DNA of 64,000 bases, taken from NCBI RefSeq assembly GCF_004210375.1, contig NC_134837.1:252489964-252553963 (forward strand). Reading direction: 5' to 3'. Every line of letters begins with the position of its first letter. Position 1 is the stretch's first letter. Of this stretch, positions 1 to 64,000 are shown piece by piece. Made by a program: the position numbers and the translations under genes. The stretch is from Tachypleus tridentatus. Lineage: Eukaryota. The notes beneath the pieces were generated by a model. That model did no database searches. It saw only the letters and a list, made by a program, of their open reading frames with translations, and was not told the DNA's origin.

Positions 1-883
1 CAGTCTTCTGTTTCATTTGGATTGTATTGTTACAGTCTTCTATTTCATTTGGATTGTATTGTTACAGTCTTCTATTTCATTTGGATTGTATTGTTACAGT
101 CTTCTATTTCATTTGTATTGTATTGTTACAGTCTTCTGTTTCATTTGGATTGTATTGTTACAGTCTTCTATTTCATTTGGATTGTATTGTTACAGTCTTC
201 TATTTCATTTGTATTGTATTGTTACAGTCTTCTGTTTCATTTGTATTGTATTGTTACAGTCTTCTGTTTCATTTGGATTGTATTGTTACAGTCTTCTGTT
301 TCATTTGGATTGTATTGTTACACTCTTCTATTTCATTTGTATTGTATTGTTACAGTCTTCTGTTTCATTTGGATTGTATTGTTACAGTCTTCTGTTTCAT
401 TTGGATTGTATTGTTACAGTCTTCTGTTTCATTTGGATTGTATTGTTACACTCTTCTATTTCATTTGTATTGTATTGTTACAGTCTTCTGTTTCATTTGG
501 ATTGTATTGTTACAGTCTTCTGTTTCATTTGGATTGTATTGTTACAGTCTTCTATTTCATTTGGATTGTATTGTTACAGTCTTCTGTTTCATTTGGATTG
601 TATTGTTACACTCTTCTATTTCATTTGTATTGTATTGTTACAGTCTTCTGTTTCATTTGGATTGTATTGTTACAGTCTTCTGTTTCATTTGGATTGTATT
701 GTTACACTCTTCTATTTCATTTGTATTGTATTGTTACACTCTTCTGTTTCATTTGGATTGTATTGTTACAGTCTTCTGTTTCATTTGGATTGTATTGTTA
801 CAGTCTTCTATTTCATTTGGATTGTATTGTTACAGTCTTCTGTTTCATTTGGATTGTATTGTTACACTCTTCTATTTCATCTT
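1..883. repeat. 32-bp tandem minisatellite, about 27 copies, truncated by window start
   Basis: Unit CAGTCTTCTGTTTCATTTGGATTGTATTGTTA repeats head-to-tail with point variants (GGATTG/GTATTG, CAGTC/CACTC). The three long ORFs at 17-947 are frame artefacts of the repeat. Confidence 0.95.
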
Positions 884-1670
884 CAGAAAAAAACAACTAC
901 AAAAAAAGTTCATTTTGAATAATTTCTGGAAAAGGTCTTATGTTTGATGTATCAGACATTGCCTTACATTTAATGGTAAGTTTTCTATCGGTAAAGTTGA
1001 TTTTAACAAGAATTTTCATCTCGGTATTTTAAAGAATATTCTACGGGTGGCATAATATATTACATTCTTCATGACAAGTCCATATCATATTTAGTTTCGT
1101 CTGTCATCAAACTGGTGTCAACATCTAAGTGTCAACTTGTAAACATTTTAAAACGTAACCTAGATGATTCTTGCTCACAGGAGAACTGTGGTAACCTAAA
1201 AATCCTCGACCGCATGAGCGGTATGTTGTTGTTAATTATGTTCTTGTGTGGCTGATCTTGTTAATAATTAAACGACGTTAGGGAGCTCATTGTCAGAATC
1301 TGTTGTAATTGTATTTGATTATCTTCTTTGGTCACTGATGATATCATTTGGTTATTCTTAGGTCAGATGGTGTTTGCACCAAATGTGTACACATTTAAAT
1401 TTGTTCATTTTACTCATTTTTATGGTAGAATATAAACCTATTTTAAGTTGGGGAAATATAAATAAATTGGTATAATTTCCATAACAAAATTGAATTGTCC
1501 ATTGATAACTAGCACAATTCTTTTACCTTTCCTTTAACTGGACAAATATCAGCAAAACATGTACAGAATCACATTAAAATCATTATCTTTTCTTATTTGC
1601 CATTATTCCAGTACAGTTCATCATCTGATCAATCAAATAACACAGATTAAACAGATGCTGTATTTTATCA

Positions 1671-1787
1671 CTGAGTACAGCGGTAAATCTACGGATTTAC
1701 AATGCTAAAATCAGGGGTTCGATTTCTCTCGATGGACTCAGCAGATAGGTCAGTGTGGCTTTGATCTAAGAAAACACACACACACTG
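1671..1787 (+). mobile_element. SINE-B copy (~115 bp tRNA-like SINE)
   Basis: Matches the family consensus ACAGCGGTAAGTCTACGGATTTACAACGCTAAAATCAGGGGTTCGATTTCCCTCGGTGGGCTCAGCAGATAGCCCAATGTGGCTTTG..AAAACACAC. Box-A-like and box-B-like (GGGGTTCGATTTCC) motifs are present. Confidence 0.8.
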
Positions 1788-1920
1788 AAGCTAAAAATGA
1801 GAGTGAAAAACATTCTGATATTTAGTGTTTTAAACTATTTACCTTTAGCTCAGTTCAAAATAAATACCTTGTAACATGTTCTTAGCTTTTAGTTTGTTAA
1901 TATTTTCCCGTTGTTTCTCA

Positions 1921-2196
1921 GGCCCGGCATGGCCAGGTGGTTAATGCACTCCACTCGTAATCTGAGGGTCGCGGGTTCGAATTCCTGTCACACCAAACAT
2001 GTTCGCTCTTTCAGCCGTGGGGACGCTATAATGTTACGGTCAATCCCACTATTCGTTGGTAAAAGAGGAGTCTAAGAGTTGGCGGTGGGTGATGATGACT
2101 AGCTGCCTTCCCTTTAGTCTTACACTGCTAAATTAGGGACAGCTAGCACAAATTGCCCTTGTGTAGCTTTGCCCGAAATTCAAAACAAACCAAACC
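1921..2196 (+). mobile_element. SINE-A full-length copy (~280 bp tRNA-derived SINE)
   Basis: tRNA-like head GGCCCGGCATGGCCAGGTGG (box A) .. GGTTCGAATTCC (box B). Conserved body runs CATGTTCGC..TCAGCCGTGGGG..TATAATGTTACGGTCAATCCCACTATTCGTTGGTAAAAGAG..AGTTGGCGGTGGGTGATGATGACTAGCTGCCTTCCC..CTAAATTAGGGAC..GTGTAGCTTTGCCCGAAATTCAAAACAAACC. Confidence 0.9.
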
Positions 2197-2235
2197 GTTG
2201 TTTCTCCTTTTGAGATTCATGTGGGAGGTCAACCG

Positions 2236-2345
2236 CTAGTACAGCAGTAAGTCTACGGATTTGCAAAACACTAACATCCTCGATTCGATTATCCTTGGTG
2301 GACTCAGCAGATGGCTCAATGTGGCTTTGATATAAGGAAACACTT
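2236..2345 (+). mobile_element. SINE-B copy, diverged
   Basis: ACAGCAGTAAGTCTACGGATTTGCAAAACAC..GGTGGACTCAGCAGATGGCTCAATGTGGCTTTGATATAAGGAAACAC. Confidence 0.7.
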
Positions 2346-2857
2346 ACTCATGTATGACATTGAAAACATATGGTTCGATCCCTCAAGGTGACAAGAATCA
2401 AGCTAATATTGTTTGTAATCTCTTTATATTTTACTTACTTTAAAATGGAAATATGTAAAAGTCAACTATTGGATATCTCTATGCAGTTTACCGTTGATTT
2501 TTCTTTAGTTAAAAAAATTATAAGTGGAACTCGGTGAAAAAAAAATGTTGGACTATGAGTGTGCACTCTCTATCGCTAGATGTCAGGACACGTTTAAGTC
2601 GAGTTCAAACACCTACACGATGATGAGTTGATTTTATTAAAATTTTATTTCCTATGTCGTGACAGAAATAGTTTAAAACAACAACAATAGGTTTATGATT
2701 TGTAATTTTGTAATAAAATAACAACAACCAGGGTTAGCTTTATAATATTGCATGTTTTATTTGGCAAGTTGTAACTTTAACTTAGAAGGACGGCAATGAA
2801 CCCGATATGAATTATATTTTGCTGTGATAGTCAATACCATATATGCTGGTAATCTGG

Positions 2858-2995
2858 TAGCCCAAGAGCCGGCAATCGACGGTGATGACTAGCTGCCTTT
2901 CTTATGGTCTACCATTTTAAAAATAGGGACAACTAGCACAGATAACCCTCGTGTAGATTTGCGTGAAAATTCAAAAACAAATAAACAATCAAACC
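2858..2995 (+). mobile_element. SINE-A 3' half (5'-truncated)
   Basis: GTAGCCCAAGAGCCGGC..GGTGATGACTAGCTGCCTTTC..AAAATAGGGACAACTAGCACAGATAACCCTCGTGTAGATTTGCGTGAAAATTCAAAAACAAATAAAC. Confidence 0.8.
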
Positions 2996-3063
2996 AAAAT
3001 CAAAATTAATATTTATTTGCCTCCTCAGATCATAAAGTATACGTTTACTAATAAGTTGAAATA

Positions 3064-3317
3064 GGGCTCGGCATGGCCAGGCGGGTTAAGGCGTTCAACT
3101 CGTAATCTGAGAGTCGCAGGTTCGAATCCTCATTGCACCAAACATGCTCGACCTTTCAGCCGTGGGGGCGTTATAATGGTACTGTCAATCCTACAAGAGT
3201 TGGCAGTTGGTGGTGATGACTAGCTGCCTTCCCTCTAGTCTTACACTGTTAAATTAAGGACGACTAACGCAGATAGCCCTCGTGTAGCTTTGCGTGAAAT
3301 TCAAAAAACAAAACAAG
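3064..3317 (+). mobile_element. SINE-A copy with internal deletion
   Basis: Head GGGCTCGGCATGGCCAGGCGGGTTAAGGCG..GGTTCGAATCC, full tail ..GTGTAGCTTTGCGTGAAATTCAAAAAACAAAACAAG. It lacks the CACTATTCGTTGGTAAAAGAGTAGCCC segment. Confidence 0.85.
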
Positions 3318-4023
3318 TTGAAATAAGAATTTTGGCTGTAATCATAAAAGTCGTACTTGAGTTCAAAAATATATTTTTGTGATAAAAACACCTGAATTTC
3401 TTGTGAAACAAAACTTATGATGTCACTTGGCTTTATAAAAATTGAACAATGACGTTCACTGTGCTTGGCATTAAGAATCTGTTTTGTTTTTATAGAAGTT
3501 ACTGGAATATTTTGAACGTATGCCAGTTAGCAGTTTATAAAAGAAACAAAACACAATTTTTCCATTTTTACCTTTTGTCATAAGATAAATATTTTTATAT
3601 CAGACACCCCTGACAAATTCACTTTTATACCTAATATATGGACAACAAAATAATCAGTAATAAAATGAATGAAAATAAATTATCCATCATTGCATCAGGT
3701 TCACATCCATCACTTGTTATCAATCCATCTTTACGTTATGCCTATAGCCATTAGTAGTTATTAATCCATCTTTACGCTATGTCTTTAGCCATCACTGCTT
3801 ATAATTCCATCCTCTACGAGGTTTATAGTCATCACTAGTTATTAATCCATCTGTAAGCTAGGTTTTCAGTGATCACTGATCATTAATCCATCTGTGATCT
3901 AGGTGTTCAGCCATGATTCATTCTCTAGAGAGGAACACAGCTGTAACTAATTTTAATCTCTTTTTTAATAACCACACACAAGGCAGAGCCAAATAGTCAG
4001 GGCGAGCAACTTAGCAATCTATG

Positions 4024-4240
4024 GGTCGCCGTCACACTGAATATGCTCGCTCCTTTGACCCTAGGGAGCATTATAATATTATAGTCAATCACACTATTCG
4101 TTGGTAAAAAAATAATCTAATTGTTGGCGGTGGGTGTTGATGACTAGTTGTCTTCCCTATTAGTGTTTCATTCCTAAATTAGGGGCGGCCAGCGCAGATA
4201 GCCCTCGTGTAGCTTTATGTGAAGTTCAATAAAACAAACA
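4024..4240 (+). mobile_element. SINE-A copy, diverged and 5'-degenerate
   Basis: GGTCGCCGTCACACTGAATATGCTCGC..ATTATAATATTATAGTCAATCACACTATTCGTTGGTAAAAA..TTGGCGGTGGGTGTTGATGACTAGTTGTCTTCCC..GCGCAGATAGCCCTCGTGTAGCTTTATGTGAAGTTCAATAAAACAAAC. Confidence 0.7.
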
Positions 4241-6235
4241 GATTCATTATCAATCACAGCATCCTCCCAGTTCAAGGGGTCAACGAATATGGTTCTCCGT
4301 TGTTTTGTATTCCTCACTGGATGTGTCAGCTTTCCCAGTTCAAACTTTCCATTTTTAGCCTGCTCGTCTTTCTTCGATTTTACGCATCAGAATCTCAGCA
4401 GACCTTCCCTTAAATTATCGCACCTTCCGTTTCTTACATCCAGCAGTTGTATTGTATGTTCGTTACATCCTTATGTTTTTTTTCTGTGTGTACGTTCGTC
4501 ATCATGAGTTTATGACACTACGTTTCGAATATTTCCAACTCATTTTGTTTCAGGTGAAACCACTCCCGTAGAGTAGAACAGACTACACGTGGCATTTTAG
4601 TCGTCTCTTCTTCAGTTCAAGTTTTAATTTGTCTCCCGTGAAATTCGTTGGAATTAAAGGATGCTGTTTTCACATTCCTATCTTTTGCTTTCATAATTGT
4701 CGCTTTTTCTGATACTGTTTCTAATTAAATAAACCTCTCCACATTCTTACCGTTTACTCTGATGCATATTCTGAGTGCTTCACCAGATTGTGAAACGGAT
4801 ATATCTCTAGCTTTGTTGCCATGTATTTTAAGCCTATTGTCTTGCTGTTATCAACTTATCTCTTAAGTAACCTTTGGATATATTTCTTGTACTCACTCCT
4901 AAGTGTTGCATCATCACCATATCTCTTATTACAGACTCCAATATCCTTCATCCCATCAATAATTAATCATTACTATCCGCTCTGCTTTGACAGCACCATC
5001 TTTTTCATATACGTCTCTTGTAACTGCCTACTAACTACTTAGTTCTCTGTCAGCTCAAACTGCCGCTTCTTTTAGGATTCACTTATCTGCTTGAGCCAAC
5101 TCAGAGTCTACTGTGGGATCTCCGTTACCTTCTCAAGATCAATCATCAAGTACTTTTTCAGAGCTTATGAACCATACGTACAGCTTTATTTGAGCTTCTA
5201 TGTTTTTGGTTTTTTTTTTTTACCTAACATCCTATGTGCGATTATGCTTATTCACATGCTTCGACTTCTTCTAAATTCGTTTTGAGTACGTAACAGCTCA
5301 GTGCCAACCTTATGTTTCGGTTTTAAAATACTTTATAGACGTGTGCGATCAAGCTGGTAATCCTTTACAGTTTGTATCTTAAGTTTCTTGAGTAACAACA
5401 CGGAAAAAATCTTTAAAAGTATATTAGCCTCGCTTGTAAAGTGAGACACAAACTGCGGTCAGATATTCAATTGATGCAGATTTTAATTTCCTTTAACCCT
5501 TTCGCTGGAAACTTGTATATGCGCAAGTTTTCCATTTCTAATTCTTCTTTTTCCAAAACTGTAGAGCTTTTGTTAATTAGTTTTATTCATTCCGTAGCGA
5601 ATCCAGTTTCCCTGTCATAGTTATAAACGTTTTTCACATACGCTGTCACACCCACTGGTGGCTACGTAGTATGTCTAAAGAATTAAAACACTAAAAACCA
5701 AGTTTCGATACCTTGGTGTGCACGGAACAGATATTCCATTATATAGCCTTATGTTTAATAACAATAAAAAACGCTCCACTCAACTGTCTTTAATATATCC
5801 AATTCCAAAAGGTTTTTGTATGCCTCTATTTGTAACGGCACCACTGGAAGACAGAGCAGTTTTCATATTCTACTGCGCATGTCACTCGTACCAGATGTTG
5901 TCCCACAATTTTTGCTCAGACATTCGTATCTTGCATGTCTACAAAAACATTATTTACTCTCCTATAACTTTGCCACTTTCTTGACACTTGTTTTCTGAAT
6001 GTCATCATTCATCCAGATTTGGTTTTTAACTTTTGTTTTCCTCCTATTTCCTACTTCCTGTTACACCTTAGCCCATTCATCTTCAGCAGCCATGTTTGCA
6101 AGTTCTTTTATTAGCATTTCAAGGATATAATAGTTAGTCCTTGGCTTACTAGTTATTCCACCAAAGAAGCTATTCCTCTGATATGTTCAATTATTCCAAA
6201 AAAAAAAAAAGTAATATCGTGTAGTCCTAGTTTGA

Positions 6236-6428
6236 CATGATCAGGTGATTAGAGTGCCCGACTCGCAATCTCAGCGTCGGGGATTCAAATCTTCGTCACC
6301 GAACATGCTCGCCCTTTCAGCCATGTAAACGTTATAATGTCACTATTCGTTGAAAAAAAAAAGTAGATCTAGTCTTACACTGCTAAATTATGGACGGCAG
6401 ATAATCCTCGTTTAGTTTTACACGTTAT
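6236..6428 (+). mobile_element. SINE-A copy, degenerate with internal deletions
   Basis: CATGATCAGGTGATTAGAGTGCCCGACTCGCAATCTCAGCGTCGGGGATTCAAATC..GAACATGCTCGCCCTTTCAGCCATG..TAGTCTTACACTGCTAAATTATGGACGGCAGATAATCCTCGTTTAG. Confidence 0.65.
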
Positions 6429-7299
6429 TCAGAACAATCCAAGTGATCTGTCACCGTCATCACCAAACTACTCTTTGAGCCAATCGTGACAATGCTAGAA
6501 AATAAGAGTTACTTTGCTTAATTACTGACAAATATTTGCTATTTTCTTCGGGTACACTTTTCAAACGAATTGAAAATGTTAGAAGAAACTTCGTGTACTC
6601 GTGGTTTCAGAATTTCTTATTTGCTTTCAGAATGGAGGAGCTGTGTTTGATAACATATCTGCTTTTGAAGCGTCACGTTTGGTAGTTTTAATTGGAGTAA
6701 ACAAAGAGGTAAGTTGAGTTTTTTATACTAAACTCCCTCCCATTTTAAATACACTTCTCACCTAAGTTGTTTTTAACATCGTAAGAAGGTTTAAGAAATT
6801 ATTTCTTCCAACATTTCAAAGACGTTTTTTTTACAGCTTAAAAATCGTTCATTCCAGAAACTAGTGTTACTTATTCACTTTAATATTAAACCATTATTTC
6901 GTAAAAAGATTCACTTCAAAAATATGAGAACTCTTTTAAACCATTTTACTCTTCGGTTGCTTTAATTTTTGCCAATTAGAACTAACACGAAATCTAATAT
7001 GAATTTGCAGGCGGTAGAGATGTACATTAACATATCGAGTTGTAAATAAACAGAGGTTAAGTACTTTACATAGAAATGATTTTGGTGCCTTACCGCGTCG
7101 TTACAGTCTAAGTCGCTAAGTTTAGTTTTGCTCCATCTGATGACCATGTATTTTGATAATAGCCATGCAGCGTAGTTCTATTGTCAGATGTTTCGTCATA
7201 AGTTTGTCATGGCCAGCACATTATCTTAATGAATGCTTTCCACAGTACATCTAGTATGAAAGTATCAAGGTTTCCAGTGTTCTTTGCAACAGTCCTATT

Positions 7300-7402
7300 A
7301 CACAGTATGTCTACGGATTTACAACGCTAAAATCAGGGGTTCGATTTCCCTCGGTGGGCTCAGCAGATAGCCTATGTGGCTTTGCTATAAGAAAAACACA
7401 CA
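7300..7402 (+). mobile_element. SINE-B copy
   Basis: TACACAGTATGTCTACGGATTTACAACGCTAAAATCAGGGGTTCGATTTCCCTCGGTGGGCTCAGCAGATAGCCTATGTGGCTTTGCTATAAGAAAAACACACAC. Confidence 0.85.
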
Positions 7403-8686
7403 CCTATTACACAGAAATCCAAAGGCGATTTGACCAATTTGTTTCTTATGGAATGTCATGAATTCCTGTTTTATTCTCTAACCGCTTTAAGTATTTGTCA
7501 GTTGAACGAGAGGTATTATTGGAAGTCTTATCTTGGTACATCCATTCGTATCTGTTGGTCGCTTTCCTAGACAGAGATTGTTTTCTTGATTAGGCCGAGT
7601 ACAGTTTATCGAGGACGTGGACGACTTTTGCCACTGACTTTGAGATTGTAGATTCTCATCTGTAACAAAACGTCACACTTTGCTTACCACAGTTGAATAC
7701 GACTTGTTGCAGATCTCTTTCTTGATAGTCCTGGTGTTCCAATGATACATATGTATATTCCTTTATCGTTTATAATCATGAAGAACACGGAGTATCCTGC
7801 CTTGAAAATTCTAAACTCCCTATCTGAACACATTTTTATGATCCGGGTATATGAAAATTTGACTTCGGAACTGACTGTTAAACACCTTTATTCAAAAGCG
7901 AGTAATTTTCGATGACGCCTTCTACCTAAGAAACGTCAAACATTCAAAATGTGGTTCTGAAAACCATGCTAATTGACCGAGTTTTATATTGGTTATGGTT
8001 GTCACATGACTGGCAGATTTGCATATTCAATATTATTTTAATATAACGTACAGCTACCCTCTTCACAGTTTGATTAAAAGTTATCTGAAGAGTGGATTTT
8101 AGTCTTTCAAGGAAGGAAGAAGAAAATGCATTTACCTAGCGTAAGGGTAAGAACTATTATAGAATTTGGCATTTTTATGGCTCAGGTATAACAATATCTA
8201 ATTCTGAGTTACTGACTAAAGCAAAATAAACCTGTTAACAGCATCTGCTTTATCCAGCTTTGAACCAAATATGGGATTAACTATCACTCTCATAACGCAG
8301 CTGTCCCGCCCTCCATTGCTCAACAGTGAATATAAAGACCTATAATCTGATATGTAAGTATTGCTGTTTGAAAGTTTTTTTTCTTTTGGCAATTTGACAA
8401 AAGTAATTTTTTTATTGCATGGAATTTGAATTCACCTGATAAAAGGGATGACGTCATTTATTTTCGATACTGAGATTGTTTTTAACATTTTAGTTTAAAA
8501 TACTAGAATATTTTTGGACTCAAACAAATTAATGTGTCTTTTAACTTACGTAAATATTTATACTGTCCTTATTTGTCTTTCATGTTTCCAACAGGAACTT
8601 CCGTGCAGTCTAAAATAAAACGATGTGAATTACAAGTGATTTCTACAAGCGGTTATAAAGATTAACGTTCGTTGCCAAAGCTAATT

Positions 8687-11077
8687 ATGACCAATGAAAG
8701 TTTCCTGGCACGGACTCTGTCCCAGGTTAATCTAGTATCGCCCCCTACTGCATTCTTTTCAAATCGTAACAGCCACACGTCCATGCGGAACAGCAGTGTA
8801 TCTTTATTAGCCAACTTCTCGTCTATGTCCAACTGGTTGACTACAACAGTGTCCATAGGGTCAGAGGTCAAACTGTTGGTAGAAGAAACTGGATCAAATC
8901 TTCTGGATGGTTTGTCGCTCGTGTGTTTAAATAAGAGAAATGGTGAAAACTATACAGTTCATTGTGATAACGCCACAAACAGTACATCGGTAGCTGTTAA
9001 TACTCCTGTCGCACCATATTCTCTGTGGCTAACAATATTCATAGCTGTCTCCATTGGTCTGTGTATTATACTTACTGTTGCTGGAAACATACTCGTATTA
9101 ATGGCTTTTGCAGTAGAACGAGCCATTCGACAGCCAAGTAACTATTTTATAGTCTCCTTAGCTGTATCAGATCTTCTTATTGGAATGGTATCGATGCCAT
9201 TCTACGCTGTTTATGTATTAGTTGGTCGGTGGGATCTCGGACCCATTCCTTGTGACCTGTGGTTAGCCACTGACCACACCGTTTGTCTCGTTTCTATTTA
9301 CACCGTACTTCTTATAACCATCGACAGGTACTGCTCTGTTAACATCGCCGCCAAATACCGAAACTGGCGAACTAGGACCAAGGTAATATTCATGGTAGCA
9401 GTAACGTGGATTATTCCTTTCCTCGTATTCTTCATTAGCATTATGGGATGGGAACATTTTATTGGTTATAGAGATCTAAACCCTGGAGAGTGCGCTGTAC
9501 AGTTTCTTAAAGACCCAGTCTTCAACACTTCACTGATTTTTGGTTATTTTTACGCCACGTTAGTAGTGCTCTTTGTTCTTTATGGAGGAATATACAAAAC
9601 AGCCAGTGACATGCAGAAGAAGTCAGCTGCGAAACAAAAGAAAATGCAGAGTCTAGTGGCCATGGGGAAATCGTCAGGAAAACGTAAAACGATTGGTTTA
9701 TCTAAAACACAGAGTACTTTACTCTGTCAAGACAAACCCAAAACAGCCCAACCAGGAAATTTAGATACTACAACATCTGTAAACCAAATTAATCCCCAGA
9801 ACTCCCAGGCTGTAGGGAGTGGGAATTGTCCATCCAACCAGAAAACCTTGTTAAATAAAACTGGAAATGCTGAAGCTCTCGTCTTCTCGGAGAAGAAAGA
9901 CGCATCTGATCCGGACCGGTCCAGTAGCCCAATGTTTGATTCTGATGAGGAAAATTATCAAAAGCCGGAGAAGTCCTTAAAGCCAGCAAAAACTCCTAAA
10001 GATAAAAGTGCACCTAAGGCTACCCCTCTTAATAATAAACGAGAAAAAATAAAAAACACTAATATCGTCAGATCTCCAATTACCGACGAACAGATCCTCA
10101 AATTAGTTCCTCCGCCTTCGGCTCTACAAAGGAATCTTCCTTTGGATTCAGGTAAAGATACAATCAGAAATGAGAGCGTTATGGATACTGAAAAGATTAT
10201 GTTCCCTTCGGATGCACCATCTGTAGACTTGAAGATCACGACAACAGCTGATAACAATAAAATAATAAATACTATTCCTTCCGACGAAAGAAATGTTATT
10301 TCCAACGAAAAACCGCATCCTCCCAAAACACTCAACTTGACTTCGGTAAGAGAGGAACAACCATTAGAATATCTAGAAACCTCTGACATGAAGTATATTG
10401 ATCAAGAAAGTTCTGTGGCCATGCCCTCTCCAGCCAGTGAAACAGTCCTCACAGATAATCCACAACCAACAGAAGATACACCTGAGCCACGAACCAAGGA
10501 CAAATCAGTAAATACTGACCCTGTGATTTTTTATGACTTTCCTTCACTTCAACCCGAACAATGTAAACAGAAGAACAGCATGGTAAGCATGCAGGTAGAG
10601 AATATATCTGAATCCAAGATGGTAACGCGCGTAGTGAAACCGGAGGAGATGCAGCCAATCGTGAACCATGATTGTGACCAACCAAACACTACGGTTGCTT
10701 CTACAAAAGACTTTACGACGACTCGTTCGAAAACACAATTCGCGACAGTCCTCGGAAGGAAAGGGAAAAAGTACAAAAAGCACACGAAAGAAAAGAGGCA
10801 AAAATCCAAATCCGAAAATCGTGCTAGGAAAGCACTGAGGACTATCTCCTTTATTTTAGGAGCATTTGTTTTGTGTTGGACGCCATATCACATATGTGCA
10901 CTGGTAGAGGGATTCTGCTCCGATCCTGCCGGCTGTGTTAACTATCACTTTTTCTATTTTACGTATTTCTTGTGCTACGCTAACAGTCCCATTAACCCTT
11001 TTTGTTACGCTTTAATGAATCAGCAGTTTAAGAAGACATTTTACCGTCTTCTTCGTGGCGATTTTCATCGAACATAG
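8687..11077 (+). CDS. Class A (rhodopsin-like) biogenic-amine GPCR, muscarinic-acetylcholine-receptor-like; single exon, 796 aa
   Basis: Continuous ORF; first ATG at 8687 (the supplied ORF at 8672 starts at TTG). Seven hydrophobic helices; Asp2.50 (LAVSDLL); Asp3.32 (WLATDHT, the amine counter-ion); DRY (ITIDRYCSV); CWxP (FVLCWTPY) in TM6; NPxxY (NPFCYAL) in TM7. N-terminus of ~115 aa with 8 N-x-S/T sites. Lys/Ser/Thr/Pro-rich ICL3 of ~400 aa (about nt 9600-10830), typical of muscarinic-type receptors. The short antisense ORFs inside it are artefacts. Confidence 0.85.
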
Positions 11078-11147
11078 CCAGTTGGATTCATCATTCTGGA
11101 TCGTTACCTTCGTCATACCACCTTGCTACTCCTTCTTGGTGTTCTAC

Positions 11148-11265
11148 AGTGGCACAGCGCTATGTCTGCGGAATTACAACTCCAGAAACCGGTTCTCGAT
11201 ACCCGTGGTGAGAAGTGCACGTATAGCCCATCGTGTAGCTTTATGCTGAGCTTCAAACAAATAAA
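11148..11265 (+). mobile_element. SINE-C copy in the presumptive GPCR 3' UTR
   Basis: GGCACAGCGCTATGTCTGCGGAATTACAACTCCAGAAACCGGTTCTCGATACCCGTGGTGAGAAGTGCACGTATAGCCCATCGTGTAGCTTTATGCTGAGCTTCAAACAAATAAAAAAC. Starts 70 bp after the GPCR stop codon. Confidence 0.75.
11260..11265 (+). promoter_or_regulatory. AATAAA poly(A) signal candidate, contributed by the SINE-C tail, ~185 bp after the GPCR stop
   Basis: CAAACAAATAAAAAAC. This is the first canonical hexamer downstream of the CDS. Confidence 0.3.
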
Positions 11266-12214
11266 AAACTTATAGGTATGGTTGTATCCTACGGTAAAAT
11301 GTTTTTAGATTAGATAAAAGTCTTTTTTTCCCTACACAATGCAAATATTAACGTTACTTAGTTGTCCCAATAATGTAATTCTAAGAATACGATTAAGTGC
11401 GAATACACTTCGTCAACACACAACTGTTAAACATAACGTATAATCTTAAATAAACCATTCCTTGTTCTAAGAGTTTCAGAAGCCTGGTTCTAATGGTGTT
11501 CTATAAATTTCACCAGATATTCGTTAATTTAGGTATGAGTATTTGTTGCACACGTAGAAAGTGAAGAATTTATTTCTGCATTGTATACAACTGTTTATGT
11601 CATCTCTAAATCAATGTACGAATGTAGCTCTGAAATGGAGTGTTTCAAGCTAATAGTAGTTTCTAAACGTACACGGTTACGGTGGCTGTGTTTTTTACAA
11701 TAGTATTGTTCTAGTAATATTATGTGAAACGTTTTACCAGTTACAGTTGTATTGTGATTAGCTTTATTACTCGTAATATCATCATGTACTTATCAAGTTT
11801 AATTGGGATTGTGAGAAGCTTTATTGATTTTCAGCATTATCAGAATCAGGAAACATGTGTTCAAATAAGAATAATAAATAGTAAATATATGAAGTTTTAA
11901 TCCTCAACTACATTTGTAATTTCTCACTCTCTTACTGACGTAGTTAAGGAATAAAACGTTTTTCATTGGTGCTGCCTGATAATAAATAATCATAAATATA
12001 TAACAACACTGATACTTTAACCCCTTGAGTTCCTAAATTCATGCACCTTACAATGTCTCAAATAATTGAAAAAGTAAATACATATTTCTTGATGATGAGA
12101 AACTCACTTCAATTAAAAATGTATCTTAGAATGGCATACCAGTCTCACATGTAATTATTTATATATTTCATTACATTTAGAAAAAAGAAACTATCATGAA
12201 TCAAACATAATAAA

Positions 12215-12370
12215 ATATAAATATTTCACAAAAATATTTTCTATGCTCTATTTCACAAAATATTCCCCTTTTCTCTCTATCCTATCTTTCACAAAACAAA
12301 CCATTTTTTCTGCGTTATTTTTCACAAAATTCCCTTTTATCTATGTTTTGTTTCATAAAACAAATCTCTT
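12215..12370. repeat. Degenerate ~40-bp tandem repeat (TTTCACAAAA-containing), about 4-5 units
   Basis: Reiterated ..TATTTCACAAAA(T/C)ATTCCCCTTTTCTCT.. blocks. Confidence 0.5.
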
Positions 12371-13781
12371 TTTTTCCCTATTCTCCAGGGAATGTTTATC
12401 ACTTGAATTGTGCTTTAAATAGTAACTCCAGAATATATTTTTAATTTATAATAAGTACAGTTCATTTCATATTTCATAGGCATTGCAGACTGTGATCAAA
12501 TATATGTATCAAATCTATGAAGTAAACAGAATTCAAAACAAAATAATCAGGCGACACTTACTTAAAAATATGATATGCTAAACATTCGAAGTCTTAAAAA
12601 ATTTCGCAAATCAAACCAACTTATTAAGACAATTCAATAACAGATGGATGATCATAACTGTTACAATTATTGGTGTAAAATAACCTAAGTACTTTAATTC
12701 GTAGGGCTTTTACTTTCTTTGAAGTTGTCTAAAAGACTTTTTCAATCAGGGAAAGAAAATTCATATACTTCTACAAAACATTTCTGTGCAAGAAATAATT
12801 AGATATATCGTTCTTGTCTGACATTTAATGTAATTTAATATAACATCGTATAGATATATAACCAACCGTTTCCAACGTTTCACACCGCTACTACTTGTAT
12901 CTTAATAAAGTGTTCTTATGAATTATTTAGAGGCTGTTTATTCCTTAGCCGGCCCTTTGAGTCGAACATCTTGAGACTTGTTCCAACAGATAATGTTTGT
13001 TTGATCACATTGTTGCTTTCATTAAATTTTCTTGTACAATTAAATCGGTTAAAAATGTCGAGTTTTGTTTTCAATAACTTCTACAATGTTGGCCATTATT
13101 TTTTTATTTTTACTCAAGCACTTTCACTATGTTTTCGATCATGACACTGAACCGTGTATTAAAAAGTACAAGAAGCTGAAAGTTGAAAATTCTCCCCAAA
13201 GCGAGACAACTACACTTACATCTTTAGAAAAGACCAAATATTGCCTTCACATTACCAATGGGTCTACATGGTACTTCTTACTGTAAAAGTAAAGGCTTCG
13301 TGATTAGATATTTCGATTTTGAAATAACAAAACAGAAACCTGTATGTTTTATATCTGTTTTTCTAAATAGAATATTAAAACAAGAAAGTAATTCCAGGAG
13401 GTATGTTCATCAGAAATATCTTGGTTATTACCGTTTTATGAAAATGTTAATTAATATTTCTGTATTTCTAAATTGTAAGAACAGGAAAGCTCCAGAGATC
13501 AGCATGGGCTGACACACCTTACGAACCTCAACAGAGTGATGTTTATTTATATGTCTATCCTATTAAGTAATTAATTGGCTTTATATATATGTAGGAAAGA
13601 AATATAATCTAATCCTTTCCATTAATACTAATTAATTAACACGCCTTATCGTTATCACGGTCAGTAGCCTGTACGATCCCTTAAGTCTAATTATCAGTTA
13701 GTAACTAAGTTTTAATGACTAGATATAAACTACGAAATGGCTCAAATAAAATTGACAATAATTAGAATTCCTTTAGTTATA

Positions 13782-14060
13782 GGCCGGCATGTCCAGGTGG
13801 TTAAGGCAAAAGACTCGTTATCCTAGGGTCGCGGGTTCGAATCCTCGTCACACCAAACATGCTCGCCCTTTCAGCCGTGGCAACGTTATAATGTTACGGT
13901 CAATCCCCCTATTCGTTAGTAAAAGAGTAACCCAAGAGTTGGTGGTGGGTGGTGATGACTAGCTGCCTTCCCTCTAGTCTTACACTGCTAAATTAGGGAC
14001 GGCTAGGACAGATAACCCTCGTGTAGCTTTGCGCGAAATTCAAAACAAAACAAATCAAAC
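13782..14060 (+). mobile_element. SINE-A full-length copy
   Basis: GGCCGGCATGTCCAGGTGGTTAAGGC..GGTTCGAATCCTCGTCACACCAAACATGCTCGCCCTTTCAGCCGTGG..GGTGGTGATGACTAGCTGCCTTCCCTCTAGTCTTACACTGCTAAATTAGGGACGGCTAGGACAGATAACCCTCGTGTAGCTTTGCGCGAAATTCAAAACAAAACAAATCAAACC. Confidence 0.9.
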
Positions 14061-15477
14061 CTTTATTTACTGTTGTTCCAAGTAGTTGTTCATGGACACT
14101 GATGATATTCGTATTATTAGTACGTTTGCCATATCTTAAGCAGCCTGATAAGACTTGGTATCGTGTCAAAGACCTCATCATGCTAGATATAGCAAACACG
14201 GTGCTTTGCTTTCAATCTTGGGCTCTCAGAATAACTACTTTTATTCTACGTTTCTGCCACAGTTTTCATGTTTCTGTTGTAGTGATTAGGCCTTGGATTC
14301 AATCCTGGGTCTTCTTGGTGAAAGTCTGGTGGGTTATCTACTCAACTGGTGTCTTCAAAAATTAGTATCGAGTTATATAACTAGACTCATTAATAATTAG
14401 ACTCTGGCAATCGTACGGGCTACTAATTATGTCCACAACCCTACCTGTCTCGTGTGATTACGTAAAGTTACGTTTCAGTCATACGCATTTTACGTATTTA
14501 CACGTTTAACTGGCATATGCCGTTGAGTTATTTAAAATCTTAATACAATTATTAAAGTGATTTAAAAGAAAATACGTCTATGTTCACACACAACACGAGT
14601 GTATTTGATTATATACAAACGCTTTACGAAATATTTGTAGTTTTGTGTATTGTTAGGCCTATAATCTGTATGCAGTCCATTTTCTGTCGTCTATATAAGA
14701 GTGAATGTACTGAGACACTAGAAACTCTACCACAGCCTGTGAAGAAATAAAATAATTAGAAAAACAACAAATGTGTGTGTTTTTGATAATATTTGCAAAA
14801 ACAATAGTAAAATAAAATTTGAGGAAACATGTATACATCGAAGAATTTCACGACACCCTCTTGATTTTGCAAAACTTATATTTTATATGACAGAAAAATA
14901 TTGCAGAATATACATTTATCTAGTATTTCATAAATTAAGCAAAGTGAATACGGAATTTTTAGTTGCAGGATTAGATATACTTTTAATCATTTTTCAGCAT
15001 AATTTCCTTGCTATTTAATAACGCCTAAATAATGTTGTAACGCTGTTAGAACTTTATGTACGGTTTTAACTTAGGATACTTTAAATGTTTCAATTATTCA
15101 AAGTATTAGAGTAAGATGTATTACAATTTCACTTCTAAATAGTAATAGAGGTCGTATCTGTTTGTTATCTTCTTAGTATTTCATTTACAACAAATAAGGA
15201 AATTCCCTCGTTTCAATGGCGACAACTTACTTAGAAGTGCCAGTAACCGAAAATAAATATTTAAATATGATTACTAAGGGCAGGAAGTAATTAGGATAAA
15301 ACACGTGAATAAAAGAAGTGAATTACACACAAAATATAAAAGCGCAACTTCAGACAGAAGCCTAGAAATCAATTGAAATTTAACTGAAAATGGGAAAATC
15401 ATATCTGGTTAGTTCAATGCTAATATAATTACAATATTATTTAGAAACATAACGCCACATTTGGGTTTAAGTTCGAG

Positions 15478-15580
15478 TGTTGTTTATGTACAAAGCTAAC
15501 CATGAGCTAGCTATCCGTGTTCTGCCTACCACGGGTATTGAAACCCCGATATTTAACATCGTAAGCTTCAACCACTGCGT
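15478..15580 (-). mobile_element. SINE-C copy (reverse)
   Basis: Plus strand reads GTTTATGTACAAAGCTAACCATGAGCTAGCTATCCGTGTTCTGCCTACCACGGGTATTGAAACCCCGAT..AGCTTCAACCACTG, the reverse complement of the SINE-C core. Confidence 0.7.
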
Positions 15581-15764
15581 AAAAAAGAGTGCTGTGTTCA
15601 AACATAAGAATCAATACAAAAACTTGAAAGTTATAATAAAGAAGTAATTAAATAAATATATACAAACACTCTTTAAATTGTAATTAATATTTATTTAATT
15701 GCTTATTTGCTTCGACATAAAGTTATATTGTTTTATTTCGTGTGTCTATTCTACTTCACGACAC

Positions 15765-15895
15765 TTTCCCCTGGTGGCTCACCAGTAAATATGATGAGTA
15801 CTTGTCACGCAAAAAATCAGGTTTCTATACCCGCGGTGGGCATAGCATAGTTAATCCAATCTGTAGCTTTGTGCTGCAAATAAACAAGTAAACAC
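15765..15895 (+). mobile_element. SINE-C copy, diverged
   Basis: CCCCTGGTGGCTCACCAGTAAATATGATGAG..CAGGTTTCTATACCCGCGGTGGGCATAGCATAGTTAATCCAATCTGTAGCTTTGTGCTGCAAATAAACAAG. Confidence 0.55.
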
Positions 15896-16023
15896 TACGG
15901 CACTTAATATCTAACTTACTACCTGTATATTGGATATCATGGAATATTGTCCTCAGATCAAATATCACAAATAGACAATGAAAAACTCAAGAACTGAGTA
16001 AGCGTCATAGAAGAAAAAAAAAG

Positions 16024-16260
16024 CCATTAAATAAAACATAATATCGTTGTTGCTTTTGTGGCCTGTACTGTAAGGGAGCCACAAAAGAAACTTGTAAGAA
16101 CCATTAAATAAAACATAATATCGTTGTTGTTATTGTAACCTGTAGTGTACTGGAGCCACAAAAGGAACTTGTAAGAACCATTAAATAAAACATAATATCT
16201 TTGTTGTTATTGTGACCGGTACTGTACGGGAGCCACAAAAGGAACTTGTAAAAACCATAT
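16024..16260. repeat. 77-bp tandem repeat, 3 copies
   Basis: CCATTAAATAAAACATAATATCGTTGTTG..TGTAACCTGTAGTGTACTGGAGCCACAAAAGGAACTTGTAAGAA repeated at 16024, 16101 and 16178. Confidence 0.9.
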
Positions 16261-16859
16261 GCACATAATACTGCTTCATTTCGAAACCTTTTCTTAAGGG
16301 CGGTTTCTTAGTTATGGATCTTCGATGAGTGTTTGTTAAGGTTTTTTAGACTTTGAGAATACAAGGAACTACATTAGGTCATTTGTGGATTTCCTCATTG
16401 AAGGCTATGGCCCACAGACACACAAGATTTTGTCCCAGTGATAGTTTGAAAAAGGTTTCGGTTTTGATATTGTTTCAAATATCAGAACCACTGGACAAAA
16501 TGTCTTGAAACTTCTATTTACAGTCACACCGTGTATTCTTGTTTGTCAGCATCAGGACCGCCACATTGTGGAAATGGAAAAAAAGCTGCACGATGCTTGA
16601 TTGAATATTTTTATAATAAAATCACACTGTGCTACCTGTTGTGTCGTCCATGAGGAATTTAACCCTGGATTTTAGATTTGTACGTCCGTTAACATACCGC
16701 TATGTCACTAGTGGACACAATGCTTGTTAAGAACAGAAACTGTGAATAAGGTTTCTTATATTATTTTAAATTGAACTAAGATTTACACTTTAAAATTACA
16801 CTTTAAGAAAACTTTAAGATTCACTTTCTAAAATAAATCATAGCACGTTTCCTAGCTAC

Positions 16860-17960
16860 AACCCGTAGCTACACAAGACCATTGATTGTTCTGGAGACTA
16901 CAGCTACACAAGACTAATGATCGTACTGAAAACCACAGCTACACAAGACTACTTATTGCACAACAGCCCACAACTACACAAGACTAGTGATTGTACTACA
17001 GACTACAGCTGCACAAGATTACTGATTATACGACAGACTACAGCTAAATAAGACTAGTGATTCTACTACAGACTACAGCTGCACAAGATCACTGATTTTA
17101 CTACAGTTCACAGCTACACAAGACTACTGATTGTACTTCAGACTACAGCTACACAAGACTACTGATTGTACTACAGACTACAGCTAAATAAGACTAATGA
17201 TTGTACTTCCGACTACTGCTACACAAGACTACTGATTATACTACAGACCACAGCTACACAAGACTACTGATTGTACTTCTGACTACAACTACAAAAAACC
17301 AGTGATTGTACTACAGACTACAACAACACAAAACTACTGATTGTGCAAGACTAATAATTGTACTACAGCCCATAGCTACACAAGGCCACTAATTGTACTA
17401 CAGATTACAGGTGCATAAGACCACTGATTGTACTACAGACTACAGCTACACAAGACTAATGATTGTACTACAGCCCACAGCTACACAAAACCACTTATTA
17501 TACTAGAGACTACAGCTATACAAGATTACTGGTTGTACTACAGCCCACAGCTACACAAAACCATTGATTGTATTACAGATTACAGTTACACAAAACCAGT
17601 GATTGTATGTACTACAGACCACAGCTAAATAAGACTGCTGGTTGTACTACAGACTACAGGTACACAAGACCACAAATTAGACTACAGCTACACAAGACTA
17701 GTGATTGTACCACAGACTGCAGCTACACAAGACTAGTGATTGTACCACAGACTGCAGCTACACAAGACCAGTGATTGTACTACATATTACAGTTAAATAA
17801 GACTAGTGACTGTACTTCAGACTGCAGCTACACAAGACTAGCGGATGTACTACAGATTACAGCAAAACAAGACTACGAATTATACTACAGACTACAACTA
17901 CATAAAACAAGTGAATGTACTACAGACCACAGCAACACAAGATCACTGATCGAACTATAA
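16860..17960. repeat. 35-bp minisatellite, about 31 copies (1.1 kb)
   Basis: Unit ~CTACAGCTACACAAGACTACTGATTGTACTACAGA with many variants. ORFs 17428-17960 are repeat artefacts. Confidence 0.95.
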
Positions 17961-18968
17961 TTCACAAGACTTGTGATTTTATAAGAGATAATTTTCGATT
18001 TCTTCCGGTAACATTAATTAATGTAAGTAAAACAAAACTATATTTGTAACCAAAACAATAACAGTTTATATGCTTGGTCATGCATGTTGATTATAAGATA
18101 ATTAAATGTGAATATAACTGACAAATTAAATGAGCGAAACCTGCAATTAATATAAGTTATTCTAACCTACAGAACTGCAATGAAAATATGAATTTTTATG
18201 ACGCATCGCCTCTGTTGAAGTGGCTAGACCCATCCGTGACAAATTTAAAAACAACAGAGGTTCTTAAGAATCGTTCTACACCAGTTTGAGAAAGTCACTT
18301 TTGAACGTCATTTCCTGGATCATTAGAACTGTCATAATACCACGTGATCTATCGGTCGTTTCAAATGCACAGTGTTGTGCTTTTAACATCACCCCAATAT
18401 TGTCTACCACTGTTCATTAAATCTCACGCTGATGTACAGTAGAGATCTAGGGTTTTACTCTTTTACCAACATTTTATTAATTACATATCATTTATCATCC
18501 AGTAAATGATAGCAAATATTCATATACATACATATATGTTCAGTAATAGATTTGAATTTCCACTACTTCAAAGAAAAACAACATAAAACATCTTGAAAGA
18601 TACATCATAGAGAGTTGGTTCTACGAAGATTTCAACCTACGATTTTATAGTAACGGTAATTAATTCTGTTTGGGACGAGTAAGAGTAAACGTATTATCAC
18701 GTATTGTATTTTGTTAAGTGTATTTCATATAAAAAAATACACGTTATAATTTAGTGGGCAATGGTATTTGAATGTTTTGTGTACCTGTCTTAATATAAAA
18801 TATTTTTCACATAAAAAATTAATTTATCCGTGTGTTTAATTCTTTTGTTGGATTTCGCACAATATTGTACGAGAGAATTATCACCTCTAGTCAGTTTTTT
18901 ATTTTGAATGATGGATTACAGGAAACATAGTTACTGAAAAGCAGGCAGAATCAGCTCTTGCCAGACTT

Positions 18969-19235
18969 GTTTGTTTGTTTTGGAATTTCGCACAAAGCTA
19001 CTCGAGGGTTATCTGTGCTAGCCGTCTCTAGTGTAAGACTAGAGGGAAGGCAGCTAGTCATCACCACCCACCGCCAACTCTTGGGCTACTCTTTTACCAA
19101 CGAATAGTAGGATTGAACATCACATTATAACGCCCCCACGGCTGGGAGGGCGAGCATGTTTAGCGCGACGCGGGCTCGAACCCGCGACCCTCGGATTACG
19201 AGTCGCATGCCTTACGCGCTAGGCCATGCCGGGCC
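18969..19235 (-). mobile_element. SINE-A near-full-length copy (reverse) with a small internal deletion
   Basis: Plus strand reads GTTTGTTTGTTTTGGAATTTCGCACAAAGCTACTCGAGGGTTATCTGTGCTAGCCGTC..AGAGGGAAGGCAGCTAGTCATCACCACCCACCGCCAACTCTTGGGCTACTCTTTTACCAACGAATAG..GGATTCGAACCCGCGACCCTCGGATTACGAGTCGCATGCCTTACGCGCTAGGCCATGCCGGGCC. Confidence 0.9.
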
Positions 19236-22029
19236 TCTTGCCAGACAGAACAATTAGATATTTGCTTTACCTTAACAGGCTGCAAAACCTTCACCACTAA
19301 AAAAAGAATTAGTTTTAAGAAAACAAAGTACCTTATAAATAGGTAGTGATAAATAGAATCACTAAATTGTGTATTTTATACTTGTGGAAGCTTTCTGCGA
19401 TATACACTTTATATACACATAGAAGGTAAATTTCACTTTGATTTCATAGAAGCAAAGAAACCGGAGTGTACCAGAACCAAGCAGCGTGTGAATGCGTTGT
19501 GAGTACAAAGGTCTGTGCAAGTTTAATACAACAAGTTAGTTCTAGTACGTAAATACGTATAACGTTCTATAGCAGTGGTTCTCAAACTTTTCAGACTTGT
19601 AAACCTTTTGTTCAGACTTCCTTCTTTTTAAAGTAGAAATGCAGGCCTAATTTTAAAAAACGGCTAGAAGTAACAATTAATATTTTCAACATTTACTTGT
19701 TGATGGGAAAGGTGTGATTGTTTGTCAAAAATATATTTTGAGATTCATGTTAATTTGAAAGGAATAAATCACTGGTGAACCTTCACAGGAAGTCGACGAA
19801 TCAAAAGCGAAAAAGAGTATTGTTTGTATTTACGCGGGTAGCTCATAATTTTTACTGTAATGTACCACAGACGTTAGCTCCATCTACCAGCAATTGTAGT
19901 AATATCACAGTTAGAGAATTACTCTGTTGATTGATATTTTTCTTCATTGAGCTACGAATTCTGAAGAAATGCAATTTTCTCAAACTTGAATTGCAGGTGG
20001 GCGTGGCGTAGAGTTTTTATTTAGTGAAAGTAAACATTATTCAAATTTGAATTTAAAATGTTTTTAGAATGTGAAAGGTATTGAAAAATTATTCTAATTT
20101 AGAGACATTTTGCTTATTAGAAAACATTAATGCACTTTTTTTTTTCAAAGCACGCGGTTTTTATGTTTTTGATAAATTTAAGAGCGTCACTAAATGACAC
20201 AATCGTGTTTCATGTATAGAGCTTTCGAACTCCAGCATTTTTCGGAAACACAAAGTTATGGAATACTGTACATTGCTTTTATTATACTCAATAGAAATTT
20301 TAAAAACTGTAATTAAAAAGTTAAAAAAACTTATATTTTTATTGTTATGTATTGGAACTATTTGACGATGGGTAGGAATACAATATGCACAATAACTTTC
20401 GAAACCTATTTAATCAAAGATATACAAAGATTATTGAGCGCATATTGTACACCTTTTTGAAATTTTCTTTATTTGGTAGCTGATAACAAAAAAATGTGAT
20501 AATTCCGAGAAAGAAAATTTCAAAAAGGTGTACACAAAACAAACAAAAAATATTTCGGTTTACCATAAGTTGATATTAATCTCATTTATCAACTACGTTG
20601 CTCATTTCCAAGCAGAAAATAGAAACTTTAGTACATTCTAGGGATTGTCATCAGGAACTTGAAAGTGATATGGTATTAGGTTCTCGCGTGCTGAAAAGAA
20701 ATAACTATATTATAGTTTTTAGTCGTTTAAAACCCTGTTTGGGAATTCAAGTTTTAGGAAAGCTTTTAATGCAATTAAAAAGTAAGGTAAAAATCTTCAA
20801 AATGACTGATTATCTAATTTTCACTTTGTCATGGCGGTAATACATAGTTCAAAATCACTGGCATTGTGTTGTTCTAGTTGCTTTGATCTTTTTTTTTTTT
20901 GGTATGTGACATTCATCTAGCTACTAAAGCTCTTTCTGTGTTATTTACAGGCCTAGGATTGAATGAGTTGAAACTTGAATATAATATGTTGGCAGATTAT
21001 GACGTTGACTGTCGGGAAGCACAGTTGAAGGTGTGATGACATTCACTGAACAAAGAAAGCGAGTTGACATTTTGAACCCGACGCACTTTCTTAGTTCAGT
21101 TTTCATTAGTCAACCAACAAATAATGACATGCTCATTTTTTGAAAGATCTTGAGAGAAAGAGACACCAACTATCCCAAAAAAATAATAAAGGCACGCACT
21201 GGTTTTTATTTTATTGTTAAAAAACTTTGTTTGTTAAAACCGTGTCCATCTTTGTTATTTATACACTAAAGAAAACACTCAGTTTAATTATCTCTATCAT
21301 AAACACCCTCGTAAAATTCCTGGGAGTATTTTGCTGTTATTATAAAATAATTTAGTTGATATTTGTCGTTAAATTTACCCCATACGTAAATGTAAAAAAA
21401 TGTAATTTAAAAATTACACTCGGATTTAGAATTGAAAAAGTTTTATAGCTCCTCTACTTTATTGGTAGAAATGTAATCGCATGTACTATATTTTGTTCCA
21501 GTGTATTAGTATTATAAATATAAAAATCTAGAACAACCGCTAGTTTAAACTCTCAGTGAGATACTTAGAAAAAGTATTATAAATCATGCCTTCGTATAAA
21601 GGGTAGAAACGCAAAATTATGTCATTCATTTATCTTATATTTCGTTGTTTTACAGTTCTTTGACGACATAATGTCTTTAGCATTCTTATTAATATTCTGT
21701 GAATCGTAGGAGATATAAAGACCATTTAAACTGAGTCTCCGACCGTAATAATCTACGTTCTTAGCTTTTGAAAGAAACGTTTGGTGGATGCTGCTCTTGC
21801 TGTTTATTATGGAATTCAAAGTTTGAGATAACTGCGTATAGGTTACATTTTGAGAGAACAATATTCAAATGAAAATGTTAGTTATTATTAACTCAGCTCT
21901 ACACCAGAAAATAGTTTTACTTTTTTGTTGAAAATGTAAGTTATTTATTTCAAGGTTTTCATCTAAAATTAGCAGTTTTAATGATAATTATTTAGTTTTG
22001 TTACTTCATAATATATTTATTGTTTGTTT

Positions 22030-22140
22030 ATTTCTGTAAAACATAAAGCTATGCAGTGGGCTGTCTGCGCTATGCCTGCCGCAGGTATCGGAACCCAATT
22101 TTTAGTGTTTTAAGCTCAGACGTACCGATGAGCCACTGAC
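22030..22140 (-). mobile_element. SINE-C copy (reverse)
   Basis: AAAGCTATGCAGTGGGCTGTCTGCGCTATGCCTGCCGCAGGTATCGGAACCCAATTTTTAGTGTTTTAAGCTCAGACGTACCGATGAGCCACTG. Confidence 0.7.
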
Positions 22141-22159
22141 AAGAAAAATTGTTAGAAAA

Positions 22160-22265
22160 AGGGTTTTCGATACTGGTGGTGGACAGAGCACAGATAGCCC
22201 ATTATGTAGCTTTGTGGACAGAGCACAGATAGCCCATTATGTAGCTTTGTGCCAAACAAAAGCAA
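22160..22265 (+). mobile_element. SINE-C 3' half with an internal 34-bp tandem duplication, head-to-head with the previous copy
   Basis: GGTTTTCGATACTGGTGGTGGACAGAGCACAGATAGCCCATTATGTAGCTTTGTG appears twice in tandem. Confidence 0.7.
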
Positions 22266-22448
22266 CGTTGTCACTTAGTTATAAAACTGTTTTAATATTT
22301 GTTTCATGTAACATGTTTCCTTTCATGAGTCAGTGTTTTTAATTTTACAATATTTTGGTTGTGAGATGGTGAGATTTTACCAACAACTGGAAAGAGGCTT
22401 TGGCCAACATGTGAGTTGAGAATTACTAAGAGTTTTATGCGACACATA

Positions 22449-22570
22449 CCCCGGCATAGCCAAGCGTGTTAAGGCGTGCGACTCGTAATCCCAAGAGTTA
22501 GCGGTGGGTGGTGATGACTACCTGCCTTCCCTCTAGTAGCTTTGTGCGAAATTCCAAAACACAAACAAAC
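22449..22570 (+). mobile_element. SINE-A copy with a ~160-bp internal deletion (GCCAAGCG subfamily)
   Basis: CCCCGGCATAGCCAAGCGTGTTAAGGCGTGCGACTCGTAATC // CCAAGAGTTAGCGGTGGGTGGTGATGACTACCTGCCTTCCCTCTAGTAGCTTTGTGCGAAATTCCAAAACACAAACAAAC. Confidence 0.75.
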
Positions 22571-23066
22571 TTTAACTGTATTAAAAAAAAAGAATCGCCG
22601 AAAATTCCTTAATTAAAAGCTATCTAAATTCGCCCCTACCAAAAATACTTCAAGTTAAATAGCTTTCTGACCATCCCTGTCAGAAAAGTAAGGGAAATCG
22701 AGGTTCTGGGGTGATGTAGGCGTTATTGACCAACTGCTGTCACCGCAAGACATATTTTCATGTGATGCCTGCTTTTTCAAACTGTTAATTTAGTATTAAG
22801 TTACTTATTTATAAATTCCTGTTTTCAACATGTATATCTCTCATCTTAATTTTAAGATAGATATTTTAAAACTTTGAAAACAAAAAAAAATTAATGGAAC
22901 AAAGGGTTATAGTTTATTGCGATTTGAAGTTACCAAACAATGAGAGATTGGATAATCTGAAGTGTTCTGTTTTGGATATATTTTAACATGTAAAAAAATG
23001 GGTAACTTAATGATACAAATTGAATTGTTATATATTTTTTAAGTTTTTTAAGTTATAATTTTTTTT

Positions 23067-23310
23067 TTAATTTCGCGCAAAGCTACAGTAGGGCTATCTG
23101 CGCTAGCCGTCCCTAGCAGCGTAAGATCAGAGGGAAGGCAGCTAGTCTTCAGCACCCACCATCAACACTTGGGCTACTCTTTTACCAACGAATAATGGGA
23201 TTGACCGTCACTTTATAACGCCCCAACGGCTGAAAAGGCGAACATGTTGAGTTCGACGGGGATTCGAACGCGCGACTCTCAAATTACGAGTCGAGCTCGT
23301 TAACTACCTG
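23067..23310 (-). mobile_element. SINE-A copy (reverse), near full length
   Basis: TTTAATTTCGCGCAAAGCTACAGTAGGGCTATCTGCGCTAGCCGTCCCTAGCAGCGTAAGATCAGAGGGAAGGCAGCTAGTC..GGGATTCGAACGCGCGACTCTCAAATTACGAGTCGAGCTCGTTAACTACCTG. Confidence 0.85.
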
Positions 23311-24067
23311 AACAATGTTAAGTGTTATGTGCTTATACAGTGGTATGTTATCAGTGAGCTAAAAACCATCTTAATTTAGTTCAATCACAATTTTACAATT
23401 AAACCATAATGACAAAAATGTTCAGTTGCGACTTTAAGAGTAAAAACAAAATTCTGATAAACAGTAGAAAATTGACGTTTACCACGTAACATTTCAATGT
23501 GAAATCCAAGTTTCGTCTAAAACAGTAGAAAAGAAAACATTTACTTACTTACATCACCAACGTAGTAATAAATAGAACTTATCTTTATTTTTTCCAGTTG
23601 ACGTGTTGTCCCTGAAACGGTGGGATGTTCCTCGTACTTGAAAGATCGTTAAAAGTTTTTCAGAGGGAAAAATGATGTCCATAAATTTGTGATTTATTCG
23701 TACTCGTATGGTTGAAGTATCATTCAAGGAACATTAAGTTAACTTACACTGAGGGAAAAAAATATTAACATTCTTTCTTATTATTGATTTCAGTTTTCAA
23801 CCGACTAGAACGCTATGCTCCATAATGTTGGCCAGATCAATGTACTGCATAAAATTAATTGATTAATTCTAACAGATTTAAATGATTTTGCTAAGCACAG
23901 CGCATCATTTTCAAATGAGAATGAAAACATAAATATTTCAAATGATTGACCAAATCTACTTCCTTAATATATCGAATCTAATGCTGATGTTGTAAATGGT
24001 TGTTTAGGCAGAAAATAAAGGATTTATGTTCTAATGAAATAAAGGTTTGTTTTTCGTGTTTTTTTTT

Positions 24068-24232
24068 TAATTTCGCGCAAAGCTACACAAGGGCTATCTG
24101 CGCTAGCCGTCCCTAATTTAGCAGTGTAAGACTAGAGGGAAGGCAGCTGGTCTTCAGCACCCACCACCAACTATTGGGCTATTCTTTTACCAACAAATAG
24201 TGGGATTGACTGTCACATTATAACGTCTCCAA
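24068..24232 (-). mobile_element. SINE-A copy (reverse), tRNA-head truncated
   Basis: TTTAATTTCGCGCAAAGCTACACAAGGGCTATCTGCGCTAGCCGTCCCTAATTTAGCAGTGTAAGACTAGAGGGAAGGCAGCTGGTCTTCAGCACCCACCACCAACTATTGGGCTATTCTTTTACCAACAAATAGTGGGATTGACTGTCACATTATAACG. Confidence 0.85.
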
Positions 24233-24480
24233 GACATTAATAGAGGACTTGTGTTCTAATGAAATAAATATTGCGCAGAATTATTTATAAGCTACATTAT
24301 TGGCTTTTTATAAAAATTAAATAAAGTTTTAAATTATTATTTGCTCACATGTTTAAGTTAACACTACATTAAATGTCTTTTACAACTTTTGTTTTTTTCT
24401 TTACTGAAACATCGAAATTAAACTAACGTAATTTGACAGTTTTGTATTGTTTTGGATATCCGCCTGTAGCTGTATAAAGA

Positions 24481-24615
24481 GCTATAAATATGCGCAAAAC
24501 TGTCTATAATTTTGGACTGATAAATTAGAGGGAAGTTAGTCAACACCACCTACCGCCAACTGCTGGTCTACTTTTCTTTGATAAAATAGTGAGACTTAAG
24601 CGTCACTTTTATTGC
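24481..24615 (-). mobile_element. SINE-A fragment (reverse), highly degenerate
   Basis: ..AATTAGAGGGAAGTTAGTCAACACCACCTACCGCCAACTGCTGGTCTACTTTTCTTTGATAAAATAGTGAGACTTAAGCGTCAC.. Confidence 0.5.
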
Positions 24616-25614
24616 GTATATACGTAAACTCTTTACCTCTTATTCCGGTATGCTAACCACTAAACCACATTCCATTTATTTTCAAAAAGTAAATAAAAAG
24701 TGTAGGTTTGAGAGAGAGAGAGAGTCAAACGTACCCAGTTTGCTGTGATCAAAAAACACCTCTGAAATAAGGTGTGAAAAATAGCTGAGCCAAAACGTTT
24801 TTAGTAAAAATACAATAAAAGTCCTCACCATACAATCATTTAAAAACCAACAGGCCAGTTACATCTGGAATAACTTAAAGCAACGAATCTAATTTATATT
24901 TAGAGTTTCAAGAAAAAAACGCTTGTTTCATGTCATAAGGAAAACACCAGAGAAGAAGAAAAATAACATGTAAAGGGTAAAGAAACTTGTTAAATGTTGG
25001 AGAGAAATATTATTCAAACTATAGAAATATATATACATACAAACTCAGGAGAATAATATACAGTTCTATGGAGAATTCATTTGTAAATCGACCAATTCCC
25101 AAATATCAAAAGCTCAGCGTGATAAACTGATCAACGACTGTTGAAAGCGAGTGTTACGTGAACACCACGTGAAAAGTGAAAATTGACAAACGGTCGCCAA
25201 AATAATTATAATCGTATACGGGAAGCCGCACGTGATAGCCAATAAATATAATGCACGGTATTATTTGTATTGCTTTTATACACTATAGAGGAAAATTAGT
25301 GAGTAAATGAATTTGTTGTTTGTTTTTGCTTTGTTTTCCTTATAAGATCGAAATTGGTGAGTCTTATTATTGAATCTGAGATAATATACAGTGCATTTTT
25401 TAACATTTATTATTTATAGTTACTATTATGTATAAAACGTACGAACGTATTACATTGGTCTATAACAAGGCCATTAAGTCTATAAAATATGTCGTAAACA
25501 AAAGACTATATCGAGCATTGCTTATAATTTAAACGTATTCGCAATATCTTAATATAGAGGTAATTCAATGAGACACACGGTTCACCTAATAAAGTGATAT
25601 ATTTATGTCGAATG

Positions 25615-25720
25615 TGAGTGTTTTTCTTATAGCAAAGCCATATCAAGCTATCTGCTGAGTCCACTGAGAGGAATTGAACTCCTAATTTTAGAGCTGTAAG
25701 TCTGTAGACTTACAGCGAAT
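25615..25720 (-). mobile_element. SINE-B copy (reverse)
   Basis: TTTTTCTTATAGCAAAGCCATATCAAGCTATCTGCTGAGTCCACTGAGAGGAATTGAACTCCTAATTTTAGAGCTGTAAGTCTGTAGACTTACAGCG. Confidence 0.8.
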
Positions 25721-25950
25721 AATTAAACCAATTTGAATAAGCGAAATAAACTATGAAAACTTCATATTTCAAAACTCAACTTTTAACAACCGATTTAACT
25801 GGCGAGATATGATTTTGATAAAAGCGTAAGAACAAAGTGATAAGATATTATATTATATAATATTATATTATATTATGCTATTTTACAAACTAAAAAAAAG
25901 AAAGAAAATGAGAGAATAAAACTACAATAATTGAAACTTTTACTTTTCCC

Positions 25951-26230
25951 ACGGTTCAGCATGACCAAGTGGGTTACGGTGTTCGACTCATAATCTGAGG
26001 ATCACGGGTTCGAATCCTCGTCGCATCAAACATGCTCACCCTTTCATCCGTGGGGGCGTTATAATGTTTCGGTCAATGCCACTATTCGTTGGTAAAAGAG
26101 TAGTCCAAGAGTCGGCGGTGGGTGGTGATGACTAGCTACCTTCCTTTTAGTCTTACACTGCAAAATTAGGGACGGCTAGCGCAGATAGCCCTCGTATAGC
26201 TTTGCACGAAATTCAAAAAAATAAACAAAC
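25951..26230 (+). mobile_element. SINE-A full-length copy
   Basis: CACGGTTCAGCATGACCAAGTGGGTTACGG..GGTTCGAATCCTCGTCGCATCAAACATGCTCACCCTTTCATCCGTGGGGGCGTTATAATG..GCGCAGATAGCCCTCGTATAGCTTTGCACGAAATTCAAAAAAATAAACAAAC. Confidence 0.9.
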
Positions 26231-27805
26231 TTTTCTAGCTTGACACAGCTATAGGTCTATCGATGAACGAAACACACATAGTAGAAAGTAAATACCAGAT
26301 CCTTATCTATTAATTCATTTGTATATAGTCTTTGTTTTTATTTTAGCGGAAACTGCTGATCTTAATGTTTCCGGTCAAGAATAACTGTGTGAAAAAGAAT
26401 TATTTGATAAATTCCCAGGAGAGTTCAGAATTAGTGTCGGACGACGTGATTATTTCCGGAACTATATTTTGTCGCGAGAAACTACTACTGAAGTGGAATG
26501 TATCCATATGACAACCGATAATTGTACAAATATCATTTCCTGTTTGATAATTCTAAATAGATATTTGTAGAATATTAATCTATCAACTGTTTGTTTGTTT
26601 TTTGGAACCATTTTGTGTCTAAATAGGTATAGCAAGTGGTAATCAAAACGATTTTATCAAATTCTCTTGGCATCATATACGTTAAGATTTACTTAGCACT
26701 AAAGTAAACAAACAAATAAAATGTTGCTCAAATATGTAGGCACCAGTGAATGTTATTTTATCTTTATATATAAAAGCTTAAATAAAAACACGACCAATTT
26801 ATTATTTATTCAATGAAAGCTATAAAAATAAATAAAACAGAACGTGATTTATCATCTTTTAAAATGGACTGATTACTCTTTGTTAACTTCCTATCCATCC
26901 GCTTTATAGTTCTACAATTTTATTTACTGCTGTTCACCTACGCACGTCGATTCTAACCAATTACCCTGAAAGTCTGCACTATCCTGCTATCAGTTGATTT
27001 GATTGGTTGTTGTCAAGCGCAAAGCTAAACAAATAATTATAAAATCTGCGTTGTTCCTACCACGGATATTGAAATCATATATAAAGCTTGCAGACTTACA
27101 TTTGAACCACAGGAGAGCCCACCTATGTGAAACTTCCCTAAGAACATAAGCTAGTGGTTCAATAATTTCAGAGGGCGAATCTCGTGCTTAAAATAATTGC
27201 ACTGCTGTACAATAGCTTGATTTCTGTGTACATTCAATTCAGGAATATTTCATGACTAGATGTTTTTGGTATAATTCTAACATCACCCGAGTTAATGGAA
27301 TAAATAAAGTCCGGCGCGTGAAGAGTTTTTTCGTGAAGGATAGGCTATACTACAGCTCATGCACAACTAAAGAAATGACAAAAACAATCAACGATTACAG
27401 TGAGTAATAAGATTATATTTAAAAGAAAGTAAGGAACATTCTTTGCCAGTTATGTTATGTTTGCAATCTCATCAGCTCACAAATATCACAAAATTCCTAA
27501 CCGTCAAAGGACGTAACTGTCGTTTCATTTCGTACAGTAACAAGTTCTATTATATTATTATCTTAGGAGTGATTTTTTTTTTGTTATGTGCTCTGTCTTT
27601 AGTTTCTAGTTTGTGATCACTCAGGTGTACTTTGAATAGAAAATACTGAACGACTGTGAAACAAATAATAACTTACACACAGTAAATAAACCAGGAAAAT
27701 AATGATGTAGCGCTGTTAAACAAACTATAAATAACACGCGCACAGTGAATAAACCAGAATAATATGGAAGTGGCGCTGTTAAACAAATAATAACACATGC
27801 ACATT

Positions 27806-28080
27806 GGTTGTTTGTTTTGAATTTCACGCAAAGCTACACGAGGGCTATCTGTGCTAGTCGTCCCAAATTTAGCAGTGTAAGACTAGAGGGAAGGCAGCTA
27901 GTCATCATCACCCACCGCCAACTCTTGGGCTACTCTTTTACCAACGAATAGTGGGATTGACCGTCACATTATAACGCTCCCACGGCTGAAAGGGCGAGCA
28001 TGTTTGGCGCGACGGGGATTCTAACCCGCGACCTTCGCATTACGAATCGCACGCCTTAACGCGCTTGGCCATGCCTGGCC
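27806..28080 (-). mobile_element. SINE-A full-length copy (reverse)
   Basis: TTGGTTGTTTGTTTTGAATTTCACGCAAAGCTACACGAGGGCTATCTGTGCTAGTCGTCCCAAATTTAGCAG..GGGGATTCTAACCCGCGACCTTCGCATTACGAATCGCACGCCTTAACGCGCTTGGCCATGCCTGGCC. Confidence 0.9.
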
Positions 28081-28614
28081 TCGCTGTTAAATAAGAACAC
28101 GCGCACAATAGATAAACCAGGAAAATAAGGAAATAGCAGTGTTAAACCAAGAAGAACCCATGTGCTTGCATCACGAATAATCGTGAAATATATGGACACA
28201 GCACTGTTAAACAAACAAAAATCCATTTCAAACGAAAAACTTGGAAAAAAAAAGTAATCGCATTTTTAACTTGGCAAGGACTCGCGCACGAAAACGAGCA
28301 TTTGTGCATAAATCTGCGGTTTTATAACACTAAATATCGAAGAGATAACATGGGTCACAAATAATTAGACTGGACAATTAGGAAGCCGATTTCTTAAGGT
28401 CAGCAAAAGCCATTGTACTAGGGAAAAATAAAAAAAAATTAGGGAAGTCGCACTGGTGAATCAGTTAGAATCCACACGGCTAGTAAATCTGTAAAACAAA
28501 GAAATAGCACTGTTGAGCCAGAGCCCATACATATAAATTAAGCTTCAATACAAAAAATAAAAGATTTATTTATAAATCGCAAATAAACCATGTAAATATC
28601 GCAGAAGATAATGA

Positions 28615-28892
28615 AGGCCCGAAATGGCCAGGTTGTTAGGGAGCTCGAATTGCAATATGAAGGTCGGGGATTCGGATCACAGTCCGACCAAACACGCTCA
28701 AACTTTCATCTGTGGGGGCGTAATAATGTGACGGTCAATTCTACTACTCGTTGGTAAAAGAGGAGCCCAAGAATTTGTGGTGGGTGGTGATGAATAGCTG
28801 CCTTCCCTTTAGTCTTACACTTCTAAATTAGGAACAGCTAGCGCAGATATTCCTCGTGTAGCTTTGCGCAGAAATAAAAAACAAAACAAAAC
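28615..28892 (+). mobile_element. SINE-A full-length copy, diverged
   Basis: GGCCCGAAATGGCCAGGTTGTTAGGGAGCTCGAATTGCAATATGAAGGTCGGGGATTCGGATCACAG..GCGCAGATATTCCTCGTGTAGCTTTGCGCAGAAATAAAAAACAAAACAAAACC. Confidence 0.85.
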
Positions 28893-29186
28893 CTCTTTTT
28901 CGTTTGGCAGGCCTTAACGCGGTAGGCTAACAGTAATTACACTGGGGAACACTTTTTCAGTAACTTTGAGTTTCATTGGATATTTTAACTGATTCTGAAG
29001 GAGTTTTAGGCGCTGATTTCAAATCTGAAATTAGTTTTTCTCTACAAGCTCTAGTTTGTATGCAATTTGAGGTTAATGAAATTGTACAAATGTGAACTTG
29101 CGTAATCCATGTATAAGCATTTTCACGTCCATATATATAGATAGCTTCTAATATATTGATCATTCTTCTTTTGTTTCAGATCAAAC

Positions 29187-29429
29187 ATGGCTTCCAAAAA
29201 TAGATATCATTACAGAAACAAGCCTGATGCCTTCTGCTACATATGTGGATGCTACACACTCAATCGTCAGAGACGTAACATATCCTCGTTCGTCAAGCGT
29301 GCCTACAAGGCATATTTTGAAGTCCATCTTGGTGATCAAGACAAGCAATGGGCTCCTCATGTTGTGTGCCACAATTGTGAGGAAATGCTTCGAGACTGGA
29401 CCAAAGGAAAACGCAATGGTCTGCCTTAA
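29187..29429 (+). CDS. Small Cys-rich ORF (80 aa) with C-x2-C...C-x2-C zinc-ribbon-like spacing; candidate terminal coding exon
   Basis: ATG at 29187 follows a polypyrimidine-AG acceptor (CATTCTTCTTTTGTTTCAG|ATCAAACATGG). The protein MASKNRYHYRNKPDAFCYICGCYTLN..HVVCHNCEEMLRDWTKGKRNGLP has CYIC and CHNC motifs 38 residues apart. Stop TAA is overlapped by AATAAATAAA. Confidence 0.4.
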   Translation: MASKNRYHYRNKPDAFCYICGCYTLNRQRRNISSFVKRAYKAYFEVHLGDQDKQWAPHVVCHNCEEMLRDWTKGKRNGLP

Positions 29430-29430
29430 A

Positions 29431-29440
29431 AATAAATAAA
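29431..29440 (+). promoter_or_regulatory. Tandem AATAAA poly(A) signals immediately 3' of the small Cys-rich ORF
   Basis: CTGCCTTAAAAATAAATAAAATG. Confidence 0.35.
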
Positions 29441-29726
29441 ATGTCAAATTGCATAAAATCTGTAGCTTGCAGATAAAAACCGACTTCAGATTTGAAATCA
29501 ACACACTCAAATTGACTATAGAAAGGTCTTTTTTTAAATGCAACAAAATGAGTGTTCCCCAGTGTTATCAGACAGTTAGAGTTGCGGAAAACATTTTGAG
29601 TAGTCAAAGGGTTGGGTTTGAAGAATTTACTGTTCAAGTTAGTAAAAACCTTAAACCTACCGCCATTTAACCATCTGTTTTCTAGTCACCTTATTTGAGT
29701 CCTTTGTTTTAATTATCAAGCGACTG

Positions 29727-29793
29727 ATATTTGTTTGTTTAATTTCGAGAAAAGCAACTTGAGGGCTACTTGCGCTCGCCGTACCTAATTTCG
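29727..29793 (-). mobile_element. SINE-A tail fragment (reverse)
   Basis: TTTGTTTGTTTAATTTCGAGAAAAGCAACTTGAGGGCTACTTGCGCTCGCCGTACCTAATTTCGG is the reverse complement of the SINE-A 3' module. Confidence 0.6.
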
Positions 29794-29796
29794 GCC

Positions 29797-29915
29797 ACCC
29801 AGTGGCACAGCAGTTTGTCTGTGGGCTCACACCGCTAGAAACCGGGTGTTCGATTCCTGTGGTGGGTAGAGCGCAGATACACCATTGTGTAGATTTGTGC
29901 TTAATTCCTAACAAA
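29797..29915 (+). mobile_element. SINE-C copy
   Basis: CCAGTGGCACAGCAGTTTGTCTGTGGGCTCACACCGCTAGAAACCGGGTGTTCGATTCCTGTGGTGGGTAGAGCGCAGATACACCATTGTGTAGATTTGTGCTTAATTCCTAACAAAC. Confidence 0.8.
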
Positions 29916-29918
29916 CAA

Positions 29919-30212
29919 GGCCCGGCATGGCCAAGCGCGTTAAGGCGTGCGACTCGTAATCCGAGGGTCGTGGGTTCGCATCCCCGTCGCGCCAAACATA
30001 CTCGTCCTTTCAGCCGTGGGGGCGTTATAATGTGACGGTCAATCCCACTATTCGTTGGTAAAAGAGTAGCCCAAAAGTTGGCGGTGGGTGGTGATGACTA
30101 GCTGCCTTCCCTCTAGTCTTACACTGCAAAATTAGGGACGGCTAACACAGATAGTCCTCGAGTAGCTTTGTGCGAAATTCAAAAACAAACAAACCTAACA
30201 AACAAACAAACT
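29919..30212 (+). mobile_element. SINE-A full-length copy (GCCAAGCG subfamily), directly abutting the preceding SINE-C
   Basis: GGCCCGGCATGGCCAAGCGCGTTAAGGCGTGCGACTCGTAATCCGAGGGTCGTGGGTTCGCATCCCCGTCGCGCCAAACATACTCG..GTGTAGCTTTGTGCGAAATTCAAAAACAAACAAACC(TAACAAACAAACAAAC). Confidence 0.9.
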
Positions 30213-30770
30213 CAATTTTTAAGCGATAAACCGGAAGGAAGACAGATGGTCCACGACATCTTCCACTTTCTACTTTTCAACTACTCGTTAATCAACGAAA
30301 ATGCGAGATTAACTTCATGGCTGAAACAGCGAACAAGTTTGATGAGAGGATTCACACCTATGATCCGCAGATTGGGAATCTAAATGTCAACTGTCAGACC
30401 ATTCCAGACCAAATAATTGAGAACTTTGCAAAGCAAGGAAATTACAAATGAACTTACCTGAATATGACATACACAATAATTTAAGGATTTAACAAAAGTG
30501 TATTTGATCACAAACTTTTGCTGTCTATATACATATATATAGTGACAGTTCTGATAGTATCGTATTAAATCACACTTACTGGCACAGCAGTATGCTTACT
30601 TATGATACCTTTAATTCACTGAAATGTTATGGTCAGAGTTTCCCATTGTTTACTTAATCTGCATGAAGTTTAGATTGTTAGACAAATGAGACCTTTTCTG
30701 GCAAACTTCATGTGAAAATCTTAAAAAAAACCAACGAAGAACAACATCATTAAGGTGATCATTCTACACT

Positions 30771-32394
30771 TACAGTCATGTGAAAAAGTTAGGACACCCT
30801 ATGAAAGCCTGCGTATTTTTGTAACATTTTTGGATATATAGATATTTAATCTCAATTTCAACAATACTAAGATATTATAGGACTATAACTAAACAATTAA
30901 AACTGAAGAAAAGACTTTTCAATATCTTCTGTAAATGTGATTCTACAAAAATGCATATTCTAACTGAGGAAAAGTTAGGACACCATACCCCCTAATAGCT
31001 AGTGTTACCCCCTTTAGATGAAGTAGCTGCAGTTAGACGCTTCTTGTAGCCATCTACCAGTCTCTGTCATCGGTCTGAAGAAAGTTTGCCCCACTCCTCA
31101 ATGCAGAATTCTTTCAGTTGTGAGATGTTTGAGGGGTTTCTTGCATGTACAGCCCGTTTCAAGTCACCCCACAGCATCTCAATGGGATTAAGATCTGGGC
31201 TTTGACTCGGCCATTCCAGGACTCTCCATTTCTTAGTTTTAGCCAGTCCTTGGTGGATTTACTGGTATGCTTTGGGTCAATGTCGTGCTGCAGAGTCCAG
31301 TTCCGCTTCAGTTTTAATTTTCGTACAGATGGTCTCACATGATCCTCAAGCACCCTCTGATATACAGTAGAATTCATGGTGGATTCTATGATTGTGAGCT
31401 GTCCAGGTCCTGCTGCAGCAAAGCAGCCCCAAACCATGACACTTCCACCTCCATGCTTCACAGTTGGTATGAGGTTCTTTTCCTGGAGTGCTGTATTTGG
31501 TTTACGCCAAACATGTCCTCTGTTCTGGTGTCCAAATATTTCAATTTTGGACTCATCTGTCCAAAGAACAATATTCCAGAAGTCCTGGTCTTTGTCTACA
31601 TTCTCTCTGGCAAACTTCAGTCTGGCCTTGATGTTTCTGTTAGAGAGCAAAGCTTTCCTCCTTGCACACCTCCCATGCAAGTTAAACTTGTGCAGTCTCT
31701 TTCTGATTGTAGAGGCATGCACTTTCACATCAACAGTAGCCAGAGCCTGCTGTAGGTCCCGTGATGACATGTTAGGGTGTTTGGAGACCTCTTTTAGCAT
31801 CTTGCGGTCTGCTCTCGGGGTGAACTTGATTGACGACCAGACCTGAGCATGCTGGCAGTTGTTTTGAAAACCCTCCAAATGTTGACTATTTTCCGGACAG
31901 TTGAATGACATATTTTCAAAATATTTTGGGATCTTTTAAAATCCCTTACCAGACTCATAAGCTGCTACAATTTTCTTTCTGAAGGCCTCAGACAGCTCTT
32001 TTGCTTTCATCATGATGCTCACTCTCACTTCAACAGTCAGGAGCACACCAAACTAAATGTCTGAGGTTTAAATAGGGCAAGCCTCATTCACAATGATGAG
32101 TAGCAATCTTCTAATCACGTGCACCTGGTGTGATACACCTGTGTGTGAGTTGAGCCATTTTAAGTGGGTATAAATGTGGGGTGTCCTAACTTTTTCCTCA
32201 GTTAGAATATGCATTTTTGTAGAATTACATTTACAGAAGATCTTGAAAAGTCTTTTCTTCAGTTTTAATTGTTTAGTTATATTACTTTAATCTCTCAGTA
32301 TTGTTAAAATTGAGATTATATATCTATATATCCAAAAATGTTACAAAAATACACAGGCTTTCATAGGGTGTCCCAACTTTTCCACATGACTGTA
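30771..32394 (-). mobile_element. Tc1/mariner element, Sleeping-Beauty-like IR/DR type, 1624 bp, TA-flanked
   Basis: Terminal inverted repeats of ~220 bp. Left end TACAGTCATGTGAAAAAGTTAGGACACCCTATGAAAGCCTG.. (30771), right end ..CAGGCTTTCATAGGGTGTCCCAACTTTTCCACATGACTGTA (32394). An internal sub-repeat GTTAGGACACC lies ~190 bp in on each side. A transposase frame sits between the repeats on the minus strand. Confidence 0.9.
31159..32013 (-). pseudogene. Tc1-family DD34E transposase, decayed (one in-frame TAA after residue 25, a C-terminal frameshift, and a further TGA)
   Basis: Minus-strand translation MMKAKELSEAFRKKIVAAYESGKGF*..MSFNC..VLWTDESKIEIFGH..PTVKHGGGSVMVWGCFAA..LQHDIDPKHTSK aligns along its length with Sleeping Beauty/Tc1 transposases (HTH, DDE residues). 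The remaining C-terminus (..RVLEWPSQSPDLNPIEMLWGDLKRAVHARNPSNISQLKEFCIEEWGKLSSDR*QRLVDGYKKRL) is in another frame (31030-31240). Confidence 0.85.
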
Positions 32395-32410
32395 ATCATA
32401 CTCTCGTTAC

Positions 32411-32657
32411 TTGTTTTGAATTTCGCGCAAAGCTACACGAGGGCTATTTGCACTAGCCGTCCCTAATTTAGCAGTGTAAGATTAGAGGGAAGACAACTAG
32501 TCATCATTACCCATCGCCAACTCTTGGGCTATTCTTTTACTAACTAATAGGGGGATTGACAGTCACTTTATAACGCCCCCACAGCTAAAAGGGTAACCAT
32601 GTTTGGTGTGATGGGGCTTCGAACCCGCGACCCTCAGATTACACGTCGAGTACATTC
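32411..32657 (-). mobile_element. SINE-A copy (reverse), head-truncated, wedged between two Tc1 copies
   Basis: TTGTTTTGAATTTCGCGCAAAGCTACACGAGGGCTATTTGCACTAGCCGTCCCTAATTTAGCAGTGTAAGATTAGAGGGAAGACAACTAGTC..GGGGCTTCGAACCCGCGACCCTCAGATTACACGTCGAGTACATTC. Confidence 0.85.
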
Positions 32658-33020
32658 AAGAAACCCCTCAAACATCTCACAAGTGACAGAATTCTGCATT
32701 GAGGAGTGGGGCAAACTTTCTTCAGACCAATGACAGAGACTGGTAGATGGCTACAAGAAGCGTCTCACTGCAGTTATTTCAGCCAAAGGGGTAACACTAG
32801 CTATTAGGGGGTAGGGTGTCCTAACTTTTTCTTCAGTTAGAATATGCATTTTTGTAGAATTACATTTACAGATCTTGAAAAGTATTTTCTTCAGTTTTTA
32901 GTTATATTCCTATAATCTCTCAGTATTGTTACAATTGAGATTAAAATTTCCATTTATCCAAAATTGCTACATATATACACAGGCTTTCATAGGGTGTCCT
33001 AATTTTTTCACATGACTGTA
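32658..33020 (+). mobile_element. Partial second copy of the same Tc1 element: transposase C-terminal coding remnant plus 3' IR, plus orientation
   Basis: AAGAAACCCCTCAAACATCTCACAAGTGACAGAATTCTGCATTGAGGAGTGGGGCAAACTTTCTTCAGACCAATGACAGAGACTGGTAGATGGCTACAAGAAGCG.. then an IR ending ..TTTTTTCACATGACTGTA. It carries the same TGA (SDQ*QRLVDGY) as the full copy. Confidence 0.85.
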
Positions 33021-33170
33021 TGTGTTATCTTCCATGGTTGTTGCAATAATATTGAACTCGCGTTTTGGATTTTGGTCGTGCACTGTGTTACTTGCTTGCT
33101 GTGTATATACATATGTTCTCGAGAATTAAGAAAACACGACCCTGACCTGTAATCCAACACTTTTACTTTA

Positions 33171-33415
33171 TACAGGGTGTTTGGAAAGTCACTGTGCACT
33201 TATATATTTATTAACAGACATGTTTCAATATAGAATACAGGAGGTAAATATGAATGAATTATAAACAATGTTGAAAGTGACCCCCGTTGGCATCAATACA
33301 GGCCTGGATCCTTCTTATTTTGTTTCTAAACACCGCTATCAGTTGCTGGCTTGAAATAGAGTCAGTGAATGTTGTTATCGCTGCTTTCAAAACTGCACTT
33401 TCCGAACACCCTGTA
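33171..33415. mobile_element. MITE (~245 bp) with ~20-bp TIRs TACAGGGTGTTYGGAAAGT, TA-flanked; Tc1/mariner-type (Stowaway-like)
   Basis: Left end TACAGGGTGTTTGGAAAGTCACTGTGCAC.., right end ..GCACTTTCCGAACACCCTGTA. Both ends abut TA. No coding capacity. Confidence 0.7.
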
Positions 33416-33494
33416 TTTATTTGACATTGTTTTGTTACACAAACGATTTAACAAAGTGAAACTTCTGAAAGAAAGCTGCGCTAAGTTTATTTGT

Positions 33495-33575
33495 TTGTCG
33501 GCTTAAATTTCGACGCTAAAAATTGGATTTCGATACCCCTGGTGGGCAGAGCAAAGATAGCCTGTTGTGTGTATA
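33495..33575 (+). mobile_element. SINE-C fragment
   Basis: AATTTCGACGCTAAAAATTGGATTTCGATACCCCTGGTGGGCAGAGCAAAGATAGCCTGTTGTGTG. Confidence 0.6.
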
Positions 33576-33886
33576 TATATATATGTATACCCTTAACAAC
33601 AACTAAACCAGTGGATCAGTAAAATGTTATGCTATATATTCAAATAATGTGTTAGAAAATTACTGAACTAGCAAGTTTTACTTTAAATTACAGCAATTAT
33701 AAAAGTAGTTTAGAGCTATTAAGAAAATGAAATAAATTTTAAATGATATTTCCTTCCTAATTATATTCACCAGTAAACAAAAGCTTTGACCTTGATGAGA
33801 ACAATGAAAGTCACAAGTTAAAATTAAATGTTCAAGCACAAATTTACAAATGAACATTTATTATGTTCTAAATTGAAATTACTTAT

Positions 33887-34008
33887 CCCAAGAGTTGGCG
33901 GTGGGTGGTGATGACTAGCTGCCTTCACTCTAGTCTTACATTGCTAAATTAGGGATGGCTAGCGCAGATAGCCCTCGAGCAGCTTTGCGCGAAATTGAAA
34001 AACAAGTT
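33887..34008 (+). mobile_element. SINE-A 3' fragment
   Basis: CCCAAGAGTTGGCGGTGGGTGGTGATGACTAGCTGCCTTCACTCTAGTCTTACATTGCTAAATTAGGGATGGCTAGCGCAGATAGCCCTCGAGCAGCTTTGCGCGAAATTGAAAAACAAG. Confidence 0.85.
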
Positions 34009-35044
34009 AATTTGAAATTACAGTTCAGGCTATTTGAAATCGTAATACATAACATAATATGTTGGGAGAGAGGAAAGTGCAAAATGAATTATAATACGTA
34101 ACAAACTTCATAGAGGTTATTAATGACTTTCCTTAATTAGCAGTCCATGTTATTCTTTGTCGAAGTTTTTTCTTAGTGTTCGTGACGAGCAATTCTCTAG
34201 AGATTCGAACATAAACAGTATTAAAACAACATTTAGTTTCTAGATCACGCCCTCTTCTGTGAGATGTATTTGCAAGCAAATAGTCTTTTTCCATACGTCA
34301 AGATTCGTAATATTATTGCTAGTTTTATGGTAATCCAATGAACGTTACTGTGATTAATGCCAGTCTTTTCTGGTTTATCTACTCTCATATTTGTATGCCT
34401 CGCGTATTTAAGTGTTAAAGAAACAGTAGCAGACTCAACTAGGGAAATGTCTTGATGTTCAATGTCTCATTAACTCCTCATCACAAAAATTTAGCGTCTT
34501 TAGAAACCAGGCAGGGAAATGCACAACTACTTCCGTTTTTCACGGGTTATTTAACCACCTCTACACGGTACAAAGTTGTGTTGGAGTCAAAACTCGCACC
34601 AGTTATCAGAAATGGTAATGAGTAATTCACAAGAATGACAGGAATCTGACGACAAAACGATTTTTCTTTTGCTATTCCAAAGACAACTCTTCATTGCATT
34701 CGACTTTTCCGAGCGATGTAATTTTCAGTTATGAAAAACAGGTTCAAAACCTAAAACAAGAAAAGCTCGTATTAAGTTTGCTGTTTTCAGTCTAAACAAT
34801 ATATCTCGCGCAATACATGGGCTAAATAGGCAACTGTGAAGCTCCAAGATTCAGTCAAAGTTGTCCCTAATTTCAGAATACTCACAGGAAGGAAACAACT
34901 AATCAGCAGCACGTGACATACGAGAAGGCAGAGAAGGGCTTGACCTCACTTGCACTTCACTGGTATATCACGTAGCAACTTTATCAATGTAACACGTCAG
35001 CAACTCTTGTAGCATCCTTTTAGTCGTCCTCTCACAAAAATGTA

Positions 35045-35155
35045 TGTGTGTGTGTTTTTCGTACAGCAAAGCCACAAAGGGCTATCTGCTCAGCCCACCG
35101 AGGGGAATCGAACCCCTGATTTTAGCGTTGTAAATCCGGAGACATACCGCTGTCT
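35045..35155 (-). mobile_element. SINE-B copy (reverse)
   Basis: GTGTTTTTCGTACAGCAAAGCCACAAAGGGCTATCTGCTCAGCCCACCGAGGGGAATCGAACCCCTGATTTTAGCGTTGTAAATCCGGAGACATACCGCTGTCTC. Confidence 0.85.
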
Positions 35156-35178
35156 CTCACAAAAATAAAGATAGTTTT

Positions 35179-35400
35179 CAGTCATTACGTTATATTAAGA
35201 CCCTTGACACAAAGTTGACATTCAGTCATTACGTTATATTAAGAACCTTGACACAAAGTTGACATTCAGTCATTACGTTATATTAAGAACCTTGACACAA
35301 AGTTGACATTCAGTCATTACGTTATATTAAGAACCTTGACACAAAGTTGACATTCAGTCATTACGTTATATTAAGAACCTTGACACAAAGTTGACAATCA
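35179..35400. repeat. 44-bp tandem repeat, 5 copies, immediately adjoining the SINE-B copy
   Basis: CAGTCATTACGTTATATTAAGAACCTTGACACAAAGTTGACATT, near-perfect repeats. Confidence 0.9.
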
Positions 35401-37365
35401 CTAAACAAATCGGAGTGAGTAAAACTCGTCATTTATTACATAGTTTTTCTTTTAAACAAAGAAATTTCTGGGTGAAAATTACAGGTCGAAGTAAGTGTAC
35501 AATACTGTACATTTAACAGCAGTTTTAACTTTGCCTGCAAAACCTTTTTTTCTCCAGTACTTATATGTATCTCAGTTGTGCTTGTTGTTAATAATAAAAC
35601 GCCCCCAAGTAAAACAGCGGTGTTTGTACATTCGAATGTACAGAAAAATGAGAAGCTGAATTTGGTGCAAGTTAGTGGAACAAATGAAGTTGAAGAGGTC
35701 ACACGCAGATTCGATGTTTACGGAGTAATTGGCATGTTTTTTAGGGTAATTCAACATAGATTGCTACAAATCACTCGTAGCTACCATACACTGTCATCCT
35801 TACCAATTGCTGGTACCACAAGAGACCACTGGGCCACGGATAACCGGTTAGTTTATGTAATAATTGAATTTTCCTTTACACAGCTAGGCTAAATGAACAT
35901 AGATGTTTTAATAATAGGTAATACTAATGTTACTAACCTATTTTTTATAGGTTTATGACTAATGACAAGAGATAGAATTCTTTCATGCCAGCCTACTATG
36001 TGACATGTGTTAAGTTTGACGCTGTAGTTTCTTTTGTAAAAATACACAATTCTGATGACGAAAACAGAATTCGCGTTCTTTCAGGTAATTCGTCATAACC
36101 AAATTTTACTATCTTAAATACTTTATTTGTAAGCAACTTAATCCCTATCCTATCCAGCACTTATTAGGGGTAAGAAGTAACATTATAATATTATATGTGT
36201 AACATATTTATTTTATATTATTCGAAATTGCTCCCTTCTTATACACAAACAGTGACTCAACAGTAAGTTTGAAGGCTTAAAACATTTTGACACCCGTTTT
36301 GGGCGGTTTTGCAGTTTTGGTGTTTAACAAAAATGAACAAATAAACTGAAACTGTCTATTAGTATGAAAAACCTTGTTGAATCTAGTTACAGTTGAGAAG
36401 TATAATCGACTTAAAAGTTTATGTTATATTGAGCTATTATACATCACGTATTAACTAATTTATTTACTTAATATTTAGGCTTAACGATTGAGAAATGTGT
36501 CTTTCGTCGTAAGCCTAATGTTATCTTTTTCATGAGTTTGACATAACGAATCAGGAATGTTTTTGTATCACAAAGAGAGAGAGAGAGAGAAATATTAATT
36601 CCGGAATAGTAAAATGTTTGATGACTTCTAAACGGGTATGACGAATATTAAAACTCGCCACCAGGTTCCGTATTACAGGTCTTCCCGCCTAGCTGTTTTC
36701 GGATTTCTCCATGACTGATTCTAACGATTAACAGAAGGGAAATTAAAGTTCGTTTTATAGAAGCTATCCGGTCAATATCTCCGTGAAAGAAAAACCTAGT
36801 GACAACTGGTCAACATGTACACCCTGTAGTTTGAAATAAGATCAAACTCAATTATCACACCAGAAAGAAAAAAAACGATAGCAAAATAAAACCATTTTAA
36901 AACTGTCATCTAATACTAATAAAGATGCAGTTTTATATTTCAAGAACTATAAACAACTAATCCTAACAATTAACTTACTGGCACAAAACACTTGTTACCT
37001 TCGTCACGTGTTTTTTTGCTGTTGTTTTTGTTTGTTTGTCAGCAAGATTTCTTGAAAACGATTGAACGGATTTTGACGAATGTTGAATAACAACAAAACT
37101 TAAAATTGATTAATTTTCGAAGGTTCAAGGTCAAATATCACAGCAAGCTCACAAATATCCAAAAAATCCCTATCTGTTCACATGGAAACCAATTTGTCAC
37201 GCAATTTTTGTCCTTTAACTTTGTCAAAAATGAAAGGATTTTGATGACACTTGGACATAAATGAATTATTGTTTTTCATTGTTCAGCTGAAAATGGTCCA
37301 TGTCCCTCGATAAAGATGGACATATTTTAAAATATGATCAACTCTGCGTGACAGGTATTCTTTCT

Positions 37366-37485
37366 ACTGAGTATACAGCGGTAAGTCTTCGAATTTACAA
37401 CGCTAAAATTAGAGGTTAGATTTCCCCTCGGGAAACTCAGCAGATAGCCCAATGTGGCTTTCCGATAAGAAAACACATGCACACA
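37366..37485 (+). mobile_element. SINE-B copy
   Basis: CTGAGTATACAGCGGTAAGTCTTCGAATTTACAACGCTAAAATTAGAGGTTAGATTTCCCCTCGGGAAACTCAGCAGATAGCCCAATGTGGCTTTCCGATAAGAAAACACATGCACAC. Confidence 0.8.
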
Positions 37486-37721
37486 TATTCTACTGAGTTA
37501 ATCTTTTATATGATTCTGTTTAGGATTTTGTTTTACAAGCTTACTAAATAATCTCTGTGTCAGTATATTGTCAGGATAGTCTTATTTTCTCTTCGTTTTT
37601 AGGATACGAGTTTTTCGTTAGGTGATACATTGATAATAATATTTTTATTTTCTGTAACGTGTGCCATTTATATGGTGAATGTGCATTTTTAGTAAAATTA
37701 TTTAAAAGCCTTGTAAAAGGT

Positions 37722-37980
37722 TGGTTTGCATTTCGCGCAAAGCTACACAACGGCTATCTGCGCTAGCCGTCCCTAATTTAGCAGTGTAAAACTAGAGGGA
37801 AGGCAGGTAGTCATGACCACCTACTGCCCACTATTGGACTACTCTTTTACTAACGAATAGTGGGATTGATCGTCACATTATAACACCCCCACGGCTGAAA
37901 GGGCAAGCATATTTGGTGTGATGGGGATTCGAACCCGTAACCCTCAGATTACGTGTTGAGTGATTTCACTACCAGGCCAT
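37722..37980 (-). mobile_element. SINE-A copy (reverse), near full length
   Basis: GGTTTGCATTTCGCGCAAAGCTACACAACGGCTATCTGCGCTAGCCGTCCCTAATTTAGCAGTGTAAAACTAGAGGGAAGGCAGGTAGTC..GGGGATTCGAACCCGTAACCCTCAGATTACGTGTTGAGTGATTTCACTACCAGGCCAT. Confidence 0.85.
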
Positions 37981-39242
37981 TTACTTTTCATTCTAACCAT
38001 TTGTTTCCTAATTCACTATTAGAAGTCTTAATCACGTATACAGGTTATATATTTAACAACAACAATAAGCCTAACACTGAATCGACGTTATATGTATTAT
38101 GCATGATCGTAGTTGACTAAGCACCTTTATTTCTCGATAAACCCCCTAACTAAATAATAAAATTCAATAACAGAAACATTTATTTCAGGAGAGATGGCAC
38201 ATAGTTCATCAAGTGCTCTTGTCATTCAAGTGTTTGAGCCAGGACCTGCTGCTCAACACACTCAGCATTTTCAGCTGTTGAGAACGTTATAAATGTCTCA
38301 CTTAATCTCGTTATTCGATTAAGAGTAGCAATTTATCGGAGGATACTCAAGACTAGTTGCTCCCTCTACCCCTAATCCTCAGTTTTAAAGCCTAGTTATG
38401 GCCTCTGACTTGACTGTTTAAGTCCACGTTCAAAAATATCAATCTTATGTTTTTGTTTGAAAAAACGTTTGTAAAAGTATGTTACGGCAACAGAGATATA
38501 AGAAGTATGTTTAGTTATTTAGTTTACTTGTCATGTTAAGCTTGTCATTACCAACATTAGTGTCGTAATTTCCTGTTCGGATTTTTATTTTCAACAATCG
38601 TAGAGACACCGACATCTGTTTGTCTACATCATCCCCTTTTCATACAATGTGTATAAACTACTGTAACTCATAACAAAATCTTTCAAATATGGGGAATTTA
38701 CAAGTCCATAATTTATGTTTACGCGAACATTTAACCTTAGAATCATATGTAGGCAGTTCCTCAAAGCTTTTATTCATCTTCTGATTTTCCATTTGTTTGA
38801 TACATAATTCAGAATATAATGATATTCAAAGTAATCTCGTAAGATCATTTAACAACAATAAATAACATTCATAAACTTGTTACCTAACATTTAATCAGAT
38901 CCTGAATTGTGATATACTCCACCGAGAACAGATTTAAATGGATCCAAATATAACGAAGTGAATAGTTACCATATTAGGTGAATGGGTTTGTGATAAATTT
39001 GAATGGATGGGGTTGAAAGATTAAGAAAATAACGCTCTTTTTCTGTTGCTGTTATTATTCAAATTAAAGTACAAAGAATCGATTTAAATAACTTAAATTG
39101 TAATATATTTCCATTGAAAGTAAAGATGTCAGATAAAACCTTGGTTTGCAGTAGAAATAAAAATACTGAATTAGTGTTATAATTTTTGTATGCTGAAAAT
39201 TTATTTGCGATAGATGCTTATCTATGCTAACAAGTTTAGCAG

Positions 39243-39375
39243 CCCCCAATGGCTCAGCGGTATGTCTGCGGACTTCCAACGCTAAAACCGGGTTTCGATA
39301 CCCGTGGTGGGCATTGTGGGCACAGATAGCCCATTGTGTAGCTTTCTGCTTAATTCAAAACAACAACAACAACAA
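39243..39375 (+). mobile_element. SINE-C full-length copy followed by (AAC)n
   Basis: CCCCCAATGGCTCAGCGGTATGTCTGCGGACTTCCAACGCTAAAACCGGGTTTCGATACCCGTGGTGGGCATTGTGGGCACAGATAGCCCATTGTGTAGCTTTCTGCTTAATTCAAAACAACAACAACAACAAG. Confidence 0.85.
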
Positions 39376-39559
39376 GTTTAGCAATTCTCGTTTAGTTCTG
39401 CCCTCTGTATGCAGATATTTTCTTCAGGCATGACACACGTCTTTTGTTTCTCCCTATTAGAATTAAATTATCCCAACATTTCTCTCATCCATATCAATTC
39501 TCCATCATTAGAAGTGTAAAATACTCATGTGACTTTCTCTATAAACGTCAATCGAATCA

Positions 39560-41460
39560 TCACTTCAAAGTCTGATAGAAGACGTAAGCACGGGAGGAAT
39601 ATGGGAAGGAAGGGTGAGAAGTGTGAAAGGGGGAAGTATATATTGAAAATGTATTTTATATAAAGAAAAATTATAACTTCCGATACGATACTTCCTTCCT
39701 CTCATAAGATTAACTAGAATCTCACTTTATTTATGTGGAGAGACCAGTACAAGGAAATGAAAATATCACCTAAAATCATCCAAAGGATACCCCTGAAAAT
39801 GAGAGGGCCAGATCCAAAGATCTGATGAGGGAGGCTGCATTATTTCTGATCAGGTATACTCTTTTGCATCAATGAAATGTGCGTAGAATCAACAAATTTA
39901 TGAAGTGATTACATCGCGAGATTTATCAACTGGAAGCAATCTTGTGGAACAATCCTCTCAAGGATGATCATTGCGAAGCCATGAAAGTTAAAGTGAGTCA
40001 ACGTGGTTGTGCAGTACGGATTTCTGATTGAGGAATATCTGGTCAGGCGCCACTCACCACAGGTGGGTATCTCTCTAAAGAATTAATGAAGTAAGTACAC
40101 CTGAAATCAAAATAATTTATGAGTATAGACTCACCCAATCAGTTCTACTAAAATTTGATGAATGGCTACAAAATAGAATACGAAAACCTGACGAAGAAGA
40201 AACTATGATATGGTGTAAATAATGGGAGATGAACGGTTTAGGTGTAGTTCGCATGAACTATTGTATAATTTACTTCAATGGCCGACAAAGGCAAGATGCG
40301 AGGAAAACGTTAAGGTGTTGAATCTGATGAGAAGACACCTTGAACGAATTCCAGTGGGAAGAAAGCGAAGAACAGAGAACTGAATTAAATGTTGAACCCA
40401 AATGATGAGGATGGAAGGTAATAGATCATGAACAGGGGAAGACTGCCAAGGGATAAAGAGGCGGAAATGTGTACCATGGAAAGAATCCATATAGGAATAA
40501 GATATAAAGTATATCTGGATCAGGATGAGGGTAGAGATGAGAAACAGCAAACACGAGGACTTACCCACTGAGATCTTTGGGAGGAAGAAATGACCCACAT
40601 AAAGAAAATAGATGTGGTGACTAATCAATGGTGAACAACCCAAATCTTCAATGTCCACAGGCTAAGACGAGAAGAAAATATTTTTAAAGTAATGGTGAAA
40701 CATGAAGCACAACGAAGTAGGATCAAGTGTAAGGGAATGGAAAACCATGAAGTCTGGAAGACAAGGTCATGAGGGGGATGTATTAACGTAATAAGAACAG
40801 GGGGAAGCAAAAAGTCGATGGTGTAACGAAAAACAAATGGTATAGGATAAGGCAGCCCGATAACCTTAGATCAAAGACACTGTAAAGACTTTTGATTGAA
40901 AAGCCATGTGCGACATTTAGACACAGTAGATCAGACAGTGGGGAATTGGAATCTATGACCAAATGTGGAACACTTTCCACTTCTGCTGATACATTGAAGA
41001 AAGATACAGGGAATGAGCCAAAAGCCAAAAGGAAAGCAACTCACTAACAGAAAACTGACCTCTTTATCAAAGACTGAATAAAAATCAGGTGTGAAGATAA
41101 ATGACATAAACGGCGAAAGGTAGAACCAGTGACCAAGTCTGATGAAGAATGGAGGAAGACAAGGGGAAAAGTGCTAGTGAGAAAAGCTGCAGTTGGAGTA
41201 ATCGTGCAAACCACAATTGAGCTGGCCAATAGGGAGGAGTTTAAAAGACTCGAAAGGAGTGGTATAGATGGAAGAGATCGCTCAACTAAGTAATTGGATA
41301 GAAGGATAAACATAAATGACCAATCGTGGGACCAATCTTGGCTGAATTGAGTGCCCAAGCCGAAGAATGAGGTACCGGGGACCATAAAAGGAGTAATTTG
41401 TAATGGAGAGTTGTGGCAAATGCATCACATGTGGAAAACCACAAAGATTGCAAAGTTGTT
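39560..41460. other. ~1.9-kb purine-rich (A+G-skewed) plus-strand tract
   Basis: The plus strand is dominated by GA-rich words (GGAAGG, GAGAAG, AAGGAA..). The five consecutive minus-strand ORFs (40275-41468; L/F/S/P-rich, no similarity) are the expected stop-codon-poor artefact of the pyrimidine-rich complement. Confidence 0.5.
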
Positions 41461-41564
41461 GAAACCATTCAAATTTTTAACTACGTTTATTAAATTTTAA
41501 CGTCTTAAAAATCGTTCAATCTGGCTAGTGACCTTCTACGAAGTCAATGGTATTGACAAAACTA

Positions 41565-41665
41565 CGGTGGCAAGTCTGAGGGCTTATGACACTGAAAATT
41601 GGATTTCGATAATCGCAGTGGGTATAGTACAGCTAGCCGGTTATGAAACTTTGTGCGCGATAGCG
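41565..41665 (+). mobile_element. SINE-C copy, diverged
   Basis: GGTGGCAAGTCTGAGGGCTTATGACACTGAAAATTGGATTTCGATAATCGCAGTGGGTATAGTACAGCTAGCCGGTTATGAAACTTTGTGCGCG. Confidence 0.55.
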
Positions 41666-41772
41666 GAGTGATGAAAGTGAATTAATTATATATACATACA
41701 TAAACATAATGACCGGATTAAGACCTTTATAGGCCCTAAGCACTGAAAAGATTATGGTGCCCCAAGTATATA

Positions 41773-42060
41773 GGCCCGGCATGGCCAGGTGGGTTAGGGC
41801 GTTCTACTCGTAGTCTGAGGGTTACGGATTCGAATCCCCGTTGCACCAAACATGCTCGCCCGTTCAGCCGTGGGGGTGTTATAATGTGACGATCAATCCC
41901 ACTATTCGTTGGTTAAAGAGTAGCCCAAGAGTTGGCTGTGGGGGGTGATGATTAGCTTCCTTCCCTCTAGTCTTACACTGCTAAATTAGGGACGGCTAGA
42001 GTAGATAGCTCTCGTGTAGCTTTTCGAGAAATTCAAAAACAAAGAAAACAAAAACAAACC
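41773..42060 (+). mobile_element. SINE-A full-length copy, first of a tandem pair
   Basis: GGCCCGGCATGGCCAGGTGGGTTAGGGCG..GGATTCGAATCCCCGTTGCACCAAACATGCTCGCCCGTTCAGCCGTGGGGGTG..GTGTAGCTTTTCGAGAAATTCAAAAACAAAGAAAACAAAAACAAACC. Confidence 0.9.
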
Positions 42061-42079
42061 CATGTGTATATAATTTAAA

Positions 42080-42348
42080 GGCCCTACATGGCCAGATGGA
42101 TAAGGCGCTCGACACGTAATCAGAGGGTCGCGAGTTCGAATCCCCGTCACACAAAACATGCTCGCCCTTTCAGCCGTGGGGGCGTTCTTTGTGTCAGTTA
42201 TTCGTTGGTAAAAGAGTAGCCCAAGAGTTGGCGGTGGGTGGTGATGACTAGCTGCCTTCCCTCTAGTCTTACACTGTTAAATTAGGGACGGCTAGCGTAG
42301 ATAGCTCTCGTGTCGCTTTTCGCAAAATTCAAAACAAAATAAAACAAA
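42080..42348 (+). mobile_element. SINE-A copy, second of the tandem pair; 20-bp spacer; small internal deletion
   Basis: GGCCCTACATGGCCAGATGGATAAGGCG..GAGTTCGAATCCCCGTCACACAAAACATGCTCGCCCTTTCAGCCGTGGGGGCGTTC//TTATTCGTTGGTAAAAGAGTAGCCCAAGAGTTGGCGGTGGGTGG..GTGTCGCTTTTCGCAAAATTCAAAACAAAATAAAACAAA. Confidence 0.9.
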
Positions 42349-42513
42349 TATAATTTAAAACAAAAACAATAATAAACATAAAATAAATTATCTTTCAAAC
42401 TGAAACAAACTCAGATGCTGAAATTAAAATAGCTTTTTCTAGATTTTATGATTGCAAAATTCTGGATCATTTCATCGAAGAACGTCGATGGTTAGGTGAA
42501 GATAAGTAATAGT

Positions 42514-42585
42514 GTTTGTTTGTTTTTGAATTTCGCGCAAAACTACACGAGGGCTATCTACGCTAGCCGTACATAATTTAGCATG
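42514..42585 (-). mobile_element. SINE-A tail fragment (reverse)
   Basis: GTTTGTTTGTTTTTGAATTTCGCGCAAAACTACACGAGGGCTATCTACGCTAGCCGTACATAATTTAGCATG. Confidence 0.8.
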
Positions 42586-43924
42586 TTTTCTGTGGAATAT
42601 CAAATTCTTACCAAAGAAAATTCCTTTTATTTTTTCTTTGGTGTTCCTTCTTTGCTGGTACCCTAAGCACGTGCTTAGTCTGAATGTAAAAATGTATCTT
42701 TGTTAACCCGAAGATGACCTAAAATGGTCAAAACGTTGTTTCTGCTTTATTGGTAAAAGGGTCAATACCCGTACCAGCCATCCCGAGATCGATTTTTACT
42801 TCAAGTGGGTGATTCGTCATCATGAATATGATTAGTCTGTCTACTGGGTAATCCAGCACTGACAAACATACATGTATATTTATTTGTATGATTATATTAC
42901 ACTAATAAAAATTGTAGAATTTCGATGAAATATAAAGGTCTAGAAAGAGGAGCTGTCGAATTAAAAATATGTTTGTAAAAAATAGTTTACTTTGGAAACC
43001 GTGATAAAAAACAAAACAAGATCGGCCAAACTAAGTGAAACCCTGTTGGCAGACATCCGACTTCCGAAATTATGTCATTTTAAGATATGAAATCCAATAC
43101 ATTGTGTCTAGTTTGTTGTTGTTTTTTTGGCAACTGCATAGCGGATCATAGAATGGCTCTTAATTTGCTTTTAAGGACAAATTTTTAAAACGAATAGCTC
43201 CGTCATTTCATAGCCGATTTGAGATATAATTACAGTTTTGGACTCAGAAGGTTAAACCCAAGCTCTTATAGATTAGTTTACGTCTAATAATGCTTCAAAT
43301 AATTTCAATTTAAGGGTAGGTAGGTAAACATGAGTAATAAAATAGGATCAGGTAAACGCTTGCAAAACAATTGTTATTGGTGGAAAACAAAAATACAGCT
43401 AATAAAAATGGAAAAAGAAAAAAGCTTTCTTAGGCTAATTTATTCTGCTTCAGGCCGAAATAATTTAAAGAGCCGCACAATTTCCAGGTGAATGAGTCAA
43501 CTTGAAGCTGTCTTAGGAATAAGATAAAGAAAGGTAAAGTAAGAAGACTTAGAAAATTATATCTCGTGGGCTGAAATGCTTGTTATACGTCTACCTACTT
43601 AGTAAAAACAAAAATATTTGAAACTGTTTAGGATGTTTTCGAAAATATTTTATAACTGGATATTTTGAACTGTAAGTGTAAATGCTTCCATTTATGCGTT
43701 TTTAAAGTAAAATATACGAATTAAAAAACAGAAACAGGAAATTAACTTACATTGTTTCTTAAATCATATTTAAATAATTATAGCTCTTGTCTTAATTGAT
43801 GGTTCCATAGTTGTTTATGCTTGTCTTAAATGTACTTTATGTAGAGATCTGGACTACAAGATCCTTGTTCCCTATTTGGAAAGAATAAAATGTTACAAGG
43901 ATTACTTTGGATGTTAGATTGTTT

Positions 43925-44045
43925 TATTTGTTTGTAGGTAAATACAAAGCAATAGAATGGGCTATCTGTTCTCTGCTCACCACGGGTGTCGAAACCCGGT
44001 TTCTAGCGTTATTAGTCAGCGAACATGCCGCTGTGCCACTAGGAG
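43925..44045 (-). mobile_element. SINE-C copy (reverse)
   Basis: TTTATTTGTTTGTAGGTAAATACAAAGCAATAGAATGGGCTATCTGTTCTCTGCTCACCACGGGTGTCGAAACCCGGTTTCTAGCGTTATTAGTCAGCGAACATGCCGCTGTGCCACTAGG. Confidence 0.8.
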
Positions 44046-44104
44046 ACGTGATAAATGATGAACCATATTGTTGTCGTATTAGTTTATTATTAAAAATGGG
44101 TGTG

Positions 44105-44310
44105 GTTTGGTTTGTTTTGAATTTCGCGCAAAGCTACATGAGGGCCATCTGTGCTAGCCGTCCCTAGGTCAGCAGAGTAAGATTTGAGGGAAGGCAGCTA
44201 GTCATCACCACCCACGGCTGAAAGGGCGAGCATGTTTGGTGTGATGGGATTCGAACTTACGACCCTCGGATTACGAGTTGAGTGCCTTAACCACCTGGCC
44301 ATGCCGAGCC
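44105..44310 (-). mobile_element. SINE-A copy (reverse) with a ~70-bp internal deletion, adjacent to the preceding SINE-C
   Basis: GGTTTGGTTTGTTTTGAATTTCGCGCAAAGCTACATGAGGGCCATCTGTGCTAGCCGTCCCTAGGTCAGCAGAGTAAGATTTGAGGGAAGGCAGCTAGTCATCACCACCCAC//GGCTGAAAGGGCGAGCATGTTTGGTGTGATGGGATTCGAACTTACGACCCTCGGATTACGAGTTGAGTGCCTTAACCACCTGGCCATGCCGAGCC. Confidence 0.85.
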
Positions 44311-44382
44311 ATTGAAAATGGGAACAAAAGCTTTTGGGCAGTTAGTAATTTGAGACAGGAATTTGATTTTTTTATTCAAGTT

Positions 44383-44470
44383 TGTTTGTTGGTAAGTTCA
44401 AAGCTACACAACACGTTATTTATGCTTTGACTACCATTGGTGTCGTTATAATTCGGTGGTCCACTGGGGT
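44383..44470 (-). mobile_element. Degenerate SINE-C-like fragment (reverse)
   Basis: GTTTGTTTGTTGGTAAGTTCAAAGCTACACAACACGTTATTTATGCTTTGACTACCATTGGTGTCGTTATAATTCGGTGG resembles the reverse complement of the SINE-C tail and box-B region. Confidence 0.35.
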
Positions 44471-45547
44471 GGGGGTGGAGCTTTTATTGAAATCGTTTTG
44501 AATTTCTTCGTGTGAAAATGAACCCTTGTGACGATAAGTGTTGGTTTGTTTTTCTTAATTGGATATTTGCACTTTTTTAGTCGTAGGGGAATCGATTTCC
44601 ACATATCAGTTTATACCAACCGTGTGATGTGACAACAAATAGAGTAATAGTAAATTAACTTTCAATTGAAGGTTCGCATCAATCATAATGTAAACACAGC
44701 ACGAATAAAGGTTTACAGAATTATGTTTTAATTTAAGTTTTCACTTTTGAATACCGTACCACTAGAATCAGCTCTGGACTCGGTACTAACCACACTGTAT
44801 TCAAAGCTAACATCAAAAACTATTCTCTATAAAACTGATATCTTTGAACATATTGACTTGGAAGCGGATTTCGCTGGCATGGCAAAGTTGAAAACAGTGT
44901 GAAAAATGATAGAAACCCTCGAATACTGCTGTTAAAGCGATATCGACCGAGCGATTAATCTTTTTTGGAACTTAGCCAAATCTAGACTTTAAGTTTTAGC
45001 AATGTAACTGATCAAGAACATGAATTCCTTCAGCTGACAAAAGCAGAAGGTTTCGTTAGAAATAAATGTGAAAATGAATCGTGTAGCTTTAGGCAGATGT
45101 ATTTAACCATCTTACTTTTACGACATTTCCTAATACATAATTGAAAAAAAACACACAAAGAAATCGATATACCTCTGTCAAAATGAGCCATACAGTGACA
45201 GAACATTTAACAACTAGATCATTTAGTCTCAAACTTTCACGTAAGGGCTTCAATTAACAGATGTCTACACTACGAAAACTAACATCAGTGTAAAAATTCA
45301 TCTCGTTCTGAATAAACAATACATCAAAATGTACCTAAATGTTTGTTTTATATTCGAAACATTTTGAGTATACAATATCAAATTGAGAAAAAAACAACTA
45401 CTCTCATATTTTTACCCACGAACCAGGGTTGCTGAGAAAGGTTTTATTTTTAAAGTAGATTCAGTATTTTTAATCCTTTCAAGGCCTTTTATCATTTCTA
45501 CCTCTCCTGATCATATGTCCAACTCGTTTTATAACTACATTTTAGTT

Positions 45548-45668
45548 GTTGTTTTGAATTAAGCACAAAACTACACAACGGGCTCTCTGTGCTCTATCCA
45601 CCATGGGTATCGAAGCCCCGTTTTAAGCGTTGTAAGTCCGCAGACATACAGCTGAGCCACTGGGAGAC
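45548..45668 (-). mobile_element. SINE-C full-length copy (reverse)
   Basis: GTTGTTTTGAATTAAGCACAAAACTACACAACGGGCTCTCTGTGCTCTATCCACCATGGGTATCGAAGCCCCGTTTTAAGCGTTGTAAGTCCGCAGACATACAGCTGAGCCACTGGGAG. Confidence 0.85.
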
Positions 45669-45934
45669 ATTTTAGTTGTTATGATTTATATTTAATTCGT
45701 TTAAAGGTAAGAAGGATATTGTATGCTCCTAACATTTGATGTCAGTTATTCTAAAGTTAGTATTTAAATTTATGTTGTTCCTTGATTATTTTTTTTTACT
45801 TTTAGATGGAAAGGTTTAATCTAATCCTACCTTAATTGCATTAGCAAATAAACAGAATTACTTTTATAATGTGTATTTACAGCTGGTTTCTTTATACGCT
45901 TATCATGTTCAGACTTCTTTTTATATATCTATAT

Positions 45935-46055
45935 TTGTGCGTGTGTGTGTATTTTATTATAACAAAGCCACATCGAACTATCTGTTGAGTCCGCCGAAGG
46001 GAATGGAACCCCTGATTGTAACGCTGTAAATCCGCAGACTTGCTGCTGTACTAGC
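45935..46055 (-). mobile_element. SINE-B copy (reverse)
   Basis: GTGTGTGTATTTTATTATAACAAAGCCACATCGAACTATCTGTTGAGTCCGCCGAAGGGAATGGAACCCCTGATTGTAACGCTGTAAATCCGCAGACTTGCTGCTGTAC. Confidence 0.8.
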
Positions 46056-46199
46056 AGGGGACCATCTATATTTTATATAGTTAATGCTTCAAAATTTTCT
46101 CACGTTACACTTAGATTTTAATATTTCATCACAAACATATTATATACATTTCGATGTACTAAATTATCATGTCTAGTAATTTATTCATTCCATTTACGA

Positions 46200-46490
46200 G
46201 GCCTGGCATGGCCAAGCGTGTTAAGGCGTGCGACTCGTAATCTGAGGGTCGCGGGTTCGCATCCCAGTCGCGCCAAACATGCCCGCCCTTTCAGCCGTGG
46301 GGGCGTTATAATGTGACGGTCAATCCCACTATTCGTTGGTAAAAGAGTAGCCCAAGAGTTGGCGGTGGGTGGTGATGACTAGCTGCCTTCCCTCTAGTCT
46401 TACACTGCTAAATTAGGGACGGCTAGCACAGACAGCCCTCGAGTAGCTTTGTGCGAAATTCAAAAAAAACAAACAAACAAACAAACAACC
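46200..46490 (+). mobile_element. SINE-A full-length copy (GCCAAGCG subfamily; closest to consensus, likely young)
   Basis: GGCCTGGCATGGCCAAGCGTGTTAAGGCGTGCGACTCGTAATCTGAGGGTCGCGGGTTCGCATCCCAGTCGCGCCAAACATGCCCGCCCTTTCAGCCGTGGGGGCGTTATAATGTGACGGTCAATCCCACTATTCGTTGGTAAAAGAGTAGCCCAAGAGTTGGCGGTGGGTGGTGATGACTAGCTGCCTTCCCTCTAGTCTTACACTGCTAAATTAGGGACGGCTAGCACAGACAGCCCTCGAGTAGCTTTGTGCGAAATTCAAAAAAAAC(AAAC)n. Confidence 0.95.
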
Positions 46491-47218
46491 ATTTACGAAG
46501 AAACAAAAATTGAGGTTTATAACTAACAGCCAAAAATAGATTTAATCTATTACAAATAAGTTGTATCTGATTTTCTACCTAAAGTTTTTGTCTGAATATT
46601 GAATTTATAAATTCTGAAACATTTCCTCGTGCTTTGTACCAAACCTATTAATACAACTTAGGAAATGTGTTATACTTTTCAAATTTCTCTCATTAAATGT
46701 CTTTGGCGAACAGATACATGTGCTTAATATCTGTTATAGTTATATAATATTAAACGTTTCTGGCAATCCTTTAAACACATTAAGATATATGTAACACTAG
46801 TAGAAATCACAATATCACCAAGATGTGTAATATAAATAGAACGAGCTCAATCGACACAAACAATGCTATTTACATACAGAGTAAATAATAAAAATTCCAA
46901 AGTTGATTCCATAATTATAATGGAATCCCTTAAATTTTTGCTAGACTTTGTAACCACAAATCTATTAATTAAGGATTGGTATCATCTCTAGAATTATATA
47001 AATGATTAATTATAATATTATATTGCGAGTTATGGTATGAAGCGGCTTTGTTGAATCTGTCAAACATACGTTACCAACATTCCAACGGTTTTATTTATTT
47101 TTAATCTTATAGGTTAAGTTTGAAATATTGTATCTAGAAATAATGTTTTACCAATAATCCCACGGCCTTATTTATTATTGTAATCTCATCTGCTAAGTAT
47201 ATTATTAGTTTGTTATTA

Positions 47219-47300
47219 TACAGGGTGTTCGGAAAGTCACTGTGCAGTTTTGTCTGTTAATGAATATATAAGTGCACAGTGACTTTCCGAACACCCTGTA
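47219..47300. mobile_element. Foldback derivative of the 33171 MITE (29-bp perfect arms, 24-bp loop), TA-flanked
   Basis: TACAGGGTGTTCGGAAAGTCACTGTGCAG-TTTTGTCTGTTAATGAATATATAA-GTGCACAGTGACTTTCCGAACACCCTGTA. The loop is the reverse complement of the sequence just internal to the left TIR of the MITE at 33171. Confidence 0.7.
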
Positions 47301-48299
47301 TAATATTTTGAAGTAAATTACGGTGAAATATTTCAACATACGTCTCTATGACCTTAATGAAGGTAGCTTTGCGCGAAATTCAAAAAACAAAATTATCTTC
47401 GTAAATCTATAATTATCTCATTCCCTTCTAAAGGGCTGTATGTTTGTCATTATACATTGTTGTCTTCAAAGGTAGTTTCACGTTAAAGATAGCTAATTAT
47501 TCTCTTTTTCTTTTCGGCTTTCAGGAATACTTTGGGTACTTTGTTATAAGGGTTAGTAATTCTACGAACACATGAGTGGGACAGAGGTAAAGGTGTTGAT
47601 ACTGGTACTAAGAGTTTTTTAAAAATATGCGTTTTACGTTTGACTAGGAGTTTTCTTTCCTCTGCGTTCAGCCGTATTATATTATAATGACAAGGTCGTG
47701 TATCATTTTATAAGTTTTGTGATTTTTGTTTATTTTGTAGTGTCTGATATTTGTTTCTATTATGACAAAGCGAATGCATCGAACCCGAAATCTTTTTCTA
47801 AAACACCTGATATTAAATTTCACATTTAACAAGTTATAAAGTGGCGGAAGGCATACAGAGTGTGTTGTTAGAGAGAGAGCCAATTCCCAAAAAAATAATA
47901 TACATCAGCGACTGTGGCTTAGGAAAAGAGTTATTGTATATGGGTTCCTCATTTGAGTAATATCATGTTATTTATCTATTGTCCTCTTCATTAAGTATAT
48001 GATATACTACTTAATATATCAAATACATTTACATTTATTTTACGTCAATATGCCCTTAATTATAAAACATGTATTACAAAGATTGAGTGTCATTATTAAT
48101 TTAGAATTTTTATTTAGAGTTAGTCTGGACATACTAATCTGGCCCAAGCTCGTGGATTTACGGACGAAACTGTTGTTAACAGCAAGGGTGCCCAACTAAC
48201 AAAACAATCCACACTAGTTTTTATAAATAGCCACGTAAGAAAAGTGCATTTGATTAATTATTCTGATGACCAGATAGCCTACTGTGATTGGAAGAATTT

Positions 48300-48560
48300 T
48301 TTTTTAAATTTTAACTTTCAGGTTTTCTCCTGATTTCACTGCTGTATAGTTTCCTCAATATCTGAATAAAAGTTTTCGATTTTATCTTCTTCATTATCAG
48401 ATGATGGCGCATAAACTTGTGGGATAATTAAATCAGTGTTTTATCTAAATCTTGAATACGATTATACCATCTCGGACAAACCAAAAGCTTTTCACGTAGT
48501 TGCTTGATTTCTCTTTGAACCAGTATGAAGTAGGAGTCTACCATGCCCTCTGTGCATTAT
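48300..48560 (-). mobile_element. Decayed non-LTR retrotransposon (LINE) ORF2 endonuclease-domain remnant inside the duplicated block
   Basis: Minus-strand translation ..TDLIIPQVYAPSSDNEEDKIENFYSDIEETIQQ.. matches the widespread LINE AP-endonuclease motif (I.QVYAPT.D..EEE.E.FY..L....). It is interrupted by stop codons. The paralogous remnant lies at about 60925-61185. Confidence 0.35.
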
Positions 48561-59745: not shown

Positions 59746-60017
59746 GGCCCGGCATGGCCAGATGGTCAGGGTGCTCGACTCGTAATTTCAGGGTTGAGAG
59801 TTCGAATCCCGGTCACACCACACATGTTCGCCTTTTCAGCCGTGGGGCGTTATACTGTAACAGTAAATCTCATTTTATGTTTATAAATGTGTATCTCAAG
59901 AGTTGGCGATGGGTAGTGATGACTAGATGCCTTCCCTGTAGTCTGTAACTGCTAAATTAGGGACGGCTAGTGCAGATAGTTCTCGTGTAGCTTTGCGCGA
60001 AATTCAAAAAACAAAAT
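59746..60017 (+). mobile_element. SINE-A full-length copy, diverged, with an internal AT-rich substitution; its tail forms the left edge of dup copy 2
   Basis: GGCCCGGCATGGCCAGATGGTCAGGGTGCTCGACTCGTAATTTCAGGGTTGAGAGTTCGAATCCCGGTCACACCACACATGTTCGCCTTTTCAGCCGTGGGGCG..GTGCAGATAGTTCTCGTGTAGCTTTGCGCGAAATTCAAAAAACAAAAT. Confidence 0.85.
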
Positions 60018-63000
60018 AATCTTCGTAAATCTATAATTATCTCATTCCCGTCTAAAGGGCTGTATGTTTGTCATTATACATTGCTGTCTTCAAAGGAAGT
60101 TTTACGTTAAAGATAGCTAATTATTCTCTTTTTCTTTTCGGCTTTCAGGAATACTTTGGGTACTTTATTATAAGGGTTAGTAATTCTACGAACACATGAG
60201 TGGGACAGAGGTAAAGGTGTTGATACTGGTACTAAGAGTTTTTTAAAAATCTACGTTTTACGTTTGGCTAGGTGTTTTCTTTCCTCTGCGTTCAGCCGTA
60301 TTATATTATAATGACAAGGTCGTGTATCATTTTATTAGTTTTGTGATTTTTGTTTATTTTGTAGTGTCTGATATTTGTTTCTATTATGACAAAGCGAATG
60401 CATCGAACCCGAAATCTTTTTCCAAAACACCTGATATTAAATTTCACATTTAACAAGTTATATAGTGGCGGAAGGCATACAGAGTGTGTTGTTAGAGAGA
60501 GAGCCAATTCCCAAAAAAAATAATATACATCAGCGACTGTGGCTTAGGAAAAGAGTTATTGTATATGGGTTCCTCATTTGAGTAATATCATGTTATTTAT
60601 CTATTGTCCCCTTCATTAAGTATATGATATACCACTTAATATATCAAATAGATTTACATTTATTTTACGTCAATATGCCCTTAATTATAAAACATGTATT
60701 ACAAAGATTGAGTGTCATTATTAATTTAGAATTTTTATTTAGAGTTAGTCTGGACATACTAATCTGGCCCAAGCTTATGGATTTACGGACGAAACTGTTG
60801 TTAACAGCAAGGGTGCCCAACTAACAAAACAATCCACACTAGTTTTTATAAATAGCCACGTAAGAAAAGTGCATTTGATTAATTATTCTGATGACCAGAT
60901 AGCCTACTGTGATTGGAAGAATTTTTTTTTTAATTTTAACTTTCAGGTTTTCTCCTGATTTCACTGCTGTATAGTTTCCTCAATATCTGAATAAAAGTTT
61001 TCGATTTTATCTTCTTCATTATCAGATGATGGCGCATAAACTTGTGGGATAATTAAATCAGTGTTTTATCTAAATCTTGAATACGATTATACCATCTCGG
61101 ACAAACCAAAAGCTTTTCACGAAGTTGCTTGATTTCTCTTTGAACCAGTATGAAGTAGGAGTCTACCATGCCCTCTGTGCATTATATATTATTCAAAGAT
61201 CTTTATTGAAGTGAAAGTTTCCGAAGATTTCTTGTAGTTGTTTTCTGTGCACTATTGGCATAAAAACAGTTTGTCTGGAAAAACGTCGATATTTCTTTGT
61301 TCTAGCGTGGCCGTTTCTCTCAGTCTTCCTTCACATCAGATATCGCCTTATTTAGCTTCTTAAAATGCTTAACGTTGGCCGAATGGATGATATTGGTGTA
61401 TCTCGTCCAGCAAATGCCATGAGAAATCGTTTCTTCACGTACTCACGCCATCTTGAGGAAAAGAAACCAGTGGTTTCGAGTAAGCTCGAACCCGGTTTTA
61501 TAGGTCGTTTGTGTATATTTTATACGTGTTTTAGTTGCTTTTCAGTTCATCTAACCATTTTTACGTCCGATTTTGGTAGACCTATATTGAGTGAGTGTAC
61601 ACTCAACTACGCACCTCACTGGATATTTTTCTTGCTGTCATGTCACTAATAAAGACTGTATCACTTAACGAGAACATGCCTAACCTCTTTCTTCCTCATT
61701 CAACTTAAAACTCAGTCAACTTTTCTGATTTAGATAACTCGGAAAATGTCCTATATTACCATATATGTATTAGATCTATTCTGAACTTGCTCTGAAATCA
61801 GTTTACCTAAGAATGTCACACCATCAGATCCGCTCTTCTGTGGTCTTTATTTTCTCTTTAATAATTATATATTTACAGGTCCTAGCATTAATATTACGGA
61901 GTCAAGTTTCATTCTGTTTATTCTGTCTAGTTCTGTTAGACTCGTTCTAGAAAAAGATCTGTTTTAACGTCACTGGGATGCATGTAAACGTGAAAAAAAG
62001 AAATTGTTTTACATCATTGAAACAAGTTTATAAAATGTATGGCAGCAACTACTTTGTTGAATATTATTTGAAAAATAATTATAACTTTCTATAGATTGAT
62101 TTTTGGAAGATAACTTACGTAGACTTATAACATCAGGTGGTCAGTTCTCTAAAAAAATTTGACCCGTATCAGAAATGGCTAAAGAAGTCTCCATAAAAAA
62201 AAGAAAGAACTGCTAACTATACAGTGTGAGAGAAAACTGCAGGACAGAATAATATAAAAGTTACATTTGGAGTGTAGAAACGTATTCAAGGAAAACATAA
62301 ATAGACTGAATATTTTTTTACATGTCAACTTGCTGAAACGTCACGAAAATAAGTTGGACTCAACAAAAGACAATTTAAGAGATAATACTACCTTAGGTGA
62401 GAGAAGAACGTGGACTTGTCACGTCAATCACGAAAACGTGTACTAGTTCCGTATTGATGAAGCATTGCCTGTAGAAGCAAGTGATTGTGGGAAGATTCCT
62501 TGGGAGAAAATTAAGAAACAGAATAAGATAGATTATGTGTAACTAGGAGGACCCATGGATATATGAAGAGAGCAGCTGAAGACAGAGATAAATAATAATG
62601 AGAAATGTGCCTCGAGTCTGTCTAAAAACAAAGCACTTGAAGACGAGGAACATAAACGTTTTTTTTTCACTTTAATTTATGTATGGTTTCCTTTGACGTG
62701 TTCGGATTTAAGTGTATGTGCAGTGTTTGAAACAAGACTTAACAACTAAAACGTTGTAAGTTAAACACAACTCGATGGAAACTGCTTTGAAAAAATTGTT
62801 TTCAACTTTGTAATGGAACCATGATTTTCAGTCTAATTAGTTCAAAACTACCCTCTGAGTGTATCAGTTTACATTAGCGATGTTATAGGATTGGATGAAC
62901 GTCTCAAACTGATAAACATAGAAAAAACACAAACATTCCTACATGTAACCTGATTACCGTAGAAAACATTAAACAGTGTGATCATATGCTTAATATTTTA

Positions 63001-63216
63001 GTAAAAGACAAATTGCTTATTAAAGGTACGTTCTTCTAGTTTAAATGTTCCTGCTTATTAAGCAGTATAAGACCAGGGCACAAAGTCTATTTTAAGTGAA
63101 GTCTTTGAGCTACATATCCAATAGGTGTTAGTCTCAATGTTTCCCTGAAGCTTTAGAACTTTCGTATTCTTCTGTCATTTGAATCTATAAATATTTTTAT
63201 TCAGCCGTAGCAGCAT

Positions 63217-63410
63217 ACATGCTCGCCCTTTCAGCCGTGGGAATGTTCGAATGTGATGATCAATCACACTATTCGTTCGTAGCCCAATAGTTGGCGGTAG
63301 GTGGTGATGACTAGCTGCCTTCCATTTAGTCTTATACAGCTAAATTAGGAATGGCTGGCGCAGATAACCCTCGTGTAGCTATGCACGAAATGCAAAAACA
63401 AACAAACAGT
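63217..63410 (+). mobile_element. SINE-A copy, 5'-truncated (paralogue of 50593-50784, inside dup copy 2)
   Basis: Identical structure to the copy at 50593, including GGGAATGTTCGAATGTGATGATCAATCACAC and GTAGCTATGCACGAAATGCAAAAACAAAC. Confidence 0.85.
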
Positions 63411-63864
63411 TTTCTATTTTGACTACACATTTCTTCAATACTAACTTATTACTTTTTATACCGAACAGTGATCTCATTTTATTTGGAATATTGTTAAATA
63501 ACTGGTCAATATTTGGTTAATAAGTGCTTTGCATCTGCTGTTGTACTTTTTTGTTTCTACATTATCAAAATATATCAATAATGCTATAAACTGTTGTCGT
63601 GAAGAAATTATTATTTTCATGAATTTTCAAGTCAATTCGACTGGAGAATGACATATTGTAAATATAATATTCAGAAACTGCCCGATAGATGGCGGAAATT
63701 ACACAAAATTCATCTCCGTTGGAGAATTTTACTTCCTGTTTGACCGTATTTATCTTTTCCCTAAAACTAGCTACCTTGTTTTGCGATCTTTTGAAGTTTA
63801 ATATTTCAATTAAAAAATATGTTTCCATCGAAACTGTCTGTATTTCACATTTCTCTCAGATGTG

Positions 63865-64000
63865 GGCCCGGCATGGCCAAGTGGGTTCAGACGTTCGACT
63901 CGTAATTTGAAGGTTGGGGTTCGAATCCCCGTCGCACCAAGCATGCTGGCCCTTTCAGCAGTGGAGGTATTATAATGTGACGGCCAATCCCACTATTCGT
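63865..64000 (+). mobile_element. SINE-A copy, cut by the window end (paralogue of 51240-51515)
   Basis: GGCCCGGCATGGCCAAGTGGGTTCAGACGTTCGACTCGTAATTTGAAGGTTGGGGTTCGAATCCCCGTCGCACCAAGCATGCTGGCCCTTTCAGCAGTGGAGG.. Confidence 0.85.

Follow-up and report, generated by a model that had tools for sequence, protein, structure and literature searches.

Two tRNA-derived SINE lineages of Tachypleus tridentatus share a 3′ module, plausibly through a common LINE partner

A tail shared by different SINEs is the textbook indication that one LINE mobilises them all. Among the classes named by RepeatMasker is tRNA-RTE, and RTE 3′ ends are described as short and ending in AT-rich tri- or tetranucleotide repeats. 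The common-3′-tail SINE/LINE pairs attributed to Ohshima and Okada (cited in PMC5804259) include eel UnaSINE1/UnaL2, salmonid HpaI/RSg-1, and the tortoise Pol III SINE/CR1, and Bov-tA/BovB is said to be the classic tRNA-RTE case, as set out by Malik and Eickbush in 1998. Here we describe a 64-kb stretch of T. tridentatus DNA (the window) invaded by two tRNA-derived SINE lineages, one represented by SINE-A and the other by SINE-C and SINE-B. Like the 'stringent' SINE/LINE pairs, these elements have a tRNA-derived head, an internal Pol III promoter, and a short 3′ module whose stem-loop closely precedes short tandem repeats, not poly-A, and different SINE families of one genome carry the same tail; unlike those pairs, the system is known here from its SINE half only, and the homology of its tail to a LINE 3′ UTR is assumed.

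In a RepeatModeler-based annotation, tRNA-RTE is the dominant horseshoe crab SINE class, in both T. tridentatus and C. rotundicauda (PMC7815833 supplement), with 364,667 SINE copies, or 3.57% of the genome, reported (PMC7815833). That account gives neither consensuses nor a tail structure and does not treat how the families are related, and its label, assigned by an automated classifier, cannot be tied to A, B, or C; the resemblance lies in the same organism, abundant tRNA-headed SINEs, and a short tail ending in an AT-rich tri- or tetranucleotide repeat. A tRNA-derived CORE-SINE, 'Lipo', with a 265-bp consensus, has been described from Limulus polyphemus (Luchetti & Mantovani 2016, PMC5804259). 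SINE-A resembles it, by description only, in host group, in having A and B boxes within a tRNA-related head, and in length (~270 vs. 265 bp); the SINE-A body, compared with an approximate version of the mammalian MIR CORE region, gave no significant match (483/500 shuffles scored as well). As in molluscs, whose SINEs include modular 'jigsaw' and highly-conserved-domain types (PMC4758252, PMC11481361), heads, bodies, and tails recombine as modules and families are long-lived and common to several species; however, the mollusc SINEs share a central domain conserved across phyla, whereas those of horseshoe crabs share a 3′ tail within one order (Xiphosura).

Motif excess over chance, consensus building, and 52 copies or fragments support the SINE families of the window. 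Searching by blastn with the consensuses, we recovered ~32 A, ~12 C, and ~8 B pieces, in line with the roughly 45 copies estimated in a sequence-only reading of this DNA, and together they cover 8.8 kb (13.7%) of the window. The consensus lengths (~270 bp for SINE-A, ~120 bp for SINE-C, and ~115 bp for SINE-B) likewise agree with the sizes first given for A and C (about 280 and 120 bp). In SINE-A a body of ~150 bp separates the 3′ module from a tRNA-like head that contains Pol III boxes A and B; in the C/B lineage (~115-120 bp) a different tRNA-like head is joined straight to the 3′ module with little else. The Pol III boxes proposed from the letters alone were borne out: box B of SINE-A, GGTTCGAATCC, was counted 20 times with up to one mismatch allowed, vs. 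0.45 expected, and box B of SINE-C occurs 15 times in the window vs. 3 expected. The two boxes of the SINE-A consensus are spaced as in a tRNA, with TGGCCAGGTGG at positions 10-20 and GGTTCGAATCC at positions 53-63. ARAGORN drew a cloverleaf at relaxed thresholds only, with the A-young head reading as Thr-CGT-like, and the sole Rfam tRNA hit was one SINE-A head (18969-19235), at 25.2 bits under a threshold of 29. The heads of A and C are similar at shuffle level except for box B. SINE-B and SINE-C, on the other hand, are homologous along their whole length (alignment score 87 vs. 14.3 ± 2.1 in shuffles), and the three tRNA-like heads originally counted are therefore two lineages. The B tail is an indel-bearing derivative of the module; we regard SINE-B as a derivative of SINE-C whose tail may have been altered by partner drift or by a switch to another partner.

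Full-length SINE-A copies lie at 1921-2193 (+; consensus 1-273, 91.6%; TSD CCGTTGTTTCTC), 13784-14054 (+), 18969-19235 (-; TSD GTCTGGCAAGAG), 25959-26226 (+), 28616-28890 (+; 16% diverged), and 51240-51513 (+), and the copy at 3065-3312 (+; TSD AAGTTGAAATA) is full length with an internal deletion. Internal deletions also mark 6236-6437 (+), which sits within a Tachypleus-only 0.8-kb segment, and 44107-44310 (-; TSD CCCATTTT(C/T)AAT). Truncation at the 5′ end is seen at 2823-2986 (+; start near consensus position 108), 24060-24231 (-; consensus 98-269), 33884-34001 (+; consensus 148-265; TSD ~12 bp, AATTGAAATTAC), and 50581-50782 (+; consensus 65-274), and has left the tail only at 29730-29791 (-; consensus 210-273) and 42514-42583 (-). 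A fragment occupies 24507-24609 (-; consensus 110-215, 72%), a copy without tail 55789-56005 (-; consensus 25-233), and an old copy 4026-4239 (+); others lie at 23060-23310 (-; found by blastn with the consensus), 37721-37980 (-), 53550-53779 (-), inside a Tc1/mariner element (32411-32650, -), in a LINE endonuclease remnant (59746-60015, +), and as an adjacent pair (41773-42051 and 42087-42347, both +). The 'young' marker, previously noted at 22449, 29919, and 46200, was located at 22459, 29930, and 46211, in the copies 22450-22570 (+; internal deletions), 29919-30194 (+), and 46200-46474 (+; the least diverged, 5.6%; TSD CCATTTACGA), and a fourth instance was found at 28048-28069 on the minus strand, in the copy 27808-28080 (-).

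SINE-C is full length at 29798-29914 (+), 39245-39367 (+; the reference copy, with a (CAA)5 end; TSD AACAAGTTTAGCA), and 45545-45664 (-; TSD AACAACTAAAATGT); it is also present at 5658-5759 (+), 11147-11257 (+), 22039-22138 (-), and 43928-44043 (-), as a 5′-truncated copy with a tandemly duplicated tail module (22156-22252, +), as fragments (15510-15565, -; 15807-15875, +; 33513-33570, +), and as a possible remnant (41574-41656, +; 72%). SINE-B lies at 1674-1785 (+), 2236-2343 (+), 7295-7403 (+; TSD CCTATTACACAG), 25613-25716 (-), 35045-35153 (-; TSD ATTTTTGTGAGAG), 37374-37484 (+; the reference copy), and 45941-46054 (-), with a possible remnant at 16608-16701 (-; 72%).

These horseshoe crab repeats are ordinary tRNA-derived retroposons and ordinary SINE biology. 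Their designation as tRNA-derived SINEs held on the strength of the Pol III boxes at tRNA spacing, TSDs (10-16 bp around copies of A, B, and C), variable 5′ truncation (the consensus end of SINE-A is kept in 28/32 pieces, while starts vary from position 1 to 243), and filled and empty sites in Limulus, and spread by LINE-type target-primed reverse transcription is supported. At the collinear Limulus locus L002 the sites of B 7295-7403 (precisely) and A 13784-14054 are empty, both species have one A and two C insertions in common (A 4026-4239 with L002 5290-5558, C 5658-5759 with 7040-7144, and C 15510-15565 with 22073-22153), and three C copies are Limulus-only. Spread took place before Limulus and Tachypleus separated and again afterwards; SINE-A is abundant in the Limulus sample, and the 110 kb of Limulus DNA hold almost no SINE-B. 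The reading of neighbouring copies as composite units was rejected, as the neighbours inserted independently: in the supposed tandem dimer (41773-42348) the second A has its own TSD (ATATAATTTAAA); in one supposed C-plus-A heterodimer (29797-30212) the A at 29919-30194 went into the tail of the C at 29798-29914 (TSD CCTAACAAACAA); and the other (43925-44310) runs on the minus strand as A, a 66-nt spacer, and C (43928-44310), which is the reverse arrangement.

The claim that A and C end in one 3′ module proved correct. Their alignment is confined to A 224-272 and C 71-119, where 41/49 positions are identical, and its score of 54 (vs. 15.7 ± 2.2 in shuffles) was reached by 0/1000 shuffles; with up to three mismatches allowed, 23 matches to the tail core CAGATAGCCCNNNTGTAGCTTTG were counted, vs. 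0 expected. The module (~45 nt; landmarks GCRCAGATAGCCC...GTAGCTTTGYGC) has a stem of 7 bp, GCRCAGA ... UUUGYGC, that closes a loop of 15-16 nt, UAGCCCnnnUGUAGC; downstream come (G/U)(A/U)AAUUC and a run of short A-rich repeats interrupted by C, which are (CAAA)n in A and either (CAA)n or (CAAA)n in C. The altered B tail ends in (AC)n. These differing terminal repeats could reflect more than one partner. Relative to a shuffle control that ignores relatedness among copies, the stem is paired in 86.8% of cells (vs. 81.9 ± 0.9) and shows changes on both sides in 25 cells (vs. 12.2 ± 3.5), with 0/500 shuffles reaching either value; slid registers pair in just 22-62% of cells, and the competing hairpin offered by RNAfold had no covariation excess. 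Two compensatory pairs are seen at the family level, G-C to A-U (A-main vs. A-young/C) and C-G to A-U (B). Because the G-C to A-U change falls on CpG sites, which mutate fast, and many single copies have only one of the two changes, the covariation rests on family-level consensus states. Folded as single sequences, the tails were no more stable than shuffled ones (z = -1.0 to +0.1). The alignment and pairing support a discrete 3′ module with a putatively compensated stem on two otherwise unrelated elements, as would be expected of a 'stringent' LINE tail.

One LINE partner common to A and C is plausible on these comparisons, and it would most likely be an RTE-type or other non-L1 LINE. The LINE endonuclease remnant reported near 48.3 kb was found again as a degenerate, endonuclease-like segment (...IIPQVYAPSSDNEEDKIENFYSDIEE...; 48339-48554, -), and a second, more complete copy lies at 59377-61179 (-; GSDHNPV at 59533-59580), split by the SINE-A at 59746-60015. 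The remnant's best block has 42% identity, as an approximate figure, over 31 aa to a BovB (RTE clade) endonuclease; together with the published 'tRNA-RTE' label, this BovB-like block lends indirect support to the RTE guess. We saw no link of either remnant copy to the SINE tail. Across 64 kb of Tachypleus and 110 kb of Limulus DNA, no LINE 3′ end with the module was found (the ~80 tails are all on SINE bodies), and no reverse transcriptase coding sequence was detected.

We consider it probable that the two tRNA-SINE lineages, with their shared 3′ module, had one LINE lineage as common mobiliser. The SINEs would be transcribed by Pol III through their internal promoter, and the LINE lineage's reverse transcriptase would recognise the 3′ hairpin and the terminal repeats ('stringent' recognition) and copy the SINE RNA into nicked AT-rich targets; we propose that the two unrelated heads keep the same tail because this reverse transcriptase recognises it. 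An unlikely variant, but one to be weighed seriously, is that A, C, and B were each served by a different, related LINE lineage with a similar 3′ hairpin and different terminal repeats. The family-specific repeats, (CAAA)n, (CAA)n, and (AC)n, fit such a history, as do the loop indels of B and its near absence from the 110 kb of Limulus DNA, and multiple LINE partners have been reported for bivalve SINE superfamilies (PMC11481361). However, the tails of A and C agree at 41/49 positions, the segment between stem and repeats included, (CAAA)n is also found at the end of some individual C copies, and TSD lengths are alike in A, B, and C.

We give little credence to the idea that the module is common by history rather than function, with the 3′ end acquired or the head swapped via template switching, a relaxed-recognition LINE using the A-rich repeats, and a hairpin neither derived from a LINE nor carried by one. 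Exchange of modules among SINEs is well documented (PMC4758252, PMC5804259), the SINE ends are A-rich, the tail fold is of ordinary stability, and the 174 kb hold no tail-bearing LINE, all of which this idea accommodates. Yet the ends consist of short repeats broken up by C and not of poly-A; the tail persisted in families whose divergence predates the Limulus/Tachypleus split and whose activity outlasted it; and the stem is held by compensatory pairs in three family consensuses, which is not an outcome that neutral inheritance predicts. The chance that the elements are no retroposons at all, being instead MITE-like derivatives of DNA transposons or a tandem/satellite family with chance tRNA-like motifs, is negligible: Tc1 elements, palindromic hairpins, and satellites of the same window might favour it, but the copies have no terminal inverted repeats, are dispersed in both orientations, keep the 3′ end with its simple repeats under variable 5′ truncation, and carry TSDs that range over 10-16 bp, not a fixed TA or 2-8 bp. 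The TSDs, the empty Limulus sites, and the truncation pattern effectively refute this reading.

The window also holds Tc1 elements, palindromic hairpins, and satellites, and the product of its ORF at 8672-11077 matches the mAChR gar-2-like protein listed by NCBI for T. tridentatus with 100% identity. A segmental duplication joins 47363-51376 to 59987-64000 at 98.5% identity, and three of the SINE-A pieces exist only because of it. The last 29 nt of a SINE-A tail (47363-47391, +) lie at its left breakpoint; the copy at 63205-63407 (+) duplicates 50581-50782, and that at 63865-64000 (+), cut by the window end, duplicates 51240-51513.

The window is AT-rich (G+C ~35%), and self-comparison showed that 20 kb of its 64 kb is repeated within it. 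The sequence-only reading had singled out a set of promoter and tail motifs, and their counts lie well beyond chance: box B GGTTCGAATCC was observed 20 times vs. 0.45 expected, the tail core 23 times vs. 0, and the C-type box B 15 times vs. 3. Alignments of the copies gave consensus lengths of ~270 bp for SINE-A, ~120 bp for SINE-C and ~115 bp for SINE-B, the three tRNA-headed families, and blastn with these consensuses located 52 copies or fragments in the window on both strands (about 32 A, 12 C and 8 B), which together cover 8.8 kb, or 13.7% of its length. Three of the A pieces are due solely to the copying of 47363-51376 at 59987-64000 (98.5% identity). The marker of the young SINE-A subfamily (A-young, as opposed to the remaining copies, A-main) was present in the three copies in which it had been noticed before, and also in a fourth that had been missed (28048-28069, minus strand).

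All three families are short (<600 bp), non-coding, dispersed and multi-copy in both orientations, and no reading frame of the A consensus is free of stop codons. Scoring box A as TRGCNNAGTGG and box B as GGTTCGANNCC, with tRNA spacing near the 5′ end required, we found putative internal Pol III promoter boxes in each consensus: TGGCCAGGTGG at 10-20 and GGTTCGAATCC at 53-63 in A, TGGCTCAGCGG and GGTTTCGATACC in C, and TAGTACAGCGG and GGTTCGATTCC in B. Default tRNA (ARAGORN) and Rfam scans of the window returned no RNA genes; ARAGORN folded the heads into cloverleaves at relaxed thresholds only, assigning A-young to Thr(CGT) and giving B and C no tRNA identity, and a single A head scored against the Rfam tRNA model (25.2 bits vs. 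a threshold of 29). Judged by sequence, then, the heads are tRNA-like and nothing closer. In each family, full-length as well as truncated copies are surrounded by target-site duplications (TSDs) of 10-16 bp. The 5′ starts of the A copies are spread over consensus positions 1-243, and 28 of the 32 pieces retain the consensus 3′ end. Copies of A diverge from their consensus by 6-20%, and those with the young marker differ from one another by 5-8%. The promoter boxes at tRNA spacing, the TSDs, the 5′ truncation and the empty orthologous sites described below uphold the earlier view of these repeats as tRNA-derived SINEs, and we regard the SINE interpretation as solid.

Alignment of A with C is confined to the 3′ tail (A 224-272 with C 71-119, 41 of 49 positions identical), with a score of 54 vs. 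15.7 ± 2.2 in shuffles (none of 1000 as high); upstream of the tail, similarity between the two is at shuffle level, box B excepted. B, on the other hand, aligns with C over its full length (score 87 vs. 14.3 ± 2.1 in shuffles), and its tail differs by small deletions in the loop and 3′ of the stem and ends in (AC)n. Because B is homologous to C from end to end, the three heads initially proposed reduce to two head lineages, with B a derivative of the C lineage.

Nor did the supposed tandem dimer and heterodimers hold up as composite families; they are neighbouring, independent insertions. A 29919-30194 is flanked by CCTAACAAACAA, which is part of the terminal repeat in the adjoining upstream C, so this A was inserted into the C tail. 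In the pair at 41773-42347, the second A has a separate TSD, ATATAATTTAAA, and the two copies are 86.7% identical, as is typical of unrelated copies. At 43928-44310 the minus-strand order is A, a 66-nt spacer and C. With a separate TSD for each member, dimeric SINE families were ruled out, and adjacency of this kind is expected given one SINE per 1.3 kb and a preference for AT-rich targets. The tails of the adjacent A pair (41999-42034 and 42295-42330) have rare variants in common, GTAGATAGCTC...GCTTTTCG, which produce a U-U mismatch in the stem, and their heads are as different as those of unrelated copies; descent of both copies from one minor source subfamily, or gene conversion acting locally on their 3′ halves, might explain the variants.

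We aligned 54 tails from Tachypleus and Limulus polyphemus and compared them with shuffled controls that ignore relatedness. An outer 7-bp stem, GCRCAGA/UUUGYGC, is formed by alignment columns 2-8 with 25-31. With relatedness left in, 86.8% of stem cells are paired vs. 81.9 ± 0.9% in shuffles, and 25 cells are changed on both sides vs. 12.2 ± 3.5 (0 of 500 shuffles reached either value); when the register of the stem is slid, just 22-62% of cells pair. Two compensatory pairs, at alignment columns 3/30 and 4/29, distinguish the family consensuses: a G-C in A-main is replaced by A-U in A-young and C, and a C-G in A and C is replaced by A-U in B. As a caveat, the first of these replacements falls at CpG sites, and in many single copies only one half of it is present. 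A two-hairpin fold of the tail proposed by RNAfold was no more stable than shuffles, and we dropped it in favour of the outer stem, the second hairpin showing no excess covariation. Terminal repeats follow the tail, (CAAA)n in A and (CAA)n or (CAAA)n in C. The best-supported model of the tail comprises the 7-bp stem, a 15-16-nt loop, (G/U)(A/U)AAUUC and then the repeats, that is, a conserved 3′ stem-loop beside short tandem repeats that is kept across SINE families.

The Limulus sample comprised five loci totalling 110 kb, picked via homologues of the G protein-coupled receptor (GPCR) gene in the window, and in it A and C are abundant and B is nearly absent (one weak fragment). One of these loci, L002, is collinear with 3.4-15.8 kb of the window, the receptor gene being 90% and the flanks 74-82% identical. 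Three insertions are common to both species (A 4026-4239, C 5658-5759 and C 15510-15565), whereas at B 7295-7403 (TSD CCTATTACACAG) and A 13784-14054 the Limulus site is empty and the target sequence single, and three C copies at L002 8842-9772 are found in Limulus only. With both common and species-specific insertions, activity of the families preceded the separation of Limulus from Tachypleus and continued after it; PMC7815833 dates the common ancestor of the extant horseshoe crabs to ~135 My. A second Limulus locus, L001, holds far more diverged relatives of SINE-A (3900-4175, 15170-15420, 18480-18745 and 21060-21240) with variant tRNA-like heads, a variant body (for example, TCAGTTCAGAATTA replacing ACACTGCTAAATTA) and an unchanged tail, and these sequences point to an older, broader A-type superfamily in horseshoe crabs.

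What could account for one tail on unrelated heads? The layout is that of the classic Okada SINE/LINE model, in which different tRNA heads are carried on one LINE-type tail, and from the conserved hairpin tail we consider mobilisation of A and C via one shared LINE partner to be the best explanation and a reasonably likely one. A self-standing alternative, which we hold to be improbable, would make the 45-nt tail a reverse transcriptase recruitment module of Xiphosura, selected for well over 100 My in both the Limulus and Tachypleus lineages, recombined between unrelated tRNA heads and perhaps no longer, or never, matching the 3′ end of an extant LINE; were this so, the SINEs would maintain their recognition element independently of a LINE partner. 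As for the partner LINE, searches of 174 kb of Tachypleus and Limulus sequence with three tail consensuses (nhmmer) placed every tail on A, B or C and none off a SINE body, and tails sought in metagenome, viral and prokaryote genome collections gave 0, 1 and 2 matches, all bare 23-mers free of SINE context and at about chance level. Regex scans of the window for motifs of either LINE enzyme, reverse transcriptase or endonuclease, returned noise only; Pfam searches of concatenated ORFs from 39-64 kb found just a Tc1 HTH and an N-acetyltransferase domain and no reverse transcriptase; and tblastn of the window and the five Limulus loci, with reverse transcriptases of CR1 and L1 and the endonuclease of L1 as queries, yielded nothing below E = 3.9.

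The degenerate LINE endonuclease remnant previously placed at 48.3 kb is indeed present (48339-48554, minus strand), with a duplicate at 60964-61179 and an SDH motif at 59533-59580, split by SINE-A 59746-60015; no SINE tail lies near it. The remnant is too decayed to match Pfam or to be traced through databases: of the protein searches seeded from it, the word-indexed one found no match and the exhaustive HMMER one two spurious repeat proteins. The block that matches best shares 42% identity over 31 aa with the endonuclease of BovB (RTE clade), a likeness that offers a hint and not a classification. The 3′ UTRs of RTE elements are reported, in work by Malik and Eickbush from 1998, to be very short and to close with AT-rich trinucleotide repeats, and the 45-nt tail with (CAA)n behind it fits that description. 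Indirect support for an RTE partner comes from published annotation, which names tRNA-RTE as the dominant SINE class of horseshoe crabs and I elements as their dominant LINEs (PMC7815833 supplement). An RTE-type LINE is a reasonable guess for the partner.

That SINEs exchange their parts as modules has been well documented (PMC5804259, PMC4758252, PMC11481361). Lipo, a 265-bp tRNA CORE-SINE of Limulus (PMC5804259), may be SINE-A; local alignment of the A body with the ~65-bp MIR CORE domain was at shuffle level, and CORE domains have a mean similarity across taxa of just 63% (PMC5804259). Long strings of the SINEs were absent from the published full texts searched, in which 10-11-mers matched unrelated primers only, and a protein database searched with a SINE-A-derived ORF for taxonomic spread gave no candidates. 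The three families belong to a known kind, of which they are at most undescribed members, and they are probably already in automated repeat libraries. They leave the understanding of SINEs unchanged, and their value lies mostly in annotation: repeats in horseshoe crab genomes could be masked better once consensus and tail structure are defined, the presence or absence of an insertion is a clean marker between the genera, the 45-nt module would be a direct handle for finding the partner LINE, and the compensatory stem changes provide a simple and testable model for how reverse transcriptase recognises its template in a chelicerate. Published masking counts 364,667 SINE copies in T. tridentatus, or 3.57% of the genome (Nong et al., 2021 supplement, PMC7815833), a share for all SINEs that is well below that of A, B and C in the window; the gap would mean that SINEs are unusually dense in this region or that the masking under-reports older copies.

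The families adjoin and sit inside genes and other transposons. SINE-A 32411-32650 lies inside a Tc1/mariner element (30766-33025) with ~385-bp terminal inverted repeats that are 89% identical and a 250-aa transposase ORF (31159-31911, minus strand; HTH_Tnp_Tc3_2, E = 2e-21), and a second Tc1 remnant occupies 52412-52858. A 358-aa plus-strand ORF with an arylamine N-acetyltransferase domain (53743-54819; PF00797, E = 4e-10), probably a single-exon gene, has its first 37 bases in common with SINE-A 53550-53779. The direct segmental duplication (47363-51376 and 59987-64000; 4018 bp, 12.6 kb apart) runs past the window end and carries the endonuclease remnant together with two copies of SINE-A; its left breakpoint cuts through the tail of SINE-A 59746-60015, of which just the last 29 nt therefore appear at 47363-47391.

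Tandem repeats include a 32-bp satellite of unit CAGTCTTCTGTTTCATTTGGATTGTATTGTTA (1-880; 27.5 copies, 95% identity) clipped by the window start, a degenerate 35-bp array (16867-17957; ~31 copies at 69-74% identity) that also shows higher-order periods of 105 and 140 bp, and small arrays at 16024-16258 (77 bp, 3.1 copies), 35177-35400 (44 bp, 5.1 copies at 98%) and 3707-3893 (41 bp, 4.6 copies). Near-perfect long hairpins at 47214-47305 and 58582-58757 have sub-threshold matches to several unrelated miRNA families and are repeated in the window; they are most likely MITE-like palindromes rather than miRNA genes. The receptor gene itself (8672-11077, plus strand) is an intronless 801-aa ORF of aminergic/muscarinic GPCR type whose third intracellular loop is very long. 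Its product matches the mAChR gar-2-like protein of T. tridentatus at 100% identity, its Limulus orthologue is 90% identical in DNA, and several ~70% paralogues occur in both Tachypleus and Limulus, consistent with the known whole-genome duplications.

Follow-up and report, generated by a model that had tools for sequence, protein, structure and literature searches.

Insect muscarinic acetylcholine receptors of the B type have been functionally characterized, as was that of a tick in 2026, and these arthropod proteins are the closest described systems to the receptor considered here. The B-type receptor of Ixodes ricinus (Ir-mAChR-B, GenBank PP921913; Nat Commun 2026, PMC13022164) responds to acetylcholine and to muscarine, couples to Gq/11 and Gs and partially to Gi, and has a much longer N-terminus than human M1; mutagenesis ties its positions 3.33, 3.36, 5.43 and 6.52 to lost atropine antagonism and altered agonist selectivity (PMC13022164). 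The B-types of Tribolium and Drosophila also respond to acetylcholine, and insect B-types are Gi/o-coupled and around 1000-fold less sensitive to muscarine, in the summary of Collin 2013 and Ren 2015 given by PMC7203735. For nematodes, PMC10731000 places GAR-1 and GAR-2 in a clade that is specific to invertebrates and separate from the vertebrate-like GAR-3.

The locus described here lies in a stretch of 64,000 nucleotides from the horseshoe crab Tachypleus tridentatus (GCF_004210375.1 NC_134837.1:252489964-252553963), referred to below as the window. An open frame on the plus strand spans 8672..11077, with its first ATG at 8687, an in-frame stop nine codons 5' of that ATG, and a TAG stop at 11075-11077; it encodes a protein of 796 amino acids, with the following parts.

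8687..11077, plus strand: coding sequence of the very probable B-type muscarinic receptor, 796 codons and TAG, intronless (RefSeq identity, Pfam, uninterrupted Limulus ORF)
8687..9022, plus strand: N-terminal ectodomain, residues 1-112, with six N-glycosylation sequons (sequon scan, alignment, dN/dS 0.68)
9023..9601, plus strand: TM1-TM5 core, residues 113-305 (alignments, dN/dS 0.018)
9602..10822, plus strand: third intracellular loop (ICL3), residues 306-712, 407 residues (composition, conserved islands, dN/dS 0.23)
10823..11074, plus strand: TM6-TM7 and short C-tail, residues 713-796 (alignments, dN/dS 0.017)

The protein is 100% identical to RefSeq XP_076337102.1 and XP_076337103.1, 'muscarinic acetylcholine receptor gar-2-like [Tachypleus tridentatus]'. 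The exact protein is already in RefSeq under an essentially correct name, the gene is an ordinary one, and little here is new. What the analysis adds is a tightening of the loose 'aminergic' or 'gar-2-like' label to B-type muscarinic receptor, which is of use for annotation and for studies of cholinergic signaling in Limulus or Tachypleus and will not surprise a specialist.

The open frame of 801 codons lies within 37% GC DNA, and the coding region is 87% nucleotide-identical to its Limulus counterpart, compared with 72-77% in the flanks; both observations put the ORF far beyond chance and indicate a real gene. The landmarks of the receptor are N134 (1.50), D162 (2.50), D196 (3.32), DRY at 213-215, CWTP at 730-733, in which P733 occupies position 6.50, and NPFCY at 770-774; the TM1-TM5 core also holds W241 (4.50), and C189 (3.25) and C269 (ECL2) make up the cysteine pair. 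Pfam 7tm_1 (PF00001) matches the protein with an E-value of 1.1e-58 in two stretches on either side of ICL3, and a hydropathy scan found the TM1-5 and TM6 segments. Judged by these sequence landmarks, the protein is a class A (rhodopsin-like) GPCR. The initial annotation had described class A landmarks in one uninterrupted exon and a basic, Ser/Thr-rich ICL3 of approximately 400 residues. The ORF scan, the alignment, the Pfam match and the orthologous Limulus ORF, which is also a single uninterrupted frame, bear out the former; the composition of ICL3 (K+R 15.7%, S+T 19.9%, pI 9.2) bears out the latter.

The dN/dS values given above were obtained against the Limulus ortholog, for which the overall value is 0.19, and they single out the N-terminal ectodomain as the fastest-evolving portion of the receptor. 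Its N-x-S/T sequons before TM1 (N3, N35, N43, N88, N95 and N98) number six, not the eight first reported. The ectodomain is long, at about 112 residues, as had been observed; the accompanying remark that this is unusual for the class does not hold, such a length being normal in B-types and similar in the homologs.

The ORF very probably encodes the B-type (GAR-2-like) muscarinic acetylcholine receptor of T. tridentatus. A search of PDB sequences ranked M3, M1, M5, M4 and M2 first, with E-values from 4e-65 to 1e-53 (M3 4e-65, M2 about 3e-60), followed by histamine H1 (7e-51), 5-HT1A (1.5e-47) and alpha2A (3e-41); the homolog comparison that had been proposed for this protein thus has muscarinic receptors as its best matches. 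The best 120 database homologs are overwhelmingly named muscarinic or GAR-like; among them is the 'type B short variant' cloned from Tribolium. Over TM1-TM5, the window protein is 83% identical to an Ixodes B-type (I. pacificus) and 71% identical to the Tribolium B-type, compared with 27-35% for A-type, nematode, M3 and M5 sequences. In a neighbor-joining bootstrap tree of this TM1-TM5 core, the split between B-types and the A-type, vertebrate and nematode sequences was recovered in 200 of 200 replicates, with the window protein on the B side. The A-type sequences were retrieved with a bait modeled on Drosophila mAChR-A, only the returned database sequences being used, and the sole nematode sequence in the tree (Diploscapter, retrieved by the same bait) falls on the A-type/vertebrate side. 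The NCBI label 'gar-2-like' refers to the nematode receptors; neither GAR-1 nor GAR-2 of nematodes occurs among the best 120 homologs listed. Two Ixodes homologs (P0013 and P0014) carry W77-Q78, H160, C163 and I247, in accordance with the residue numbering of Ir-mAChR-B, and the window receptor belongs to the same clade as that protein. Since homology identifies an arthropod B-type muscarinic receptor, the ligand class can be assigned, where the initial annotation had held the ligand to be unassignable from sequence; of its wording, 'muscarinic-type or other biogenic amine', the muscarinic part and Asp3.32 stand, and the amine class need not be left open.

If the protein only resembled muscarinic receptors and a different biogenic amine (octopamine, dopamine, serotonin or histamine) were its ligand, it would share the counter-ion D196 (3.32), which is common to all aminergic receptors. 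Such a receptor might also account for the replacement of both muscarinic Y3.33 and N6.52 by His, and for five homologs (P0027, P0071, P0096, P0098 and P0117) auto-named as dopamine or 5-HT receptors ('dopamine receptor 2', '5-HT2A-like'). We consider this highly unlikely: the PDB search places the sequence closer to muscarinic than to monoamine receptors, with E-values 14 to 24 orders of magnitude better for muscarinic structures than for H1, 5-HT1 and alpha2A; TM5 lacks serines, with L, I and Y at 5.42, 5.43 and 5.46; the muscarinic residues Y6.51, Y7.39, C7.42 and Y7.43 are retained; the oddly named proteins have the same pocket motifs and sit among the B-type matches; and the tick ortholog responds to acetylcholine, as do the Tribolium and Drosophila B-types in the summary cited above. 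It is barely credible that the receptor instead belongs with the A-type or vertebrate-like (M1-M5-like) muscarinic receptors and shares their classical sensitivity to atropine. Its best solved-structure matches are M3, M1 and M5, and NCBI names the Limulus paralogs 'M2-like', 'M3-like' and 'M5-like'; against this stand the core identities of 27-35% versus 71-83% to B-types, the 200/200 bootstrap split and the retention of seven of the 16 classical orthosteric residues. That the gene is an intronless retrocopy or pseudogene in decay, or just one of many redundant duplicates, is most improbable. The coding sequence without introns, the transposon debris around the gene and the presence of at least five other paralogs in the genome might point that way; against it, the frame is intact in both Tachypleus and Limulus, dN/dS is 0.02 across the TM regions, an intronless coding sequence is common to scorpion, tick and all Limulus paralogs, and the upstream region is conserved.

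Comparisons of gene structure outside the window drew on the Limulus loci, and none of the chelicerate loci examined (scorpion, tick and all Limulus paralogs) has an intron within the coding sequence; because the state is shared in this way, it is ancestral and does not reflect recent retroposition. The Tribolium B gene, unlike the one-exon coding sequence of the horseshoe crab, extends over 12.3 kb with introns and produces long and short splice forms of ICL3. In horseshoe crabs about six B-type paralogs are kept, all intact, free of introns and with nearly identical cores, compared with apparently one such gene in ticks among the matches listed, and this number is consistent with retention after the three rounds of horseshoe-crab genome duplication.

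The classical orthosteric (QNB/atropine) site comprises 16 positions that we take, from M2 and M3 structures, to be D3.32, Y3.33, S3.36, N3.37, W4.57, T5.39, T5.42, A5.43, A5.46, F5.47, W6.48, Y6.51, N6.52, Y7.39, C7.42 and Y7.43. At these positions the window receptor reads D,H,C,L,F,N,L,I,Y,F,W,Y,H,Y,C,Y: D196 (3.32), H197 (3.33), C200 (3.36), L201 (3.37) and F248 (4.57) in TM3 and TM4; N280 (5.39), L283 (5.42), I284 (5.43), Y287 (5.46) and F288 (5.47) in TM5; W731 (6.48), Y734 (6.51) and H735 (6.52) in TM6; and Y760 (7.39), C763 (7.42) and Y764 (7.43) in TM7. The seven residues kept (D3.32, F5.47, W6.48, Y6.51, Y7.39, C7.42 and Y7.43) are common to the window receptor and the M1-M5 and A-type receptors, as are the fold, the class A landmarks and the long-ICL3 architecture. 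The other nine are changed (Y3.33H, S3.36C, N3.37L, W4.57F, T5.39N, T5.42L, A5.43I, A5.46Y and N6.52H), and P5.50 is also replaced, by Thr. The A-type sequences in the alignment retain DY(V/L)xSN, where x is A, N or M, and the TM5 motif TxGTAxAAF.

These substitutions are characteristic of the B-type family. C3.36 and L3.37 are present in all of the best 120 homologs and CWTPYH in 119, and I5.43 is near-universal; insect B-types share C3.36, L3.37, I5.43, H6.52 and the invariant entry to TM6 with the window receptor. Position 3.33 divides the family: among the best 120 homologs, His is found in a millipede and in each of the 41 sequences that are chelicerate or unnamed, and Tyr in the insects and a shrimp, so that His3.33 appears as the chelicerate and myriapod state and Tyr3.33 as that of pancrustaceans. 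The window receptor has the B-type signature C3.36, I5.43 and H6.52 together with the H3.33 of chelicerates, and these are the four divergent residues of Ir-mAChR-B.

We infer the ligand, pharmacology and coupling of the receptor, and the function of its ICL3, from characterized relatives. In the proposed mechanism, the quaternary ammonium of acetylcholine would pair with D196 (3.32) and be held in an aromatic cage formed by W731 (6.48), Y734 (6.51), Y760 (7.39) and Y764 (7.43), and agonist binding would lead, through the usual class A rearrangement via CWxP, DRY and NPxxY, to activation of a G protein. Because it carries H197, C200, I284 and H735, at the positions addressed by mutagenesis in the tick receptor, the window receptor is predicted to respond to acetylcholine and to be poorly blocked by atropine and QNB-type antagonists; this predicted insensitivity to atropine and QNB would distinguish it from M1-M5 and A-type receptors. 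It is probably sensitive to muscarine, by analogy with the tick receptor. With H3.33 in place of one of the lid tyrosines, its ligand affinity and its preference among agonists might not match those of insect B-types.

Reports of B-type coupling disagree, the insect studies giving Gi/o and the tick study Gq/11 and Gs and, in part, Gi. By analogy, coupling of the window receptor to Gi/o, as in insect B-types, appears most likely, and the receptor may be promiscuous (Gq/11 and Gs) in the manner of the tick receptor. Four positions at the ICL3/TM6 junction presumably select between Gi and Gq in M2 and M3. They read A-L-I-S in the window receptor, a mix of the M2 and M3 patterns, and this junction is invariant among B-types and is therefore uninformative on coupling.

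Ir-mAChR-B resembles the window receptor in its long disordered N-terminus and in an ICL3 of about 400 residues or more, and differs in that the sequences of both regions are largely unlike those of the window receptor outside conserved islands. Two such islands in ICL3 are SKTQSTLL (339-346) and an acidic serine cluster at about 411-423. The motif of the latter, SSPxF[DE]SD[DE][DE], is found in ICL3 of 114 of the best 120 homologs, with S413, S414, P415, F417, S419 and D420 invariant in the alignment, and both islands are shared with insect B-types, the second as SSPxFxSDEE. The 407-residue loop is under purifying selection and would be part of the translated protein; its acidic serine cluster probably serves in regulation, through phosphorylation or in an arrestin-type manner. 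A 574-residue Limulus RefSeq model (P0006) suggests an internal ICL3 intron ('exitron'), which we rejected as an annotation artifact. The model skips about 278 residues, equivalent to 222 Tachypleus residues, around a coding minisatellite (48 nt, five repeats). The Limulus genomic ORF is continuous across the skip, the donor (A/GTGCAT) is weak, the acceptor (CCAG/AT) is weak and without a pyrimidine tract, and Tachypleus has CCGG where the acceptor AG would lie.

The region upstream of the ORF is conserved in Limulus and contains three elements of possible regulatory interest.

8449..8456, no strand assigned: palindromic CRE-like octamer TGACGTCA, 238 nt 5' of the ATG (motif)
8575..8594, plus strand: pyrimidine-rich tract ending in CAG, tttgtctttcatgtttccaacag/G (motif, perfectly conserved in Limulus)
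8623..8628, plus strand: start-stop mini-uORF, ATG TGA, 64 nt 5' of the main ATG (Limulus comparison)

The tract at 8575..8594 may serve as the 3' splice site of an intron in the 5' UTR or else be an Inr-like start region, and the upstream region as a whole is open to a CRE/TATA promoter or a splice-acceptor reading, each as a candidate. YYYCAG sites analogous to that ending at 8594 occur approximately 60-100 nt 5' of the ATG in all six Limulus paralogs, and the two RefSeq XP records with an identical protein suggest transcript variants that differ only in the UTR. A possible splice acceptor had initially been noted at about 6616-6629, on a motif; the perfectly conserved site at 8590-8594 is the better candidate. 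The CRE-like octamer also occurs at -116 and -110 in Limulus paralogs L008 and L009, and the direct Limulus ortholog has TAGCGTCA in its place. The mini-uORF is kept in the Limulus ortholog (ATGTGA at -64) and in two of the five other paralogs (ATGTGA at -63 in L002, ATGTAA at -61 in L006); it was not found in L007, L008 or L009.

The 3' flank of the gene carries a short retroposon and two candidate polyadenylation signals.

11147..11266, plus strand: SINE copy of approximately 120 bp, probably tRNA-derived (repeat family, Limulus comparison)
11260..11265, plus strand: first canonical AATAAA past the stop, in the A-rich tail of the SINE; candidate proximal poly(A) signal
11873..11878, plus strand: first downstream AATAAA to be conserved in position with Limulus (L001 13265); candidate ancestral poly(A) signal

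As the initial annotation had stated, the SINE begins 70 nt past the stop codon, at 11147, and the first downstream AATAAA lies within it; the copy ends at about 11266. Polyadenylation of the mRNA at this hexamer, so that the transcript would end in exapted SINE sequence with a 3' UTR of approximately 200 nt, is possible although on balance unlikely. The hexamer is the first past the stop, and GT- and T-rich sequence follows within 15-45 nt (11278-11307, including ggtatggttgt and tgttttt), almost identical in Limulus. Against its use, the 11147 SINE is absent from the orthologous Limulus site, so the Limulus ortholog must use another poly(A) signal; Limulus and Tachypleus share the position of the AATAAA at 11873, whose use would make the 3' UTR about 0.8 kb long; and neuronal GPCR mRNAs commonly carry long 3' UTRs. 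A further AATAAA at 11449 is not conserved in Limulus. Conservation of the 3' flank was rejected as a guide to UTR extent, its 75% identity being that of the neighboring non-coding background (72-77%).

tRNA-derived SINEs supply poly(A) signals to host genes, mammalian B2 and Alu being examples. The 11147 copy resembles these in being a short retroposon with a probable tRNA head and a tail rich in A, inserted in sense orientation in a 3' flank and bearing AATAAA; it differs in that the signal here is a candidate drawn from sequence and the insertion is confined to the Tachypleus side of the Limulus/Tachypleus split. We consider it doubtful, but worth stating, that this paralog, once the horseshoe-crab genome had been duplicated, gained lineage-specific post-transcriptional control, the SINE providing a proximal poly(A) signal and the start-stop mini-uORF tuning translation. 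If so, the SINE would give rise to a short-3'UTR isoform missing in the Limulus ortholog, and the B-type paralogs would have subfunctionalized through UTR evolution and not through their almost invariant receptor core.

The SINE at 11147 combines an A-box-like TGGCACAGCG and a B-box-like GGTTCTCGATACC with a tail rich in A and C, and differs by about 15% from the consensus of its family, which has the boxes TGGCACAGCGG and GGTTTCGATACC and an (ACAA)n-like tail. No tRNA was found in the window or the SINE by ARAGORN (default) or Rfam (gathering threshold and permissive E-value), and ARAGORN at a relaxed threshold only recovered a degenerate cloverleaf from nt 1-69 of the consensus. No clear target-site duplication was seen around the 11147 copy. 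By its boxes, its tail and its absence from Limulus, the copy is a genuine, lineage-specific SINE, and probably a tRNA-derived one. The 64 kb window contains five full copies with 84-89% identity to the consensus, the others at 29800-29901, 39247-39363, 44040-43922 (minus strand) and 45662-45549 (minus strand), and fragments at 22162-22213 and 4198-4229. Upstream of the orthologous gene, Limulus carries a copy of the same family flanked by a target-site duplication of approximately 10 bp (ATTTCGATAA / CTTTTGATAC), where Tachypleus has the empty site TTTTCGATAC; the locus provides a clean filled-site/empty-site pair for this horseshoe-crab SINE family.

The translated frame matches the Tachypleus tridentatus protein XP_076337102.1 / XP_076337103.1, named 'muscarinic acetylcholine receptor gar-2-like' in RefSeq, with 100% identity over its full length, and the gene is therefore already annotated. 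One sequence under two RefSeq protein accessions suggests that the gene has transcript variants whose differences lie in the UTRs alone. The frame and the landmarks of its 796-residue product are as follows.

8672-11077, + strand: open frame, first ATG at 8687, 796 aa, stop TAG at 11075-11077
N134 (1.50) and D162 (2.50) of the protein: class-A landmarks
C189/C269 pair of the protein: class-A landmark
D196 (3.32) and DRY 213-215 of the protein: class-A landmarks
CWTP 730-733 and NPFCY 770-774 of the protein: class-A landmarks

An in-frame stop lies nine codons 5' of the ATG at 8687, which has an A at -3 in a context kept in Limulus. Pfam 7tm_1 matches the protein (E 1.1e-58) in two stretches with a long loop between them, and every class-A motif reported in the initial annotation was located in the uninterrupted frame. 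The third intracellular loop (ICL3), put there at ~400 residues, measures ~407 (K+R 15.7%, S+T 19.9%, pI 9.2); the N-terminus of ~112 residues carries six N-x-S/T sequons (N3, N35, N43, N88, N95 and N98) and not the eight counted before.

The ligand had been considered unassignable from the sequence alone; its class can be assigned by comparison with all solved structures, in which the top ranks are taken by the muscarinic receptors M3, M1, M5, M4 and M2 (E 4e-65 to about 1e-53), followed by histamine H1 (7e-51), 5-HT1A (1.5e-47), H3 (1e-43) and alpha2A (3e-41). This places the protein among muscarinic-type receptors and leaves out the monoaminergic and peptidergic classes. As outlined in PMC7203735, which draws on Collin 2013, Ren 2015 and Xia 2016, arthropod muscarinic receptors comprise A-, B- and C-types; there, A-types are described as M1-M5-like, coupled to Gq/11 and blocked by atropine and QNB, and B-types as responsive to acetylcholine, unaffected by classical antagonists and reported to couple to Gi/o. 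To separate A- from B-types we ran a bootstrapped neighbour-joining analysis of the TM1-TM5 region, for which sequences of A-type, nematode and vertebrate receptors were fetched with a hand-written bait; only the database sequences returned were analyzed. The B-types split from the rest in 200 of 200 replicates. Over TM1-TM5 its identity reaches 83% with the tick B-type and 71% with Tribolium B, against 27-35% with sequences of A-types, nematodes, M3 and M5. Among the 120 best database relatives of the protein are a cloned Tribolium receptor (P0070, 'type B short variant') and proteins from chelicerates; two of the latter, from Ixodes (P0013 and P0014), have W77-Q78, H160, C163 and I247 in the exact numbering of Ixodes ricinus mAChR-B, a receptor characterised by function (PMC13022164). 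The gene is an ordinary, already annotated chelicerate B-type muscarinic acetylcholine receptor, and nothing at the locus departs from the known B-type family.

The tick mAChR-B differs from human M1 and the tick A-type by four active-site changes, Y3.33H, S3.36C, A5.43I and N6.52H; placing these B-type residues in the tick A-type abolished atropine antagonism, and introducing the A-type residues into the B-type gave it a broader agonist profile (PMC13022164). The tick B-type responds to acetylcholine with an EC50 of 0.68 uM, and couples to Gq/11 in CHO cells and to Gs and partially Gi in HEK cells (PMC13022164). The Tachypleus protein has the same four pocket residues as this receptor (H197, C200, I284 and H735), and we infer what its mechanism would be by analogy with such close characterised relatives. 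C3.36 and L3.37 occur in all 120 homologues, I5.43 and H6.52 are near-universal, and CWTPYH is present in 119 of the 120. Position 3.33 is His in 42 homologues, the named carriers being chelicerates (all of them) and one millipede, and Tyr in the other 78, from insects and a shrimp. Only seven of the 16 residues that form the classical orthosteric site of M2 and M3 are retained. Five homologues with the B-type muscarinic pocket (P0027, P0071, P0096, P0098 and P0117) bear the automated names '5-hydroxytryptamine receptor 2A-like' or 'dopamine receptor 2', which are probably misnomers.

The single-exon coding sequence proposed initially is upheld by the orthologous Limulus locus (L001), an unbroken frame of 851 codons with 88% protein identity. 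The gene range equals 3 x (aa + 1) in all five of the remaining Limulus paralogues, as well as in a scorpion and in a tick, so an intronless coding sequence is the chelicerate norm rather than a peculiarity of this locus; the Tribolium B gene, by contrast, spans 12.3 kb. The 574-residue RefSeq model of the Limulus receptor (P0006) omits the middle of ICL3. We take this skip for an annotation artefact, the model being probably mis-annotated: the donor is weak, the acceptor has no pyrimidine tract, its AG is not kept in Tachypleus, and within the skip lies an in-frame minisatellite (48 nt x 5, L001 11605-11846), present as a single copy in Tachypleus at about 10337-10384. ICL3 is translated and constrained, as judged from regional dN/dS.

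dN/dS between Tachypleus and Limulus by receptor region
TM1-5: 0.018
TM6 to C-terminus: 0.017
ICL3: 0.23
N-terminus: 0.68

Islands of ICL3 kept across arthropods include SKTQSTLL and an acidic serine cluster, SSPxF(D/E)SD(D/E)(D/E), the latter found in 114 of the 120 homologues.

Upstream of the gene, the splice acceptor suggested at 6616-6629 proved to be a motif alone. A better candidate, tttgtctttcatgtttccaacag|G, ends at 8594 and is perfectly conserved in Limulus, where each paralogue also has YYYCAG-like sites 5' of its ATG. The 8594 region could equally be an Inr-like start region, with a stretch rich in A/T and a CRE-like octamer on its 5' side; the palindrome TGACGTCA is found at 8449-8456, and again at -116 and -110 in two Limulus paralogues (L008 and L009). 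Of the seven horseshoe-crab B-type loci examined, three have a perfect copy 5' of the gene; the Limulus orthologue reads TAGCGTCA, and the octamer may be a promoter element. The putative leader also holds a minimal upstream frame.

8623-8628, + strand: start-stop mini-uORF ATG-TGA, 64 nt 5' of the receptor ATG

This is kept at -64 in the Limulus orthologue (L001 about 9937) and at -63 in paralogue L002 (about 2938), and L006 has ATG-TAA at -61 (about 1440); it is absent from the other Limulus paralogues compared, L007, L008 and L009.

On the 3' side lies a SINE, placed correctly by the initial annotation, as was the first AATAAA after the stop.

11147 to about 11266: SINE copy, ~120 bp, starting exactly 70 nt after the receptor stop
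11260-11265: AATAAA in the SINE tail

Four further full copies and two fragments occur in the window. The consensus has an A-box-like TGGCACAGCGG and a B-box-like GGTTTCGATACC, and its tail is (ACAA)n-like. ARAGORN folds it as a degenerate tRNA cloverleaf when the threshold is relaxed, and only then; Rfam and default ARAGORN searches of the SINE and window gave no match. A SINE was looked for at the orthologous 3' position in Limulus and is absent. Limulus carries the same family in reverse orientation about 230 bp 5' of the ATG (L001 about 9650-9775), bounded by a ~10-bp target-site duplication, and the empty Tachypleus site is at about 8460-8470. Filled and empty sites in both species identify the family as a genuine retroposon; it was active after the Tachypleus/Limulus split, independently in both lineages, and the copy in the receptor 3' flank, ~15% diverged from the consensus, is lineage-specific. 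GT/T-rich sequence follows its AATAAA, the Limulus orthologue lacks that signal, and the first AATAAA to hold the same place in both species is at 11873. The 3' flank is 75% identical to Limulus, within the non-coding background of 72-77%, and the extent of the UTR can therefore not be read from conservation. The candidate SINE-borne poly(A) signal may be used, though this is less likely than not.

The horseshoe-crab matches fall into about six B-type lineages, all intronless and with nearly invariant cores, which fits copies having been kept following three rounds of genome duplication (PMC7815833).

Lineage 1: P0001 / L001
Lineage 2: P0002 / P0003
Lineage 3: P0004
Lineage 4: P0005 / P0007
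Lineage 5: P0010 / P0011
Lineage 6: P0015 / P0023

Elsewhere in the window, a 358-residue ORF at 53743-54819 (+) matches Pfam Acetyltransf_2 (arylamine N-acetyltransferase family, E 3.7e-10) and may be a second single-exon gene. The ORFs at 31159-31911 (-) and 52412-52858 (+) are Tc1/mariner DNA transposon remnants; each has the HTH domain of a Tc1/Tc3-type transposase (E 2e-21 and 1e-10). A 32-bp tandem repeat at 1-880 (27.5 copies, 95% matches) gives rise to long ORFs in three frames, all of them spurious. Around the receptor gene, both species also carry copies of another dispersed repeat family, of about 110-270 bp.

Window: 1921-2199, 3065-3316, 6236-6337, 13784-14054, 18968-19235
Limulus L001: 2980-3112, 4563-4673, 5290-5562
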